Positions 1 through 50,647 are shown, counted from the first letter of the stretch. The stretch: 50,647 bases of DNA from a virus (IMGVR_UViG_3300036781_000493:1-50647); one strand, 5' to 3'. The notes: generated from the sequence alone by a model not told the origin. Program-made: numbers and translations.

Positions 1-127
1 ATCGATTGAATCCATGTTGAGTTCTCCGGAAGCTCAAGCGGTGGCTCCGCGAACGTTCCTTTGAATCGAATTCCTGTTTTCGGATCAGCTTCTTTCATCG
101 GCGATCCGCCACCGACTCTATCGATCT
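1..127. repeat. 127-bp terminal direct repeat, copy 1 (circular assembly overlap)
   Basis: Identical to 50521-50647; lies inside a continuous ORF. Confidence 0.95.
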
Positions 128-887
128 TCTGACGAAAATCAATTTCGAACTTGCCTTGAATGTTGATTTGCATCCAGCCAACTTCATTGAAGAATTTGCT
201 CATGGCGAATCCATGAGGCTTGGAGCAAGAAGAAACCGAGGTGATGTTCTCCTTGACAATCATGTCTTTGGCTTTAGGGGCCGCAGAACCTCTTGGCTTT
301 TCGAGTCTCTCGTAGTGCTCAGGGTGTGCCTGAACAATAACATGGACTGGGCAGTGTTGTATATAACTACCGAGTAGATTCGCCCGTCGACTCGCATCAC
401 CGTAAGCAGCTTGCCCTCCTTCATTGAAGGTTTCAAACGAGACTCCATTGCGCTTTGCTGAGTCTTGGAGGAGTTGAAGCATCGCCGCAGTCCAGGAATC
501 GAGGACGATGATAATTCCGTAAGGTACGTTGGTGGTTCGAATTTGCAGAATCGTGTCGGTAGGGAGAGGCGCACCTTGACCATATGGCATCTCCAGTCTT
601 TTGTTCCAGCGAAAGAGTCGTTTCGTGTGGAATGCACCGAACAATTCAATAGCGAAGTCATATGGCATATGGGTCGCAACATAATGCGTTCTGCCCATGG
701 CCTCAGGGCTGTGCTTGATTCTTTTCTTGACAGTGCTCAAACCATTGTCAGCGTCGATATAAAGAACTGTGAATCCATCCAAGATCGCATCCGCTACCCA
801 ATCGGTCTTGCCGGTTTTACTTGCTCCAACCAACAGAAGATGAACTGGTGATGGAGTCTCGGGTTCGTCCTGTAGAGTAGTTGACAC
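1..887 (-). CDS. P-loop ATPase, AAA_24/Sak4-like; 5' part of a 344-aa gene that continues across the junction to 50373
   Basis: Manual translation of 96-422 and 801-887 in one frame: GTG at 887 with AAGGA upstream, VHLLLVGASKTGKT Walker A, later HVIVQAHPEHY; in frame with 50373..50618; missing from the ORF track because it wraps. Confidence 0.85.
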   Translation of the reverse strand, partial: MSTTLQDEPETPSPVHLLLVGASKTGKTDWVADAILDGFTVLYIDADNGLSTVKKRIKHSPEAMGRTHYVATHMPYDFAIELFGAFHTKRLFRWNKRLEMPYGQGAPLPTDTILQIRTTNVPYGIIIVLDSWTAAMLQLLQDSAKRNGVSFETFNEGGQAAYGDASRRANLLGSYIQHCPVHVIVQAHPEHYERLEKPRGSAAPKAKDMIVKENITSVSSCSKPHGFAMSKFFNEVGWMQINIQGKFEIDFRQKIDRVGGGSPMKEADPKTGIRFKGTFAEPPLELPENSTWIQS

Positions 888-919
888 GATCTTGGTATCC
901 TTATGATTCAGTAATGAAC

Positions 920-936
920 GTTAATGGAGTCTTAAC
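920..936. promoter_or_regulatory. CtrA-binding box (GTTAA-N7-TTAAC) with GANTC in the spacer
   Basis: GTTAA TGGAGTC TTAAC matches TTAA-N7-TTAAC on both strands, about 30 bp upstream of the ATPase/SSB/polymerase operon. Confidence 0.65.
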
Positions 937-1426
937 GCTCTATCGAGGTTTCATTCATGATCATGGCACGATCCATGATCTCCTGTTCCATGTGCATTGC
1001 GTCATCTGCGAGTCGCTTATTGAGCGGAACGACCGAAGCGCTTTTCAATCCTTTGAATCGCCGAGTCCCTTCCAGTGCAGCAACATTTCCAGTCTTAACA
1101 TACTCTGAAACCGCGTCTTTGTCAAGACCCCCCGCAATTTTCTCCAAGTAGTCTGAGTCACTCGACGCCTCACCGCTGGCTTCCGATGCAGGCTTACCCG
1201 TCATCACTCTCGGCTCAAGATCATGAGCGACAGCGATGTTGTATGGAATCCTGACGAGGCACTTCACTCGATCATAAGACAGCGGCTGAAAATTGTTGAC
1301 TGGAGTCAAATCCACGATGTCATCCGTGTCGATACGGATTTTGCCGACCATTGAGTCGGTGACAGTGAATACAGCGCGCGAGCGAGTGATCGAGTGCAGG
1401 AACAGATAAACTTGAACGTCTTTCAT
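932..1426 (-). CDS. hypothetical protein
   Basis: 164-aa ORF with GGAG RBS, in the minus-strand gene chain. Confidence 0.75.
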   Translation of the reverse strand: MKDVQVYLFLHSITRSRAVFTVTDSMVGKIRIDTDDIVDLTPVNNFQPLSYDRVKCLVRIPYNIAVAHDLEPRVMTGKPASEASGEASSDSDYLEKIAGGLDKDAVSEYVKTGNVAALEGTRRFKGLKSASVVPLNKRLADDAMHMEQEIMDRAMIMNETSIER

Positions 1427-1492
1427 TGAGTCTCTCCAGGGTTGAATCCGAGTGATAAAAGCTGAGTGGCTGGATTAGTTCCGCTCAGAAAC

Positions 1493-1645
1493 TTAAAGCC
1501 AGAGTCCCCAAGGGCTAGCAAGCCCCTGAATGAATCGAATGAGCCAGACAACAGCGAGAGTTGCGCAGGCTACGCAAGTGATGACTGTGATGAAGGCAAC
1601 GATAGATTCGACAATGAGTAGAATCCACTTAAAGATTTTACTCAT
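1493..1645 (-). CDS. small membrane protein (50 aa)
   Basis: MSKIFKWILLIVESIVAFITVITCVACATLAVVWLIRF is hydrophobic; start overlaps the end of the upstream gene. Confidence 0.55.
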   Translation of the reverse strand: MSKIFKWILLIVESIVAFITVITCVACATLAVVWLIRFIQGLASPWGLWL

Positions 1646-2018
1646 TGAACTTAATCCGCAGCATTGCCACGCAGAACTTGTGCCGCTGCTGTTGAGTCTG
1701 CAGCTTCTCAGTGATGAACTGATCGGCCTGCAAAAGCACCTCAGCATAGACTCTATCGACGCTATCGACATTGAGTCCCTGAATGAGGATGGCGGCGGTG
1801 ATAGCATTCTGCGTGTCGGTGTCGGTGAACGGCTTGATCGAGCAAACTCGATTCGCTGCGATCATGCCAACCGAGGAAGTCAGATATTCGACTGCGAGTC
1901 GATTGACTCCAGGCGGAAGACTTGTTTCCTCCGCCTTAGCCGGTTTCAAGATAGCCGCTGTGAGGGCAACGCTGGCCGCTGCCAATGCTATCAAATGCCA
2001 ATTGAGTCTCATTGCCAT
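1638..2018 (-). CDS. hypothetical exported protein
   Basis: N-terminal signal-peptide-like segment ending AKA; AGGAG RBS. Confidence 0.7.
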   Translation of the reverse strand: MAMRLNWHLIALAAASVALTAAILKPAKAEETSLPPGVNRLAVEYLTSSVGMIAANRVCSIKPFTDTDTQNAITAAILIQGLNVDSVDRVYAEVLLQADQFITEKLQTQQQRHKFCVAMLRIKFNE

Positions 2019-2023
2019 ATCTC

Positions 2024-2446
2024 CTACTCGTTATTGGTTTTGGAGAGAGCAGCTTCTTCTCGAGTCACCTCATCCAACTTTTGGCCGCCACTGTCAAGCC
2101 AGAGTTGGAATCTTTCATCCCATGTCTTACCCATTCTAAAGGCTTGCAGCCGGCAGATTGGCATGAGATTCATGAGCTTTTCGATATCATCGACTCCGTA
2201 AATTATCATCACGGAGTCCAATTGCTGTCGAAGAGAGATCGTCGTGTCGGTCTCATCTTCCATGGTGACTTGCTCAGGAATCAACTGCAAAGTTGTGTGA
2301 GCGATCTTACAAAAATAGGCGGCGGCATGCGAATAGAATCGCATATCGCCATCGGGCAAGAGTCCGCCTTCAGCCTGCGTCCAACCGTGCATGATCGGAC
2401 CAATCAGGATGGCATGTCCTTCAAGGGTTTCTCGATTCTTGGCCAT
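2024..2446 (-). CDS. hypothetical protein
   Basis: 140-aa ORF with TGATG coupling to the upstream gene. Confidence 0.75.
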   Translation of the reverse strand: MAKNRETLEGHAILIGPIMHGWTQAEGGLLPDGDMRFYSHAAAYFCKIAHTTLQLIPEQVTMEDETDTTISLRQQLDSVMIIYGVDDIEKLMNLMPICRLQAFRMGKTWDERFQLWLDSGGQKLDEVTREEAALSKTNNE

Positions 2447-2865
2447 CAGACTACCGGAATCTCATGACGCGCAACCAGTTTCCTGATATTACGCTCAGCG
2501 AGGTGATCGAAAGAGAGTCCAAAGAAAGTGAGGGCTTCACTGAGATAGTAAAGTGCGTCCCCCATTTCATCCAGAATCTTTGTCTTTCTTTCTGCCGACA
2601 CGGTCATCTTTCCTTTGGAATCCATGGCCCAGTCCTCCTCACGAATCACCTTGCCGAGTTCGTCGGCCACTTCACCAGCTTCACCCGCCAGTTTCAGGAA
2701 CACGTAACATGCACCTTCGAAAGAATCGGGACGGTTGGTAGTCCGCATCGACCTAGTGAATGCCTGATAAGCATCGAGCGTATGGTATTCACCCTTGTTG
2801 TCGAGTGCGTTGAATTTTTCGACTCTCAAGGCAACGAGGGTTTTATCGAGTGGTTTCTTGGTCAT
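2446..2865 (-). CDS. mazG: MazG-like nucleotide pyrophosphohydrolase
   Basis: LAGEAGEVADELGK...ILDEMGDALYY...NIRKL motifs; start reassigned to MTKK at 2865. Confidence 0.85.
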   Translation of the reverse strand: MTKKPLDKTLVALRVEKFNALDNKGEYHTLDAYQAFTRSMRTTNRPDSFEGACYVFLKLAGEAGEVADELGKVIREEDWAMDSKGKMTVSAERKTKILDEMGDALYYLSEALTFFGLSFDHLAERNIRKLVARHEIPVV

Positions 2866-2869
2866 GACT

Positions 2870-3847
2870 CTAGGCCTCCAATACCCAGTAGGGTTCATAA
2901 ATGCGCGACTCCTTACGGAAGTCTTGACGCTCTGCAGCGAACCAATTCTGCAAAAATTCCGGTTCACGACGATGGCACACATCCAGGAATCCGCATGGTG
3001 TGCCATAGAACGAGCAGCCGTGAGAACGACGTGGCCAGAATCCTCTCTGGCCCATGTCAATCATTCTACGGAGACGTTCGTTCTTTGCTTCAATAGATTC
3101 GAATATCTCATCAGACTCCAAATGGTATGTCTGAGGGTTTGTCTCCGGAAGTCCATGCTCCCCGAATTCGGCGATGAAATACGTAACATCCATCCCTTCT
3201 TCTCGCCACGGGAGTCCAATGGCTTCACTGAGAACGAAACCGTATTGTCCTGCCTGCCCAGAGAATCGAAAACTTGCCTGTTGAGCTTGCTCTCCCAGAA
3301 TCGTGGTTTTAAGGTCACAAACCATGTATCGGTTTCGTTGCCGACGATGACGGAGAACCCAATCGATCTTCCCTTGAGTCGCAAGGTAAACCGGTGTTCC
3401 ATGAACAGGGTGCGGGAAGCTTCCAAGTGAAATATGATCGATTCGCCAGGGCAATTCAATAGCATATTTGCCATCCGGAAGCCGAGCCACTTCCCAATCC
3501 TGCCAAAAGGAATCGTTTCGAATTGCTTCAAGTAGAAGGAATGCGTTGCCGAGAGTTCGCCGGTGATCAATAAGCCCCGAGTCACGTCGTTTATCCTCCA
3601 GTTTCCAAGGCCAAAATTTGAGCAGAGTCAAATCACTGGCAGTGATGTTACCTTCCTTTGTCCACTCCTGAGTGGCCTCATGAAGGGCGGTTCCTACCTC
3701 AGCCGCGAGTCCCATTGTTTCTTGAAGAGGAAACTCTTCATAGATGTGACGGAACTCAAAGCGTCGAGGGCAAGACTCAAAGGTGCCATCAATAGAATGG
3801 GAAGTGATGATGTATCTGGGCTTCGGTGGGTTGACAAGCTGAGCCAT
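2870..3847 (-). CDS. PD-(D/E)XK exonuclease (AddB/Cas4-like, probable Fe-S cluster)
   Basis: SHS..FESCPRRF, GTALHE, GKID, CDLKT, QY motifs and C-terminal C-x6-C-x5-C. Confidence 0.85.
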   Translation of the reverse strand: MAQLVNPPKPRYIITSHSIDGTFESCPRRFEFRHIYEEFPLQETMGLAAEVGTALHEATQEWTKEGNITASDLTLLKFWPWKLEDKRRDSGLIDHRRTLGNAFLLLEAIRNDSFWQDWEVARLPDGKYAIELPWRIDHISLGSFPHPVHGTPVYLATQGKIDWVLRHRRQRNRYMVCDLKTTILGEQAQQASFRFSGQAGQYGFVLSEAIGLPWREEGMDVTYFIAEFGEHGLPETNPQTYHLESDEIFESIEAKNERLRRMIDMGQRGFWPRRSHGCSFYGTPCGFLDVCHRREPEFLQNWFAAERQDFRKESRIYEPYWVLEA

Positions 3848-3848
3848 T

Positions 3849-4007
3849 TTACATTCCTATTGTGTCGAGTCGATAAGCCCAACTTATGTTCATAATGATA
3901 CCATCTTTATCTCGATAGCATCCTTCAATATAAGCGATGACTCGACACTCGGTTGCATTCATTTGTTTAAAGGATTGACAAACTTTAAACGAGCGAGTGG
4001 CCCACAT
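3849..4007 (-). CDS. small hypothetical protein (52 aa, MWATRSFKVC...)
   Basis: Manual translation; TGATG coupling to the upstream gene; fills the gap exactly. Confidence 0.5.
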   Translation of the reverse strand: MWATRSFKVCQSFKQMNATECRVIAYIEGCYRDKDGIIMNISWAYRLDTIGM

Positions 4008-4624
4008 CAAAGACTCCAATCATCGCCGCCAATATCGGCAAGCTTTTGAATGGTGTCTGCCGGCAATGCATTAAGATCAAGAGTCATTGCATTGTCGCCG
4101 AAGCGATTCTTAGCCTTGACATTACCAGCCTTGGCCTTAGCTTTGTCGGACTTCTTGATTCCAGTCTCAAGTGCACGTTCACGCACTGTTCGAATGAAGT
4201 GAATGATGTTGGCAATGTCCTTGTCAATCATCAGTCCTTCGAGTTCGGGCTGAGTCTGGAGTTCTGTGTAGATTTTCTTGACGTAGTTTCTGCAGGTATC
4301 GACATTGAAATCATCGATACCAGTATCTCTGGCGAGAAGTGAGTCAAACCTTGCCAAGAGCTCACGGAAGTCCTTCGGCTCTTCTGCGAATAAGTATGAA
4401 TGATCTTGCTCAATAGCCACCGTCTTCGCTTGAGCCTTAGCGACCGAGGATGAAAGTAGATTCTTGGGCTTGACGGCAGGAACCATCGGAATCGACGCAA
4501 CCGTCTCCGTGTTAACTTCTGGCGTGACGACAGGCGTAGAATCGACAATTTTGGCATCTTCGATAGACTCCTTAGCCTTCATCGATTGAATGAGGCTAGT
4601 CTTTGAGAACGAAAACTTAGTCAT
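4007..4624 (-). CDS. hypothetical protein
   Basis: 205-aa ORF, ATGA overlap, GAGG RBS. Confidence 0.8.
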   Translation of the reverse strand: MTKFSFSKTSLIQSMKAKESIEDAKIVDSTPVVTPEVNTETVASIPMVPAVKPKNLLSSSVAKAQAKTVAIEQDHSYLFAEEPKDFRELLARFDSLLARDTGIDDFNVDTCRNYVKKIYTELQTQPELEGLMIDKDIANIIHFIRTVRERALETGIKKSDKAKAKAGNVKAKNRFGDNAMTLDLNALPADTIQKLADIGGDDWSL

Positions 4625-4965
4625 AAATCAACCTCACAAGAGTTGGCAAGATTCCGCATCATTTGCAACTGCGTCATGCGGAATTTCAAGGCGTAGCTTT
4701 CTTTGACGACTCCATCAAGTTTGAAGTCGCCGAATGGGATAGCTTCGAAACCGAATAGACTCACAGTCTGCCCAGCCTTGGCCTTCATGGATCGAAGCCG
4801 AGTTAGTTCACTGCGAAGAATCTTCACAGTATGCAGGCCGCGTCCTTTGACGGTCAAGAGAACCACCGGTTCAGACGTGTCTTGCTTAAACATACGAAGC
4901 ATGGTTTCCAGAATCTGCGGCCCGGAAAGATCATGAATCGATGCGTCAATCAGTCTGTGAGTCAT
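4621..4965 (-). CDS. hypothetical protein
   Basis: 114-aa ORF, TAATG coupling. Confidence 0.75.
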   Translation of the reverse strand: MTHRLIDASIHDLSGPQILETMLRMFKQDTSEPVVLLTVKGRGLHTVKILRSELTRLRSMKAKAGQTVSLFGFEAIPFGDFKLDGVVKESYALKFRMTQLQMMRNLANSCEVDL

Positions 4966-5435
4966 TACAGTCCCACTTTCCGATTGAGCATATCACGTGG
5001 TCTTATGGGAGCCAACTTAAATGTTATCTCTTCAATCGCTTCTGCCCGGAGGTCAACGTAGCCTTGACTGGTTGCAGTAACTGAGAGAGCGTCCAAGTAG
5101 GCTTGAAGTGACTCAAGCACTTTCTTGTATGCCACCACTTCAGCCGATTGATCCTGATGCTCAGGCAACTCAACTACCTGAATATGCAACGGAGGCCAAC
5201 CGTCTCCGAGAATACCTATCTGAATCAATGCGCCACCATTTAAGGCAGACACCTCACGCTCGGTGGGTTCCCAGAGAGTCACCATTTCATTGCACAAGGC
5301 TCCATCAGGAGTGTGTGCAGGACGATCCAGAATGCAAAGCCCCAGGTAGCCCTGCTGTTTGCCAACGTTGACTCTTGTCGCCCCTGCGACCATTTTATTC
5401 ATCATGGTGCCAACTCCAGAATTGATTGATTCCAA
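4965..5435 (-). CDS. hypothetical protein (start uncertain)
   Basis: Contains W-E-P-T-x2-E...LNGG...G-x2-WPP, which I recall from small phage proteins. Confidence 0.7.
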   Translation of the reverse strand: MESINSGVGTMMNKMVAGATRVNVGKQQGYLGLCILDRPAHTPDGALCNEMVTLWEPTEREVSALNGGALIQIGILGDGWPPLHIQVVELPEHQDQSAEVVAYKKVLESLQAYLDALSVTATSQGYVDLRAEAIEEITFKLAPIRPRDMLNRKVGL

Positions 5436-5616
5436 CGGCTGCCGTAGACAACTTAGTTATCTCCATCAGCTCATTTGCGATTTCGACTCCGCATTTATCA
5501 TGTAAGACAACCTTAGGAAACTTAGAGAGCTGCCCAAAACAGTTATACGGAGTCGTTCCGAATTGATTCGTAGACGCATTTCCGCACCAACAGCAGTGAA
5601 AACGACGAAGAGTCAT
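5395..5616 (-). CDS. small putative zinc-binding protein
   Basis: CCWC...HDKC ligands; abuts the helicase stop. Confidence 0.6.
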   Translation of the reverse strand: MTLRRFHCCWCGNASTNQFGTTPYNCFGQLSKFPKVVLHDKCGVEIANELMEITKLSTAAVGINQFWSWHHDE

Positions 5617-7677
5617 CTACCGATTGCCTATTTCGTACGAAAAGGTATTTTGCGTGTCATCGAATTCTTCGATGCTAAGTGGTACGTTAACTCGGAGACG
5701 AACCCCCGGCGCCACTTGCTTACCCTCAGTGGCCATCTTACGATACGACTCGACTTTTTCCGCAATGGTGCGTCCAAAAATCTTTTGTTTCTGAATAGCG
5801 TGGTTAAGACCACTTGTCGTATAGAGTATGATGACTCTCTTAGTCGCACGAGTGATAGCTGTGTATAGCCACTCTCGGCACAGTTGTTGCTTCTGACCAT
5901 GGTGTACGATGATAATAGCAGTATCGAACTGCGAGCCTTGGCATTTAGCGACGGTGGAGCAGAACGCCAAGTGTAAGGACTCAACACCGGCTTTTGATGA
6001 GAAAGTGCGTGACGCGCCGTTATCGAATTTAACAACGACCGAGTGGGATGCAAGCCCGCCGCCTTCCGCGTCATCTTCTTCGTCGTCCTCATGATTGAAT
6101 CCCTCAGCGTTGATGTCATCAAAATCGGTATTGGCCAGCGCGTCAAGGTCGTCTAGGGCTTTCGTTCGGCCAAGGTTGATATGAGCAATACGAGTCCGTA
6201 CCTCAACTTGCACTTCATCCTCAGCACCGAAAAGCTTATAGTCGCCTGAGTATTTGACATTGCGGAAAATGTCTTGGATGACTCCAGTCATCCCATTAGT
6301 GACTCTCTCATCCTTATCCGGAGCTTCATTCTTTGTAGCCATGACACGAAGTCCGACTCCGAACTTAGGCTGTCGGCGGCCCGCATCGATGATGTACCGA
6401 ACGTGGCCTTCCTTTGGTGGTTGAATCAAGATGCTGAGAGCCTCATTCAATGGAGCTTGCTGAACCATTGAGGTGTCAACGGAGTCATCAAACCCATTTC
6501 CAGCCGTCATTACCCGGTCCCGATATGGATCGTAAACGAGTGGACTCGTCGGATCGCTTTCGTCTATCCTGCGTGTTCGGACCTGTTGAAGAATAGCGAG
6601 AATCTGTTGTTGTGCTTTCCTTGGATTCCCGTCCAATTCGAACCCAGCCACTCGCCAGTCCGGATTGTCTTTTGTAGTATCGAATGTTGGGCGCTTTCCG
6701 TTCAGCACCTGATGGGCCACTTCCACGATTCGATTCGCTCCGGCCTCCTTCTGCCTGTGCACTTTCGTTAGCTCGAACACGGGCCACCGCGAGAGCGCAT
6801 ACGCGAAGACAGGTTGGCCAATGATTGGAGGTAGCTGATTCAAATCCCCGGTCATATACACACGGGTTCCCGGTTTCAGGGCAGCTAAGAGTTGCTTCCA
6901 TAGGTCGAGTCCTACCATTGATGCTTCATCGATGATGACTACATCGTGTTCGCATTTGTTAGTGTTGTGGCGGGTGGGCACAAAGATTCGAGTCTTCTTG
7001 CCGGTCTTAGTGGAAATGGTTTCCTCCGGCTTGAATTCTAAAAAGCCATGTATTGTCTTACAAGCTGCTCCCATCCAATCTGGCTGGTTGTACTTGATGA
7101 CTTGGCTTGCCATCCCTGTGAATGCAATGAGAGCGATGTTGAGTCCTTGCCCTCCTGGAAGCTGTCGTACATGAATAATGTTCCCTCCTGACTCTGTGAC
7201 TCCGTAGATGAGTTCTTGGAGCACAAATTTCTGGACGGTAGTCTTTCCCGTTCCAGCCGCGCCAATAAGGCAAGCGTACTGATGTTTGACAAGCTGCCGG
7301 ACAGCCTCAGCTTGAGACTCATCGAGTTCGATGTCCGTGGGAGCAAGTCCGGAACTTTCAGCCGGTGGGACTCTGAATCCATGATAAACTGCACCATCGA
7401 TGTCGTAGTCTCTATCTTCATATTCGCGGTGCGAGTCATCGATCGAATCCTCTCTGTCAATATCTCGAACTGAGTTGAATGCTTCCTCGTCCTTGACGAT
7501 CTGTTCGGCGACGATTTCGGAAGATTCAAGAATCTCAGCGACAATTTCGTTTACTTTGTCCTCTTCCGGTTTGGTGAGGGCAATGGTTGACTCAAGCTCA
7601 CGTGCCTGTTCCAGAAAGGATTTGCGGGCAAGCGCACGGGCAAAGAGAGAGTTGTTACGTGGCATTGGATTCGACAT
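5617..7677 (-). CDS. RecD/Dda-like SF1B DNA helicase
   Basis: GAAGTGKTT, IIDEASM, GDLNQLPPI, LTKVHRQ, TVAKCQGSQF, WLYTAITRA motifs. Confidence 0.93.
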   Translation of the reverse strand: MSNPMPRNNSLFARALARKSFLEQARELESTIALTKPEEDKVNEIVAEILESSEIVAEQIVKDEEAFNSVRDIDREDSIDDSHREYEDRDYDIDGAVYHGFRVPPAESSGLAPTDIELDESQAEAVRQLVKHQYACLIGAAGTGKTTVQKFVLQELIYGVTESGGNIIHVRQLPGGQGLNIALIAFTGMASQVIKYNQPDWMGAACKTIHGFLEFKPEETISTKTGKKTRIFVPTRHNTNKCEHDVVIIDEASMVGLDLWKQLLAALKPGTRVYMTGDLNQLPPIIGQPVFAYALSRWPVFELTKVHRQKEAGANRIVEVAHQVLNGKRPTFDTTKDNPDWRVAGFELDGNPRKAQQQILAILQQVRTRRIDESDPTSPLVYDPYRDRVMTAGNGFDDSVDTSMVQQAPLNEALSILIQPPKEGHVRYIIDAGRRQPKFGVGLRVMATKNEAPDKDERVTNGMTGVIQDIFRNVKYSGDYKLFGAEDEVQVEVRTRIAHINLGRTKALDDLDALANTDFDDINAEGFNHEDDEEDDAEGGGLASHSVVVKFDNGASRTFSSKAGVESLHLAFCSTVAKCQGSQFDTAIIIVHHGQKQQLCREWLYTAITRATKRVIILYTTSGLNHAIQKQKIFGRTIAEKVESYRKMATEGKQVAPGVRLRVNVPLSIEEFDDTQNTFSYEIGNR

Positions 7678-7678
7678 T

Positions 7679-7819
7679 TTACAACCCCAATGTTTCTTGA
7701 TTCAAGTAATAAAACCAGCCATTGAAATCCTTAATGGCGATGACTTCATCTTCTTGATTCCAAACAAGCCAAATGTAAGGCCAATAATCCCAATCGATCA
7801 TATTATCATAATTGGTCAT
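7679..7819 (-). CDS. small Trp/Tyr/Asp-rich protein (46 aa)
   Basis: Manual translation MTNYDNMIDWDYWPYIWLVWNQEDEVIAIKDFNGWFYYLNQETLGL; AAGGGA RBS; fills the gap exactly. Confidence 0.55.
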   Translation of the reverse strand: MTNYDNMIDWDYWPYIWLVWNQEDEVIAIKDFNGWFYYLNQETLGL

Positions 7820-7834
7820 GACTCAATACTTCCC

Positions 7835-8833
7835 TTAAAAGTCAATGTCGACGTTACCGAAACGCGCCATTGCTTTTTTCTTATTGGTTTCCGTGGCTTT
7901 CTTGTCGCCTGCCTTAGTGGCTTCCTTCGGCTTCTTGAGGATGTTGCCAGAAGAGTCAACAACTACCTTACGGCTAGCCAATTCAGCTTTATACTGTTCA
8001 GCCAATGCCTCGGGCAGCTTATCGACCACATCAACCAAGGCGAAGAGAGTCTTGACACCGCGACGAATTGAAGTGTTGCCATGGGAATAAGAGCCAACGG
8101 ATGCAATAGCCGCTCTTCTCTGTTCAACTTGCTTTTGATGCTTTTCTTCCGCCCTAACGATATTGTCGGGAGTCAGACCATGCTGGTCAAGAGCGGCAAG
8201 TAGGGAGAACTGATTGCCAGTTGGCGGAGTCTTCATCGTTGCAAGTTTGATGAATCCGCAATTTTCCACTTCGTCGACAAAGACTAGCAGATAATCAAAG
8301 TTGAATTCACTTGTGCGAAGCGACTCAGCAGCAGCGGCAATATGCGTATCATAGATGGCTTGGCGCACATTGTGAATCGCGTCTAAACGCACAAGTTGTT
8401 CAAGCGTAGCTTGATGGGCGTCCGTCCAATCCGAGATAGAGTCATTAAGCTCTATCAGCCATTGGAGTCTACGCTGAGCCAAATTTGTATTAAACTTAAC
8501 GTCGTATTTGATCCGAAGAGAGTCGAACAAAAGACGACTTGCCAAAATGGCGAATAAGTCCTTCGGATAATTGTTGCGAAGAAACTTGAATCCAGTAGGG
8601 GAAGAGTGTCCAACCAAGTGCGGAGCTGGCTTGCTGGACTGGATGAACCATTTCAATTGCAGAGAATCCATGACGGACTCGTCATCTGCAATGGGGTGCT
8701 GATAAAGCTCAAATGAGATAGCCTTATCAATGGATTCATCCGAAAGTTGACCTAAAATGGCTCCGGTCAAATTGCAGCGGATATTGTGAATCCCGTGCTG
8801 CTTGGCAAGGTTCACTAGTTTTTCGTTTTGCAT
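7835..8833 (-). CDS. hypothetical protein
   Basis: 332-aa ORF, GAGG RBS, Lys-rich C-terminal tail. Confidence 0.85.
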   Translation of the reverse strand: MQNEKLVNLAKQHGIHNIRCNLTGAILGQLSDESIDKAISFELYQHPIADDESVMDSLQLKWFIQSSKPAPHLVGHSSPTGFKFLRNNYPKDLFAILASRLLFDSLRIKYDVKFNTNLAQRRLQWLIELNDSISDWTDAHQATLEQLVRLDAIHNVRQAIYDTHIAAAAESLRTSEFNFDYLLVFVDEVENCGFIKLATMKTPPTGNQFSLLAALDQHGLTPDNIVRAEEKHQKQVEQRRAAIASVGSYSHGNTSIRRGVKTLFALVDVVDKLPEALAEQYKAELASRKVVVDSSGNILKKPKEATKAGDKKATETNKKKAMARFGNVDIDF

Positions 8834-8863
8834 GGTGATTTTCCTCGGGATTGTAGAGTTGAA

Positions 8864-9088
8864 TTAAAAGGAGATTCGCTTAACTGCGAAGTCAATGCTT
8901 CGATTCCCTGCCCATATGGCAAATTTGGAAAAGGATACTCTCCCTTCATGAGTGCCAAGATCGAATAGGCGAGTCTTATTATCCTCTGATTCGCCATCAT
9001 TGAAGATTACGACCATGTGAAGGCTCTGAGTCATCTCAGGCTTTGTAGTCTTGGATTCAGTAACAGTTTGCATTTGCGGATTTCCCAT
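8864..9088 (-). CDS. hypothetical protein
   Basis: 74-aa ORF just downstream of a predicted promoter. Confidence 0.6.
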   Translation of the reverse strand: MGNPQMQTVTESKTTKPEMTQSLHMVVIFNDGESEDNKTRLFDLGTHEGRVSFSKFAIWAGNRSIDFAVKRISF

Positions 9089-9114
9089 TTTGGAATTGTG
9101 GCATTAACTATTGA

Positions 9115-9143
9115 AGTTTAGAGAAAATTGCCAGGAATAGCAA
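9115..9143 (-). promoter_or_regulatory. sigma70-type promoter
   Basis: Minus strand TTGCTA-N17-TAAACT in an AT-rich intergenic gap. Confidence 0.6.
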
Positions 9144-9176
9144 GTAGAAATTTTTACCCCAATTTTAGGGTTTTTG

Positions 9177-10040
9177 TCAAAAATCTACCTGATTTGGCCC
9201 AAATCTACCCGGTTTTTTAGAATTTTTTTCTACTTTCCCTTCCAATGCCTGAATCTCTTTCTCGACAACCGCGTCTCGAATCTGCCTGCGAAGCAAATGA
9301 AAATCCTCAAATACCAATTGCGGATTCTGCCTTACGGCAGCCTTGGCCTCCATGTAAGCAAGAGCCCAATTATTGGCCGTAGTCGTGTTAAGAAATCTGA
9401 ACAATAGACGATTGATCTTGATGAGTCGATTATCATCAGCGAATAGATTCCAAGCGGGTATTCCGTATCCCGCCAAGAACTCGGCTCTTTCGCGAATTTG
9501 ACTTTGACTCGAAACCGGATCAATATCAGCCCACCAATACTTCCCGAGGATCTGGGACTCGCTAAGATCAGACCTTTGAACCCTGGCCCGGATTGCAGTA
9601 GAGGCCTGGCTTTTAGTATCGAGTCTCGCAATGTATACTTCGCCCCAAACAAGTCTGCCGGTTGAATCCCTGGCATGGTGCTTAGACTTCGTAGAAAGTG
9701 AGCTAAGGCGTCTTCCTGACTCTTGAATCCCCCCACCGGTTTCGTCCTCCATGGATATTGATGGTAAAAATGGCAAAATGAAAGTCTTTGAGTGCATGTG
9801 ACCGATTCGACACAGCCTATCCCAAGCATGAATCGTTGCTGGGCGTGGCTGCGGAATCAACTCATCGCTAAAGAAGAACTGTCCGGGGTGTTCACCCAAA
9901 AAATTCCCAGGTTGATTCGTGATGTGCAAGCCAAAAGCAATGAGGGAAGTGCGCAGCTCTGGAGTCTCCCATCCCTGAATATATGATGACTCAGGGATAG
10001 GGAACCATTGGGAATTGAGATTATGGTAAAGAATCGACAT
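9177..10040 (-). CDS. hypothetical protein
   Basis: 287-aa ORF, TAATG coupling; contains WWADID. Confidence 0.8.
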   Translation of the reverse strand: MSILYHNLNSQWFPIPESSYIQGWETPELRTSLIAFGLHITNQPGNFLGEHPGQFFFSDELIPQPRPATIHAWDRLCRIGHMHSKTFILPFLPSISMEDETGGGIQESGRRLSSLSTKSKHHARDSTGRLVWGEVYIARLDTKSQASTAIRARVQRSDLSESQILGKYWWADIDPVSSQSQIRERAEFLAGYGIPAWNLFADDNRLIKINRLLFRFLNTTTANNWALAYMEAKAAVRQNPQLVFEDFHLLRRQIRDAVVEKEIQALEGKVEKNSKKPGRFGPNQVDF

Positions 10041-10342
10041 TATTCAGCTTTCATGAAATTGACTTCAAAGTTAGACTCAGTATATACATTGAGCACAGGC
10101 TTCCCCCATCTGTACTCTTGCACAATCCAGTCTCCGACTGTGAGATGAAGATTCCGAAAACGATCGAGTCTGAATTGCTTAGTTGCGTTGTTATACTCGA
10201 TCTGTCCTTCCGCTAAGGCCACAATAAACCATTTGGGCCACGCTTGAGTCAAATCACCACCGTCTCCAGTGAATCTGATGGCCTCAACCAGATCGCCATC
10301 TAAGTCACGGTACGAAAACTGATTAATGGTAGGTTTCTGCAT
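10040..10342 (-). CDS. hypothetical protein, PGDYG-like
   Basis: VEAIRF...VGDWIV...F-x3-F pattern typical of this small phage family. Confidence 0.7.
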   Translation of the reverse strand: MQKPTINQFSYRDLDGDLVEAIRFTGDGGDLTQAWPKWFIVALAEGQIEYNNATKQFRLDRFRNLHLTVGDWIVQEYRWGKPVLNVYTESNFEVNFMKAE

Positions 10343-10380
10343 TTTGAATCGCCTCCGCTAAGTTTTTTTCGGTCCAAGCT

Positions 10381-10668
10381 TTACGGTCTGCCTGTTGGGT
10401 TGCGCATGATGCTAACAAAAGAGTCAGCAAAAGGATCAGGTTTGCCATGAAGGTTGTCATGAATGATGATTCCATCAAGTCGATGAAGATTGATATAATC
10501 GGAAAGGCCGAGTGCATTAACCCGCCCGAACCATTTTCTCTCTTCGGATATGGCTGACTTGAGTCTAGCCACTTCACTCTCATTAAAAGATGCTTGCACG
10601 TAACAGAATCCGTCGTCTGTTTCATCCTTTACTGAGTAACGAAACGTTACAGTGATCAGCTCAGTCAT
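10381..10668 (-). CDS. hypothetical protein
   Basis: 95-aa ORF, GGGAG RBS. Confidence 0.65.
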   Translation of the reverse strand: MTELITVTFRYSVKDETDDGFCYVQASFNESEVARLKSAISEERKWFGRVNALGLSDYINLHRLDGIIIHDNLHGKPDPFADSFVSIMRNPTGRP

Positions 10669-10793
10669 TTATAACTCCCAGTCGTTGCAATCATAAAGAA
10701 AAGAAGACTCACCAATGAGCAGGCAGCCCAATAGTCCCACCCAAAAGTATGATAGTGATGCATAGAGACTATTGGACTCACCCAGGGCATCAT
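10665..10793 (-). CDS. small membrane peptide (42 aa)
   Basis: Manual translation MMPWVSPIVSMHHYHTFGWDYWAACSLVSLLFFMIATTGSYK; ATGA overlaps at both ends. Confidence 0.5.
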   Translation of the reverse strand: MMPWVSPIVSMHHYHTFGWDYWAACSLVSLLFFMIATTGSYK

Positions 10794-10990
10794 TTCACAG
10801 TGACTCCATCTTGATACGCACGGCGTTTGATCTCATTGATTTTTTCAAGAAAGTACTCGCCGTCTCGCTCAGCGGAGTTACGCACGAGTCTATTTGTGCG
10901 AAGCAATCCGCGCCAATGATCAAGTGTCTCTTGAAGATTCCGCTCATAGATTTTCGGATTCTCTATCATTCCATGAATCTCCTCTCGCAT
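10790..10990 (-). CDS. hypothetical protein
   Basis: 66-aa ORF in a tightly packed chain. Confidence 0.55.
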   Translation of the reverse strand: MREEIHGMIENPKIYERNLQETLDHWRGLLRTNRLVRNSAERDGEYFLEKINEIKRRAYQDGVTVK

Positions 10991-11388
10991 GGCCCGTCAC
11001 AATGCAGCCAAAGGGCTTTCTTCTCACCAACGATTCGACCATGCCACTTGCCGCTACACTCACAGCATTGAACGGCAGCGCGTTTGAGTTTTTCGCTGAG
11101 CATTTTCTTCTTGAAAAGCTCAATCTGTCGAATCACTTTCTCAAACGCATACTCCTCGACGGCTTCCTCAAGAGGAACGATTCGGCCCGAGGAGTCAAGA
11201 TCAGTGACTGGAATACGGTCCGTCGTTGTCGCCGATAATTGACGGAGACTTTTCATTGCGGGCTGAATCGGCAACCGCCTCTTCTCCACTTGACTGTCCT
11301 TGTGTTTCTGCCACCTCTCTGAAGCTTGATCCTGCTCCTTCTGAGTCTTCGAAGTTTGCTGCCGCCTGAATTTGTTTTGCCAGCCCAT
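10966..11388 (-). CDS. zinc-ribbon-like protein (true start probably below 11200)
   Basis: C-terminal CCEC...HCDGPC; the N-terminal half overlaps the 11201..12400 gene. Confidence 0.5.
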   Translation of the reverse strand: MGWQNKFRRQQTSKTQKEQDQASERWQKHKDSQVEKRRLPIQPAMKSLRQLSATTTDRIPVTDLDSSGRIVPLEEAVEEYAFEKVIRQIELFKKKMLSEKLKRAAVQCCECSGKWHGRIVGEKKALWLHCDGPCERRFME

Positions 11389-12400
11389 CTTTCATATCCT
11401 GAATCCGCTCACGAAACAATGACGTGAGGCTTTTGTCGTTAGAAGTGTTCTCATGCAGAAATGACATGAGAGTCGAGAACAGTTCGTTTGGAAGAGTCTG
11501 CAAGCGATCGTCAAGGGCGAGAATAATTTTCTTCGCCACATCGTCAATGTCAGACTCAAATGAAATTTGAATCGCTTTACGATGGATTTGCATATCTTCT
11601 TTCGAAAATACTCGATAGCCATGCTTATGCATGAATACTTTCATATCATCGAAGCTATCGAGTGTTCGAATCGCATGCCACTGCTCACCATTGAATCGCG
11701 TGTCGACCACAGGCGCGGGAGTGTCATCAACCGTACTGATACCTGCACTGATATCCTGATTATTCTCCTTGTGTATTTGAGTCAAAATCTCATTCATTTG
11801 CAGATTCTGGCCTCGAACTCGGTCCATGTCGTTCTGATCGAGTGGGATGAAAACATCAGAAGTAAGCGATAACGGTGCAGGCGTTGGAATCCCACCAGGT
11901 GCACCAATTACGTGGGTATGATCTAGTGCCCGATCGAATGGTTTCAGGTCGGCTGCAGTCGGCACTGGATTCAGTAAATGAGGAGCGATTGAGACAGTGT
12001 TCGGGTCGAAAGGCTGAATCGGTTTCTGGATTGCCTTGATTCGTCCATTCTCAATTAGCACTTGAAGCCCAGGCCCTGTTGAGTGCATGCACCCATACTC
12101 ATAACCAGGAATCCAAGTGTAAGTAGCCTCGAATCCCAGACGAGTAAATTTCAACGGCAAATTGAAACGCGGCCCCATCACATAAAAATAACCTTCTTCG
12201 AGCAAGACTCGATACTTAAGACTCTGTTCATTAACTGGTGTCAACCAGTCAGAGTCGCTTTCAAGTCTCATGTCTCGAATCCATGCAGGTTGCATGTGAT
12301 ATGGAGTGTTCATCGAGTGGGTATAGAAGGCAATGATCGAGTGATCATGGTTGGCACGTGCGAATCCGCAATTCTCGGTAATATGTTCAGGCATTTTCAT
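11201..12400 (-). CDS. hypothetical protein
   Basis: 399-aa ORF, ATGA overlap, GGAG RBS. Confidence 0.8.
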   Translation of the reverse strand: MKMPEHITENCGFARANHDHSIIAFYTHSMNTPYHMQPAWIRDMRLESDSDWLTPVNEQSLKYRVLLEEGYFYVMGPRFNLPLKFTRLGFEATYTWIPGYEYGCMHSTGPGLQVLIENGRIKAIQKPIQPFDPNTVSIAPHLLNPVPTAADLKPFDRALDHTHVIGAPGGIPTPAPLSLTSDVFIPLDQNDMDRVRGQNLQMNEILTQIHKENNQDISAGISTVDDTPAPVVDTRFNGEQWHAIRTLDSFDDMKVFMHKHGYRVFSKEDMQIHRKAIQISFESDIDDVAKKIILALDDRLQTLPNELFSTLMSFLHENTSNDKSLTSLFRERIQDMKDGLAKQIQAAANFEDSEGAGSSFREVAETQGQSSGEEAVADSARNEKSPSIIGDNDGPYSSH

Positions 12401-12759
12401 TCTCCAGCTTTAAGTTCAAGGGCCGTCGACTCATCGAACTCGCGAATCACTCTTTTAATCATCGAGCGGAGCAACTCAGCTCTTGTGATCTGCTTTTCCT
12501 TCGCGATTTCGATCAATCGATCTCGATCTGATTCAATAACATGCACACCGATCTCACAGTTGAAAGGGGCGTGCGGAGCATAAATGTCAAGGGCAATTAA
12601 CTTTGCACGAATCGAATGTTGAGAACGCTTTAGGATAATTGCCATTGACTGAGTCATCAGCCCGTCTGCATGCATTTCACGCAAGTGGCGAAGCTCGGAC
12701 TGCTTCCATCCCATGTGCAGCTTGGAATTGTCGATAATGATTCTGGCTGGTTTGGACAT
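12397..12759 (-). CDS. DNA-binding protein: divergent GcrA/Myb-like HTH plus ribbon-helix-helix
   Basis: WKQSELRHLREMHADGL...LKRSQHSIRAKL followed by IGVHVIESDRDRLIEIAKEKQITRAELLRSMI. Confidence 0.7.
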   Translation of the reverse strand: MSKPARIIIDNSKLHMGWKQSELRHLREMHADGLMTQSMAIILKRSQHSIRAKLIALDIYAPHAPFNCEIGVHVIESDRDRLIEIAKEKQITRAELLRSMIKRVIREFDESTALELKAGE

Positions 12760-12770
12760 TTGATGACTCC

Positions 12771-13121
12771 CTAATCAACATCAGCGCCGGAACGAAGAAC
12801 GTCTTCAATTGCCGTTTTCCTTTCTTCATTCTCTCTGCTTTCAATCGCATATGTGATACTCATTCGAATCACCTCTGAGATCGAAACTCTCAGACTTTTA
12901 GTTCTTTCAAACAAATAATCATACTGTTCAACCGAGAGAGTGACATTAACTTTCGAATGAATCTGCTTATCTTTCGATTTAGTGATTCCAAGTTCGGTTA
13001 ATTTGCCGGTAACAGACCATCGAGTCCGATTAAGACGATCTGCGATGTAAAGTGGATTGTGACCAGCCCGAAACAATCGAGTCAAAGCATCAATCTCATC
13101 TTGACTCCAGTTCTTTTGCAT
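12771..13121 (-). CDS. DNA-binding protein: GcrA-like N-terminal HTH plus ribbon-helix-helix
   Basis: WSQDEIDALTRLFRAG...IADRLNRTRWSVTGKLTELGI resembles the GcrA N-domain; VNVTLSVEQYDYL...VSISEVIRMSI is CopG-like; start moved to MQKN (GGAG RBS). Confidence 0.75.
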   Translation of the reverse strand: MQKNWSQDEIDALTRLFRAGHNPLYIADRLNRTRWSVTGKLTELGITKSKDKQIHSKVNVTLSVEQYDYLFERTKSLRVSISEVIRMSITYAIESRENEERKTAIEDVLRSGADVD

Positions 13122-13153
13122 TTGACTCTCCAATTTTTTCATTTATTCCCACA

Positions 13154-13181
13154 ATTTTAAACTATTTCTTTGCGAAGTCAA
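13154..13181 (-). promoter_or_regulatory. sigma70-type promoter for the leftward arm
   Basis: Minus strand TTGACT-N16-TAAAAT. Confidence 0.5.
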
Positions 13182-13730
13182 CATGCAATTTTTCATTTCA
13201 ACTTGACTCACTCGATCATTCACACTCGATTCAAACCATTCACCCACATTTATCCCCATCTATTCCCATTTTTGATCGAGTGCAACTCTTAATCGAGTCA
13301 TCAAGTGGTGCAAAGTCGGGGCAAATGAGGATACCCAAGTTCAGATCGAGTGAGAGTCAATGATGATTGAGTGTAATCGAGTCGTAGGAATTAATAATCG
13401 AGCAATAGAGTCATTAGGGAAGTGATTTCCGTACGTGAGTATGTATAAAATAATGTCCCCATTTTTATTATTATAAAGACTTGATTTTATCCTGTATTAA
13501 AAGAATAATTATGAGGACATGTGCTGGCCTCACGCGGGCGCGCGTTGACGTGCAGGTCAATTGGAGTCGTCACCGAATTGCGAGAAATAGGAGGGCATAC
13601 AGAGCGTGAGAGGATCGGGATGGACGATTGGACGGAAAACCCGAGAAAACGCGCCAGCGAGCCGCTGTGAGGCAGGAAATGATGGTTTGAGCGAATACCG
13701 CCCATACGCGGGCGCGGGCACGCATCTATA

Positions 13731-14429
13731 ATGAACAATCCTAGGAGATTTTCCGAAATGGTTAGAGTCAGAATGAACCAAACACGCATTACTGAGCAAC
13801 TTGAAGACATGGAGCGATTGCTCTTAATGCCTATGAGTCAAGCAAGTGAACGAATTCATGGATATCTTCCAGCCCCTAAATTAACCATGGACTGGGCAAC
13901 TCGATTCTTGCATCGAATCACACAATACGGAAATTACATGGAGAAAGAGCATCGATCTGGATCATTCGAGACTCGATGGGTAGCCATGTGGGAAACACTG
14001 AAAAAAAGAGAAGCAGCAAAATCAAATGATATAGTTTTTGATTCTGAGGAATTTAGGAATCGAGTCGACAAAGTTGCACTTGTCGGGGAAACCTCAGCGA
14101 CTAGACCGTTTCATGTATTGAAAAGACTCGCTTTAGATAAAGACATTCCACTTGTTGAGTTTGCCTATTCAGCATATCAATGGAGCGAATTCAGGTCGGA
14201 TGGGAGAAAATGGAATCGTCATCAACAAGAACTAGACAGAAATAGAAATAACTGCATTGACTCGATAGCTAAACTTAAACTCAAAATAGAAAAAGCAGAA
14301 TTAGAAATCAAACCACTTAGAGACAGACTAGCCAGTTATGAGGCAGACCTTGCAGGATTCGATGAACCAACTGACGATGAAATCATAACCCAAGATGAGA
14401 CGGAAAACTTTGAACAGAGTCGGGATTGA
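13731..14429 (+). CDS. hypothetical protein with C-terminal coiled coil (start uncertain)
   Basis: 232-aa ORF, first gene of the rightward arm. Confidence 0.7.
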   Translation: MNNPRRFSEMVRVRMNQTRITEQLEDMERLLLMPMSQASERIHGYLPAPKLTMDWATRFLHRITQYGNYMEKEHRSGSFETRWVAMWETLKKREAAKSNDIVFDSEEFRNRVDKVALVGETSATRPFHVLKRLALDKDIPLVEFAYSAYQWSEFRSDGRKWNRHQQELDRNRNNCIDSIAKLKLKIEKAELEIKPLRDRLASYEADLAGFDEPTDDEIITQDETENFEQSRD

Positions 14430-14592
14430 ATTGGGTGGGCCCCCGGCCGACCGCGCACGCGAGTCATGCGCACATGAGGCAGGCAGGCATACGTGGGCGT
14501 GTTCGATCTACCCGGCAAATCACTCGATCAAAACTTGCACTCGAACGATTTTGGGAAATCGACCGACAAGCGATTTATTTTTAGGCAAGGGG

Positions 14593-14622
14593 TTTACAAT
14601 CGAGTGGAATGGTTCATAGTAG
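14593..14622 (+). promoter_or_regulatory. possible sigma70 promoter with ATCGAGTG in the spacer
   Basis: TTTACA followed 16-18 nt later by CATAGT/TAGTAG; T-rich upstream tract. Confidence 0.4.
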
Positions 14623-14693
14623 TTTCAGTCAACCGGCAATTCCGCCACGTTGATTGAGCAGTGACTCAACAAAACTGGAAAGGCTAGACTCAA

Positions 14694-15692
14694 ATGGCAA
14701 ACGAAAACGCAAAGACGGCTGCAGTTGCAGCAAAGGCAACTGACTCGGCAGCAACCGGCACGACCACGGCAGCAGGTGCTGCTACTCCGGTTGTGGAGTC
14801 CAATCCGAATGCGGCTATCGTTCCGTTGACGGATAAGGACAAAATCAAGTCCATCAAAGCGGCGCTTGGAAGTGACCGCGTTTCGTTCACGACTCAGACG
14901 ATCAAGGACGCCAACGGCAAGGATGTCGTTTCGACGGCATTTGAGCAGGCGGAAGCCAAACTCTTTGAGGCCGCTGGCAAGACGAATTCCTTCCATGGAC
15001 TCGAGGTCATCGCACGTGATGGCATCGAAACGGCCGACCGGATCGTTGTCGCAACCGTCGGCGTTCGCATCAAGGCAGTTGGCGACTCGCCCGCAGTCAA
15101 CGGTTACAAGGCAATCGTGGCTTTCAGCCAGCCCACGGTCGAGGAATTCTTGCAGTCGCTGGAAGAATCGGCAATGGACTTCGTTCGCAAGCTGATCGAA
15201 CGTGAAGCGACGGACGTACAGTTCTCGCAGATTCGTCAGGCCGAAACGATTGCACAGTTGCAGCAAGCCGTTGAAGGCGTTCCTCAGGATGTCAGCGGCA
15301 TCGTCGTTACCAGTCGTGAGACTGGCAACGGACTCGATACGGATGTATTCGATACCATGTGGTCGCCCTTCCGCATCGGCTGGCTGAAAGAGAAGGCTCC
15401 CGCTCTTGTCGAGTTGCTGCCTCAGAAGCCGGAAGTCATCAAGGCGATTCGTTCAAAGGCATATGCCCTTGCCAATCCGAAGACGGCAGCAATCGAGGAA
15501 CGCGACTTCTTCGTTCGTATCGCCAACGCCATGATCGCGCTTGCTCCGAACTTCAAGGACAAAGACGGCAAGGATGCGCCTCAGGATACGTCAGTTATCG
15601 AATCGTGGCTTGCAGAGCGCGACACGCTGGCACTGAATTACAAGGCCGAGATTGTTCCGGATGCCAGCAAGCTGGCCGGGCTGGACTTCTAA
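14694..15692 (+). CDS. hypothetical protein, probably highly expressed
   Basis: 332 aa, GC-ending codon bias, Ala/Thr-rich N-terminus, own promoter and terminator. Confidence 0.85.
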   Translation: MANENAKTAAVAAKATDSAATGTTTAAGAATPVVESNPNAAIVPLTDKDKIKSIKAALGSDRVSFTTQTIKDANGKDVVSTAFEQAEAKLFEAAGKTNSFHGLEVIARDGIETADRIVVATVGVRIKAVGDSPAVNGYKAIVAFSQPTVEEFLQSLEESAMDFVRKLIEREATDVQFSQIRQAETIAQLQQAVEGVPQDVSGIVVTSRETGNGLDTDVFDTMWSPFRIGWLKEKAPALVELLPQKPEVIKAIRSKAYALANPKTAAIEERDFFVRIANAMIALAPNFKDKDGKDAPQDTSVIESWLAERDTLALNYKAEIVPDASKLAGLDF

Positions 15693-15777
15693 GCCACTCG
15701 ATCATTCAATAGTCGCCAATCAACTCAACTCACTCGATTGGCGACTACCAGCATAAACAACCTACCCAAACTAATGA

Positions 15778-15807
15778 CTCGACTATCACTCGATAGCCGA
15801 GTTTTTT
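15778..15807 (+). terminator. Rho-independent terminator
   Basis: CTCGACTATC-actc-GATAGCCGAG followed by TTTTTT. Confidence 0.7.
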
Positions 15808-15968
15808 CGTTTTAATAGATGCTATGCATTGTTCGATGGCTGTTGACAGTGAGTCGATATTGTTCACGTGAACAAAACGGGAAACTCGCGGCAGCACAGG
15901 CAGATGGGGAATGCATGCGGCAAAGTCGAACCCGCGCCAGTGACGCGCTATGAGTCAAATAGAGCCTA

Positions 15969-15997
15969 TTGCTATTGAGTCGTTAAAATGTTAGATT
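15969..15997 (+). promoter_or_regulatory. sigma70 promoter with TGAGTCG (GANTC) in the spacer
   Basis: TTGCTA-N17-TAGATT upstream of gene 16064. Confidence 0.6.
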
Positions 15998-16063
15998 TGG
16001 GAAGACAGCAATAGGGCTGTTTCACTCGATCACTCGATCACTCGATCAAAAGGACTCAATCTA

Positions 16064-16750
16064 ATGTTCACTCACTCGCTGGTTTCTCACTCGATCAATA
16101 CCGTTAAGTCTCAGGTCGCACAGATGTTTAACGTTTCGACTCGCAAGCATGGTGGACTACGGTTCTTTAAGCTCGGCAGGATCAATATCAGTGTGTCAGT
16201 GTCGAGGGCCGCCAAGTCACTCGATATAGAGTCAAACACACTCGATAGCCGCTATCACTCGATCAACACCTCTCTGGCGCAGTCCACATTCATGCCAAGC
16301 GACTCGATCCTCGATTTCAATGGTGAAACGCCCGTCTTTGACTCGTTTACCATTGATGAAATGGCTCGCCGCAACGCAGTTGCACGGCACTATGCTCAAG
16401 TGCCCCTCGAACTGGTCGACACTGACTCAGACTATCGAAACCTGATTGACTCACTAGCAAACCACGACTTCGGTCCTGTTGAGCCACTCGATCCTATCTC
16501 ACTCGATCACGTAACGGCATCGACTCGATTGCCACCTGCCCAAATCCCTCTTCCGCGCACCTGCTTTGACTCCCTCGACCCCTACGATTACGCAGCTGTT
16601 GATCATGGATTCGAACGGTATGTTGATCGGAGCGAAGAGTTCAATAATAAAGGGGGAAAATGGCTTGGCTTGCTCATATTGATTCTCATTCCCATTTGCA
16701 TGCTTATTGGGATTCAATTGGGCGTGCTTTTGTTCAATTGGATTGGGTAA
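16064..16750 (+). CDS. hypothetical protein with C-terminal transmembrane anchor
   Basis: AAGGA RBS; C-terminal WLGLLILILIPICMLIGIQLGVLLF; coding sequence loaded with CACTCGAT and GACTC. Confidence 0.65.
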   Translation: MFTHSLVSHSINTVKSQVAQMFNVSTRKHGGLRFFKLGRINISVSVSRAAKSLDIESNTLDSRYHSINTSLAQSTFMPSDSILDFNGETPVFDSFTIDEMARRNAVARHYAQVPLELVDTDSDYRNLIDSLANHDFGPVEPLDPISLDHVTASTRLPPAQIPLPRTCFDSLDPYDYAAVDHGFERYVDRSEEFNNKGGKWLGLLILILIPICMLIGIQLGVLLFNWIG

Positions 16751-17091
16751 AACCTTGAGCCGCCAACCTATTCGGCCTATGACTCATGCAAATGATAGGC
16801 CGAATACTCTTCCTGCCTACCACAACCTGACCTTGAATCCTTAATACTCTACTTAATGACTCAACATTCGCTCGCTTCGCTCGTCTTAAATGGAACTCAC
16901 TCCGTTCGTGTTTGTTGTTCGTCTTCGACTCACGACGCAGCTTATGCTACGCAAGCGCTGCTTTTCTCGAACCGGGGGGTATAAGCCCCCCATTCCCGCG
17001 GCGGATTCCGCGCAATAATATAGCTCTCTAACCAAACGACTTGTGCACAGTCGGGCCAACCGCCCAGGAATCAGGAAGTCAGGAGATAAAG

Positions 17092-17961
17092 ATGAATATT
17101 CTGCAGAAGGCGATGCAGGGGGGGCAGGAGAGACTCGCGCAGAGGATCGGCAACGGGGGGAATGTTTATGTTGAGAGGGAGCCCGCGGAGGATTTGATAG
17201 TGAGTCAGATCGATGAGGACCCGTTGGCAAGAGCTGAGAGAGAGTTGAACTCAGCAGTGAATCAGATTGATGGCTACACTGAAGAGAGTCAGAAGAATAT
17301 TGATTCGGGGCCCCAACCCAGTGTTCCAGCGATTCTCAAGTGGGGACAGCTTCATGAGTCTATGCTGATCGCATGGATCACAGATGGGGACTGGTGGGGG
17401 GAGGATATGCAGGCGCTGGCCAAGCGACTCAACTCCGATGGCAGTGAGTTTGAATCAATAAGAAAACAGATTCCGGATGAAACCTGGCACGGCAAGCGGA
17501 TGGAAAAGCTGCTGGAGTTGGAAGAACTAAAGCAACGCGGATTCAATTGGGATAAGCTGGAAGGGGCCGCAATCAGCAAGTTAGTGACTCTCGTCACGAC
17601 AAAGCGATTGACTCTTCCTGAAATGCTAGCCGTGGCACGAGTGGCTAACCAAGCGACTAGAAGAGGCTCAACAGCAGGAGGAGCCATCATGGAAAAGCCT
17701 ATGGGTGGTAATGCGAATCAAACCAATGTTCAAGTGAACATGTATGGGCAGCCGATCGGTGATACCGCTCTTCCTGGACAGGGTGGAATCGGTAAGGTTA
17801 CCCTTAGTTTGAGTCAGAGAACGGTTAGCCAGCTGGGAAAAGGCAAAACGATCGAGGGTGAAGCCGAGCGTTTGCATGACACCGTGGAAATGTTGACTCC
17901 TGAAGATGTCAAAGGTCTGAATGAGTTGATTGAGCCTAAGGTTATTTCAGACGATGCATGA
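17092..17961 (+). CDS. putative terminase small subunit
   Basis: Directly upstream of and overlapping TerL; AGGAG RBS before ATG 17092; assignment is positional. Confidence 0.5.
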   Translation: MNILQKAMQGGQERLAQRIGNGGNVYVEREPAEDLIVSQIDEDPLARAERELNSAVNQIDGYTEESQKNIDSGPQPSVPAILKWGQLHESMLIAWITDGDWWGEDMQALAKRLNSDGSEFESIRKQIPDETWHGKRMEKLLELEELKQRGFNWDKLEGAAISKLVTLVTTKRLTLPEMLAVARVANQATRRGSTAGGAIMEKPMGGNANQTNVQVNMYGQPIGDTALPGQGGIGKVTLSLSQRTVSQLGKGKTIEGEAERLHDTVEMLTPEDVKGLNELIEPKVISDDA

Positions 17962-19516
17962 TTCTTTGGAAGTTCAAGTCGATATCAGTGATCTAATCGA
18001 GGCCATGCGCACCGACTGCGTAACCTTTTTTGGATTCTATCTTGAGGATGAACTGACTCAGGAGGTGCCAGATCTCCATGATGAGATCTGGTCTGAGTTG
18101 GTTGCTATCGTCCAGAAGGTAAATGCTGGAGACTGGACGGATTCACTGGGCGCAGCCATTGATCACTTGCAAAAAGTGTTCTGCGTGCCGCGCGGTCATG
18201 CTAAATCGACTCTCATTAAGCTCGCTGTCATCCTTTTTATGCGTTATAGCGTGCTTTCCTTCACGATGTATGTGTCTCTAACGAGCCCAGTGGCCAAAGC
18301 AGCCTGCAAAGACATCTTCAACTGGCTTACATCTGATCGAGAGTCGACTGTTTATGGCAAGCCAACGATTCACAAGGCGAATGAGACCGAGGGATTGTGG
18401 GAACTTACGATTCACACGCCAGACTGGGGTCTCAAGAGAATCTTGCTCAAGTCACTTGGGTCGGATCAGCAGGTACGTGGCACGAATCTTAACTCAAGAC
18501 GTCCTCAGTTGGTGATTGTAGATGACTGTGAGGACAATTCGACTGCATCTACAGATGAATCTCAGAAGAAACATGACATCTGGCTCTTTGGTAACATGCT
18601 AAAAGCGAGTGCGAAGAGGTCAGTTCGAATCTGGGTTGGCAATATGATCAATCAGAGGACGATGCTATATCGAATCTCGAAAGATCCTGACTGGAATCCC
18701 ACTGTCTATGGCGCGATCATCCGCGACAAGAAGACTGGACAGCTTAGAGCTTTGTGGGAAGGGATGTTTACCCTTGAGGGACTCCTGAAAGAATACAAAG
18801 ACTACCGAGCGAAAGGCGTTGGCCACGTTTGGATATATGAAATGATGAACATGACTCAAGATACAGTCATGCGAACTGGAATGGATGGAGCAGACAGACG
18901 TCCGCGTCCCACCCCCGACCAGGTCATCTCTGGATTCATCTGCATTGACCCAGCCTTTGGCGAGAATAAGTGGAATGACTTCTCTGGAATCACTGTTCAT
19001 GTCAAAACGCGGGATACGGTGCTGCCGTGGATGGTCCAATCAGAAAAATTTAGGTATTCGGAAGAAAAATTGCTTGATGAGGTGATGGCTCTCAGCTACT
19101 ATTGGAATATCACGACCTGGACGATCGAAGCGAACGCAGCTCAGAAGCTTTTGATTCCATTGTGGAAAGCTCTGCTCAAGATTCGAGGAATCGAAGACAA
19201 TCTTTTCGTTATGTTGCCTATGAATGGGGGCGGCCAATCGAAACAGTCAAGAATCTGGGCCTTTACCCACGTAGTTGAGTCAGGCGGTTATATCATTGCC
19301 GAAGAAGAGCAGGAATTTGTCGATGAGTTGGAGAAGTATGATCCAGAGTCGAAGGATCATGAAGACAGAATCGACTCAGGCGCCTATGGAATAATTGTGT
19401 GGGAAAAGCAAGGCCGATTGGTTAAAGATGCAATTAACGTTGGGGAGGCACTTGCGCTTATGCAGGATGGTTCGACTCCTCAGAACATACACCAATCGGA
19501 TTTGATTCCATATTAA
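17954..19516 (+). CDS. terL: terminase large subunit
   Basis: PRGHAKST Walker A, LVIVDDCE Walker B, CIDPA and EDRIDS nuclease motifs. Confidence 0.93.
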   Translation: MHDSLEVQVDISDLIEAMRTDCVTFFGFYLEDELTQEVPDLHDEIWSELVAIVQKVNAGDWTDSLGAAIDHLQKVFCVPRGHAKSTLIKLAVILFMRYSVLSFTMYVSLTSPVAKAACKDIFNWLTSDRESTVYGKPTIHKANETEGLWELTIHTPDWGLKRILLKSLGSDQQVRGTNLNSRRPQLVIVDDCEDNSTASTDESQKKHDIWLFGNMLKASAKRSVRIWVGNMINQRTMLYRISKDPDWNPTVYGAIIRDKKTGQLRALWEGMFTLEGLLKEYKDYRAKGVGHVWIYEMMNMTQDTVMRTGMDGADRRPRPTPDQVISGFICIDPAFGENKWNDFSGITVHVKTRDTVLPWMVQSEKFRYSEEKLLDEVMALSYYWNITTWTIEANAAQKLLIPLWKALLKIRGIEDNLFVMLPMNGGGQSKQSRIWAFTHVVESGGYIIAEEEQEFVDELEKYDPESKDHEDRIDSGAYGIIVWEKQGRLVKDAINVGEALALMQDGSTPQNIHQSDLIPY

Positions 19517-19526
19517 GGAGAATAGC

Positions 19527-21506
19527 ATGTCTTATGACGGTCGAATCGATCCGACTCTGGATAAATACAAGATTCAGATGAACACGAGTAAGGTTCCTGC
19601 TGATGGCATGCAGTCGGACATTGTTCAGATCACGGATAAACAGAACAATGAGTTGATTGAGTATTTGCTTTGCCGCTTACAGCATGCCAATCAGAAGAGA
19701 ACTACCCGGATTCAACGCTACGCCAAAGTCGATCAGTTGATTTCGACATGGCAGAAGTTGAGTCCTGAAGATTCCAAACGAGATGTGCGCGAGGAGAATA
19801 CTGGCAAGCTGCAGGCGCTGCCGATGAATCTTCCTATCGCTGCTGCACACATTGATGATGCCGTTGCCTACTATGCTGAGGTCTTCGCTCCTCTCGGTGG
19901 TAACTTCTATCAGAATCCCAGCAAGCAAGAGACAACTGCTCAAATGAAAGAGCTCGTTCGGATGATGAACGAGGACACGCAGTTGAATCAATACTACATG
20001 CACGTGTGCAAGACTATGCGTGCATTGAACAAATACAACTTCGGCGGATTCCATGTTTCCTGGACAGATGGTGACCCCACTTCAGTTGGCGGTGAGACTC
20101 AGCCAGGCAACGTTGTCGAGAGTCTTGACATGTACAACTTCATTTATGATGAAGAAGTCAAGGACATGGATCGACTTCACAAAGAGGCTGAGTATGCCGC
20201 TCGAATCAGAAACCGATCGCGCTTGTGGCTCCTGAAGCAGTGGCGCAAGGGCAAGGTGATTCGAGTCGACAAGGTGGTTGGGCTCGGAAAAGCCAAGGCC
20301 GAGACTGGTTCGAACAATCCAAATACCAACAGTGCCAAGTTTTATAAGAATCCTCCTGCTAATACCAGGATGGAAAAGGATGGTCAGGATACGCGCACGA
20401 GCGATCAGGACTCAGGCCATGAAGTTGACTGGCATTCCTATGGGTTGAGTCTTGACTCAGATGTAGAGACTGAAATCAATGGCCATGAGATTATCCACAT
20501 GTATTGCTGGATCAATCCCAACCAGTTTGAACTTACTGAAGATGATGAGGACTCCCTTGAGCTTTGGGAGTTTACAATCTGCGATGCAGTCAACATCATT
20601 AATCTTCGTCCAGTTCCAGAGGCCACTGAGATTCCAATCTACGTGACCCGCATGAACATCGATGACATGAAGGAAGCGGCTAGGTCGATCGCTGAGTATC
20701 TTCGTCCCTTCCAACGATTCGTTTCCTTCTTGATGAATACTCACATCGAAGGAATCAAGGGATCTGTATGGGGACTCAAGGCCATTGACCCCAACATGTT
20801 CGATCCAAGCACCATCAAGAATGGTGAGACCTCAGGCTTGCTGGTTTCCAAGAAGCCTGGCTCTGATGTTCGTTCCGGATTCATGCAGCTTCAACAAAAC
20901 AATTCCGACACCCGCCAGAACATGCAGGATACCGGCGTGGTCATGGACTTGATGAAGCAGTTCTTCCCGAATCAAGCTATCCCAGCCCAAGTGGCAGGAA
21001 TGGATCGGGCGGTAAACAGCCAAGTCGCAGCCGTCATGCAGAGCGGTATGCGCAAGATGATCATGATGACTCGTCTTGTTGACTCCTCTCTGATGCTGCC
21101 AACAAGAATGGCTCAGTACCGCAACATTGCCCTCTATGATCCAGACAAGGCAATGATCAAGAACATTACCGAAGCACAAGTCGCCAATTTGCTCAACAGC
21201 GGCCTAGGCCAGATCGGCCGCGAAGCCGCCGCTGAGTCCGTGCGCAGCGTTCTGTTCGCCATCATCCAAAACCAAGAAGCAATGGGGACATTCGATGTAC
21301 CAGGACTCTTCACCCTCTGGAGTCAGCTACTCAACCTTGGAACCGACCTCGGTGACTTCGCCAAACAGCCCGTCGCTGCGGCAGTGGACGCGAACGGTAA
21401 CCCAATTGCGGGTGCAAGTCCTGAGTCAGCACCTGTCACAAGTGGCGGTGGGGATCAACCAGGCGGAACGGCTCCGGGAGTTGGCGGTGCGGCAGCTCCG
21501 GTATGA
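19527..21506 (+). CDS. portal protein
   Basis: 659 aa, immediately after TerL and before scaffold/capsid; strong AAGGAG RBS. Confidence 0.8.
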   Translation: MSYDGRIDPTLDKYKIQMNTSKVPADGMQSDIVQITDKQNNELIEYLLCRLQHANQKRTTRIQRYAKVDQLISTWQKLSPEDSKRDVREENTGKLQALPMNLPIAAAHIDDAVAYYAEVFAPLGGNFYQNPSKQETTAQMKELVRMMNEDTQLNQYYMHVCKTMRALNKYNFGGFHVSWTDGDPTSVGGETQPGNVVESLDMYNFIYDEEVKDMDRLHKEAEYAARIRNRSRLWLLKQWRKGKVIRVDKVVGLGKAKAETGSNNPNTNSAKFYKNPPANTRMEKDGQDTRTSDQDSGHEVDWHSYGLSLDSDVETEINGHEIIHMYCWINPNQFELTEDDEDSLELWEFTICDAVNIINLRPVPEATEIPIYVTRMNIDDMKEAARSIAEYLRPFQRFVSFLMNTHIEGIKGSVWGLKAIDPNMFDPSTIKNGETSGLLVSKKPGSDVRSGFMQLQQNNSDTRQNMQDTGVVMDLMKQFFPNQAIPAQVAGMDRAVNSQVAAVMQSGMRKMIMMTRLVDSSLMLPTRMAQYRNIALYDPDKAMIKNITEAQVANLLNSGLGQIGREAAAESVRSVLFAIIQNQEAMGTFDVPGLFTLWSQLLNLGTDLGDFAKQPVAAAVDANGNPIAGASPESAPVTSGGGDQPGGTAPGVGGAAAPV

Positions 21507-21733
21507 CTCAGTACCTTCACGCATCAATAAAGAATCCTAAAGGCACTTTGCACGGCTACGCAAAGTACTCTGGAAACTTTCTTGAGTCTTGGGGACTGTT
21601 AATAGACGATGACCCAATCTGGGACTCCAAACTTCTCAACGTGCATGGAATCGAAGATCACAATTTCAAAGAGCAGCATGTTCATTGTGTCTTCATCTAT
21701 AAACCAGTCTCTGAATCTCTAGCGCGGATTTAA
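21503..21733 (+). CDS. hypothetical protein
   Basis: 76 aa, ATGA overlap with the portal stop. Confidence 0.55.
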   Translation: MTQYLHASIKNPKGTLHGYAKYSGNFLESWGLLIDDDPIWDSKLLNVHGIEDHNFKEQHVHCVFIYKPVSESLARI

Positions 21734-21755
21734 GAAGATGTTGTGTGTCCCTGCT

Positions 21756-21953
21756 GCTGAGTCGTCATCGAGGTATCCAGGCCAAACGTCGGACGGGGTG
21801 ACGAATCGGGGCGTCAATGACTATTTAGAAAAAATCGTAGGAGGAGCGAGCGAAGCGAAGCGAGTCCGTCAAGCGATTTTTTATCAAGAGTCATTGACGA
21901 ATCGATCGGCGGCCCGTACAGTTGGGGCTGGATACCTCGTCATGGCGCTCGGC
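21756..21953 (+). promoter_or_regulatory. long imperfect hairpin containing a sigma70 promoter (Frpo/sso-like)
   Basis: Paired arms CGAGGTATCCAG/CTGGATACCTCG, CGTCAATGACT/AGTCATTGACG, AAAAAATCG/CGATTTTTT; TTGACG(21894)-N17-TACAGT(21917). Confidence 0.7.
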
Positions 21954-22033
21954 TTTGCAGGATTCGCGACTTCTTCCTGTGTCCCTGCTGCTAGATCGGA
22001 TTCAGGAAACTGGCTTTTAAAAGGAGAAACACA

Positions 22034-22270
22034 ATGACATTTTCAATCAACGAACTCATGCAGGTTCTTAAAGGGAACAATCCCACTGAAACGAATCTGC
22101 TTGCTCAATTCAAACAGAAACTCAAACAGGATGTCATTGATACTCTTGAATCTTGCGAAAATCCAGAGGTGGCTTATGAGCATGTGCTCAAACTCAGGGT
22201 CATCGATCGTTTCTTTTTTGAGCTTGAACAGTTAGGGGAATCACCCTCTGCTGAAGAACATCTGAACTGA
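22034..22270 (+). CDS. hypothetical head-module protein
   Basis: 78 aa, AAGGAG RBS. Confidence 0.75.
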   Translation: MTFSINELMQVLKGNNPTETNLLAQFKQKLKQDVIDTLESCENPEVAYEHVLKLRVIDRFFFELEQLGESPSAEEHLN

Positions 22271-22281
22271 AAGGAAAGGCT

Positions 22282-23067
22282 ATGCGTACTCTTCTTGGAC
22301 AATATGGCGGTAAAATTTCTTGGAATTCCGCGTTGCGGTCGCCTCCGGATGACAACAATATGAGTGGGACAGGAGCGGCTGATTCCAGTGGGGCAGGTGA
22401 CTCCGGAACAGGGACTGGTGAAGGTGACGCCAGCGGAACGAAGACTCCAAAGAGCGAAGATGATTTCGATCTCTCTGATCTTTACTCTGGTGACTCTGAA
22501 GAGGAACTCAACAAGCTGAATGTCCCCGGTGAGGACAAGCTGAACGACGGAATCGAGAGTATCACTGAGAGTGAGAAGGAAGCCAATCAAGCGCTCGGTA
22601 CGTCTATTGCCGGTGCGATTGATAGCTACAAGTTCAGTGAGTCGGACGTGCCTGATGATTTCGACCCGACGGATAAGCGCTCAGTCGCGAACTTCATGAC
22701 GTCGGTTCATCAAAAGGCAGTTCGGCACGCAATCTCGCTCACGGCGCCTATCATCACTCACGCGTTGAAGACTGTGATTCCGAAGCTGGAAAAGCGAATC
22801 GAGAATCAAGTTCAGCGCCACGGCAAGGTCAGCGAGGCTGACAAGGCATTCAATTCTCTCGGGTTTACGAATCCGGAAGACAAGGCACTGGCCAAGCAGT
22901 TCTTCGAACGTGGTCTTGCCAAGAATATGACTCATACGGCCGCAGCCTCTGCGACCAGAAATGCGATGAAGGCGCTGGGAAAGTCGGGGGCGACTCCGAA
23001 GACCGGCGGCCAAGAGAGCCCCTCTACTAAGTTTGGTGCAGACGCTCTCGATTCGATGTTTAACTAA
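22282..23067 (+). CDS. capsid scaffolding protein
   Basis: Acidic low-complexity N-terminus, helical C-terminus, directly upstream of the capsid gene. Confidence 0.7.
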   Translation: MRTLLGQYGGKISWNSALRSPPDDNNMSGTGAADSSGAGDSGTGTGEGDASGTKTPKSEDDFDLSDLYSGDSEEELNKLNVPGEDKLNDGIESITESEKEANQALGTSIAGAIDSYKFSESDVPDDFDPTDKRSVANFMTSVHQKAVRHAISLTAPIITHALKTVIPKLEKRIENQVQRHGKVSEADKAFNSLGFTNPEDKALAKQFFERGLAKNMTHTAAASATRNAMKALGKSGATPKTGGQESPSTKFGADALDSMFN

Positions 23068-23138
23068 ATTCCAGGACGGACTCTGAGCCATCCGTCCATG
23101 GATTCCCGAAGACGGATGGCTCCTGAAAGGAAAGTAAA

Positions 23139-24338
23139 ATGGCGGTTCGTGGCGTTTTCGCTTCGCATTCCGGTATCGTAGGGGAACGTCAGAACACCCT
23201 CTCCAGCCGGATTCTCATGAAGGGCTTTGCGGGCACTGCTCCGCTTTTGGCTCTTTCGTCTGGCATGGGTGAAGAGTCCATTGGTGACTCCAACTGGTCC
23301 TGGATCGAAGATCAGCACATCTCTGGCAATACGAAGTCAACTGCCGGCGTTGCGTCGACTGTCACCACTGTGATTCCGGTGGACGATGCCAATATTTGGG
23401 TCAAGAACAACATCCTCCTGGTTGAGGCTACAGCTGAAATGCTGTTCGTTGTCTCGGTTGATTCGAACACTCAGATCACAGTTCGTCGTGGATTCGCTGG
23501 AACGACTGCTACCAATATTCCAGCCAATGGCACGATTCAGCTGATCGGATCGGCATATGCTGAAGGCTCGGGCAAGCCTGATCCAATCAGTCAGGGCGGT
23601 CAGTCCTACAACAACTTCGCTCAGATCTTCAAGAATGGCTGGGCTATCACTGGCACGGCCAAGGCAGTCCAGTATATCACTGGCAACAAGCTGGCTCAGA
23701 ACAAAGAGCAATGCATCGGCTACCACGCCGAAGACATCGAACGCACGTTCTTCTTTGGTCGCAAGGCCATCACGGCAGTCAACAGCCAGGAGCTGCGCAC
23801 CACGAATGGTCTCGTGCCGCAGATTCAGGACTACGGTGGTGTGGTCGTTTCTGCGAACTACGGCTCAGTTGCTGGTCAGATGTCCATGGCTGGACTCCGC
23901 GACTTCATGCGACAGATTTTCCGCAAGAATGTCAAGGGCATGCCGAATGAGCGCATCGCATTCTGCGGTGACTCCGTTCTCTGGCTGCTCCAAACCATGG
24001 CGCAGAAGGATACTCAGTATTGGCTTGACGTCAAAACTGATACCTATGGACTCAACGTCACCAAGCTGAACAATCTTGGTCATCAATTGACTCTGCTGAG
24101 TCATCCGCTTCTGACTGAAAACGCCAACTGGGACAAGTCGCTGTACGTGTTCCATCCTGGCCTGATCAAGAAGAAGGTTCTTCGCAAGACTTGGACTCAG
24201 GAATTCACCGCTGGTGCCAATACCAACAATGGTGTGGATGCCGATGAGGGATTCATTGCTGACGAGATGGGCTTCGAGCTTAAGGGCGCTGAGCTTCACG
24301 GGATTCTGACGAACATCACCACGGCCGTCGCCTCATAA
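23139..24338 (+). CDS. major capsid protein (DUF5309/SU10-like)
   Basis: 399 aa; WSWIED, ITVRRG..GT insertion, YNNFAQIF, DIERTFFFG..TTNGL pattern; strong codon bias. Confidence 0.88.
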   Translation: MAVRGVFASHSGIVGERQNTLSSRILMKGFAGTAPLLALSSGMGEESIGDSNWSWIEDQHISGNTKSTAGVASTVTTVIPVDDANIWVKNNILLVEATAEMLFVVSVDSNTQITVRRGFAGTTATNIPANGTIQLIGSAYAEGSGKPDPISQGGQSYNNFAQIFKNGWAITGTAKAVQYITGNKLAQNKEQCIGYHAEDIERTFFFGRKAITAVNSQELRTTNGLVPQIQDYGGVVVSANYGSVAGQMSMAGLRDFMRQIFRKNVKGMPNERIAFCGDSVLWLLQTMAQKDTQYWLDVKTDTYGLNVTKLNNLGHQLTLLSHPLLTENANWDKSLYVFHPGLIKKKVLRKTWTQEFTAGANTNNGVDADEGFIADEMGFELKGAELHGILTNITTAVAS

Positions 24339-24451
24339 CACAATCACGGAAGCTCTTCTTAGGCTTGACCAGGAAGAGTCCGTGGCCCGCGCACGTTAGA
24401 AGCCTTTCCAGCTTGCGCGGGCACCCTTCCTCAAACGATATGGAGAGTCAC

Positions 24452-25252
24452 ATGGCCAAGCTTGGAGCAGGCGTTCCAAAGACGCCGGAGCAGACAGGGA
24501 ATCTGGACAATCTCGATCCGAATGCAAAGCTGTCGCCGCCCGTCGATTTGAACGGTGATTCCGGAACTTCGACTGAAACGACGACTCAGTCGAACGATTC
24601 CGAGGCGACCAACGAGCAGATTACTCAGGACAACCTAGATTCGTTGGCAACGAACAACGAAGATGGTTCGCCGAAGACGTCGGAAAGTGCTATCGATCCG
24701 GAAGCTGTCAAGGCGACTCCGGTGACTCAGGAACCGACTCCGGCTGCTACCGGATCGATTCTCGATAATCCTTCTGTCGATTTCAACTTCAATTTCGGCG
24801 ACGACGACGATGACGATGACGATGCTGAAAATGTGCCAGGTTCTGTCTGGACTTCCCGGTCGAATGACTCGGGAACAGCTTCCCGCAACAATGACCAGCC
24901 CTTCGAAGGACAGCGAATGCCCAATCTCACTGAAGAATACGAACAGCCGATTCAGCGAGCGACTGTGAAGTCGACCGAGCCTGTTGTTGTCTACAAGCAT
25001 CGGCTGATTCGGAACTTCCAGGTCGGCCGATTCCATTTCGTCAATCATCTGATGCCGATTCATTCGGCTGAAGAAAACGATGAATGGCTGGAATGCTTCG
25101 ACGGACTCATGGACGTCGACAAGAACAACATCGTCGAATACAATTACAAGGCTGCTGCCAAGCTGGAACAGCCTGTGTCGAATCTGTCGAGCCGCTCCAT
25201 CCGTGGTGCGCTTTCGACGAAGGGAATCCCGGATCAGAAGATCGTCAAGTAA
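24452..25252 (+). CDS. hypothetical virion-associated protein with acidic disordered N-terminus
   Basis: GGAG RBS before MAKLGAG; poly-Asp tract; follows the capsid gene. Confidence 0.7.
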   Translation: MAKLGAGVPKTPEQTGNLDNLDPNAKLSPPVDLNGDSGTSTETTTQSNDSEATNEQITQDNLDSLATNNEDGSPKTSESAIDPEAVKATPVTQEPTPAATGSILDNPSVDFNFNFGDDDDDDDDAENVPGSVWTSRSNDSGTASRNNDQPFEGQRMPNLTEEYEQPIQRATVKSTEPVVVYKHRLIRNFQVGRFHFVNHLMPIHSAEENDEWLECFDGLMDVDKNNIVEYNYKAAAKLEQPVSNLSSRSIRGALSTKGIPDQKIVK

Positions 25253-25290
25253 TTCGATCCGGCGATAAGTGAACTCAAAGTGGGAAAGGC

Positions 25291-25599
25291 ATGAAGATGA
25301 AACGCATGATTCTTACTGCGTTTGCTCTGATTGCCGTATCCTGTGGCCTTGCTGCTTGTGAAATCAGCAATGCCAAGGATGCGGCGAGTCAGGCATACGA
25401 CAAGCTCTGCCAGAACGAACCTCAGATTTACGCAGCTTTGCTGTTGTTCAAGCCGAATCCATCTATCAAGGTGCAAGCGGCTCATGATGGCATTGTTCAG
25501 CTTTGTTTGAGCAAACCCACAAATATCGTTGCTGGCCTTGTGACTCTGACCGCCATGTACAAAACCGTCTACGACGATCTGCACCCCAAACCAAGTTAG
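25291..25599 (+). CDS. lipoprotein (possible spanin-like)
   Basis: Basic N-terminus, hydrophobic stretch, lipobox LAAC. Confidence 0.65.
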   Translation: MKMKRMILTAFALIAVSCGLAACEISNAKDAASQAYDKLCQNEPQIYAALLLFKPNPSIKVQAAHDGIVQLCLSKPTNIVAGLVTLTAMYKTVYDDLHPKPS

Positions 25600-25648
25600 T
25601 CGGCGAATCGTTCCTCCCAGGGTTTTCGCTGATTCGATTGAGGTAGTT

Positions 25649-26386
25649 ATGACAACATTTTCACAAATCGTAGACGAGCTTTACACTGAGTTGGTTCGTC
25701 CCGACATGATAAGAATGTTGCCTGACTACCTCAATCAGACTCTGCGGGAGCTGCACTATGACTCTCGTACAAACACACCTGTGTTTTATTCAGATAATCG
25801 TCAGGAAGATGAACTGACTGTGACTGGATTGTCTGATTCAAATACAGTATTTCTGTGGGAAATTCCCATTGTTGCTCAGCTTCAGGCTATTGAAGCTATC
25901 TATTATGATTATCGTCGTCGATATGCCAGACTCCAAAATCCGACGATAGCAAGACTCCATAATATGTCAAACGTGGATGACAAGTATTACTGGTATCGCA
26001 CCGGTAAGTACATTGCATTCTCTGGGCATGGTGGAAATAATCAAAAGATTCAGATCTCTTGGTTTGAATTTCCACGTGCTCTCATGTATTACTATGCAAA
26101 GAATCGTCCTGTGACTTATGACATTGAGTCGCAGATGTATGTAGTAAATGCAGCTTATCGGAATTTAGCTGGCCAGCCAATCACTGCTGATCAAGCGATT
26201 GCATATTCTACGAACTGGATTCTTGATCGCCATCCTGATCTCCTTAAAGAGGGAGTTCGGTCGAAGGCATATAAGCGCATGGGCGATAACGATCGCGCGA
26301 GTCGTGCGTATTCTCTCTATGAAACTATGCGAGCTGGCATGTTAACTGGAGAGACCATTGACTTCACTCCACATTACAACAAATAG
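25649..26386 (+). CDS. head-tail adaptor / tail tubular protein A-like
   Basis: 245 aa; TNWILDRHPDLL..G...AY pattern seen in podovirus adaptors; position. Confidence 0.65.
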   Translation: MTTFSQIVDELYTELVRPDMIRMLPDYLNQTLRELHYDSRTNTPVFYSDNRQEDELTVTGLSDSNTVFLWEIPIVAQLQAIEAIYYDYRRRYARLQNPTIARLHNMSNVDDKYYWYRTGKYIAFSGHGGNNQKIQISWFEFPRALMYYYAKNRPVTYDIESQMYVVNAAYRNLAGQPITADQAIAYSTNWILDRHPDLLKEGVRSKAYKRMGDNDRASRAYSLYETMRAGMLTGETIDFTPHYNK

Positions 26387-26395
26387 GAGGCCTAA

Positions 26396-26677
26396 GTGGC
26401 TACTACGATCGTAAGACTCGCTACCACCTCGGCCAATTATATTCAGTTGACGGCTGGTGAAACGAACGCATTGATTCGTAATGTCGGAGGTTTCCCGATT
26501 CGAGTAGCTGCAGCCGCAACTGTCCCTGCTGCAGCTGTCACTGATTATATAACTGTGGATAGTGGTGAGTCATTGGCAGCTGGATCATTGACTCAGAATC
26601 TTTGGGGTTTGTTGACTCCATCAACGGATGTGAATCCTGTGACTAGAGTTAGTGTTGTAGAAGTGATGAAGGGTTAA
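26396..26677 (+). CDS. small beta-rich structural protein
   Basis: GTG start, AGGAGG RBS; Ala/Thr/Val-rich. Confidence 0.7.
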   Translation: MATTIVRLATTSANYIQLTAGETNALIRNVGGFPIRVAAAATVPAAAVTDYITVDSGESLAAGSLTQNLWGLLTPSTDVNPVTRVSVVEVMKG

Positions 26678-26679
26678 TC

Positions 26680-28032
26680 ATGCGTCACAAACGACAATTA
26701 AGATTCGATGCACCTGCTTTTAATTTTAGAAGCGGGGGAGATATTATCTCCGGTTTTGGCCAAGGTGTCACGACGAATCTAATGTCGTTTAGCGAAGACC
26801 TTCGATTCCATTGGACGTTCGGCACAGGCGGTACTGGAGCACCGACAACTGCGCCTAATCTGACTCGATTAACTTCTGTTCTTTTACCGGATGCATCTGG
26901 CGGTGATGTAGGAAAAGGATTCACCTGCACAGGATTAGCAAAAGATCCGGATTTAAATTGGTGGATTGGGAATGACGGTAGAAATCAAGATGGTGATTCT
27001 AGTTATTTAACTAGCATTGTCAAGATTTCTGCCGATGGAACGACAAAACTAGCTGAATGGCCGATTCCTCAGTTAGGTGTGCAAGGAGTCGCATACGATA
27101 CGTCGAATGACACTCTTTGGTATTGCGGTAACGCGGATCAATTCATTTTTCATCTGAATAAAAATACTGGCGCATCGCTCGGATCGATTCCATTCGTTGG
27201 GGCACAACCCAATGGTCTAGCTTATGACAGTTTTAGAGACAAATTGTGGTGCTTATTCGGACAGAGTATCTCAAGAGTCAATAAAGCCACAGGTGCGATT
27301 GAATTCAGTTATGATTTGCAGGGCATAGGTGGCGATCATATCAGCTATGACTCAGCTCGTGACTATCTTTGGATAAGTGCTGGGGCTAATGCGACTCCAG
27401 GACTTTTGTTAGCTTATGACATTAAAAAGGATAGAATAGTCTGGCAAGGAACACTTACCAGTACTGAGGCAGTTGAAGGAGTCTATATTGCTGGATCACT
27501 CATTACTGTTGTAACAGATGGTTGGTTTCATGCGACTCCTCCTGGTAGTGTACCAGCACCGTATAATATTAATGCCATTGAAACATACACTCTTCCAGCG
27601 TTGACTGGTTGTGTGTTTCAGCGTGCTTTTGGGCAATACGCTATGGGACCATTTGGTCGTATGGCTGATAGAATCATCTTGAATAAAGGTGCTGGTACAG
27701 CAGGTACTGATTTTGCCAATGTCAATCGTAATGGTGACTTAACCATAGCACAACAAAAGACTCTATCATTCTATGTGAAACCTACATGGGATGATGAAAG
27801 TCCAACAACCGGAATCAGGGTAGCCTCAGCTGCTCAACAACAACGTGCTCTTGTTGGCGGAGCTGGCTGGCAAAGAATCTCTGTCACGGGGGCGGCTGAT
27901 GCTCAACCTAATTGCCAGCTTGTTCTCAGAGGAACATTTGGCACAGCCGACTATGCCGACTTGTTGGTTACTGCTTGCCAACTTGAGTCAGGCACTATTT
28001 TAACACCATATAACCCAAGGTTGGGAGCTTAA
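26680..28032 (+). CDS. beta-propeller protein, putative receptor-binding or virion appendage
   Basis: Repeated G[VL]AYD..D.LW blades; C-terminal beta-sandwich-like region ending QLESG...TPY. Confidence 0.65.
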   Translation: MRHKRQLRFDAPAFNFRSGGDIISGFGQGVTTNLMSFSEDLRFHWTFGTGGTGAPTTAPNLTRLTSVLLPDASGGDVGKGFTCTGLAKDPDLNWWIGNDGRNQDGDSSYLTSIVKISADGTTKLAEWPIPQLGVQGVAYDTSNDTLWYCGNADQFIFHLNKNTGASLGSIPFVGAQPNGLAYDSFRDKLWCLFGQSISRVNKATGAIEFSYDLQGIGGDHISYDSARDYLWISAGANATPGLLLAYDIKKDRIVWQGTLTSTEAVEGVYIAGSLITVVTDGWFHATPPGSVPAPYNINAIETYTLPALTGCVFQRAFGQYAMGPFGRMADRIILNKGAGTAGTDFANVNRNGDLTIAQQKTLSFYVKPTWDDESPTTGIRVASAAQQQRALVGGAGWQRISVTGAADAQPNCQLVLRGTFGTADYADLLVTACQLESGTILTPYNPRLGA

Positions 28033-28033
28033 C

Positions 28034-28690
28034 ATGAACGAGTCAATTCTATTCGCCAAACTCAGAGCAACTGTTTTTGAGGGTCATTTGACTCAGACGC
28101 AAATTGATGCATTTCATTCAATTCTTGCGGCTTGTCAAAAATGGAATGTCATCGATCTGGCCGAAATTGCCTCTGCTTTGACTCCGCCTATGATTGAAAC
28201 GGGCGGGAGTTATAAACTCGTTGAAGAAGATTTGCATTATCGTGCGGCTGGACTCAGAAAGACTTTCAAAAAATATTTCACCACGGATGCAATCGCGAAT
28301 AAGTATGCGATGCAACCAGAGCGAATCGCTAATCGAGCATATGCAAATCGCAATGGAAATGGCAATGAGGCCAGTGGGGATGGTTGGAAGTATAGAGGCA
28401 GAGGATGGCCGCAGTTGACAGGTCGAGCAAACTATGAAAAGCTCGGACTCGTTCTGAGTCTTCCATTGATTGAAAAGCCAGAGCTTGCACTTGATCCGAA
28501 TGTTTCGGCTCAGATTCTTGTTCTCGGCATGAAAAATGGTATTTTCACCAGCCGCAAATTGAGTCAGTATCACACGAAAATTGGATACGATTTCAAGGGC
28601 GCTAGGGATATCATCAATCCGGGCGACAGAAACGCCGACAACGAACGATTCGGAAAGCAGATTTATGCTGCATTAGCTGCGGCCGAATGA
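28034..28690 (+). CDS. endolysin, glycoside hydrolase family 19
   Basis: ETGG, IANRAYANRNGNG, GDGWKYRGRGWPQLTGRANY motifs. Confidence 0.92.
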   Translation: MNESILFAKLRATVFEGHLTQTQIDAFHSILAACQKWNVIDLAEIASALTPPMIETGGSYKLVEEDLHYRAAGLRKTFKKYFTTDAIANKYAMQPERIANRAYANRNGNGNEASGDGWKYRGRGWPQLTGRANYEKLGLVLSLPLIEKPELALDPNVSAQILVLGMKNGIFTSRKLSQYHTKIGYDFKGARDIINPGDRNADNERFGKQIYAALAAAE

Positions 28691-28730
28691 TCGAATCACT
28701 TAACCAATGCAGTCTGGAAAGGAAAGGCAA

Positions 28731-28922
28731 ATGGGTAATGTCTCTAAAGCAATTGCAGGTGCAATCGTCGGTGGAGTCACAGGCATTGGTACGGTTGCGG
28801 CAGGCGCGCAGCTCATCCCGGATGGAGTCACTGCTCCCTGGTGGGCCTACCTACTCGTTCCGCTCGTCCAAGCAGCTGTGGGATTCGTTGGTGTCTATAT
28901 CGCCCCGAAGAATACCAACTGA
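28731..28922 (+). CDS. putative holin
   Basis: 63 aa, two hydrophobic segments, directly after the endolysin, AAGG RBS. Confidence 0.65.
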   Translation: MGNVSKAIAGAIVGGVTGIGTVAAGAQLIPDGVTAPWWAYLLVPLVQAAVGFVGVYIAPKNTN

Positions 28923-28926
28923 GACG

Positions 28927-29388
28927 TTGGCCAGCAGCATCATCATACGGATTCGGCATAAATTTCGACTCCGTTTTGTCGAATGGGTTGGGGCTTTTCA
29001 GATCATGATGCTCGGCATCGTTCTGTTGAGTCCCAAAGCCACCTTCGACAACAATGCCAACTTTGCTTTTATGGCACAGATGGCAACTGAGTCCACATGG
29101 TCTGTTGGACTTTTCCTGTTTGGTTTCTTCCGTATATGTGGACTCATTATTAATGGGTCCATGGAAGGGGCTACTTCTGTAATCAGGACGCTTGGCGCTG
29201 TTACGGGATTCATGATATTTTTCATGATCGGTTTTAGCATGATTGTGTCTTGGTTGGTGCTGGGTAATGCCCCATCCACTGGACTCGCAATGTATATTCC
29301 TGCCTGTGGTGCGGAGATTGCGGCCATCATCTGTGCATCACATGACGCAAGGGTATATCAGAATGGCAGAGGTCGCTCTACTTCCTGA
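28927..29388 (+). CDS. four-TM membrane protein of the lysis cassette
   Basis: Four hydrophobic helices; TTG start inferred right after the holin stop. Confidence 0.65.
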   Translation: MASSIIIRIRHKFRLRFVEWVGAFQIMMLGIVLLSPKATFDNNANFAFMAQMATESTWSVGLFLFGFFRICGLIINGSMEGATSVIRTLGAVTGFMIFFMIGFSMIVSWLVLGNAPSTGLAMYIPACGAEIAAIICASHDARVYQNGRGRSTS

Positions 29389-29701
29389 TTCTGTGCAGGT
29401 TATAGCTGGTATCGTCGGAGTAGCAGTAGCGGCAGGTACAGTGGTTATTGGTTGGGTCAGAGCTAAAGGGACTCAACCAACTACCAACGTTGAAGCTGCG
29501 ATGGGCATTGTCGATAATCGTGGCGTCAAGGCACTTGTTGAGTCTATTGACGGTGCTGTTGAATCGTTTGATGAATTTTATCAAAAAGATAATCGAGCAC
29601 GTAAAGATATGAGAGAGTCACTTGATCGTCTTTGTGATGAGTTGAGTGATCTGAATGCACACCTCGGCCGTCTGGTCAGACAAAACGCTCTAAAGGATTG
29701 A
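29363..29701 (+). CDS. single-TM coiled-coil protein (lysis accessory)
   Basis: MAEVALL..IAGIVGVAVAAGTVVIGW followed by a helical region. Confidence 0.65.
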   Translation: MAEVALLPDSVQVIAGIVGVAVAAGTVVIGWVRAKGTQPTTNVEAAMGIVDNRGVKALVESIDGAVESFDEFYQKDNRARKDMRESLDRLCDELSDLNAHLGRLVRQNALKD

Positions 29702-29705
29702 TTCC

Positions 29706-31316
29706 ATGGCAAATGACACCAATGGCGACAGCCGAGGCACCAGTGCTGAGAGCCGTGGTATGGACTCCGGTTCTTCAAAGGGTGCGAATCAATCAGGTGG
29801 CAAGGCCGAAGGTGGAGCGGATAGCAGAACCAATTCGGGTTCTAGCTCGTCCAGTTCAAAGGGAGCTAATCAATCAGGTGCAAAAGCTGAAGGCGGTGCT
29901 GATTCTAGGACGAATACTGGTTCCAACTCGTCCTCCGGCGGGTCCAAGAATCAATCGGGATCGAAAGCCAATGGAGCGGACAGCAATACCGGATATACGG
30001 GGTCGAGCTATAATTCCACCTCTGGTTTGTCGAGTCTCGGGCACTCCCTGGGCGCTGCTATTGGCGCTATTGGTGGGGCCATTGGCTCTGCTCTTGGCTT
30101 TAATACTGCGAGTCCTAATCTGGGGATTGGGAGTCTAACTGGCAATCCAGGTGTGATGGCCAAAGAGATGAGAGCAGCTGGATACCCTGAGGCAGCAATT
30201 GCTGGATTCGTTGGTCGTATGCAGACTGAGTCATACGGACGCATGGACCCCAAAGCCAGGAATAAAGGTGACGCGGTTGATGGAACTGATTCGATTGGTA
30301 TCGGTCAGTGGAACATGTCTAGAGCAGATGCACTTAATTCGTTTGCGAAGGAGCAAGGACTCGATCCAATGTCGATTGATGCACAGGCAAAGTTTGCTGT
30401 GCATGAGTTGTCAACAACTGAAGCTAAGGCTGGTAAAGCATTGATGAATGCTAAGTCAGTTGATGATGGAGTCAAGGCAGCTATCAGCTATGAAAGGCCG
30501 CAAGGATATAAAGAGGCGGTTAAGAGTGGAGATTATACTGGAGTCATTGGATACAATGACACGGTTAATAATGCTAATGCTGTGGCTGCCTCTTTGCGTG
30601 GGCAGACTGCTACTGCTTCGCAGGATGACTCTGATCCTTACGGAGCCAGTGCGGCAGTTAATACGTCGATCTCAAAAGCGACTGGGACGCCGACAACGTC
30701 AACGACTGGATACACTGATCCTCAGGTAACGACTCAGTTTCGTGATAATCCAGCGGCCCATAAGGCTGCTCAGGAGAAAGCTGCAGTAACAGGGAGTCCT
30801 GCTGTTGCTTCAACCACGCCAACGAATACAACAGGTCCGACTCCGAAAGCGGATATCCCAAACACGGATCCGGCTGCGTCAGTGCCGAAACAAAAGGATG
30901 ATTTGCTGGGTACGCTTGGCACTGTTTTGCATGCTGCTGTGGATCCGGTTGGATTCTTGGTGGGCACGGTCACGGGCATCGGCAAGGATAAAAAGTCGAA
31001 TCCAGATGATCCTCTTGGCGTTGCGACTGCTCTTTCGCATTTAGCATCTGGGGCCCCTAACGGGGTAAAGATGGACTCATCGAAAAACAACTCGAAGAAT
31101 GATGGCGAGCAAGTTGCCACGTCTCCTGTTGATTCAGGTCCGTCTTCCACGAACACGCTCAGCATTCAAGATCAGTTTGCTCAAATGTCTAAGGACTTCT
31201 TTGCTAGCAAAGGTGCTCAGACAGGTGGGCCGACTCTGCAACCTTTGGACATTGCCATGCTAGCGCCATTCAGCTGGAGCAAACTGACTGATACGAATAC
31301 TGACAAGAAAGCTTAA
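29706..31316 (+). CDS. virion protein with phage tail lysozyme domain
   Basis: AAIAGFVGRMQTES...SIGIGQWN..R motif (Phage_lysozyme2-like); Ser/Gly-rich N-terminal repeats. Confidence 0.8.
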   Translation: MANDTNGDSRGTSAESRGMDSGSSKGANQSGGKAEGGADSRTNSGSSSSSSKGANQSGAKAEGGADSRTNTGSNSSSGGSKNQSGSKANGADSNTGYTGSSYNSTSGLSSLGHSLGAAIGAIGGAIGSALGFNTASPNLGIGSLTGNPGVMAKEMRAAGYPEAAIAGFVGRMQTESYGRMDPKARNKGDAVDGTDSIGIGQWNMSRADALNSFAKEQGLDPMSIDAQAKFAVHELSTTEAKAGKALMNAKSVDDGVKAAISYERPQGYKEAVKSGDYTGVIGYNDTVNNANAVAASLRGQTATASQDDSDPYGASAAVNTSISKATGTPTTSTTGYTDPQVTTQFRDNPAAHKAAQEKAAVTGSPAVASTTPTNTTGPTPKADIPNTDPAASVPKQKDDLLGTLGTVLHAAVDPVGFLVGTVTGIGKDKKSNPDDPLGVATALSHLASGAPNGVKMDSSKNNSKNDGEQVATSPVDSGPSSTNTLSIQDQFAQMSKDFFASKGAQTGGPTLQPLDIAMLAPFSWSKLTDTNTDKKA

Positions 31317-31318
31317 CC

Positions 31319-31474
31319 ATGGCCGTCAAGCCCAAGAAGCGATTCAATCGCTATCCGCAACCTCCGATCGATACGATACTTGTCGACTGTCGAGATTTGC
31401 AGGAACAGGTTGACTCTCTGCAAAATCTTGTGGAGGCCCTTGTCAAAAGAGTTGAAACTCTGGAGAATCCATAA
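31319..31474 (+). CDS. small coiled-coil protein (51 aa)
   Basis: Manual translation MAVKPKKRFNRYPQPP...LQNLVEALVKRVETLENP; TAATG coupling to the next gene. Confidence 0.6.
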   Translation: MAVKPKKRFNRYPQPPIDTILVDCRDLQEQVDSLQNLVEALVKRVETLENP

Positions 31475-33309
31475 TGCCTACTACTCGTATTGTACAGCCT
31501 GAGATTCAATCTTGGACACCTGCTATCGATGCGAGGGCTGCTGAAAGTGGCAGCATTTTTGTGCTCAATGGGAAGAATTATGCTTTTGACTCGAAAGGGC
31601 CAAAGAGCATGTTCGGTTCTACTGTGTTGCAAGGTGGCAGCATTGAATCAGATTTGTATAATGTTTATTACAATGAACAGGATGATCGATCGATTCTATT
31701 CACGGGTGAGGCCGCCTTAGAATATAGACATTCGATCATTGAGACTGATGACTCCCTCCCCACCGATGGATACTGGTTCAAGCTGGCTGATTTGACAGTT
31801 GAGCCGGCTACCAGTATTGGGCAGACTGCATGGACTCATGCATATGTTGGATACTCGAATTATTCCTGTCGGCCGTCACTTGGCATTTTCAAGATTCTTG
31901 GGGATTCAATAGAGCCATATGCCGGTACGGTTGAATTTGACAATGTCATTGCTATTGCTGAGGCAAACGGCAGACTCATTGTCATTGATCAATTTACGGC
32001 CTACTGGTCAAATTCATTCGATGCAGAAGATATGAGTCCTGCCCTTGGAGGGGCCGGCTTCCAGGTCATCAATGAGTCAGTACCCGGCACCCCCATCATG
32101 GTAACTACTTTTCAGGGTGGGTTCCTTGTCTGGACCACTGGTGGGTGCCTGATTGCTGAGTATGTGGGTGGTGAGACCGTCTATCGATTCGATCGAGTGA
32201 TCACAGATCAGTTACTGTATAATGCGGCTGCCTTCACCACGCTTGCATCCGGTTTGACCGTAATGATGACTCAACAGGGACTCTACCAATCGAGTCCTCA
32301 AGCTGGCCTGACTCCGTTGTCTGCTTTGTTCAATGAGTATCTTCGTGGAGTCATGAAGGAAAATCCTGACGTTAAATTCAGATTAAATTACATTACAGAG
32401 TCGGATCATCTTTATGTTCAACTTTTGGACGCTGGCCCGTTCTATGCAACCACCTATGTCTATTCGATGGGCGTGGATAAGTGGGGCACTTTCAATCGTA
32501 ACCATAAAGGCATTTGCCGATTTTCCAGTACACCTGGAGACTATGGTTACATTGATGTTGATGGATACCCACATCGATTCCACGACCTTCCATTCGATGA
32601 AACTGTTGACGGTGGAATCGAAGGGCTGAATTCAGAGATTGAGTTAGGATACATCCGGCCTGCTTCCGGATCCTTGTCGGCTGATATTGAATTCGAGATT
32701 CAGGAAATTGTTACTTCGGCAGTCTCAACTCTTAGCGTTGACTACGTAGTCATTGAAGAGGATTGGAACGGAGATGATGCTTTCGTTTCATTCAACATTG
32801 GATTCTACAATCACGACGAAGATTGGAATGGTTTCGGTGTCGCCGATTTCGACGAAGACATGAACGCGGAGTCAGGTGATGAAGATTACAATGATGGCAC
32901 TGGCGATACTGATCTCAATGATTCTGTGGCTGGTGTTCATGATTTTGATTGGAATGATGCTGGAGCACCTATCGATTGGGGGGCTACGCCAGTTGGTGGG
33001 GTCGATACTAGCTATATTATTGATTGGCAAGATGGCACTCTTAATGCTCCTGACGAAGATTGGAATGGCCCTCAGGCTTTTGTGAATGACGTTTCATATC
33101 AACTTGAGTCAATTTCCAATCTTGATGGCGTTCAAGAGGATCTGTCTGTGATTCCAACCTTGGCTGTCCGTAAGCAGAATATGGATTTGTGGACAATGTT
33201 TACGAGTGGACAAAACCATAGGTTCATTTACAGAGCCACCGAGCCATGGGAAAAATTTCATGTAAAATTCCTTGCAACTACTGTAAGTTTTCAGGGTCAG
33301 ATAAGCTGA
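31474..33309 (+). CDS. tail nozzle / tubular protein B-like (P22 gp10-type)
   Basis: 611 aa, beta-rich (GRLIVID..AYWS); position in a podovirus tail module. Confidence 0.65.
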   Translation: MPTTRIVQPEIQSWTPAIDARAAESGSIFVLNGKNYAFDSKGPKSMFGSTVLQGGSIESDLYNVYYNEQDDRSILFTGEAALEYRHSIIETDDSLPTDGYWFKLADLTVEPATSIGQTAWTHAYVGYSNYSCRPSLGIFKILGDSIEPYAGTVEFDNVIAIAEANGRLIVIDQFTAYWSNSFDAEDMSPALGGAGFQVINESVPGTPIMVTTFQGGFLVWTTGGCLIAEYVGGETVYRFDRVITDQLLYNAAAFTTLASGLTVMMTQQGLYQSSPQAGLTPLSALFNEYLRGVMKENPDVKFRLNYITESDHLYVQLLDAGPFYATTYVYSMGVDKWGTFNRNHKGICRFSSTPGDYGYIDVDGYPHRFHDLPFDETVDGGIEGLNSEIELGYIRPASGSLSADIEFEIQEIVTSAVSTLSVDYVVIEEDWNGDDAFVSFNIGFYNHDEDWNGFGVADFDEDMNAESGDEDYNDGTGDTDLNDSVAGVHDFDWNDAGAPIDWGATPVGGVDTSYIIDWQDGTLNAPDEDWNGPQAFVNDVSYQLESISNLDGVQEDLSVIPTLAVRKQNMDLWTMFTSGQNHRFIYRATEPWEKFHVKFLATTVSFQGQIS

Positions 33310-33321
33310 GGCAGAATTCGA

Positions 33322-33945
33322 ATGGCTATTGAAGAGCTTAACAAGCGAGTCCAACAGCCTCGCAACACAACTCAGACCAATGATCAATACATCGGGCCTC
33401 CTGGTCAGCTTGTCGTTGATACGGATCGTTGGGAGTTTAGACTCCACAATGGTCGCCGTAAAGGTGGATTCCGTTTTCCGAATCTTGATCAGTTGAAGAG
33501 AATGTTTATCTCGGCTAGCTCTGAGCTAGGTGGGGTGACATTTCCTTCTGAGTCGAGAGGCTTCATGGTTCGTGTAGCTGATAAGGTTTATCGGCTTAGA
33601 AACATTGTTGGCCAAGATGGTGGAATCACTGTCGACAATGCTGACGGCGCGGCCGGCAATCCCACCATTAAGCTTCCTTTGAGACTCGTCAACCAGACGG
33701 CACAACTTGATCTTGTGACCAATCTTGATGCGGCCGTGGACTCAGGAAGATATATTACAACAAAGACTGCGAATGCTTTGCCGGCTGGTTTGGCTGGAAT
33801 CGCAAATGCAGCTTTAGACGTCTACGCTGGTGTTGACGAAGGTGCTGACCTGAAGATTCTTCAAGTCGCCATTTCTCTATCCACTGGCACAAACACCATC
33901 TATCGTCGTCGTTTCGCCGCTGGAGTCTGGGGCGCTTGGGCTTGA
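33322..33945 (+). CDS. short tail fibre protein
   Basis: N-terminal GQLVVDTD...HNG...GG anchor (Mtd-N/hyaluronidase-N-like); C-terminal knob ending IYRR...WGAW. Confidence 0.7.
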   Translation: MAIEELNKRVQQPRNTTQTNDQYIGPPGQLVVDTDRWEFRLHNGRRKGGFRFPNLDQLKRMFISASSELGGVTFPSESRGFMVRVADKVYRLRNIVGQDGGITVDNADGAAGNPTIKLPLRLVNQTAQLDLVTNLDAAVDSGRYITTKTANALPAGLAGIANAALDVYAGVDEGADLKILQVAISLSTGTNTIYRRRFAAGVWGAWA

Positions 33946-33961
33946 TTCTTAGGAGATTAAA

Positions 33962-35635
33962 ATGACTTTTCCTTCTGACTACAAAAGAGTCCAGCAGCCC
34001 GGTGGCACGGCAGGTGTGGTCAATGCTGAGATTGGCTTGGCTCGGCAACTGCTCGTTGATACTACGAACTGGAATCTTCGTCTTATGGACGGAGGGACTC
34101 CAGGCGGTTTTGAGATTTCAATGGTCAAGGATTTGCCTGATCTGCTTCAGTTGAATTCAGATCTTCCAGATGTTTTGGGAATCATCGGCCAGATCAGCAA
34201 AACTCAGGTCGAAATTGGCACTGATCCAGATGCTCGACTCATTACACCCATTGTTCTGAAATCCATTTTCGACAAGTTCGTTGATACGTCAACGGCCGGC
34301 TCGTGGAAGATCAAGCCAACTGGGATGCCGGATGCGTTCAAGGGAGTCGCTGAGCAAATTACAGATGCCGATGATGCGGTTCTGAATGGGTTCTACGTTG
34401 CCGACCCGTCGATTTGCCTCAATCTTCCTGATGCGGTTCCAGATAACAATAACCTGAATGTGGCGATCAATGTCATCGCGCAGTCGATTGACAATCTGAT
34501 TCAGATTCTTTATATTCGTGATGATTCCACGCGTATCTGGACACGCGTGAAGAAGGATACTGTGTGGCATGCTTGGCTCTTGGCAACTAGTGTCACTGCG
34601 GCTGATATCCTTCTCAAGTTGAGTCGCGATGGCTCGTTGCCAATGACTGGCAATTTGAACATGGATATACACGGTATCAACAACCTCACGCAGATTAACC
34701 TTGGCCGAATCGGTCGCACCGATCATTGCATCAATGGGTGTTTTGACGTGTGGCAAAGAGGGCCAGGACCTCAGACTATTAATGGTTATCAGGCCGCAGA
34801 TCGTTGGCGTTCTGATTCAGTTGGTTCTACCAAATCTATCACTCAACAATCGCATACTATTGGTCAGACTCTAGTGCCTGGAAATGACACCTTCTTTCAA
34901 AGGTCTGTCATCACTTCGGTTACAGGCGCAAACAACTTTGCTAGCAACAGTCAACGAGTGGAAGATGTAAGAAGACTCGCAGGCAAAAAGGTCACTTGGC
35001 TGTTTGCTGCTAAGGCAGACTCGGCCAAGGACATTGCCATTAGCATCAATCAAAATTTTGGCACTGGCGGCTCTCCGAGTGCTGAAGTGACTGCGATTGG
35101 CGCTCAGAGAAAGACACTTGCAGTTGGATTCCAACTCTATTCAGCTGTGATCGATATTCCTCCGATCAATGGCAAGACTCTGGGATCGGATAACAACTCG
35201 TATACTGAGTTTAAGTTCTGGTATGATGCCGGATCGTCCTTTAATGCTCAAACTGCGAGTCTTGGTCAACAGAGCGGTACATTCGATATTTCACATGTTG
35301 GATTCATTGAAGGTGATGTCTCGAAAGAGATTGACCCGATTCCTAAGCTGAAGTTGAGTGAAATCACTTCGCAGTGTGAGAGATACTATGAAATATCTGC
35401 TCGATACAATGAGCAGTCCTATATGACATTGAGTCAAAATATCGTGATGTCTCGTCCTTGGAGAACTCGCAAGCGAGCTGCTCCGTCGGTTGGTTTCACT
35501 TTAAACAGTGGTGTCAATGCGAATCCAAATAGTGTGGGTGGTAGCACTCTTGTGATGACTACACTATTTGTAAAGGATGGCACATCTGGAGCGTACAATA
35601 TCGTCTTCGAAGCATCAGCAGACGCGGAGCTTTAA
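33962..35635 (+). CDS. tail fibre / receptor-binding protein
   Basis: Paralogous N-terminal anchor, knob (IWTRVK..VWHAW), LSRDGSLPMTGNL repeat, INGCFDVWQRG..ADRW domain. Confidence 0.8.
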   Translation: MTFPSDYKRVQQPGGTAGVVNAEIGLARQLLVDTTNWNLRLMDGGTPGGFEISMVKDLPDLLQLNSDLPDVLGIIGQISKTQVEIGTDPDARLITPIVLKSIFDKFVDTSTAGSWKIKPTGMPDAFKGVAEQITDADDAVLNGFYVADPSICLNLPDAVPDNNNLNVAINVIAQSIDNLIQILYIRDDSTRIWTRVKKDTVWHAWLLATSVTAADILLKLSRDGSLPMTGNLNMDIHGINNLTQINLGRIGRTDHCINGCFDVWQRGPGPQTINGYQAADRWRSDSVGSTKSITQQSHTIGQTLVPGNDTFFQRSVITSVTGANNFASNSQRVEDVRRLAGKKVTWLFAAKADSAKDIAISINQNFGTGGSPSAEVTAIGAQRKTLAVGFQLYSAVIDIPPINGKTLGSDNNSYTEFKFWYDAGSSFNAQTASLGQQSGTFDISHVGFIEGDVSKEIDPIPKLKLSEITSQCERYYEISARYNEQSYMTLSQNIVMSRPWRTRKRAAPSVGFTLNSGVNANPNSVGGSTLVMTTLFVKDGTSGAYNIVFEASADAEL

Positions 35636-35636
35636 C

Positions 35637-35837
35637 ATGATCTGGGAAGTAATAGGCTATCAATACTTTGGAAATATCAAGGCCATTCGAGATGGCATGA
35701 CTCTTTTTGTCCCAGATGACATGGCGAATTCGGATCGCTATTCCATCTGGGATACATGGGAGATGGGGCCTCCGGATCCTGAAACTGGCGAACGTGTTCG
35801 AATCAACACGATTCCGCCTTACAATCCAGGAGTGTAA
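35637..35837 (+). CDS. small tail-fibre accessory or chaperone
   Basis: 66 aa directly after the fibre gene; FVPDDMANSDR pattern. Confidence 0.6.
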   Translation: MIWEVIGYQYFGNIKAIRDGMTLFVPDDMANSDRYSIWDTWEMGPPDPETGERVRINTIPPYNPGV

Positions 35838-35841
35838 GTAA

Positions 35842-36645
35842 ATGGGCCTCCTTGATAGTCTGCTTGGAGTCGGCAAACTTGCCACCAATGTTCTCGGTGG
35901 TGGTGCCGGCTCTACGAAAAATACGAACCAGAGCTCAAGCTCGACTCAGAATTCTGTTCAGGCAACTGATCAGGTTCAAAGTTCGACTCAGAATGGTGTT
36001 CAAAACACGACTGGCAGTCAATCCAGCCAGCAGTTTTCGAGTGCCTTTTTGGCTCAGCTTGAGAAGATCACCTCTGATTCACTCGGAGCCAGCCAACTTG
36101 GAACAGCAGCTATCGGTGATCAGATTGTTGACAACTCGAAACCGGCCATGGATTTCGATGTTGATTCATTTGTCAACGGGATTACATCGGCAGCTTCAAG
36201 CCAGATTAACTCAGGTCTTGAATCAGGGATTAACCAGACGGCGGCCAACACAGGGGGCAGCGTCGGGGCTAATAGTGCATCAGCTCTTCTGGCAGGTAAA
36301 CTACGGAATGAGGCAACTGCCAGTTTGGCTGGAGTCAAATCCAGCGCGACCGCACAGGGTGCTCAGATCAAAGACCAGTTGATGAATGACCAGGTATCGA
36401 GATCGACGAGTCTTGCCGGGGCGCAGAGCACTGGGCTGGCTCAATTGCTGTCTGCTCTCAAGGGCGGCGCTGCGACTCAAACTGGTCAACAGTCTGTAGT
36501 CTCTCAGACAACGGCACAGGCCACTGGATCGACTCAGCAGGCAGGTCAAACCCAGTCTAACACGAAGGGAACTGCCACTGAGTCTACTCCATTCAATTGG
36601 ACGGCTGGGCTCGGCAATCTCTTCAACGTTAAACTTGATTCATAA
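35842..36645 (+). CDS. internal virion (ejection) protein 1
   Basis: Ser/Thr/Gln/Gly/Ala-rich; first of three genes of increasing size. Confidence 0.65.
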   Translation: MGLLDSLLGVGKLATNVLGGGAGSTKNTNQSSSSTQNSVQATDQVQSSTQNGVQNTTGSQSSQQFSSAFLAQLEKITSDSLGASQLGTAAIGDQIVDNSKPAMDFDVDSFVNGITSAASSQINSGLESGINQTAANTGGSVGANSASALLAGKLRNEATASLAGVKSSATAQGAQIKDQLMNDQVSRSTSLAGAQSTGLAQLLSALKGGAATQTGQQSVVSQTTAQATGSTQQAGQTQSNTKGTATESTPFNWTAGLGNLFNVKLDS

Positions 36646-36653
36646 GGTGAAGC

Positions 36654-39143
36654 ATGCCTGACAACCAGCACAATCCTAAGAATGCAGACGTTCCAGTAGT
36701 TTCTGGGACTCCAGACTCAGGTGCTCCTAGCACAGCTGCGTCTTCGGATTTTGGCCTTGGGGCGCTGAATCAGAGTCTTGCTCAGCAGGATGCTCTGAGA
36801 GAACAGCGTCAACTTGAACAGCAGAAGCAGGCTCTTCGAGTCGATCAGGGCCAGAAAGACATGGCCAAGATTGCTGTGGCTGGCACTCAGGTGAGTCAGC
36901 AAGTAGTCGACTCTATGGCTGGGTTGACAAAGGTTGTTGGTGAGAATCAAAAAGCCGAACAGGAGATGCGCGATCTTCAGACGTCTGGTAACGCTGGGGA
37001 TTTCATTCAGGCCATCGGTAAGACAATTTCTGATCCGCAGAGATACACTGCAGCTGGTCGTGCGAAGAGGTTGGCTGAAGAGTCAAACAATGTTCAGGCC
37101 TTGACAGCTGTGGCTTCCGCCAAACAGAACATGCTTTCGATGGCGGCTGGCGCTGTTGACGCTCAAGTGAAGGCTCAGGCTGGCCCATTGAATATGGCTC
37201 AGTTGCAAGAGACTCAAGGTAATGAGCGCATTCAGGCAGAGCTGGCCAGGACTCAGACTCAAGCTCAGACTCTTGCAACGAACAATCAGTTGCAGGAACA
37301 GCAGTTGGCTATGATGAGTCCAGCTGATACCAAAGCTGCACTCGCTAAGAGCGGCGGTAAGCCAATTGATGTTGGTGGTGTTATCATTTCGCCCGGTCAG
37401 CTTCAGTCGAGAGTCGACCAGCTTGATGCACGACAGGATATCGCTGATGCTCGGCAGGCCGCTCAGGAGACTAAGCGACTCGATTTGAATGATAAACTCG
37501 CTCGCAGAGAGCTTGAGACCTATTCAGTTGAAGAGTTGCGCCCAATGCTGTTGAATGGTGACCCGACTGGTAAGTTTAAGTTGAATGATATCAAGCAGGT
37601 TTATGACACGAAAACTGCTGCACAGACGGATGCGATTCAGACAGCAGTCAAGGCATTTCAGTTTCAGGATTTTGGTGCCAGTACTATTGCGCCGGCAGCG
37701 GATGAGATTAATAAGATTCAGCCGAATGTCACGCCAGGGACTCCGTTGGCAAGGCAGCTTCAACAGTTTAAAAGCACGGTAGGGGCAGTTGCGAATACGG
37801 CTGAGCAATTCAGGAATAAAGAGACAGGTGGGTATGACATGCCTCCTGCTGTGGCCGCTGCTTCGAATCTTGCTGTCAATGATGCGCACGACAAGCTCAT
37901 GGCTGAAGTCAACAAGCAAGCCAAGCAACAGGCTAAGGGGGATAAGAATGTTGAGGAGATTCTTAACAATACTCTTGTCGGGAATCCTGCGCCGAAGGAA
38001 ACTGTCCAGGCGGCGATTCTAGATCGACTCGATAACAATCGGCCACTTAATGATATTCTCTCGGATGCGACCGCGACAAAAGTTAAGCAGATTTACACCC
38101 AGACATATCAGAATCTGTTAAGCCAGGCCATTGCGAATCCAATGGCTAACAGCGCTGAGTCGAAGAAGTTGCTGAAAGAACAGGCTCAACAAGAGGCGAT
38201 CAAGCAGGGAATCGGACAGGAGATCACTTCCCGCACTGTCGATCTCGTTACGAATCAGATCGACATGCCGGATAATCCACTCGTTGGCCAGTACGACAAA
38301 AACTCATTCTTGAGAGAAGTGGCTAATGCGGACTCGCGTGGTCGCAAGATTTTCAAAGACACCTATAATTTGACTGATGAGGAAATGGCTCGAGTCAGTC
38401 AGGGCCAGGCTGTGCCTGATAAGGGGGTCGGCCCTGAGCAGATTGCGAACTTGACTACGACACAGAATCAGGAGTTGTTCTTGGAGCTTGACTCACATCA
38501 GAATGGACTTGCCAAGAAATACGTGGATTGGTGGGGCCAAAAGGGTGGGGATTATATCAATCGAGTCCAAGACGCGAGACACCAGGAAGCTCAAAAAGGT
38601 GGCATTCAAGGACTCTCTTATGAGTCCTATGCCTCTGAAATGGAAACGCAGCAGAGCCAGGATTATGTTGGGTCTCTTCAAGACTCCTTCAACAATGGTT
38701 ACGACCAGACGAAGAAAGAGCGTTATCATAATCTGGTTTCATTTGATACTCGTCCGGAGTATCGTCAGGCTGCTTTGCTTCAACTTGACTCGAGTCTCAC
38801 TGACTCAGAAAAACAGAAATTTATGGGTGACTTTCTGCTCCCTGCCATTAAAGACATGGCGGCCAAGGGGGGCACCTATACCTATATCAATGACCAGGTT
38901 GAGCAGATGATTCAAGCTGGTGTATCCAACTCGCCGGAAGTGCAGAAGATTCTGCAGAAGGTGTCGAAGAATCGAACCAATAATGTGAATACTCTTGAGG
39001 GTATTCTTGTTAAGCCGTTCTGGAATCGAGTCGCTCTTTCGATGACCCCATTTGCATCTGATCCGGAGTCAACACTTGAGCGCTCTGTATCGAGTCGTCG
39101 TGAGTACCAGTGGTTTGAAGATCTTTACAAGGAACAAAAATAA
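36654..39143 (+). CDS. internal virion (ejection) protein 2
   Basis: 829 aa, Gln/Ala-rich helical. Confidence 0.65.
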   Translation: MPDNQHNPKNADVPVVSGTPDSGAPSTAASSDFGLGALNQSLAQQDALREQRQLEQQKQALRVDQGQKDMAKIAVAGTQVSQQVVDSMAGLTKVVGENQKAEQEMRDLQTSGNAGDFIQAIGKTISDPQRYTAAGRAKRLAEESNNVQALTAVASAKQNMLSMAAGAVDAQVKAQAGPLNMAQLQETQGNERIQAELARTQTQAQTLATNNQLQEQQLAMMSPADTKAALAKSGGKPIDVGGVIISPGQLQSRVDQLDARQDIADARQAAQETKRLDLNDKLARRELETYSVEELRPMLLNGDPTGKFKLNDIKQVYDTKTAAQTDAIQTAVKAFQFQDFGASTIAPAADEINKIQPNVTPGTPLARQLQQFKSTVGAVANTAEQFRNKETGGYDMPPAVAAASNLAVNDAHDKLMAEVNKQAKQQAKGDKNVEEILNNTLVGNPAPKETVQAAILDRLDNNRPLNDILSDATATKVKQIYTQTYQNLLSQAIANPMANSAESKKLLKEQAQQEAIKQGIGQEITSRTVDLVTNQIDMPDNPLVGQYDKNSFLREVANADSRGRKIFKDTYNLTDEEMARVSQGQAVPDKGVGPEQIANLTTTQNQELFLELDSHQNGLAKKYVDWWGQKGGDYINRVQDARHQEAQKGGIQGLSYESYASEMETQQSQDYVGSLQDSFNNGYDQTKKERYHNLVSFDTRPEYRQAALLQLDSSLTDSEKQKFMGDFLLPAIKDMAAKGGTYTYINDQVEQMIQAGVSNSPEVQKILQKVSKNRTNNVNTLEGILVKPFWNRVALSMTPFASDPESTLERSVSSRREYQWFEDLYKEQK

Positions 39144-42100
39144 TGCCTGATATGGGTGTATACGGCGAAGCAGCCCGCTCGGTTAATGTTCTGACTCCAC
39201 GCATTGGTATTACTCCAGGCTCGAATGCGGCTACGACTAACAATCTTGGCTCGTCTACTGATGACATCGCTCGTCGTCAGTCAATGACAGAGCAGCTGTT
39301 TCACAATAAATATGATGAACAGGATTCAACGACGTTCCACGTTGCTAAGCTGGTGACAGCTGCTGGCGTTGACATGGCTGATATGGTATCGAGTGCCTTT
39401 CCAGGAGTCGATCGAGGTGCCGTTTGGCAGCAAGCCAGAAACATGGGACTCAATGGGCTAGCCGATTTTGCGGTCAGAAATGATGCGTCGGTTGGACTCA
39501 CGAGTGGTTTGGTCGCTGGCGTTGTGACGGCTGGTATTGCTGATGCTTATCTAGCTCCTGCCATTGGGGCAAGACTAGCAAGTTCCACTTTTCTCAATTC
39601 CACCAAGCTTTATAAGTGGGGCCAGGCGACTCTAGGTGGAGCTAAACAGCTTGCTATTGACTCGGCGGCAAGTGCTGGGGTGAATGGTGAGTTGGCAACT
39701 GTGTTGGCTACATCAGGGGGCCGCCAGTTGCTTCGAGCAAGAGTCGCTGGCGCTGTCGGTAAGGGAGTCGTTAGCGAAGTCGCAGTGGCGGGAGTAACTC
39801 ATACGAATCAGCAGATGTGGTCTGATGACATGAGCACCAATCTTGCTTTGAGTGCACTTGGAATCGGAGCTGCTGGTGCACTTGGTGCGCTCGGAGCTAG
39901 ATTCGAGATGAGGCAAATTGCCAATTCTGATGAAGTCATGTACAAGCGAGCAGCAGCCAGTGACCCGTATGGGTATACTTGGAATCGAGAATATCAGCCT
40001 ACTAAAGCTGAGTTAGATGCGCTCGGTGCTGGGGCTCAATACAAGGAATCGGTGAATCTCACTGACTTGATGCTTCAAGCTCGCCAGCAGGTTCCTGAGA
40101 CTGTTGGTAACAAACGTGCTCAGTTGATCACGAATGAGTCCAAGCAGGTTCAACAGCAAGCTAACGAGTCCTTGCAAAAGATTACAAACAAGGGCATTGA
40201 TGGTGTACCTAATACATCGTTTGCTTTGAATGACCCGACGAAGAGACTCGAGACTCAACACCTTACCGCAAGTCTCCACGATGATCCTACTTCAATGTTC
40301 GGATTTGATTCAGTCGGCGGTGGCAACTTCGCTGATAACGTGATCACTCGCAATAAGACGATTGAAAAGTTGAAGGATTCTGATCAAGTCAAGGATCTTC
40401 GTCAGGCCCAAGTACTCGAGTCTCAGGAGCCGTTGACACTGGTCAACAAGACTTGGATGCCGGATTCACCGGAAGCCAGACAGCTTTCGAAGTTTACTCC
40501 CGCTCCTGTGGATTTGAAGCCGACTACCCGCGCAGCTGGGAATTTCGACTACACAATGAATCTTCAGAATGGTGGCAAGATTTCCATCAATGAAGGCGGC
40601 AATATTCCGAATTTTGAAAAGCTCAATATCACTGATCAGATGAATGCTATTCAAGGTCTGACTCAAGTCGCCCGAAAGATGGTGTCGAATAAGGCGGAAT
40701 TCATCGTTCCGAAGAATCCAACTTGGTTGCAGGCTGATTTCGCTCAACATTTTGCTGACCTCGGTGGCAAGGTTGATACTATGACCTTTGCTGGTTTCCA
40801 TGACATGGATGAACTTGCTATGGATTCATTCCGTAACAAGACACAAGCTGCACTGGCAATGAGTAAGGCCGGGAAGTTTGATTATTGGGCCAGGCTGAAA
40901 TTGAATCTGCCTCTGCCCAGTTCGCTGGAACGCATTCACTCCGGCAACGGTGACACTCTGACTCAGGTCATGAATGGAGCATTGAAGAATCCAAACATGA
41001 CTGCTCAGGAGGCCCGTGAGGCTAGAACTACGCTTCTGTCGACACTTGATCTGAGAGATGGAATCAAAACCCAACCCAGCCAAATCTCTGGTGATCTGTT
41101 CAATTTCAACAGGAATCAAGAAGGACAGTGGATGCCGATGCTGACTGGTTATTCCAGTTTTAATCGAATCACTCCCGAGTTGGCAGGGAGTCGTGAGCAT
41201 CTGTTGATTGCCACTGCGGAGAATAAGATTTTTCGCATGGCGGAATTGAACAAAGGGATTCTTTCGGCTGAAATGACTAAAGGTCTTTTGGCCGCTCCTG
41301 AGTTTCAATCGAGCATGAAGATACTCGGACTCGCTGCTGATCAAGTAACTGGACTCGGCAGTGAGGTGTCTCAGGGCCTCGGCACTATTTTGACTCGATC
41401 GATGAGGTATAGGGATTCCCCGACTATGCTGGCTACTCTTAAAGTGAGAGAAGCAGTCAATAAGGGGATTGAGAATTACACTAACAAGTTCATGACGACC
41501 GTGTATAATGGGGTTCAGAATGAACTCGCGAGTGTTCCGAATCGAGGCAGTAAAGCTTTGGTGGATCAGTGGTACTCGTTTGCCGGCGGTTGGGATTTGA
41601 AAAAGGCGCCAGTACCGCAGGCTGATGGCACATTTGCGTTTGCTCTGGATTCAACTGCAAAGAACGAACAGAGACTCGGCAGAGCCGTTGGCGACGATGA
41701 TCTTTTGCTGAACCCCAATACTCAAAAGGCAGTTGTCGTTGATGACAAGGCCATGCAGTTCCTGGTGTCGAGCCAAGCTGGCTATAAGACTCTTCTGAAA
41801 GACACAAACGCGATTCGCTCTTCGAGAGGCTTGTCGCCCATCAATGAAAAGAGCTGGTATGTGCCGCCCCCGTCCACTAAAGGTAAGATCGTTGGATTCA
41901 CTATTGGCGCTGATGGCAAAACCGTTCCTGGCGGAGCTATTGTCGCAGGGAGTCAGGAGGAGTTTAATGCGCTCCGTGCTTCGAAAGAAAAGACACTTCA
42001 GCCAGGCCAGAGGTTCTTTTCTCAGGCGGAGATTGAGTCAACAGCAGACCTTTGGGATTCTGCTGAAATGGGCTGGATCGACCCAGGGTTCATCGGTGGG

Positions 42101-44131
42101 AAAAAAGAAAGTCAGACTGGTTCGCTTTTTGGTAACAAAATGAACCCGAGTGCCATGCAGGATTCTCTTGCATGGGTGTCAGACCGGATTCAGGACATTG
42201 GCCAAGGGACGGTAAGGTCGCTTTATGATCAGCAGCTTTCCATTGCGAGAGCCAGGTCAGCTGCGGAGTCAGCTGTGGCCGGTGGCACCAATAATCGAAC
42301 CATTTATGATGAATGGGAAGCTACGATTCTTGGCCGTCCGCTATCGAGTGTCAAGCCCGGTGAAGGCACAAAGGTCATCAAGGCTACTGAAGGACTCGCA
42401 CAAAGCGTGATCAATTCTAGCTGGCCTATCATCAAGGCCGTGCCTGCGACTCAAGTCGGCCAATGGATCAGCGACCTTTCCGCTCGACTGGGCATGAAGC
42501 CAATCACCAGCTTCAAGAGCTTTGATGATCTTGCGACTCAGCTTGGACCGCATACCCCATATGCCAAGGTTTCGGAGTATATGGAAGCTAACTTGCGAGT
42601 CTCGACTCCGCCGGAATTGAAAGCTATCACGTCTGGGATCAATCGACTCAGTGCAAGCTTGTTACTTCGCTGGTTTGAAATTCCCAATGCAGCAATGAAC
42701 ATGCTTGGCATTGTGACCAACATGCCGTCGATTCTTCGCTCCCCTTCCACTCCATTGATTGGAACATTGACCAGTCAGACTGGGAAGAAGATTGGGGTCG
42801 TGGACTCGTATAAGATTCTTGCTCAAGGTTTCAACGATATGCTCCATGGAAAGAAGCACATTGAGTGGGACACGATGGTCAAGAATGGAGACACGACTCA
42901 ATCGATTGCTGAGTTGAACAAACAACTGAGTCTGATCAACTCACGCGGAGCCGTGTCGAGAGTTCTCTTGGGAGACCCAAATGCTAAAGGATTCGCAGCC
43001 CGAAAGGGAGTGGATGGACTTATTTCTCTTGCCACCGATACTACTGAGTCTATGTCTCGTGCTTGGGCTCATTTCGTTGGACTGCGTTTGGCGGATGCTA
43101 ATGGGGTGGTGGGCACTGAAGCTCGTCATTCGTTCGCTCGTGAAGTAGCGAATCAAGCTATTGCCAACTACAATCCTCTGAATAAGCCAGAGCTCTTCCA
43201 GAGTTCAATCGGCAGTATGTTTGGGCTGTTCACCAGCTACATGCAACAGTACAATCAGCGACTCTTTCGCTGGGCCGAAGTCGGGGATTACAGGTCGATC
43301 GGCCGGCAGCTTGCCACTCAGTCGGCTCTCTTTGGTGTGGCCAGTACCCCCGGTTACAACATGTTTGCGAGTCTCTATCAAGGGCATGGTGAGAATCCGG
43401 AAGCTACCCTGACGGACGCAATCTATGCGAAGTTCGGTCCGAAGGTTGGTGCCATGATTGCCAATGGCGGCATTCAGGAGATTCCCAAGATATTCGGGCT
43501 TGACCAGGGAATTGCACTTTACTCTCGTGGAGATGCGAATCTGCGGTCGCCTACACTCGATCCGACCAAGTTGATGGCAGGTCTCAATATGCTTTCTGCT
43601 GTCGGAGATACCGCTTGGCAGGTTGCCGGCAAGGCACTCGATGGTGACTCAGATCTCACTATGCGAGGTGTGAGCGAAATCGTTGCTAGGAACATGCCGA
43701 ATCGTGCAATGAAAGGTGCATTGACTGTGTTGGCAAATGGCGGGCAAGACACGGATGTGAGTGGCCAGATTGTCTCTGATACCCAAACTTGGCTTGAGTC
43801 TGGACTCCGTGTTGCTGGCCTTCGCTCGACTCGTCAACAGGGTGAGATTGAAGCCTACTATGCGAATTCTGCCCAGAGACGTCGACTCGCTGGCCGCATG
43901 GAAACGCTCAGAACCGAAACACGCGCTGCTCTCCGAAGTGGGACTCAGCCAGATATCATGGCTCTATTCAATAAGTATACGAAAAGTGGTGGCAGCCCGA
44001 CTCACTTCAGTCAATGGCTGCAAGACCAGATGATGACGACGAAAGACACACGTGGGATGAATAACTACATGGACTCTTTACGAAGTCCACAGACCCAGCT
44101 TGAAGCTTGGCGATATGAGATGCGCCGTTGA
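39143..44131 (+). CDS. large internal virion (ejection) protein 3
   Basis: 1662 aa, last structural gene; C-terminal GSMFGLFTSY-type region seen in podovirus core proteins. Confidence 0.7.
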   Translation: MPDMGVYGEAARSVNVLTPRIGITPGSNAATTNNLGSSTDDIARRQSMTEQLFHNKYDEQDSTTFHVAKLVTAAGVDMADMVSSAFPGVDRGAVWQQARNMGLNGLADFAVRNDASVGLTSGLVAGVVTAGIADAYLAPAIGARLASSTFLNSTKLYKWGQATLGGAKQLAIDSAASAGVNGELATVLATSGGRQLLRARVAGAVGKGVVSEVAVAGVTHTNQQMWSDDMSTNLALSALGIGAAGALGALGARFEMRQIANSDEVMYKRAAASDPYGYTWNREYQPTKAELDALGAGAQYKESVNLTDLMLQARQQVPETVGNKRAQLITNESKQVQQQANESLQKITNKGIDGVPNTSFALNDPTKRLETQHLTASLHDDPTSMFGFDSVGGGNFADNVITRNKTIEKLKDSDQVKDLRQAQVLESQEPLTLVNKTWMPDSPEARQLSKFTPAPVDLKPTTRAAGNFDYTMNLQNGGKISINEGGNIPNFEKLNITDQMNAIQGLTQVARKMVSNKAEFIVPKNPTWLQADFAQHFADLGGKVDTMTFAGFHDMDELAMDSFRNKTQAALAMSKAGKFDYWARLKLNLPLPSSLERIHSGNGDTLTQVMNGALKNPNMTAQEAREARTTLLSTLDLRDGIKTQPSQISGDLFNFNRNQEGQWMPMLTGYSSFNRITPELAGSREHLLIATAENKIFRMAELNKGILSAEMTKGLLAAPEFQSSMKILGLAADQVTGLGSEVSQGLGTILTRSMRYRDSPTMLATLKVREAVNKGIENYTNKFMTTVYNGVQNELASVPNRGSKALVDQWYSFAGGWDLKKAPVPQADGTFAFALDSTAKNEQRLGRAVGDDDLLLNPNTQKAVVVDDKAMQFLVSSQAGYKTLLKDTNAIRSSRGLSPINEKSWYVPPPSTKGKIVGFTIGADGKTVPGGAIVAGSQEEFNALRASKEKTLQPGQRFFSQAEIESTADLWDSAEMGWIDPGFIGGKKESQTGSLFGNKMNPSAMQDSLAWVSDRIQDIGQGTVRSLYDQQLSIARARSAAESAVAGGTNNRTIYDEWEATILGRPLSSVKPGEGTKVIKATEGLAQSVINSSWPIIKAVPATQVGQWISDLSARLGMKPITSFKSFDDLATQLGPHTPYAKVSEYMEANLRVSTPPELKAITSGINRLSASLLLRWFEIPNAAMNMLGIVTNMPSILRSPSTPLIGTLTSQTGKKIGVVDSYKILAQGFNDMLHGKKHIEWDTMVKNGDTTQSIAELNKQLSLINSRGAVSRVLLGDPNAKGFAARKGVDGLISLATDTTESMSRAWAHFVGLRLADANGVVGTEARHSFAREVANQAIANYNPLNKPELFQSSIGSMFGLFTSYMQQYNQRLFRWAEVGDYRSIGRQLATQSALFGVASTPGYNMFASLYQGHGENPEATLTDAIYAKFGPKVGAMIANGGIQEIPKIFGLDQGIALYSRGDANLRSPTLDPTKLMAGLNMLSAVGDTAWQVAGKALDGDSDLTMRGVSEIVARNMPNRAMKGALTVLANGGQDTDVSGQIVSDTQTWLESGLRVAGLRSTRQQGEIEAYYANSAQRRRLAGRMETLRTETRAALRSGTQPDIMALFNKYTKSGGSPTHFSQWLQDQMMTTKDTRGMNNYMDSLRSPQTQLEAWRYEMRR

Positions 44132-44134
44132 GTC

Positions 44135-44166
44135 AAAAAAGAAGGGAGCCATTAGGCTCCCTTTTC
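44135..44166. terminator. bidirectional terminator between the convergent arms
   Basis: AAAAAAGAAGGGAGCC-atta-GGCTCCCTTTT. Confidence 0.8.
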
Positions 44167-45627
44167 AATTACTTTAAATTTATCTTTTTTATTTACTTTC
44201 CAGGGCCGGAACTCATCCGGTTGTGGAGTCGTTCTTTCGAACGTTTGTGAGTCAACTCCGAACCCATCGGTCAAAAGCGCTAAAGCTTTCTCTTGGGCCG
44301 TTGTGTTGAACGTCCATTTATCTTGACGTTTGTGGACTCCAGCTTCCGTCAGTTTTCCCTGCTCTGATAGAGACGTCATCATGCGAGTGATGGATTCACG
44401 ATCGGCAAGGTGCCCCGCATGACTTTGCATCATGGCTAGGTCAACTTCGTTATTGGACGATCCTTCGATCAACTCGGCAGCCGCGCATAGCACCTTGGAA
44501 TAGACGCCTGTTTCTAGGCCATAGTAGGCCCGTGGCATAAGCATTTCGGTAAGGCATAGGATAACGTGCGCCAAACGCACATCGCTTGCTATGACCTCTG
44601 TGTGGGCGCCTGAGCCACGCATTAGGGCCAATAGGGCGCTAACCTTGAGCATGTGCTCCGCACGTCGCCCGGAATAGGCTTGCATCCTCACATCAGCGAG
44701 TGGCGGCTGATACCCATACAAATCTGTATAAGTCTTTGTGGCACTCTCTGTGAGAGTCAATGACTGATGGCTTTCTTCCATAGCAGCTCGAATGCGATCA
44801 TGGAGTCCATTCTTGACGGCTTCCTGTTGCTTGGTCCAATTTGTTGGAATCGGCACAGCCTTGGAAATAACATCGCTATGAACGAACACAAGCCTGCTCA
44901 GGAATCCATGCTCACTTGCTCCCCTTGGCATCATGTGGCCAAGTGAACTCGGAGTTGTCGCGCCAATGATATTCACCATTGGTTTGTTGATGCGAGTGTT
45001 TTGACTCTTGAGCTGATAATGAATGCTATTGCCGTCGAGTGCGTCATTGAAGAAGTCAAGAAGCTCTCTGGTCGTGGAGGCAATGAGCCGACCGAGTTCT
45101 TTGGCCACGAAATAAATTTCACTGGAGCTTCCTACCTCAATGGAATCCACTCCAGCTTGTACATGATCAGTATCCAAATTAGCAAAGTCATCCAAAGTGC
45201 TAATTCTCTGCTGAATCGCATCTTTATCATCGGACGGCCCTTTCTGCCACTTTGGCGTCATTGCAGCCATGAGTCCCTGGCGCTGCCCAGCCGTATCCGT
45301 CGGACCATAGGCAATCGGAAGACCTTCAGCGAATCGCTGCATCATGGAAAGAGCGGTGGACTTTCGGAGGGCTGGAGCGCCGGTCAGGACAATTCCAAGA
45401 TTGAGTCTAAGCTGGCCCAATGGGCCGTGATTCAGAGTGATCCTGCTTCCGCAGAGAGCCGCTGTCAAAGACAAAAAGCTCCAGATGTTGTAGGGGACGG
45501 GTGACTCAAGTCCCTCAGTCAACTTCAGATAGTCTTTAATCGCTTGGCTTGAATGACTGTATCTCGGATCGTCTAGGCAGCTCAACCACACCTCATAAGG
45601 TGAGGAGCTTTGTGTCAACGAATCCAC
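44152..45627 (-). CDS. DUF3987-like AAA+ ATPase, putative replicative helicase
   Basis: ESP..Y..W, LTGAPALRKST, IIGATTP, GFLSRLVFV motifs. Confidence 0.75.
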   Translation of the reverse strand: MDSLTQSSSPYEVWLSCLDDPRYSHSSQAIKDYLKLTEGLESPVPYNIWSFLSLTAALCGSRITLNHGPLGQLRLNLGIVLTGAPALRKSTALSMMQRFAEGLPIAYGPTDTAGQRQGLMAAMTPKWQKGPSDDKDAIQQRISTLDDFANLDTDHVQAGVDSIEVGSSSEIYFVAKELGRLIASTTRELLDFFNDALDGNSIHYQLKSQNTRINKPMVNIIGATTPSSLGHMMPRGASEHGFLSRLVFVHSDVISKAVPIPTNWTKQQEAVKNGLHDRIRAAMEESHQSLTLTESATKTYTDLYGYQPPLADVRMQAYSGRRAEHMLKVSALLALMRGSGAHTEVIASDVRLAHVILCLTEMLMPRAYYGLETGVYSKVLCAAAELIEGSSNNEVDLAMMQSHAGHLADRESITRMMTSLSEQGKLTEAGVHKRQDKWTFNTTAQEKALALLTDGFGVDSQTFERTTPQPDEFRPWKVNKKDKFKVIEKGA

Positions 45628-46184
45628 CCACGACGTTCGAGTGCGGCAATAAGCTTACCGTAAAGTTCATTTGAGTCTTTTGCTACGATTGCACACTTAT
45701 GAGCAAGGTTGACTCGACTGTCACCAGGAGTCCAGAGCTCACCACGCGGAGGAGATCCGGGGGGTTCAATACAGCAAGTAAGCAAATCAATCTCTTCGCG
45801 TCCACGAAGAAAATCAATTTCAACTTCAAAGCCATTGGAATCAGCAACGAACAAAGGCACAAAATGCTTTTGATCATTTGCTCTAATCAGTAATTGACTC
45901 AACATAACTTTACTAAAAAAATTAGGGTCTATTGGTTTTGCCAGTTCTTCCGAAATTTTAATCATCCAGGCACGACCTGTGAGTCCAAGAAAATTTGATA
46001 TTTTAAATTGATCGTAATCCATTCCAGTGACACCCAAAAGTGCCATCGTAGCGATTCGAAGAGGATCCTGAAAACTGACTCGTTCTACTCTTGTGTACGA
46101 ACTAGCAGAAAGAAACCCTTCAAGCTTGTTAGCTGTCCAGGATTTGCCCGAGCCCAGCGGACCATTAATTGTAACGAGTCGCAT
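45615..46184 (-). CDS. deoxynucleoside monophosphate kinase-like
   Basis: INGPLGSGKS P-loop, SFQDPLR, GRAWMI, DSNGFEVE; start at 46184 with GGAGG RBS. Confidence 0.75.
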   Translation of the reverse strand: MRLVTINGPLGSGKSWTANKLEGFLSASSYTRVERVSFQDPLRIATMALLGVTGMDYDQFKISNFLGLTGRAWMIKISEELAKPIDPNFFSKVMLSQLLIRANDQKHFVPLFVADSNGFEVEIDFLRGREEIDLLTCCIEPPGSPPRGELWTPGDSRVNLAHKCAIVAKDSNELYGKLIAALERRGWIR

Positions 46185-46215
46185 GATTCCCTCCAAGGAT
46201 TCAAAGAATATATAG

Positions 46216-46257
46216 AAAAAGCGGCCGAGGTGAATTGCGGAAAACTCCTCGGCCGCT
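46216..46257 (-). terminator. Rho-independent terminator
   Basis: AGCGGCCGAGG/CCTCGGCCGCT stem with a T-tract on the minus strand; second hairpin at 46261-46294. Confidence 0.65.
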
Positions 46258-46295
46258 CTATCAATCAAGACACTGCGGCGGTAGTCTTGACTGAA

Positions 46296-46523
46296 TCAGG
46301 TAACAGCGGCCTCAAGTGCCGTGAGGGCAACGTAGAGACCGGCACGCGCATTCGGATCCATCTTGTCGAGATTCATGCGCGATTCAGACGCATTGTGATT
46401 CTCGTGCGAGATGAAATCCCGAAGAGCACGCACTTTCAGCTTGTCGGTGCCAGGAGTCGTGAAATCGATTTGATTGTCGATTCCTTTGACGATGGCTGCC
46501 ATGTTGGTATTGGAAGTGGACAA
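46296..46523 (-). CDS. hypothetical protein
   Basis: 75 aa, AAGGAG RBS, TTG start. Confidence 0.7.
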   Translation of the reverse strand: MSTSNTNMAAIVKGIDNQIDFTTPGTDKLKVRALRDFISHENHNASESRMNLDKMDPNARAGLYVALTALEAAVT

Positions 46524-46599
46524 TGGAGTCTCCTTTCGTCCAGTTGAGAGGGCAACGGAATTAGTTTACAGTGTCGGAAAATTGCACGATAGCATAAGT

Positions 46600-48681
46600 T
46601 CAGTAATATTTCAGATTATTTTCATCCAGCCATGGAGTCAAATCATCAACAGTTTTGACACCCACTCCCTTGGCTCCCCAGGCAATACTGGCATCACCTT
46701 CAATGCCGACCTTGACCACCTCTCCGTGAATGATGATTGGGCGTTTGAAACTCTTATAGATTCGCTCCACGCCCTCTCTCCAACGATTATGGCGAGGGTC
46801 GATATTAAAGGTAATTGAATCGTGGGTCTGGAGTCGCACTGAGCAGCCGTTAAGAGTCGATGACACCAAGCATGGCTCGTCACCGTAGTTAGGGTTCTCA
46901 CCATCACGCAGGTATCTAGGAATATAGCCGTGCAACAACTCATCCATAACCATGTTGATTCTGCCAGCTGTTCCGGCTTGACCTGCTGTGGCCGCCACTG
47001 CTCGAAGCGTTGAGTCATCATAAGGATCAGAAAGGAATCGCTGGAGATACCGAAATGGCGTGAGGAAGCCACCCGTGCGAACAACTTCTTGTCGAAGGTC
47101 GCGATACCAAGAATCAGCGCTATCTTCGATACGTTTGAAGCGAGAGTAATGCGATCGGAATGCATGATCCAAGTCGTCACAAAAGATGATGAGTCTTTCT
47201 TGAGTCCAACTACCAGCATCATGGAATCCAGATTCGAGCGCCGCTGCAACAATTGCTTCCCTCCCTGCGTTCATATAGAGAGTCATGGCTGCCATTAGAT
47301 AGTGACAGCCATGAACTACCTTCTTGGTTATTTGTCTGATTCCGGTGATGGGGTGGACGACTTTCGGGTCTTCGGCTTTTTTGCCTTCGACGATTCCGTC
47401 GTATGTCCAGTTTTTGAAGAAGATGAGGGCGTTCGTGGCGTGTGAATCTCGTCCGGACAAAACAAGGTCAATTTTTTTCCGCTCACCTGATTCGTAGGCG
47501 ACGAAGACGTCGTCGGCCGCTGAGTAATCGACTTCGAGAAGAAAGCATCCATCATCCGCTTTTGCGAATCGACGATACTTCTTTCGAACATTTTGAGCAT
47601 TACCTCCATGACCAAAGGCGGAACCTCGTGATGAATAACGGGTGGTGGTGGTGCCAACTCCGTCGTACGAAGTAAGGAATCTGCTTCCTGTCGATCCAGC
47701 CCTGAATCTAGCAAGGCCGACAACATTAGAAATTTGCTTGGCGGGTTCGATGGCGGCAAGAGTAGCATCAGCGACTCGCCGGAGAATAGGGTGCTCACTT
47801 CGCATGATCCGCAATGGAGTCTTACCAGTTGATGCGTCCGCAATGTTTCGGACGGCTCGTCCTTTGGCGTTTTTGAGCTTTGCTCCAAGGATTCCGTGGA
47901 AGAGTTCTCGCTTTTGGAGATATGAATTCGGGTTGAATTCTGGGTCGGCGACAAGATTCCTAAGCGTTGAAAGAGCGTTTGCAGCTTCGACATCCAACTG
48001 TTCCTTTATTTGAGTCATCACTGTCTCATCAACTGCGATTCCTAAAGCACTCATGTGGAGGCCCGATAAGCATCGCATGTGAGCATGGAAGAAGTTGAGT
48101 CGCATGGCCTCATCATTGGCTGCCATCTCAATCAACTTCAATGTGTTGAGGAGAGTGGACTCAGTATCAGACATAGCGTAGTTCTGATACTCAACCCAGT
48201 CATCACTCTTTCGATCACCCTTCCAATACTGATAGTGATCTAATAGTACGGATGATATAAAGTCCAGTCGCTTAGGTAGGTCAGGGAATCTTGACCACCA
48301 AAGCGACATGGAATCGTATGCATAGTTCTTGACAGGCAAACCATAAAACAGCTTCCATGCCAAGTCATACACGCCATTCTGGTAGGTCTTTGGGATATCT
48401 GTCTGTCCGAGTTGTAGACTCGTGTCATATATGTACTCGATATCCGGTGGTGCGCCAGAGGCAGCCGACTTGGATTGGAGGAAAGGAAGCGAGAATGAAT
48501 AGAGTTTATCATCGATGAGTCCCGTCCAAGCGTCAACTGTCATGCAGAATGGATTTTTCTTTTTCTTATCGTAGGGAATCGTCTCAATGTCGTTGGCGTT
48601 CAGAGTTGATTCTTTGAGGGTGTCGATTGCATCACGGCAAGCGTAACGATCCCAGCAGATGACACGTTGAGTCTCAAGCAT
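46600..48681 (-). CDS. polA: family A DNA polymerase with 3'-5' exonuclease
   Basis: Exo motifs DIET, QNGVYD, YAMSD; polymerase motifs TTTRYSS, NAQN, DYSAAD, RQITKKVVHGCHY, THDS. Confidence 0.93.
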   Translation of the reverse strand: MLETQRVICWDRYACRDAIDTLKESTLNANDIETIPYDKKKKNPFCMTVDAWTGLIDDKLYSFSLPFLQSKSAASGAPPDIEYIYDTSLQLGQTDIPKTYQNGVYDLAWKLFYGLPVKNYAYDSMSLWWSRFPDLPKRLDFISSVLLDHYQYWKGDRKSDDWVEYQNYAMSDTESTLLNTLKLIEMAANDEAMRLNFFHAHMRCLSGLHMSALGIAVDETVMTQIKEQLDVEAANALSTLRNLVADPEFNPNSYLQKRELFHGILGAKLKNAKGRAVRNIADASTGKTPLRIMRSEHPILRRVADATLAAIEPAKQISNVVGLARFRAGSTGSRFLTSYDGVGTTTTRYSSRGSAFGHGGNAQNVRKKYRRFAKADDGCFLLEVDYSAADDVFVAYESGERKKIDLVLSGRDSHATNALIFFKNWTYDGIVEGKKAEDPKVVHPITGIRQITKKVVHGCHYLMAAMTLYMNAGREAIVAAALESGFHDAGSWTQERLIIFCDDLDHAFRSHYSRFKRIEDSADSWYRDLRQEVVRTGGFLTPFRYLQRFLSDPYDDSTLRAVAATAGQAGTAGRINMVMDELLHGYIPRYLRDGENPNYGDEPCLVSSTLNGCSVRLQTHDSITFNIDPRHNRWREGVERIYKSFKRPIIIHGEVVKVGIEGDASIAWGAKGVGVKTVDDLTPWLDENNLKYY

Positions 48682-49325
48682 TACCTAGGAATCCTATTCA
48701 AAATACGACCGCATTTCTGTAAATCGAATCTAATGACCGCTCTGCCGTATGGAACCACTATTGGCTCGTGCCATTCCATCTTGGCAGCTTCGTCTTCCTC
48801 ATCATCTGAATCCTCTTCACTAACCTGATCGGCAGCCCAATCGGATTTTTCAGTGAATCCCTCATTCAACTTTGCAATATCCGCCTTCTTCATCTTCGTA
48901 TGGAAAGCAGTGATCGGAAGCATGACTAGCCAAGGGATAGAGTCAATGACATAAGTGCCACCGCGCAAACGATCGAGCGTTCCTTGATTCCACTCTTTGT
49001 TCACCATAAACAACATAGACGGATCTTGGCAGATGACAAAATCCGGCCGAAATGCAACGATGCAGGCTTGAGTCCACTTAGCGAGTTCCCACTGAGTCTT
49101 GATGTTAGTCGACCAGCCGGGTTGCTTTCTAGCTTTGTGCCACTCAAGAATTTGATTCTTACGAAAATGCGTATAGGCCGAGCGAAGCTGAACTTCAACC
49201 AATCTATTTGGGAGTCCATTCTCTTCGAGCAAACCTTTCCAAATATTCAAATAGTTGTGGGTGATGCCCACTGAGTCCTGAAATACCAGAACCCGATACT
49301 TTCTGACAACCTCAGGCTTCTTCAT
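48681..49325 (-). CDS. uracil-DNA-glycosylase-fold-like polymerase-associated protein
   Basis: RPDFVICQD...LRGG...WLVMLP...FDLQK pattern; TAATG-coupled to the polymerase; catalytic His not evident. Confidence 0.5.
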   Translation of the reverse strand: MKKPEVVRKYRVLVFQDSVGITHNYLNIWKGLLEENGLPNRLVEVQLRSAYTHFRKNQILEWHKARKQPGWSTNIKTQWELAKWTQACIVAFRPDFVICQDPSMLFMVNKEWNQGTLDRLRGGTYVIDSIPWLVMLPITAFHTKMKKADIAKLNEGFTEKSDWAADQVSEEDSDDEEDEAAKMEWHEPIVVPYGRAVIRFDLQKCGRILNRIPR

Positions 49326-49719
49326 GATTCTTGACCTGAGTATAAACCAAATTGCAAAACACCTCAAGCTCTTTGACCAGCTCGTCGATCACCATCTGAC
49401 TCGAGCGATCAATGGAGAAGTGAGTCCCTACGAAGTGCTGAGGCTGAACAATCAGAAGATTGTCGCAAAGCTGCTTGTTTACCATGATGCAGTCATTGGT
49501 GATTCCAAGAAAGGAAAAGCTCTCCGCAGTCGGGTCATTTTGGAGAGCCGAATATTGATCAGCACTGAGTGAGCAATAAATGCAGAAATAGGAGTCATGA
49601 GACTGAGGCTTGACTCTCTTGACGACAAGCCCAAAGAACATCTGCTTGCCGGCACTGATCAAAGCAGTTGCTCGGTTGTAGCGTTCGTCTCGTTCAATGA
49701 ATCTAAGAATTTCAACCAT
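49312..49719 (-). CDS. hypothetical protein
   Basis: 135-aa ORF in the replication operon. Confidence 0.7.
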   Translation of the reverse strand: MVEILRFIERDERYNRATALISAGKQMFFGLVVKRVKPQSHDSYFCIYCSLSADQYSALQNDPTAESFSFLGITNDCIMVNKQLCDNLLIVQPQHFVGTHFSIDRSSQMVIDELVKELEVFCNLVYTQVKNHEEA

Positions 49720-49743
49720 CTCTGAATCCCTAATGAAATTGAC

Positions 49744-49767
49744 TGGCGGAGATTGCTCCCCGCCAGC
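49744..49767 (-). terminator. GC-rich hairpin after the SSB-like gene
   Basis: CTGGCGG..ttgc..CCGCCAG stem; weak T-tract. Confidence 0.45.
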
Positions 49768-49783
49768 TATTCAGTTCCCTGGA

Positions 49784-50338
49784 TTATGCTGCCTGCGAGT
49801 CCGAGTCGGCTTCGCCGGTGGCGCCGGCTTCACCTTCTTCCAGTGCAAACCAGGAGAAGTTGGCGCGAGTCTCGCCGTTGCGAACAGCATGCTTGATCTT
49901 GAGACCAATGATGCCTTCACGTGCCGAGTCGAGCCAGCCAGGAGCACCGCCTTCGAGGCCGCCGAGACGTCCGACATTTTCAAAGCCGACCTTGGCGTAG
50001 CGACCCTTCAGGAGTCCGATCATGTCATTCATAGCCGACGGCCAGAAGGTGTGACGATCGTTCAGAACCTTGCCCTTGAGTCCTTCGATGTCGACAGTGC
50101 GATCGAGCGGTTCGCCATCGAGAATCTCGTACTTGAAGGCGACGAAGAAGAGCGGGAGGTAGGGTGCGCCAGTCTTCGGATCGATTCCTTCCTTGACGTC
50201 ATTCTCGCCGAGAGCCAGGTCATTGATCTTGACTGCGAAACTGCCAGCCGCCGGAAGCAGCGTGTCCAGTGCCTTGATTTCGTCAGTGACCTGTTCAGAG
50301 AAGTCGGCGAGCGAGAAACCTGCATTCATAGTAGACAT
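49784..50338 (-). CDS. putative single-stranded DNA-binding protein (DUF669-like)
   Basis: LLPAAGSFAVKI start of an OB-like fold, acidic tail; follows the AAA_24 gene as is typical. Confidence 0.6.
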   Translation of the reverse strand: MSTMNAGFSLADFSEQVTDEIKALDTLLPAAGSFAVKINDLALGENDVKEGIDPKTGAPYLPLFFVAFKYEILDGEPLDRTVDIEGLKGKVLNDRHTFWPSAMNDMIGLLKGRYAKVGFENVGRLGGLEGGAPGWLDSAREGIIGLKIKHAVRNGETRANFSWFALEEGEAGATGEADSDSQAA

Positions 50339-50372
50339 GATTCAATCCTTTATCTTGTCTGTTTGGTTGTTG

Positions 50373-50647
50373 TCATTTGCCCGGCATTCTGAAAGTCTTC
50401 TTCGGCGCTGCCGGCTTAGGCGCTGAAGCATCAATGATTCCTGCCGCAACATCCGCTGCATACTTTTCTGCTTTGGCTTTTTCCGCCTCGGCAGCTGCAT
50501 TGCGAATCTCTTGAACAGTCATCGATTGAATCCATGTTGAGTTCTCCGGAAGCTCAAGCGGTGGCTCCGCGAACGTTCCTTTGAATCGAATTCCTGTTTT
50601 CGGATCAGCTTCTTTCATCGGCGATCCGCCACCGACTCTATCGATCT
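50373..50647 (-). CDS. 3' part of the AAA ATPase gene starting at 887
   Basis: Same frame through the circular junction; 1035 nt in total. Confidence 0.8.
   Translation of the reverse strand, partial: IDRVGGGSPMKEADPKTGIRFKGTFAEPPLELPENSTWIQSMTVQEIRNAAAEAEKAKAEKYAADVAAGIIDASAPKPAAPKKTFRMPGK
50521..50647. repeat. 127-bp terminal direct repeat, copy 2
   Basis: Identical to 1-127. Confidence 0.95.

Follow-up and report, generated by a model that had tools for sequence, protein, structure and literature searches.

A genome-wide, regularly spaced GANTC array in an uncultured podovirus-like phage and its relatives

The window analysed here, IMGVR_UViG_3300036781_000493 (50,647 nt), is the complete 50.6 kb genome of an uncultured podovirus-like phage. 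Positions 50521-50647 are identical to 1-127, and the window is therefore a complete, circularly closed assembly, with a unique length of 50,520 bp; IMG/VR places the record in its 'direct terminal repeats' class with completeness 100. We found no close cultured relative of the phage and no tRNA genes in the window. The window sequence occurs in a single run, probably the source sample, which carries the label soil metagenome. The principal features are as follows.

2446..3060, minus strand: MazG-like nucleotide pyrophosphohydrolase domain protein (PF03819, E = 1e-4, 22.9 bits against a 22-bit cut-off)
5617..7677, minus strand: RecD-like superfamily 1 helicase (PF13604, E = 3e-26; PF13538, E = 1.5e-12)
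13143..13730, no strand: divergent intergenic region separating the leftward and rightward gene blocks
17930..19516, plus strand: large terminase, TerL (PF17289, E = 2e-4; orthologues in all relatives)
19527..21506, plus strand: portal protein, assigned by position and orthology, matching Kuura's annotated portal
23139..24338, plus strand: SU10-type major capsid protein, MCP (PF17236, E = 6e-30)
44152..45627, minus strand: DUF3987 primase/helicase-type protein (PF13148, E = 4e-12)
45615..46268, minus strand: deoxynucleoside monophosphate (dNMP) kinase (phrog_139, E = 6e-16)
46600..48681, minus strand: family A DNA polymerase (PF00476, E = 1e-7, below cut-off; orthologous to Kuura's annotated DNA polymerase)
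50521..50647, no strand: 127-bp direct terminal repeat
1..50647, no strand: 827 GANTC sites forming an array whose gaps average 61 bp (median 58 bp) and are more even than expected by chance

The array comprises 824 sites in 1-50520 and three in the terminal repeat 50521-50647, or about one per 60 bases (16 per kb). The original prediction had claimed a 4-5-fold excess from hand counts, and the value over base composition is 4.19-fold; a recount agreed exactly with the hand counts, at 11 sites for 1-600, 11 for 42481-43080 and 8 for 26881-27480 (given as 8-9). The size of the enrichment varies with the null model between 1.4-fold (order-3 Markov) and 4.19-fold, with 2.65-fold over the dinucleotide product. 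In 100 dinucleotide shuffles the count was 313 +/- 17 and never exceeded 347, so that none came to 827. Synonymous-codon shuffles gave 351.5 +/- 12.0 against the 745 observed in genes (2.12-fold, z = 32.8; reached in 0 of 300), and dicodon shuffles, which preserve protein sequence, codon usage and dinucleotides, gave 504.3 +/- 10.1 (1.48-fold, z = 23.7). Disappearance under codon- and dinucleotide-preserving shuffles had been named in advance as grounds for abandoning the idea; the excess survives them (z = 24-33) and is stronger than earlier reported.

The enrichment is specific to this word. Ranked by over-representation, the 1024 5-mers are headed by GACTC, GAGTC, GAATC and GATTC, and among the 256 gapped words of the form XYNZW, GANTC scores 2.65 and the next best 1.34. 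The central base is used near-evenly (196 A, 219 C, 213 G, 199 T), and the flanks of 7,518 pooled sites show only mild avoidance of A at -1 (0.61-fold) and T at +1 (0.68-fold). Every 2 kb along the entire genome holds 25-38 sites, which fall in all three reading frames and are as dense in genes (16.2 per kb) as between them (16.3 per kb). This equal density, together with the use of three frames, indicates that selection acts on DNA and not on protein.

The sites are also ordered. In the window, the coefficient of variation (CV) of the gaps is 0.59 and the Fano factor 0.38 (0.35-0.44 for bins of 250-2000 bp); only 5.2% of its bases are further than 50 bp from the nearest site, where random placement gives 19.5%. 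Site pairs are scarce at 5-21 and 28-37 bp and peak at 22-25 bp, and a ripple of about 13 bp reaches out to about 100 bp, its amplitude larger than in 300 of 300 smooth-gap simulations.

Of 13 relatives whose MCP or TerL identity is 40% or more, 12 share the saturation (13.6-20.0 GANTC per kb), and across the clade a site occurs about once per 50-73 bp, inside and between genes. One relative's bin is labelled Acholeplasmataceae, a likely mis-binning given its GC of 0.55 and phage-sized contig. The sister genome G008, 23 distant relatives and two cultured alphaproteobacterial phages are not saturated. Three genomes, G008, Kuura and CRP-810, are strongly depleted and rank GANTC 254th-256th of the 256 gapped words, in agreement with the earlier remark that phages usually avoid such a site. 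Under synonymous shuffles the eight complete saturated genomes give z = +24 to +44, against -9.0 for G008 and -7.0 for Kuura. The Asp/Glu-Ser dipeptide occurs at 1.3-1.7 times expectation in saturated genomes and at 0.91 and 0.78 in depleted ones; GANTC selection has thus altered proteins too. The saturation trait is clade-limited and deep. Its sister G008 is maximally depleted, and a single switch is compatible with the tree (SH-aLRT 86).

The spacing of the array recurs throughout the clade. Fano factors of 0.23-0.61 and gap CVs of 0.45-0.76 were obtained for 11 genomes, and bases more than 50 bp from a site make up 1-5% of 11 of 12 genomes and 14.6% of G001, where random placement gives 14-26%. 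Two deep subclades have only 15-21% of site positions in common yet repeat the spacing pattern: their pair-correlation curves agree with r = 0.95 over 5-37 bp and 0.59 over 38-120 bp, and their top periods are 12.8 and 13.4 bp. Of the positions that could become GANTC by synonymous change, 40-51% are GANTC in saturated genomes and 4-5% in G008 and Kuura. The share of these reachable positions in use changes with the gap to the closest other site, being 22-27% for 0-21 bp (about equal to the baseline of ~23% worked out from codon shuffles), 60% for 22-25 bp, 30% for 28-37 bp and 84-88% for 48-99 bp. In six core genes, individual sites are conserved about 10-fold above random placement. The even spacing, the spacing pattern and the conservation across the clade are new relative to the original prediction, and they favour an array that acts in cis and carries a bulky occupant over a mere high count.

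Two stretches stand out as the largest interruptions of the array.

44393..44754, no strand: largest GANTC-free island, 361 bp, within the DUF3987 primase/helicase gene
23534..23822, no strand: second-largest GANTC-free stretch, 288 bp, within the major capsid gene

The stretch matching the first island (about aa 270-450) is also the biggest gap in G003 (402 bp), G004 (318 bp) and G005 (369 bp), and in the four genomes pooled none of 35 synonymously reachable positions is used. A search of 44393-44754 found no iterons or AT-rich stretch. The capsid gene of G003 likewise has a gap, of 199 bp, and a further array gap of 201 bp lies at 13564-13765, in or at the divergent intergenic region.

The selected word, GANTC, leaves its central base free and specifies nothing beyond the five positions, as for a CcrM/HinfI-class target, and we searched the phage for a cognate enzyme. 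PF01555, the CcrM-type methyltransferase family, had no match in any of 12 clade records, PF02086 had none in the window, and a Pfam scan of 50 window ORFs returned no methyltransferase family, so that the original statement of no recognisable phage methyltransferase stands. The flank bias proposed at the same time, YGAKTCG, is absent: the extended GcrA motif, YGAKTCG or YGAKTCK, occurs at 52 (plus strand) and 58 (minus strand) of the 827 sites, against about 52 expected. Sites of GcrA-activated promoters were considered and rejected, as the extended motif is not enriched and the sites are uniform through coding DNA.

Four further proteins are encoded on the minus strand.

8864..9088, minus strand: 74-aa protein, function without assignment, at the same genomic place in eight of eight complete saturated genomes (two matches marginal)
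9177..10040, minus strand: 287-aa protein (g9177), in seven of eight complete saturated genomes, missing in G002
12397..12759, minus strand: GcrA-N-like helix-turn-helix protein, tandem paralogue of P0001 (domain HMM E = 6e-9; matches to phrog_323 and phrog_16747)
12771..13142, minus strand: P0001, 123 aa, GcrA-N-like helix-turn-helix with a weak ribbon-helix-helix match, first gene of the leftward early block

Residues 11-73 of P0001 align with profile positions 2-64 of 155 in PF07750 (E = 2.3e-4, 22.0 bits, under the 26.9-bit cut-off); the protein also matches phrog_323 (E = 3.7e-8), and its third match among solved structures is 5yiu, the DNA-binding domain of GcrA (E = 1.3). Base and methyl reading by GcrA is ascribed to R33, N34, I37, G38, H41 and R42 (PMC5887438). 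In the weak alignment of P0001 to GcrA (E = 1.3), R33, G38 and K39 are kept, and N34 is replaced by W, I37 by T, H41 by T and R42 by E. Full membership of the GcrA family was rejected, given the score under the gathering cut-off, the unmatched sigma70-interacting C-terminal domain and the replaced reading residues. Among G001-G008, homologues of both GcrA-N-like genes occur only in G003 and G004. The marginal matches of the 74-aa protein, from iterative profile searches, are those in G006 (E = 2e-4) and G002 (E = 1e-3), and its alignment shows a conserved W-A near the C-terminus; because the G008 contig stops just before the early region, its absence from G008 is uninformative, and a comparison of gene content with this depleted sister fails for the same reason. 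An AlphaFold2 model of the 287-aa protein (pLDDT 67, pTM 0.70) gave no Foldseek match in the PDB at E <= 1e-3 and no Atlas match of at least 0.9, and g9177 and g7835, both conserved early proteins, have no detectable fold relatives.

Based on these results, it is very probable that a selected cis-acting GANTC array exists in this phage, kept by selection on individual sites and on their spacing. The earlier claim of selection is upheld at the level of DNA, and for GANTC itself, by the codon shuffles, the saturation of reachable positions and their distance-dependent use. The array would serve a GANTC-specific protein that is not recognisably phage-encoded. As GANTC with a free central base is CcrM/HinfI-class specificity, a host CcrM-type enzyme is the most likely mechanism; we suggest only tentatively that such an enzyme acts on the array, a link made through motif identity. 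CcrM is described as highly specific for GANTC with a minor central-base preference only (PMC3287173), which agrees with the even use of the four central bases. By binding and methylating each site of the phage DNA, the host enzyme would cover the whole genome almost uniformly with m6A (or with bound protein). The phage might gain from this a shield or a self-mark for its DNA, a means of capturing CcrM or GcrA-RNA polymerase, or another cis function.

Apart from distances of 22-25 bp, new sites are not favoured until about 40 bp from an existing one, which suggests that what matters is how many positions a bulky factor can occupy or read simultaneously. Since close relatives either purge or saturate, a limited-copy, non-cutting reader fits better than a nuclease; a few sites would be harmful, and none or very many would be safe or useful. 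A pure methyl-mark model does not predict the favoured 22-25 bp, the unfavoured 28-37 bp or the ~13-bp ripple. Against the host-CcrM step stand the lack of enrichment of the GcrA-preferred extended motif and the window's GcrA-like proteins, which are absent from six of eight relatives' genomes and have lost the reading residues. A phage enzyme or reader of an unrecognised family, for which g7835 and g9177 are candidates, may take the place of the host enzyme.

Among the alternatives, a lattice for a non-enzymatic GANTC binder that coats or organises the DNA, with methylation irrelevant or secondary, is rather unlikely. The binder could be a host nucleoid-associated or GcrA-type protein or a phage protein of unassigned family, and the hard-core-like spacing, 22-25-bp doublets and ~13-bp ripple do resemble the steric or geometric rules of a bound protein. 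The nucleoid protein EbfC uses a broken palindrome of like form, GTnAC (PMC2665219). Two GcrA-N-like helix-turn-helix proteins are encoded in the window, but in only three of the eight complete saturated genomes (window, G003, G004) are such genes found, and their specificity residues are lost; the 74-aa protein keeps a constant genomic place in all eight, but it lacks a functional assignment, and its matches in two genomes are marginal. The motif is exactly a very common methyltransferase specificity, and we know of no GANTC binder of this non-enzymatic kind. We consider improbable a sponge acting in trans, in which hundreds of replicating genomes, each with about 800 sites, titrate host CcrM or GcrA-RNA polymerase, with the result that cell-cycle transcription in the host stalls or polymerase is diverted to the phage genome. 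Selection for a sponge would be expected to yield a spacing in which as many sites as possible can be filled at once, the none-or-many split of sister lineages fits titration of a limited factor, and GcrA is described as travelling with sigma70 RNA polymerase (PMC5887438). A sponge, however, would depend on the number of sites and would not require each segment to be covered evenly; nor does it predict that particular positions are conserved, and the GcrA-preferred flanks are not enriched.

More doubtful again is an enzyme of the phage's own, of an unrecognised family (a novel methylase, hypermodification enzyme or nickase), with GANTC as its substrate. About half of the early genes lack a family assignment, two conserved early proteins have folds without a match, and the dNMP kinase and MazG-like protein show nucleotide-pool handling. 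Yet no SAM-dependent fold was found, nor any nuclease motif except that of a RecB/Cas4-like PD-(D/E)XK protein, which the depleted sister G008 carries too; the dNMP kinase occurs in eight of eight relatives' genomes searched (G001-G008), depleted G008 included, and no gene is shown to track the saturation trait. It is very improbable that the array has no function and is a by-product of composition, of codon or dipeptide usage, or of mutational or repair bias. GA and TC dinucleotides are enriched 1.26-fold and the order-3 Markov model cuts the excess most, but these dinucleotide biases are largely made by the GANTC sites themselves, and the excess persists under the dicodon shuffle and is just as large in non-coding DNA; it is distance-dependent, under-dispersed and position-conserved, and is reversed in a sister genome with similar proteins. 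The by-product reading is already contradicted by the shuffles, the spacing, the conservation and the sister genome.

Returning to the host-enzyme reading, we propose, with reserve, that in this clade a site of host epigenetic or restriction type ceased to be a liability and became a regular genome-wide lattice, occupied or methylated by a host GANTC-specific protein. The phage would thus 'saturate instead of avoid', for self-marking, shielding or host-factor capture, under a spacing code of 22-25-bp pairs, exclusion to about 40 bp and a ~13-bp ripple, with avoidance having given way to saturation once, at the base of the clade. Saturation runs opposite to what phages usually do with such sites, and the array is not explained by any described mechanism. 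Our literature searches found depletion described but not saturation, consistent with the earlier statement that no description of the strategy was known; if true, it would be previously undescribed.

Phage avoidance of restriction-modification sites resembles the array in its genome-wide selection on a short palindrome of restriction-modification type and in a density that follows phage phylogeny. PMC6286503 is named here as related literature. In the array the sign is reversed (4-fold enrichment), the window count lies above codon-preserving expectation (z = +33 to +36), and the regular spacing is one that avoidance cannot produce. About half of 33 pelagiphages are reported to be GANTC-depleted, clustering by density (PMC9516812), and depletion of this type is also seen in G008, Kuura and CRP-810.

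The CcrM-GcrA module, in which GcrA reads m6A in GANTC (PMC5887438), shares with the array the same 5-bp word and its free central base. Host sites are much sparser, with 2,494 motif instances over both strands reported for one Pelagibacter genome, or about one site per kb (PMC9516812), whereas the array has 16 per kb, runs uniformly across genes and is not enriched in the extended GcrA motif. Five of six phiCbK-like Caulobacter phages are described as encoding a pfam07750 member (PMC3556154), a source from which the word GANTC is absent. As in the window, a GcrA-type N-terminal domain lies in an early phage gene; unlike those homologues, the window's two proteins score under the family cut-off, match profile positions 2-64 only and lack N34, I37, H41 and R42. 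EbfC/YbaB is similar in that a small, dimeric, chromosome-coating protein recognises a broken palindrome of four specified bases with a free centre, GTnAC, although the word differs and the abstract of PMC2665219 does not report genome saturation or spacing order for EbfC.

GANTC is its own reverse complement and therefore has no orientation, which sets it apart from asymmetric words such as Chi, DNA uptake sequences and KOPS. These are short words kept frequent by selection and read in cis by a DNA-tracking machine; they are strand-oriented and unevenly spaced, with one occurrence in roughly every 1-5 kb. Unlike them, the GANTC array is palindromic, recurs once per 60 bp and has short-range order.

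GANTC occurs 827 times in the window, 4.19 times as often as base composition predicts and 2.65 times as often as the dinucleotide product predicts. This agrees with the four- to five-fold excess claimed in the original prediction, whose three hand counts all proved exact on recount. Dinucleotide shuffles gave 313 ± 17 sites, and none of 100 reached the observed number. Within genes, synonymous-codon shuffles yielded 351.5 ± 12.0 sites against 745 observed (reached in 0 of 300; z = 32.8), while codon shuffles that also kept dinucleotides yielded 504.3 ± 10.1 (z = 23.7). The excess therefore persists under the codon- and dinucleotide-preserving check that had been proposed for it, and these nulls are conservative, as codon and dinucleotide usage are partly made by the GANTC sites themselves.

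The enrichment is highly specific. The four GANTC variants are the top four enriched 5-mers, and GANTC leads the gapped tetramers at 2.65, with the runner-up at 1.34. The central base is free in the window, flanking bases have little effect, and the extended GcrA-type motif (YGAKTCG), raised originally as a possible flank bias, showed no enrichment at window sites. Site density is the same in coding (16.2 per kb) and non-coding sequence (16.3 per kb). In five GANTC-rich ("saturated") relatives (G003, G004, G005, G007 and L013) 58-63% of sites have an A or T centre, whereas usage in the window is even; the preferred central base may differ between hosts. Other words also deviate in the window: TCGA and ATCGAT stand at 2.17 and 2.9 times base composition (TCGAT/ATCGA at merely 1.17 times an order-3 Markov model), there is strong under-representation of CTAG (0.30), GTAC (0.29) and the dinucleotide TA (0.52), and CCCGGG, CTATAG and GGTACC do not occur.

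The sites are also spaced far more evenly than chance would allow (gap CV 0.59, Fano factor 0.35-0.44), such that only 5.2% of bases lie more than 50 bp from the nearest GANTC, against 19.5% under random placement. Successive gaps are uncorrelated. When pair distances were pooled over 11 genomes, the curve showed a plateau at 0.3-0.5 of mean density from 5 to 19 bp and dipped to 0.16 at 20 bp. It then rose to a sharp peak at 22-25 bp (1.7 at 24 bp), fell to 0.24-0.5 between 28 and 37 bp, and peaked again near 42, 54, 68, 79, 94 and 106 bp, with 13.1 bp as the leading period. Compared with 300 simulations from the smoothed gap distribution, this ripple exceeded all 300 over 20-200 and 38-200 bp; over 60-200 bp it was not significant (28 of 300 simulations reached it), and the ripple is thus short-range. 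Two deep subclades gave the same curve (r = 0.95 at 5-37 bp and 0.59 at 38-120 bp), their strongest periods being 12.8 and 13.4 bp. Neither global phasing nor a clear helical period of 10.5 bp was seen, and the ripple differs from the helical repeat. Doublets 23-25 bp apart have no other conserved sequence, which rules them out as pieces of a longer repeat.

To express saturation relative to opportunity, we counted positions at which GANTC could be formed by synonymous choice under the encoded protein. Such positions number about 33 per kb in all genomes; the window uses 49% of them, the eight complete saturated genomes (the window and G001-G007) 40-51%, the depleted sister genome G008 5% and the depleted Caulobacter phage Kuura 4%. 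In the two frames that depend on nothing but codon choice, the latter two use 0-2%. Use by distance to the nearest other site, in part a restatement of the gap distribution, was 22-27% at 0-21 bp, close to the 23% that the codon-shuffle ratio gives. It rose to 60% at 22-25 bp, fell to 30% at 28-37 bp, and climbed to 70% at 38-47 bp and 84-88% at 48-99 bp; what this count adds is that unused opportunities are rare inside wide gaps. Asp/Glu-Ser dipeptides occur at 1.3-1.7 times expectation in saturated genomes and at 0.91 and 0.78 in depleted ones, indicating that selection for GANTC has reached the protein sequences.

One region escapes the array. In four saturated genomes the largest gap is a GANTC-free island of 318-402 bp at an equivalent place in the primase/helicase gene:

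Window, 44393-44754
G003, 28236-28638
G004, 16011-16329
G005, 26460-26829

None of its 35 synonymously reachable positions (four genomes together) is used. The island may be a cis element, for example an origin, that needs freedom from an occupant of the array; no iterons were seen in it.

The window spans an entire virus record and carries a direct terminal repeat of 127 bp; its unique length is 50,520 bp and its GC content 0.486. No tRNA or Rfam family was found in it. Its layout and the genes discussed here are:

1-13.1 kb, leftward, gene block 1
13.7-44.1 kb, rightward, gene block 2
44.2-50.6 kb, leftward, gene block 3
2446-3060, MazG-like pyrophosphohydrolase
8864-9088, 74-aa protein
9177-10040 (-), 287-aa early protein
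11201-12400 (-), 399-aa early ORF
12397-12759 (-), early gene with GcrA-N-like helix-turn-helix
12771-13142 (-), tandem paralogue of the preceding gene, encoding a 123-aa protein
45615-46268, dNMP kinase
46600-48681 (-), 693-aa polymerase ORF
48681-49367 (-), 228-aa ORF abutting the polymerase ORF

Recognised structural genes comprise an SU10-type capsid protein, the large terminase, an SU10-type adaptor and a tail lysozyme; replication genes comprise a family A polymerase, a RecD-like helicase and a DUF3987 primase/helicase, and a PD-(D/E)XK nuclease and an AAA_24 ATPase were also recognised. The dNMP kinase, common to saturated and depleted relatives, together with the MazG-like protein suggests recycling or policing of the nucleotide pool. 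A single 788-aa ORF in G008 (31868-34234) matches both the 228-aa and the polymerase ORF of the window, so the polymerase appears either to be divided between two abutting genes in the window or to have become fused in G008. For the 399-aa early ORF, neither Pfam nor PHROG gave a match, and the eight genomes searched (G001-G008) contain no counterpart.

A near-identity DNA search with 25 kb of the window gave no match among cultured phages, and relatives found by capsid protein search, including Kuura and Roseobacter phage CRP-810, were all below 31% identity, placing the window in a clade without a cultured member. The window sequence was found in one run, probably its source sample, which permits no conclusion on habitat. 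Portal, capsid and terminase queries run against IMG/VR, plus one genome-contig scan, returned 13 relatives at 40% or more capsid or terminase identity; 12 of these are saturated.

GANTC density in relatives of the window, with rank among the 256 gapped words
G001-G007 (complete) and L013, L017, L020 (partial): 13.6-18.2 per kb, rank 1 of 256
L041: 20.0 per kb
L044: 16.3 per kb (238 sites in 14,577 bp)
G008: 1.38 per kb, rank 256 of 256, z = -9.0
Kuura: 1.03 per kb, z = -7.0, depleted
CRP-810: 1.82 per kb, depleted

L041, a genome-contig record (49,237 bp, GC 0.548), is filed in a bin labelled uncultured Acholeplasmataceae bacterium. Judged by size and composition, it is more likely a phage genome binned in error than a pointer to the host. 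Among 23 distant terminase relatives at 20-34% identity, density ranges from 0.9 to 4.8 sites per kb. In G008, 53 of 60 sites lie in the frame fixed by an Asp/Glu-Ser pair. A tree of four concatenated proteins, rooted by the long Kuura branch, placed G008 as sister to the eight complete saturated genomes (SH-aLRT 86), and on it one change would suffice to explain the trait. In six core genes, 15-21% of sites fall at the same aligned nucleotide between genomes 37-42% identical in protein, and 29-38% at 55-62% identity, percentages that include sites over conserved residues; random placement would give about 1.5-2%.

We then considered what the phage itself might encode to read these sites. The earlier statement that no phage methyltransferase is recognisable was borne out: PF01555 was absent from all 12 clade records, PF02086 had no match in the window, and 50 window ORFs scanned against Pfam contained no methyltransferase family. 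The tandem GcrA-N-like pair was examined next. A homologue search with the 123-aa member returned only itself; a whole-library HMMER search (E ≤ 1e-3) found 164 proteins with tandem copies of the same helix-turn-helix. Of ten scanned among the 150 matches listed, eight matched the GcrA family PF07750 at E ≤ 1e-3, and four passed its cut-off, solely by adding up repeats. The window pair scores below that cut-off and matches only the N-terminal part of the model, belongs to this broad repeated family, lacks four of the residues that read bases and methyl groups in GcrA, and is confined to three complete saturated genomes out of eight (the window, G003 and G004). Based on this, we do not class the pair as GcrA.

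Searches for a gene that tracks the trait (tblastn and iterative profiles, 62 window ORFs against eight genomes) gave no reliable discriminator; apparent absences in G008 arise because its contig stops exactly at the start of the early region. All eight complete saturated genomes carry the 74-aa protein at one shared genomic position, and seven of them have its 287-aa neighbour. Structure models of the family of this neighbour and of another conserved early protein (g7835, at 7835-8833) had no Foldseek PDB match at E ≤ 1e-3, and an Atlas search with the former gave nothing at 0.9 or above.

The array is a real, highly non-random and clade-conserved genome feature, a cis-acting DNA element under strong selection on both number and spacing. 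It would be acted on by a GANTC-specific factor that is not recognisably phage-encoded. CcrM/HinfI-class enzymes are highly specific with a nearly free centre (PMC3287173). As the array has this same specificity, we place first, tentatively and at rather less than an even chance, dense methylation or occupation of the phage sites by a host CcrM-type enzyme; judged from the motif, CcrM is a plausible candidate. From the spacing rule one would expect either a bulky occupant or some pairwise geometry, and a pure methyl mark fails to explain that rule, which keeps three other readings alive. A lattice of sites for a binding protein is rather unlikely, a sponge titrating CcrM or GcrA-RNA polymerase is less likely again, and a phage enzyme of unrecognised kind acting at GANTC is the most doubtful of the three. 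A cutting enzyme as the reader in hosts of saturated phages is argued against by the all-or-none split between sister lineages, which would instead fit a limiting, non-destructive factor.

GANTC depletion that partitions pelagiphage phylogeny (PMC9516812) and phage GcrA homologues (PMC3556154) are already described. The original prediction knew of no description of saturation, and our literature search likewise found no account of phages enriched in or saturated with GANTC or another recognition site; supplements, including possible per-phage densities in that of PMC9516812, lay outside the search. Excerpts of PMC12570018, PMC8919816, PMC5786225 and PMC9836097 make no mention of GANTC saturation. 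The array is apparently new to the literature. Site density and dispersion suffice to score the trait, so a screen of virus collections could look for further saturated words and hosts.

Phage genomes are expected to lose short palindromes recognised by host enzymes. Here, about half of the protein-neutral GANTC positions are filled and proteins are bent toward more sites. That such a constraint is kept across genomes at about 40% protein identity points to a large fitness effect, through a mechanism nobody has described. Dependence on host CcrM or GcrA would make the array a new way for phages to engage the alphaproteobacterial cell-cycle epigenetic system; a different reader would point to a novel DNA-binding activity that follows a defined spacing rule.
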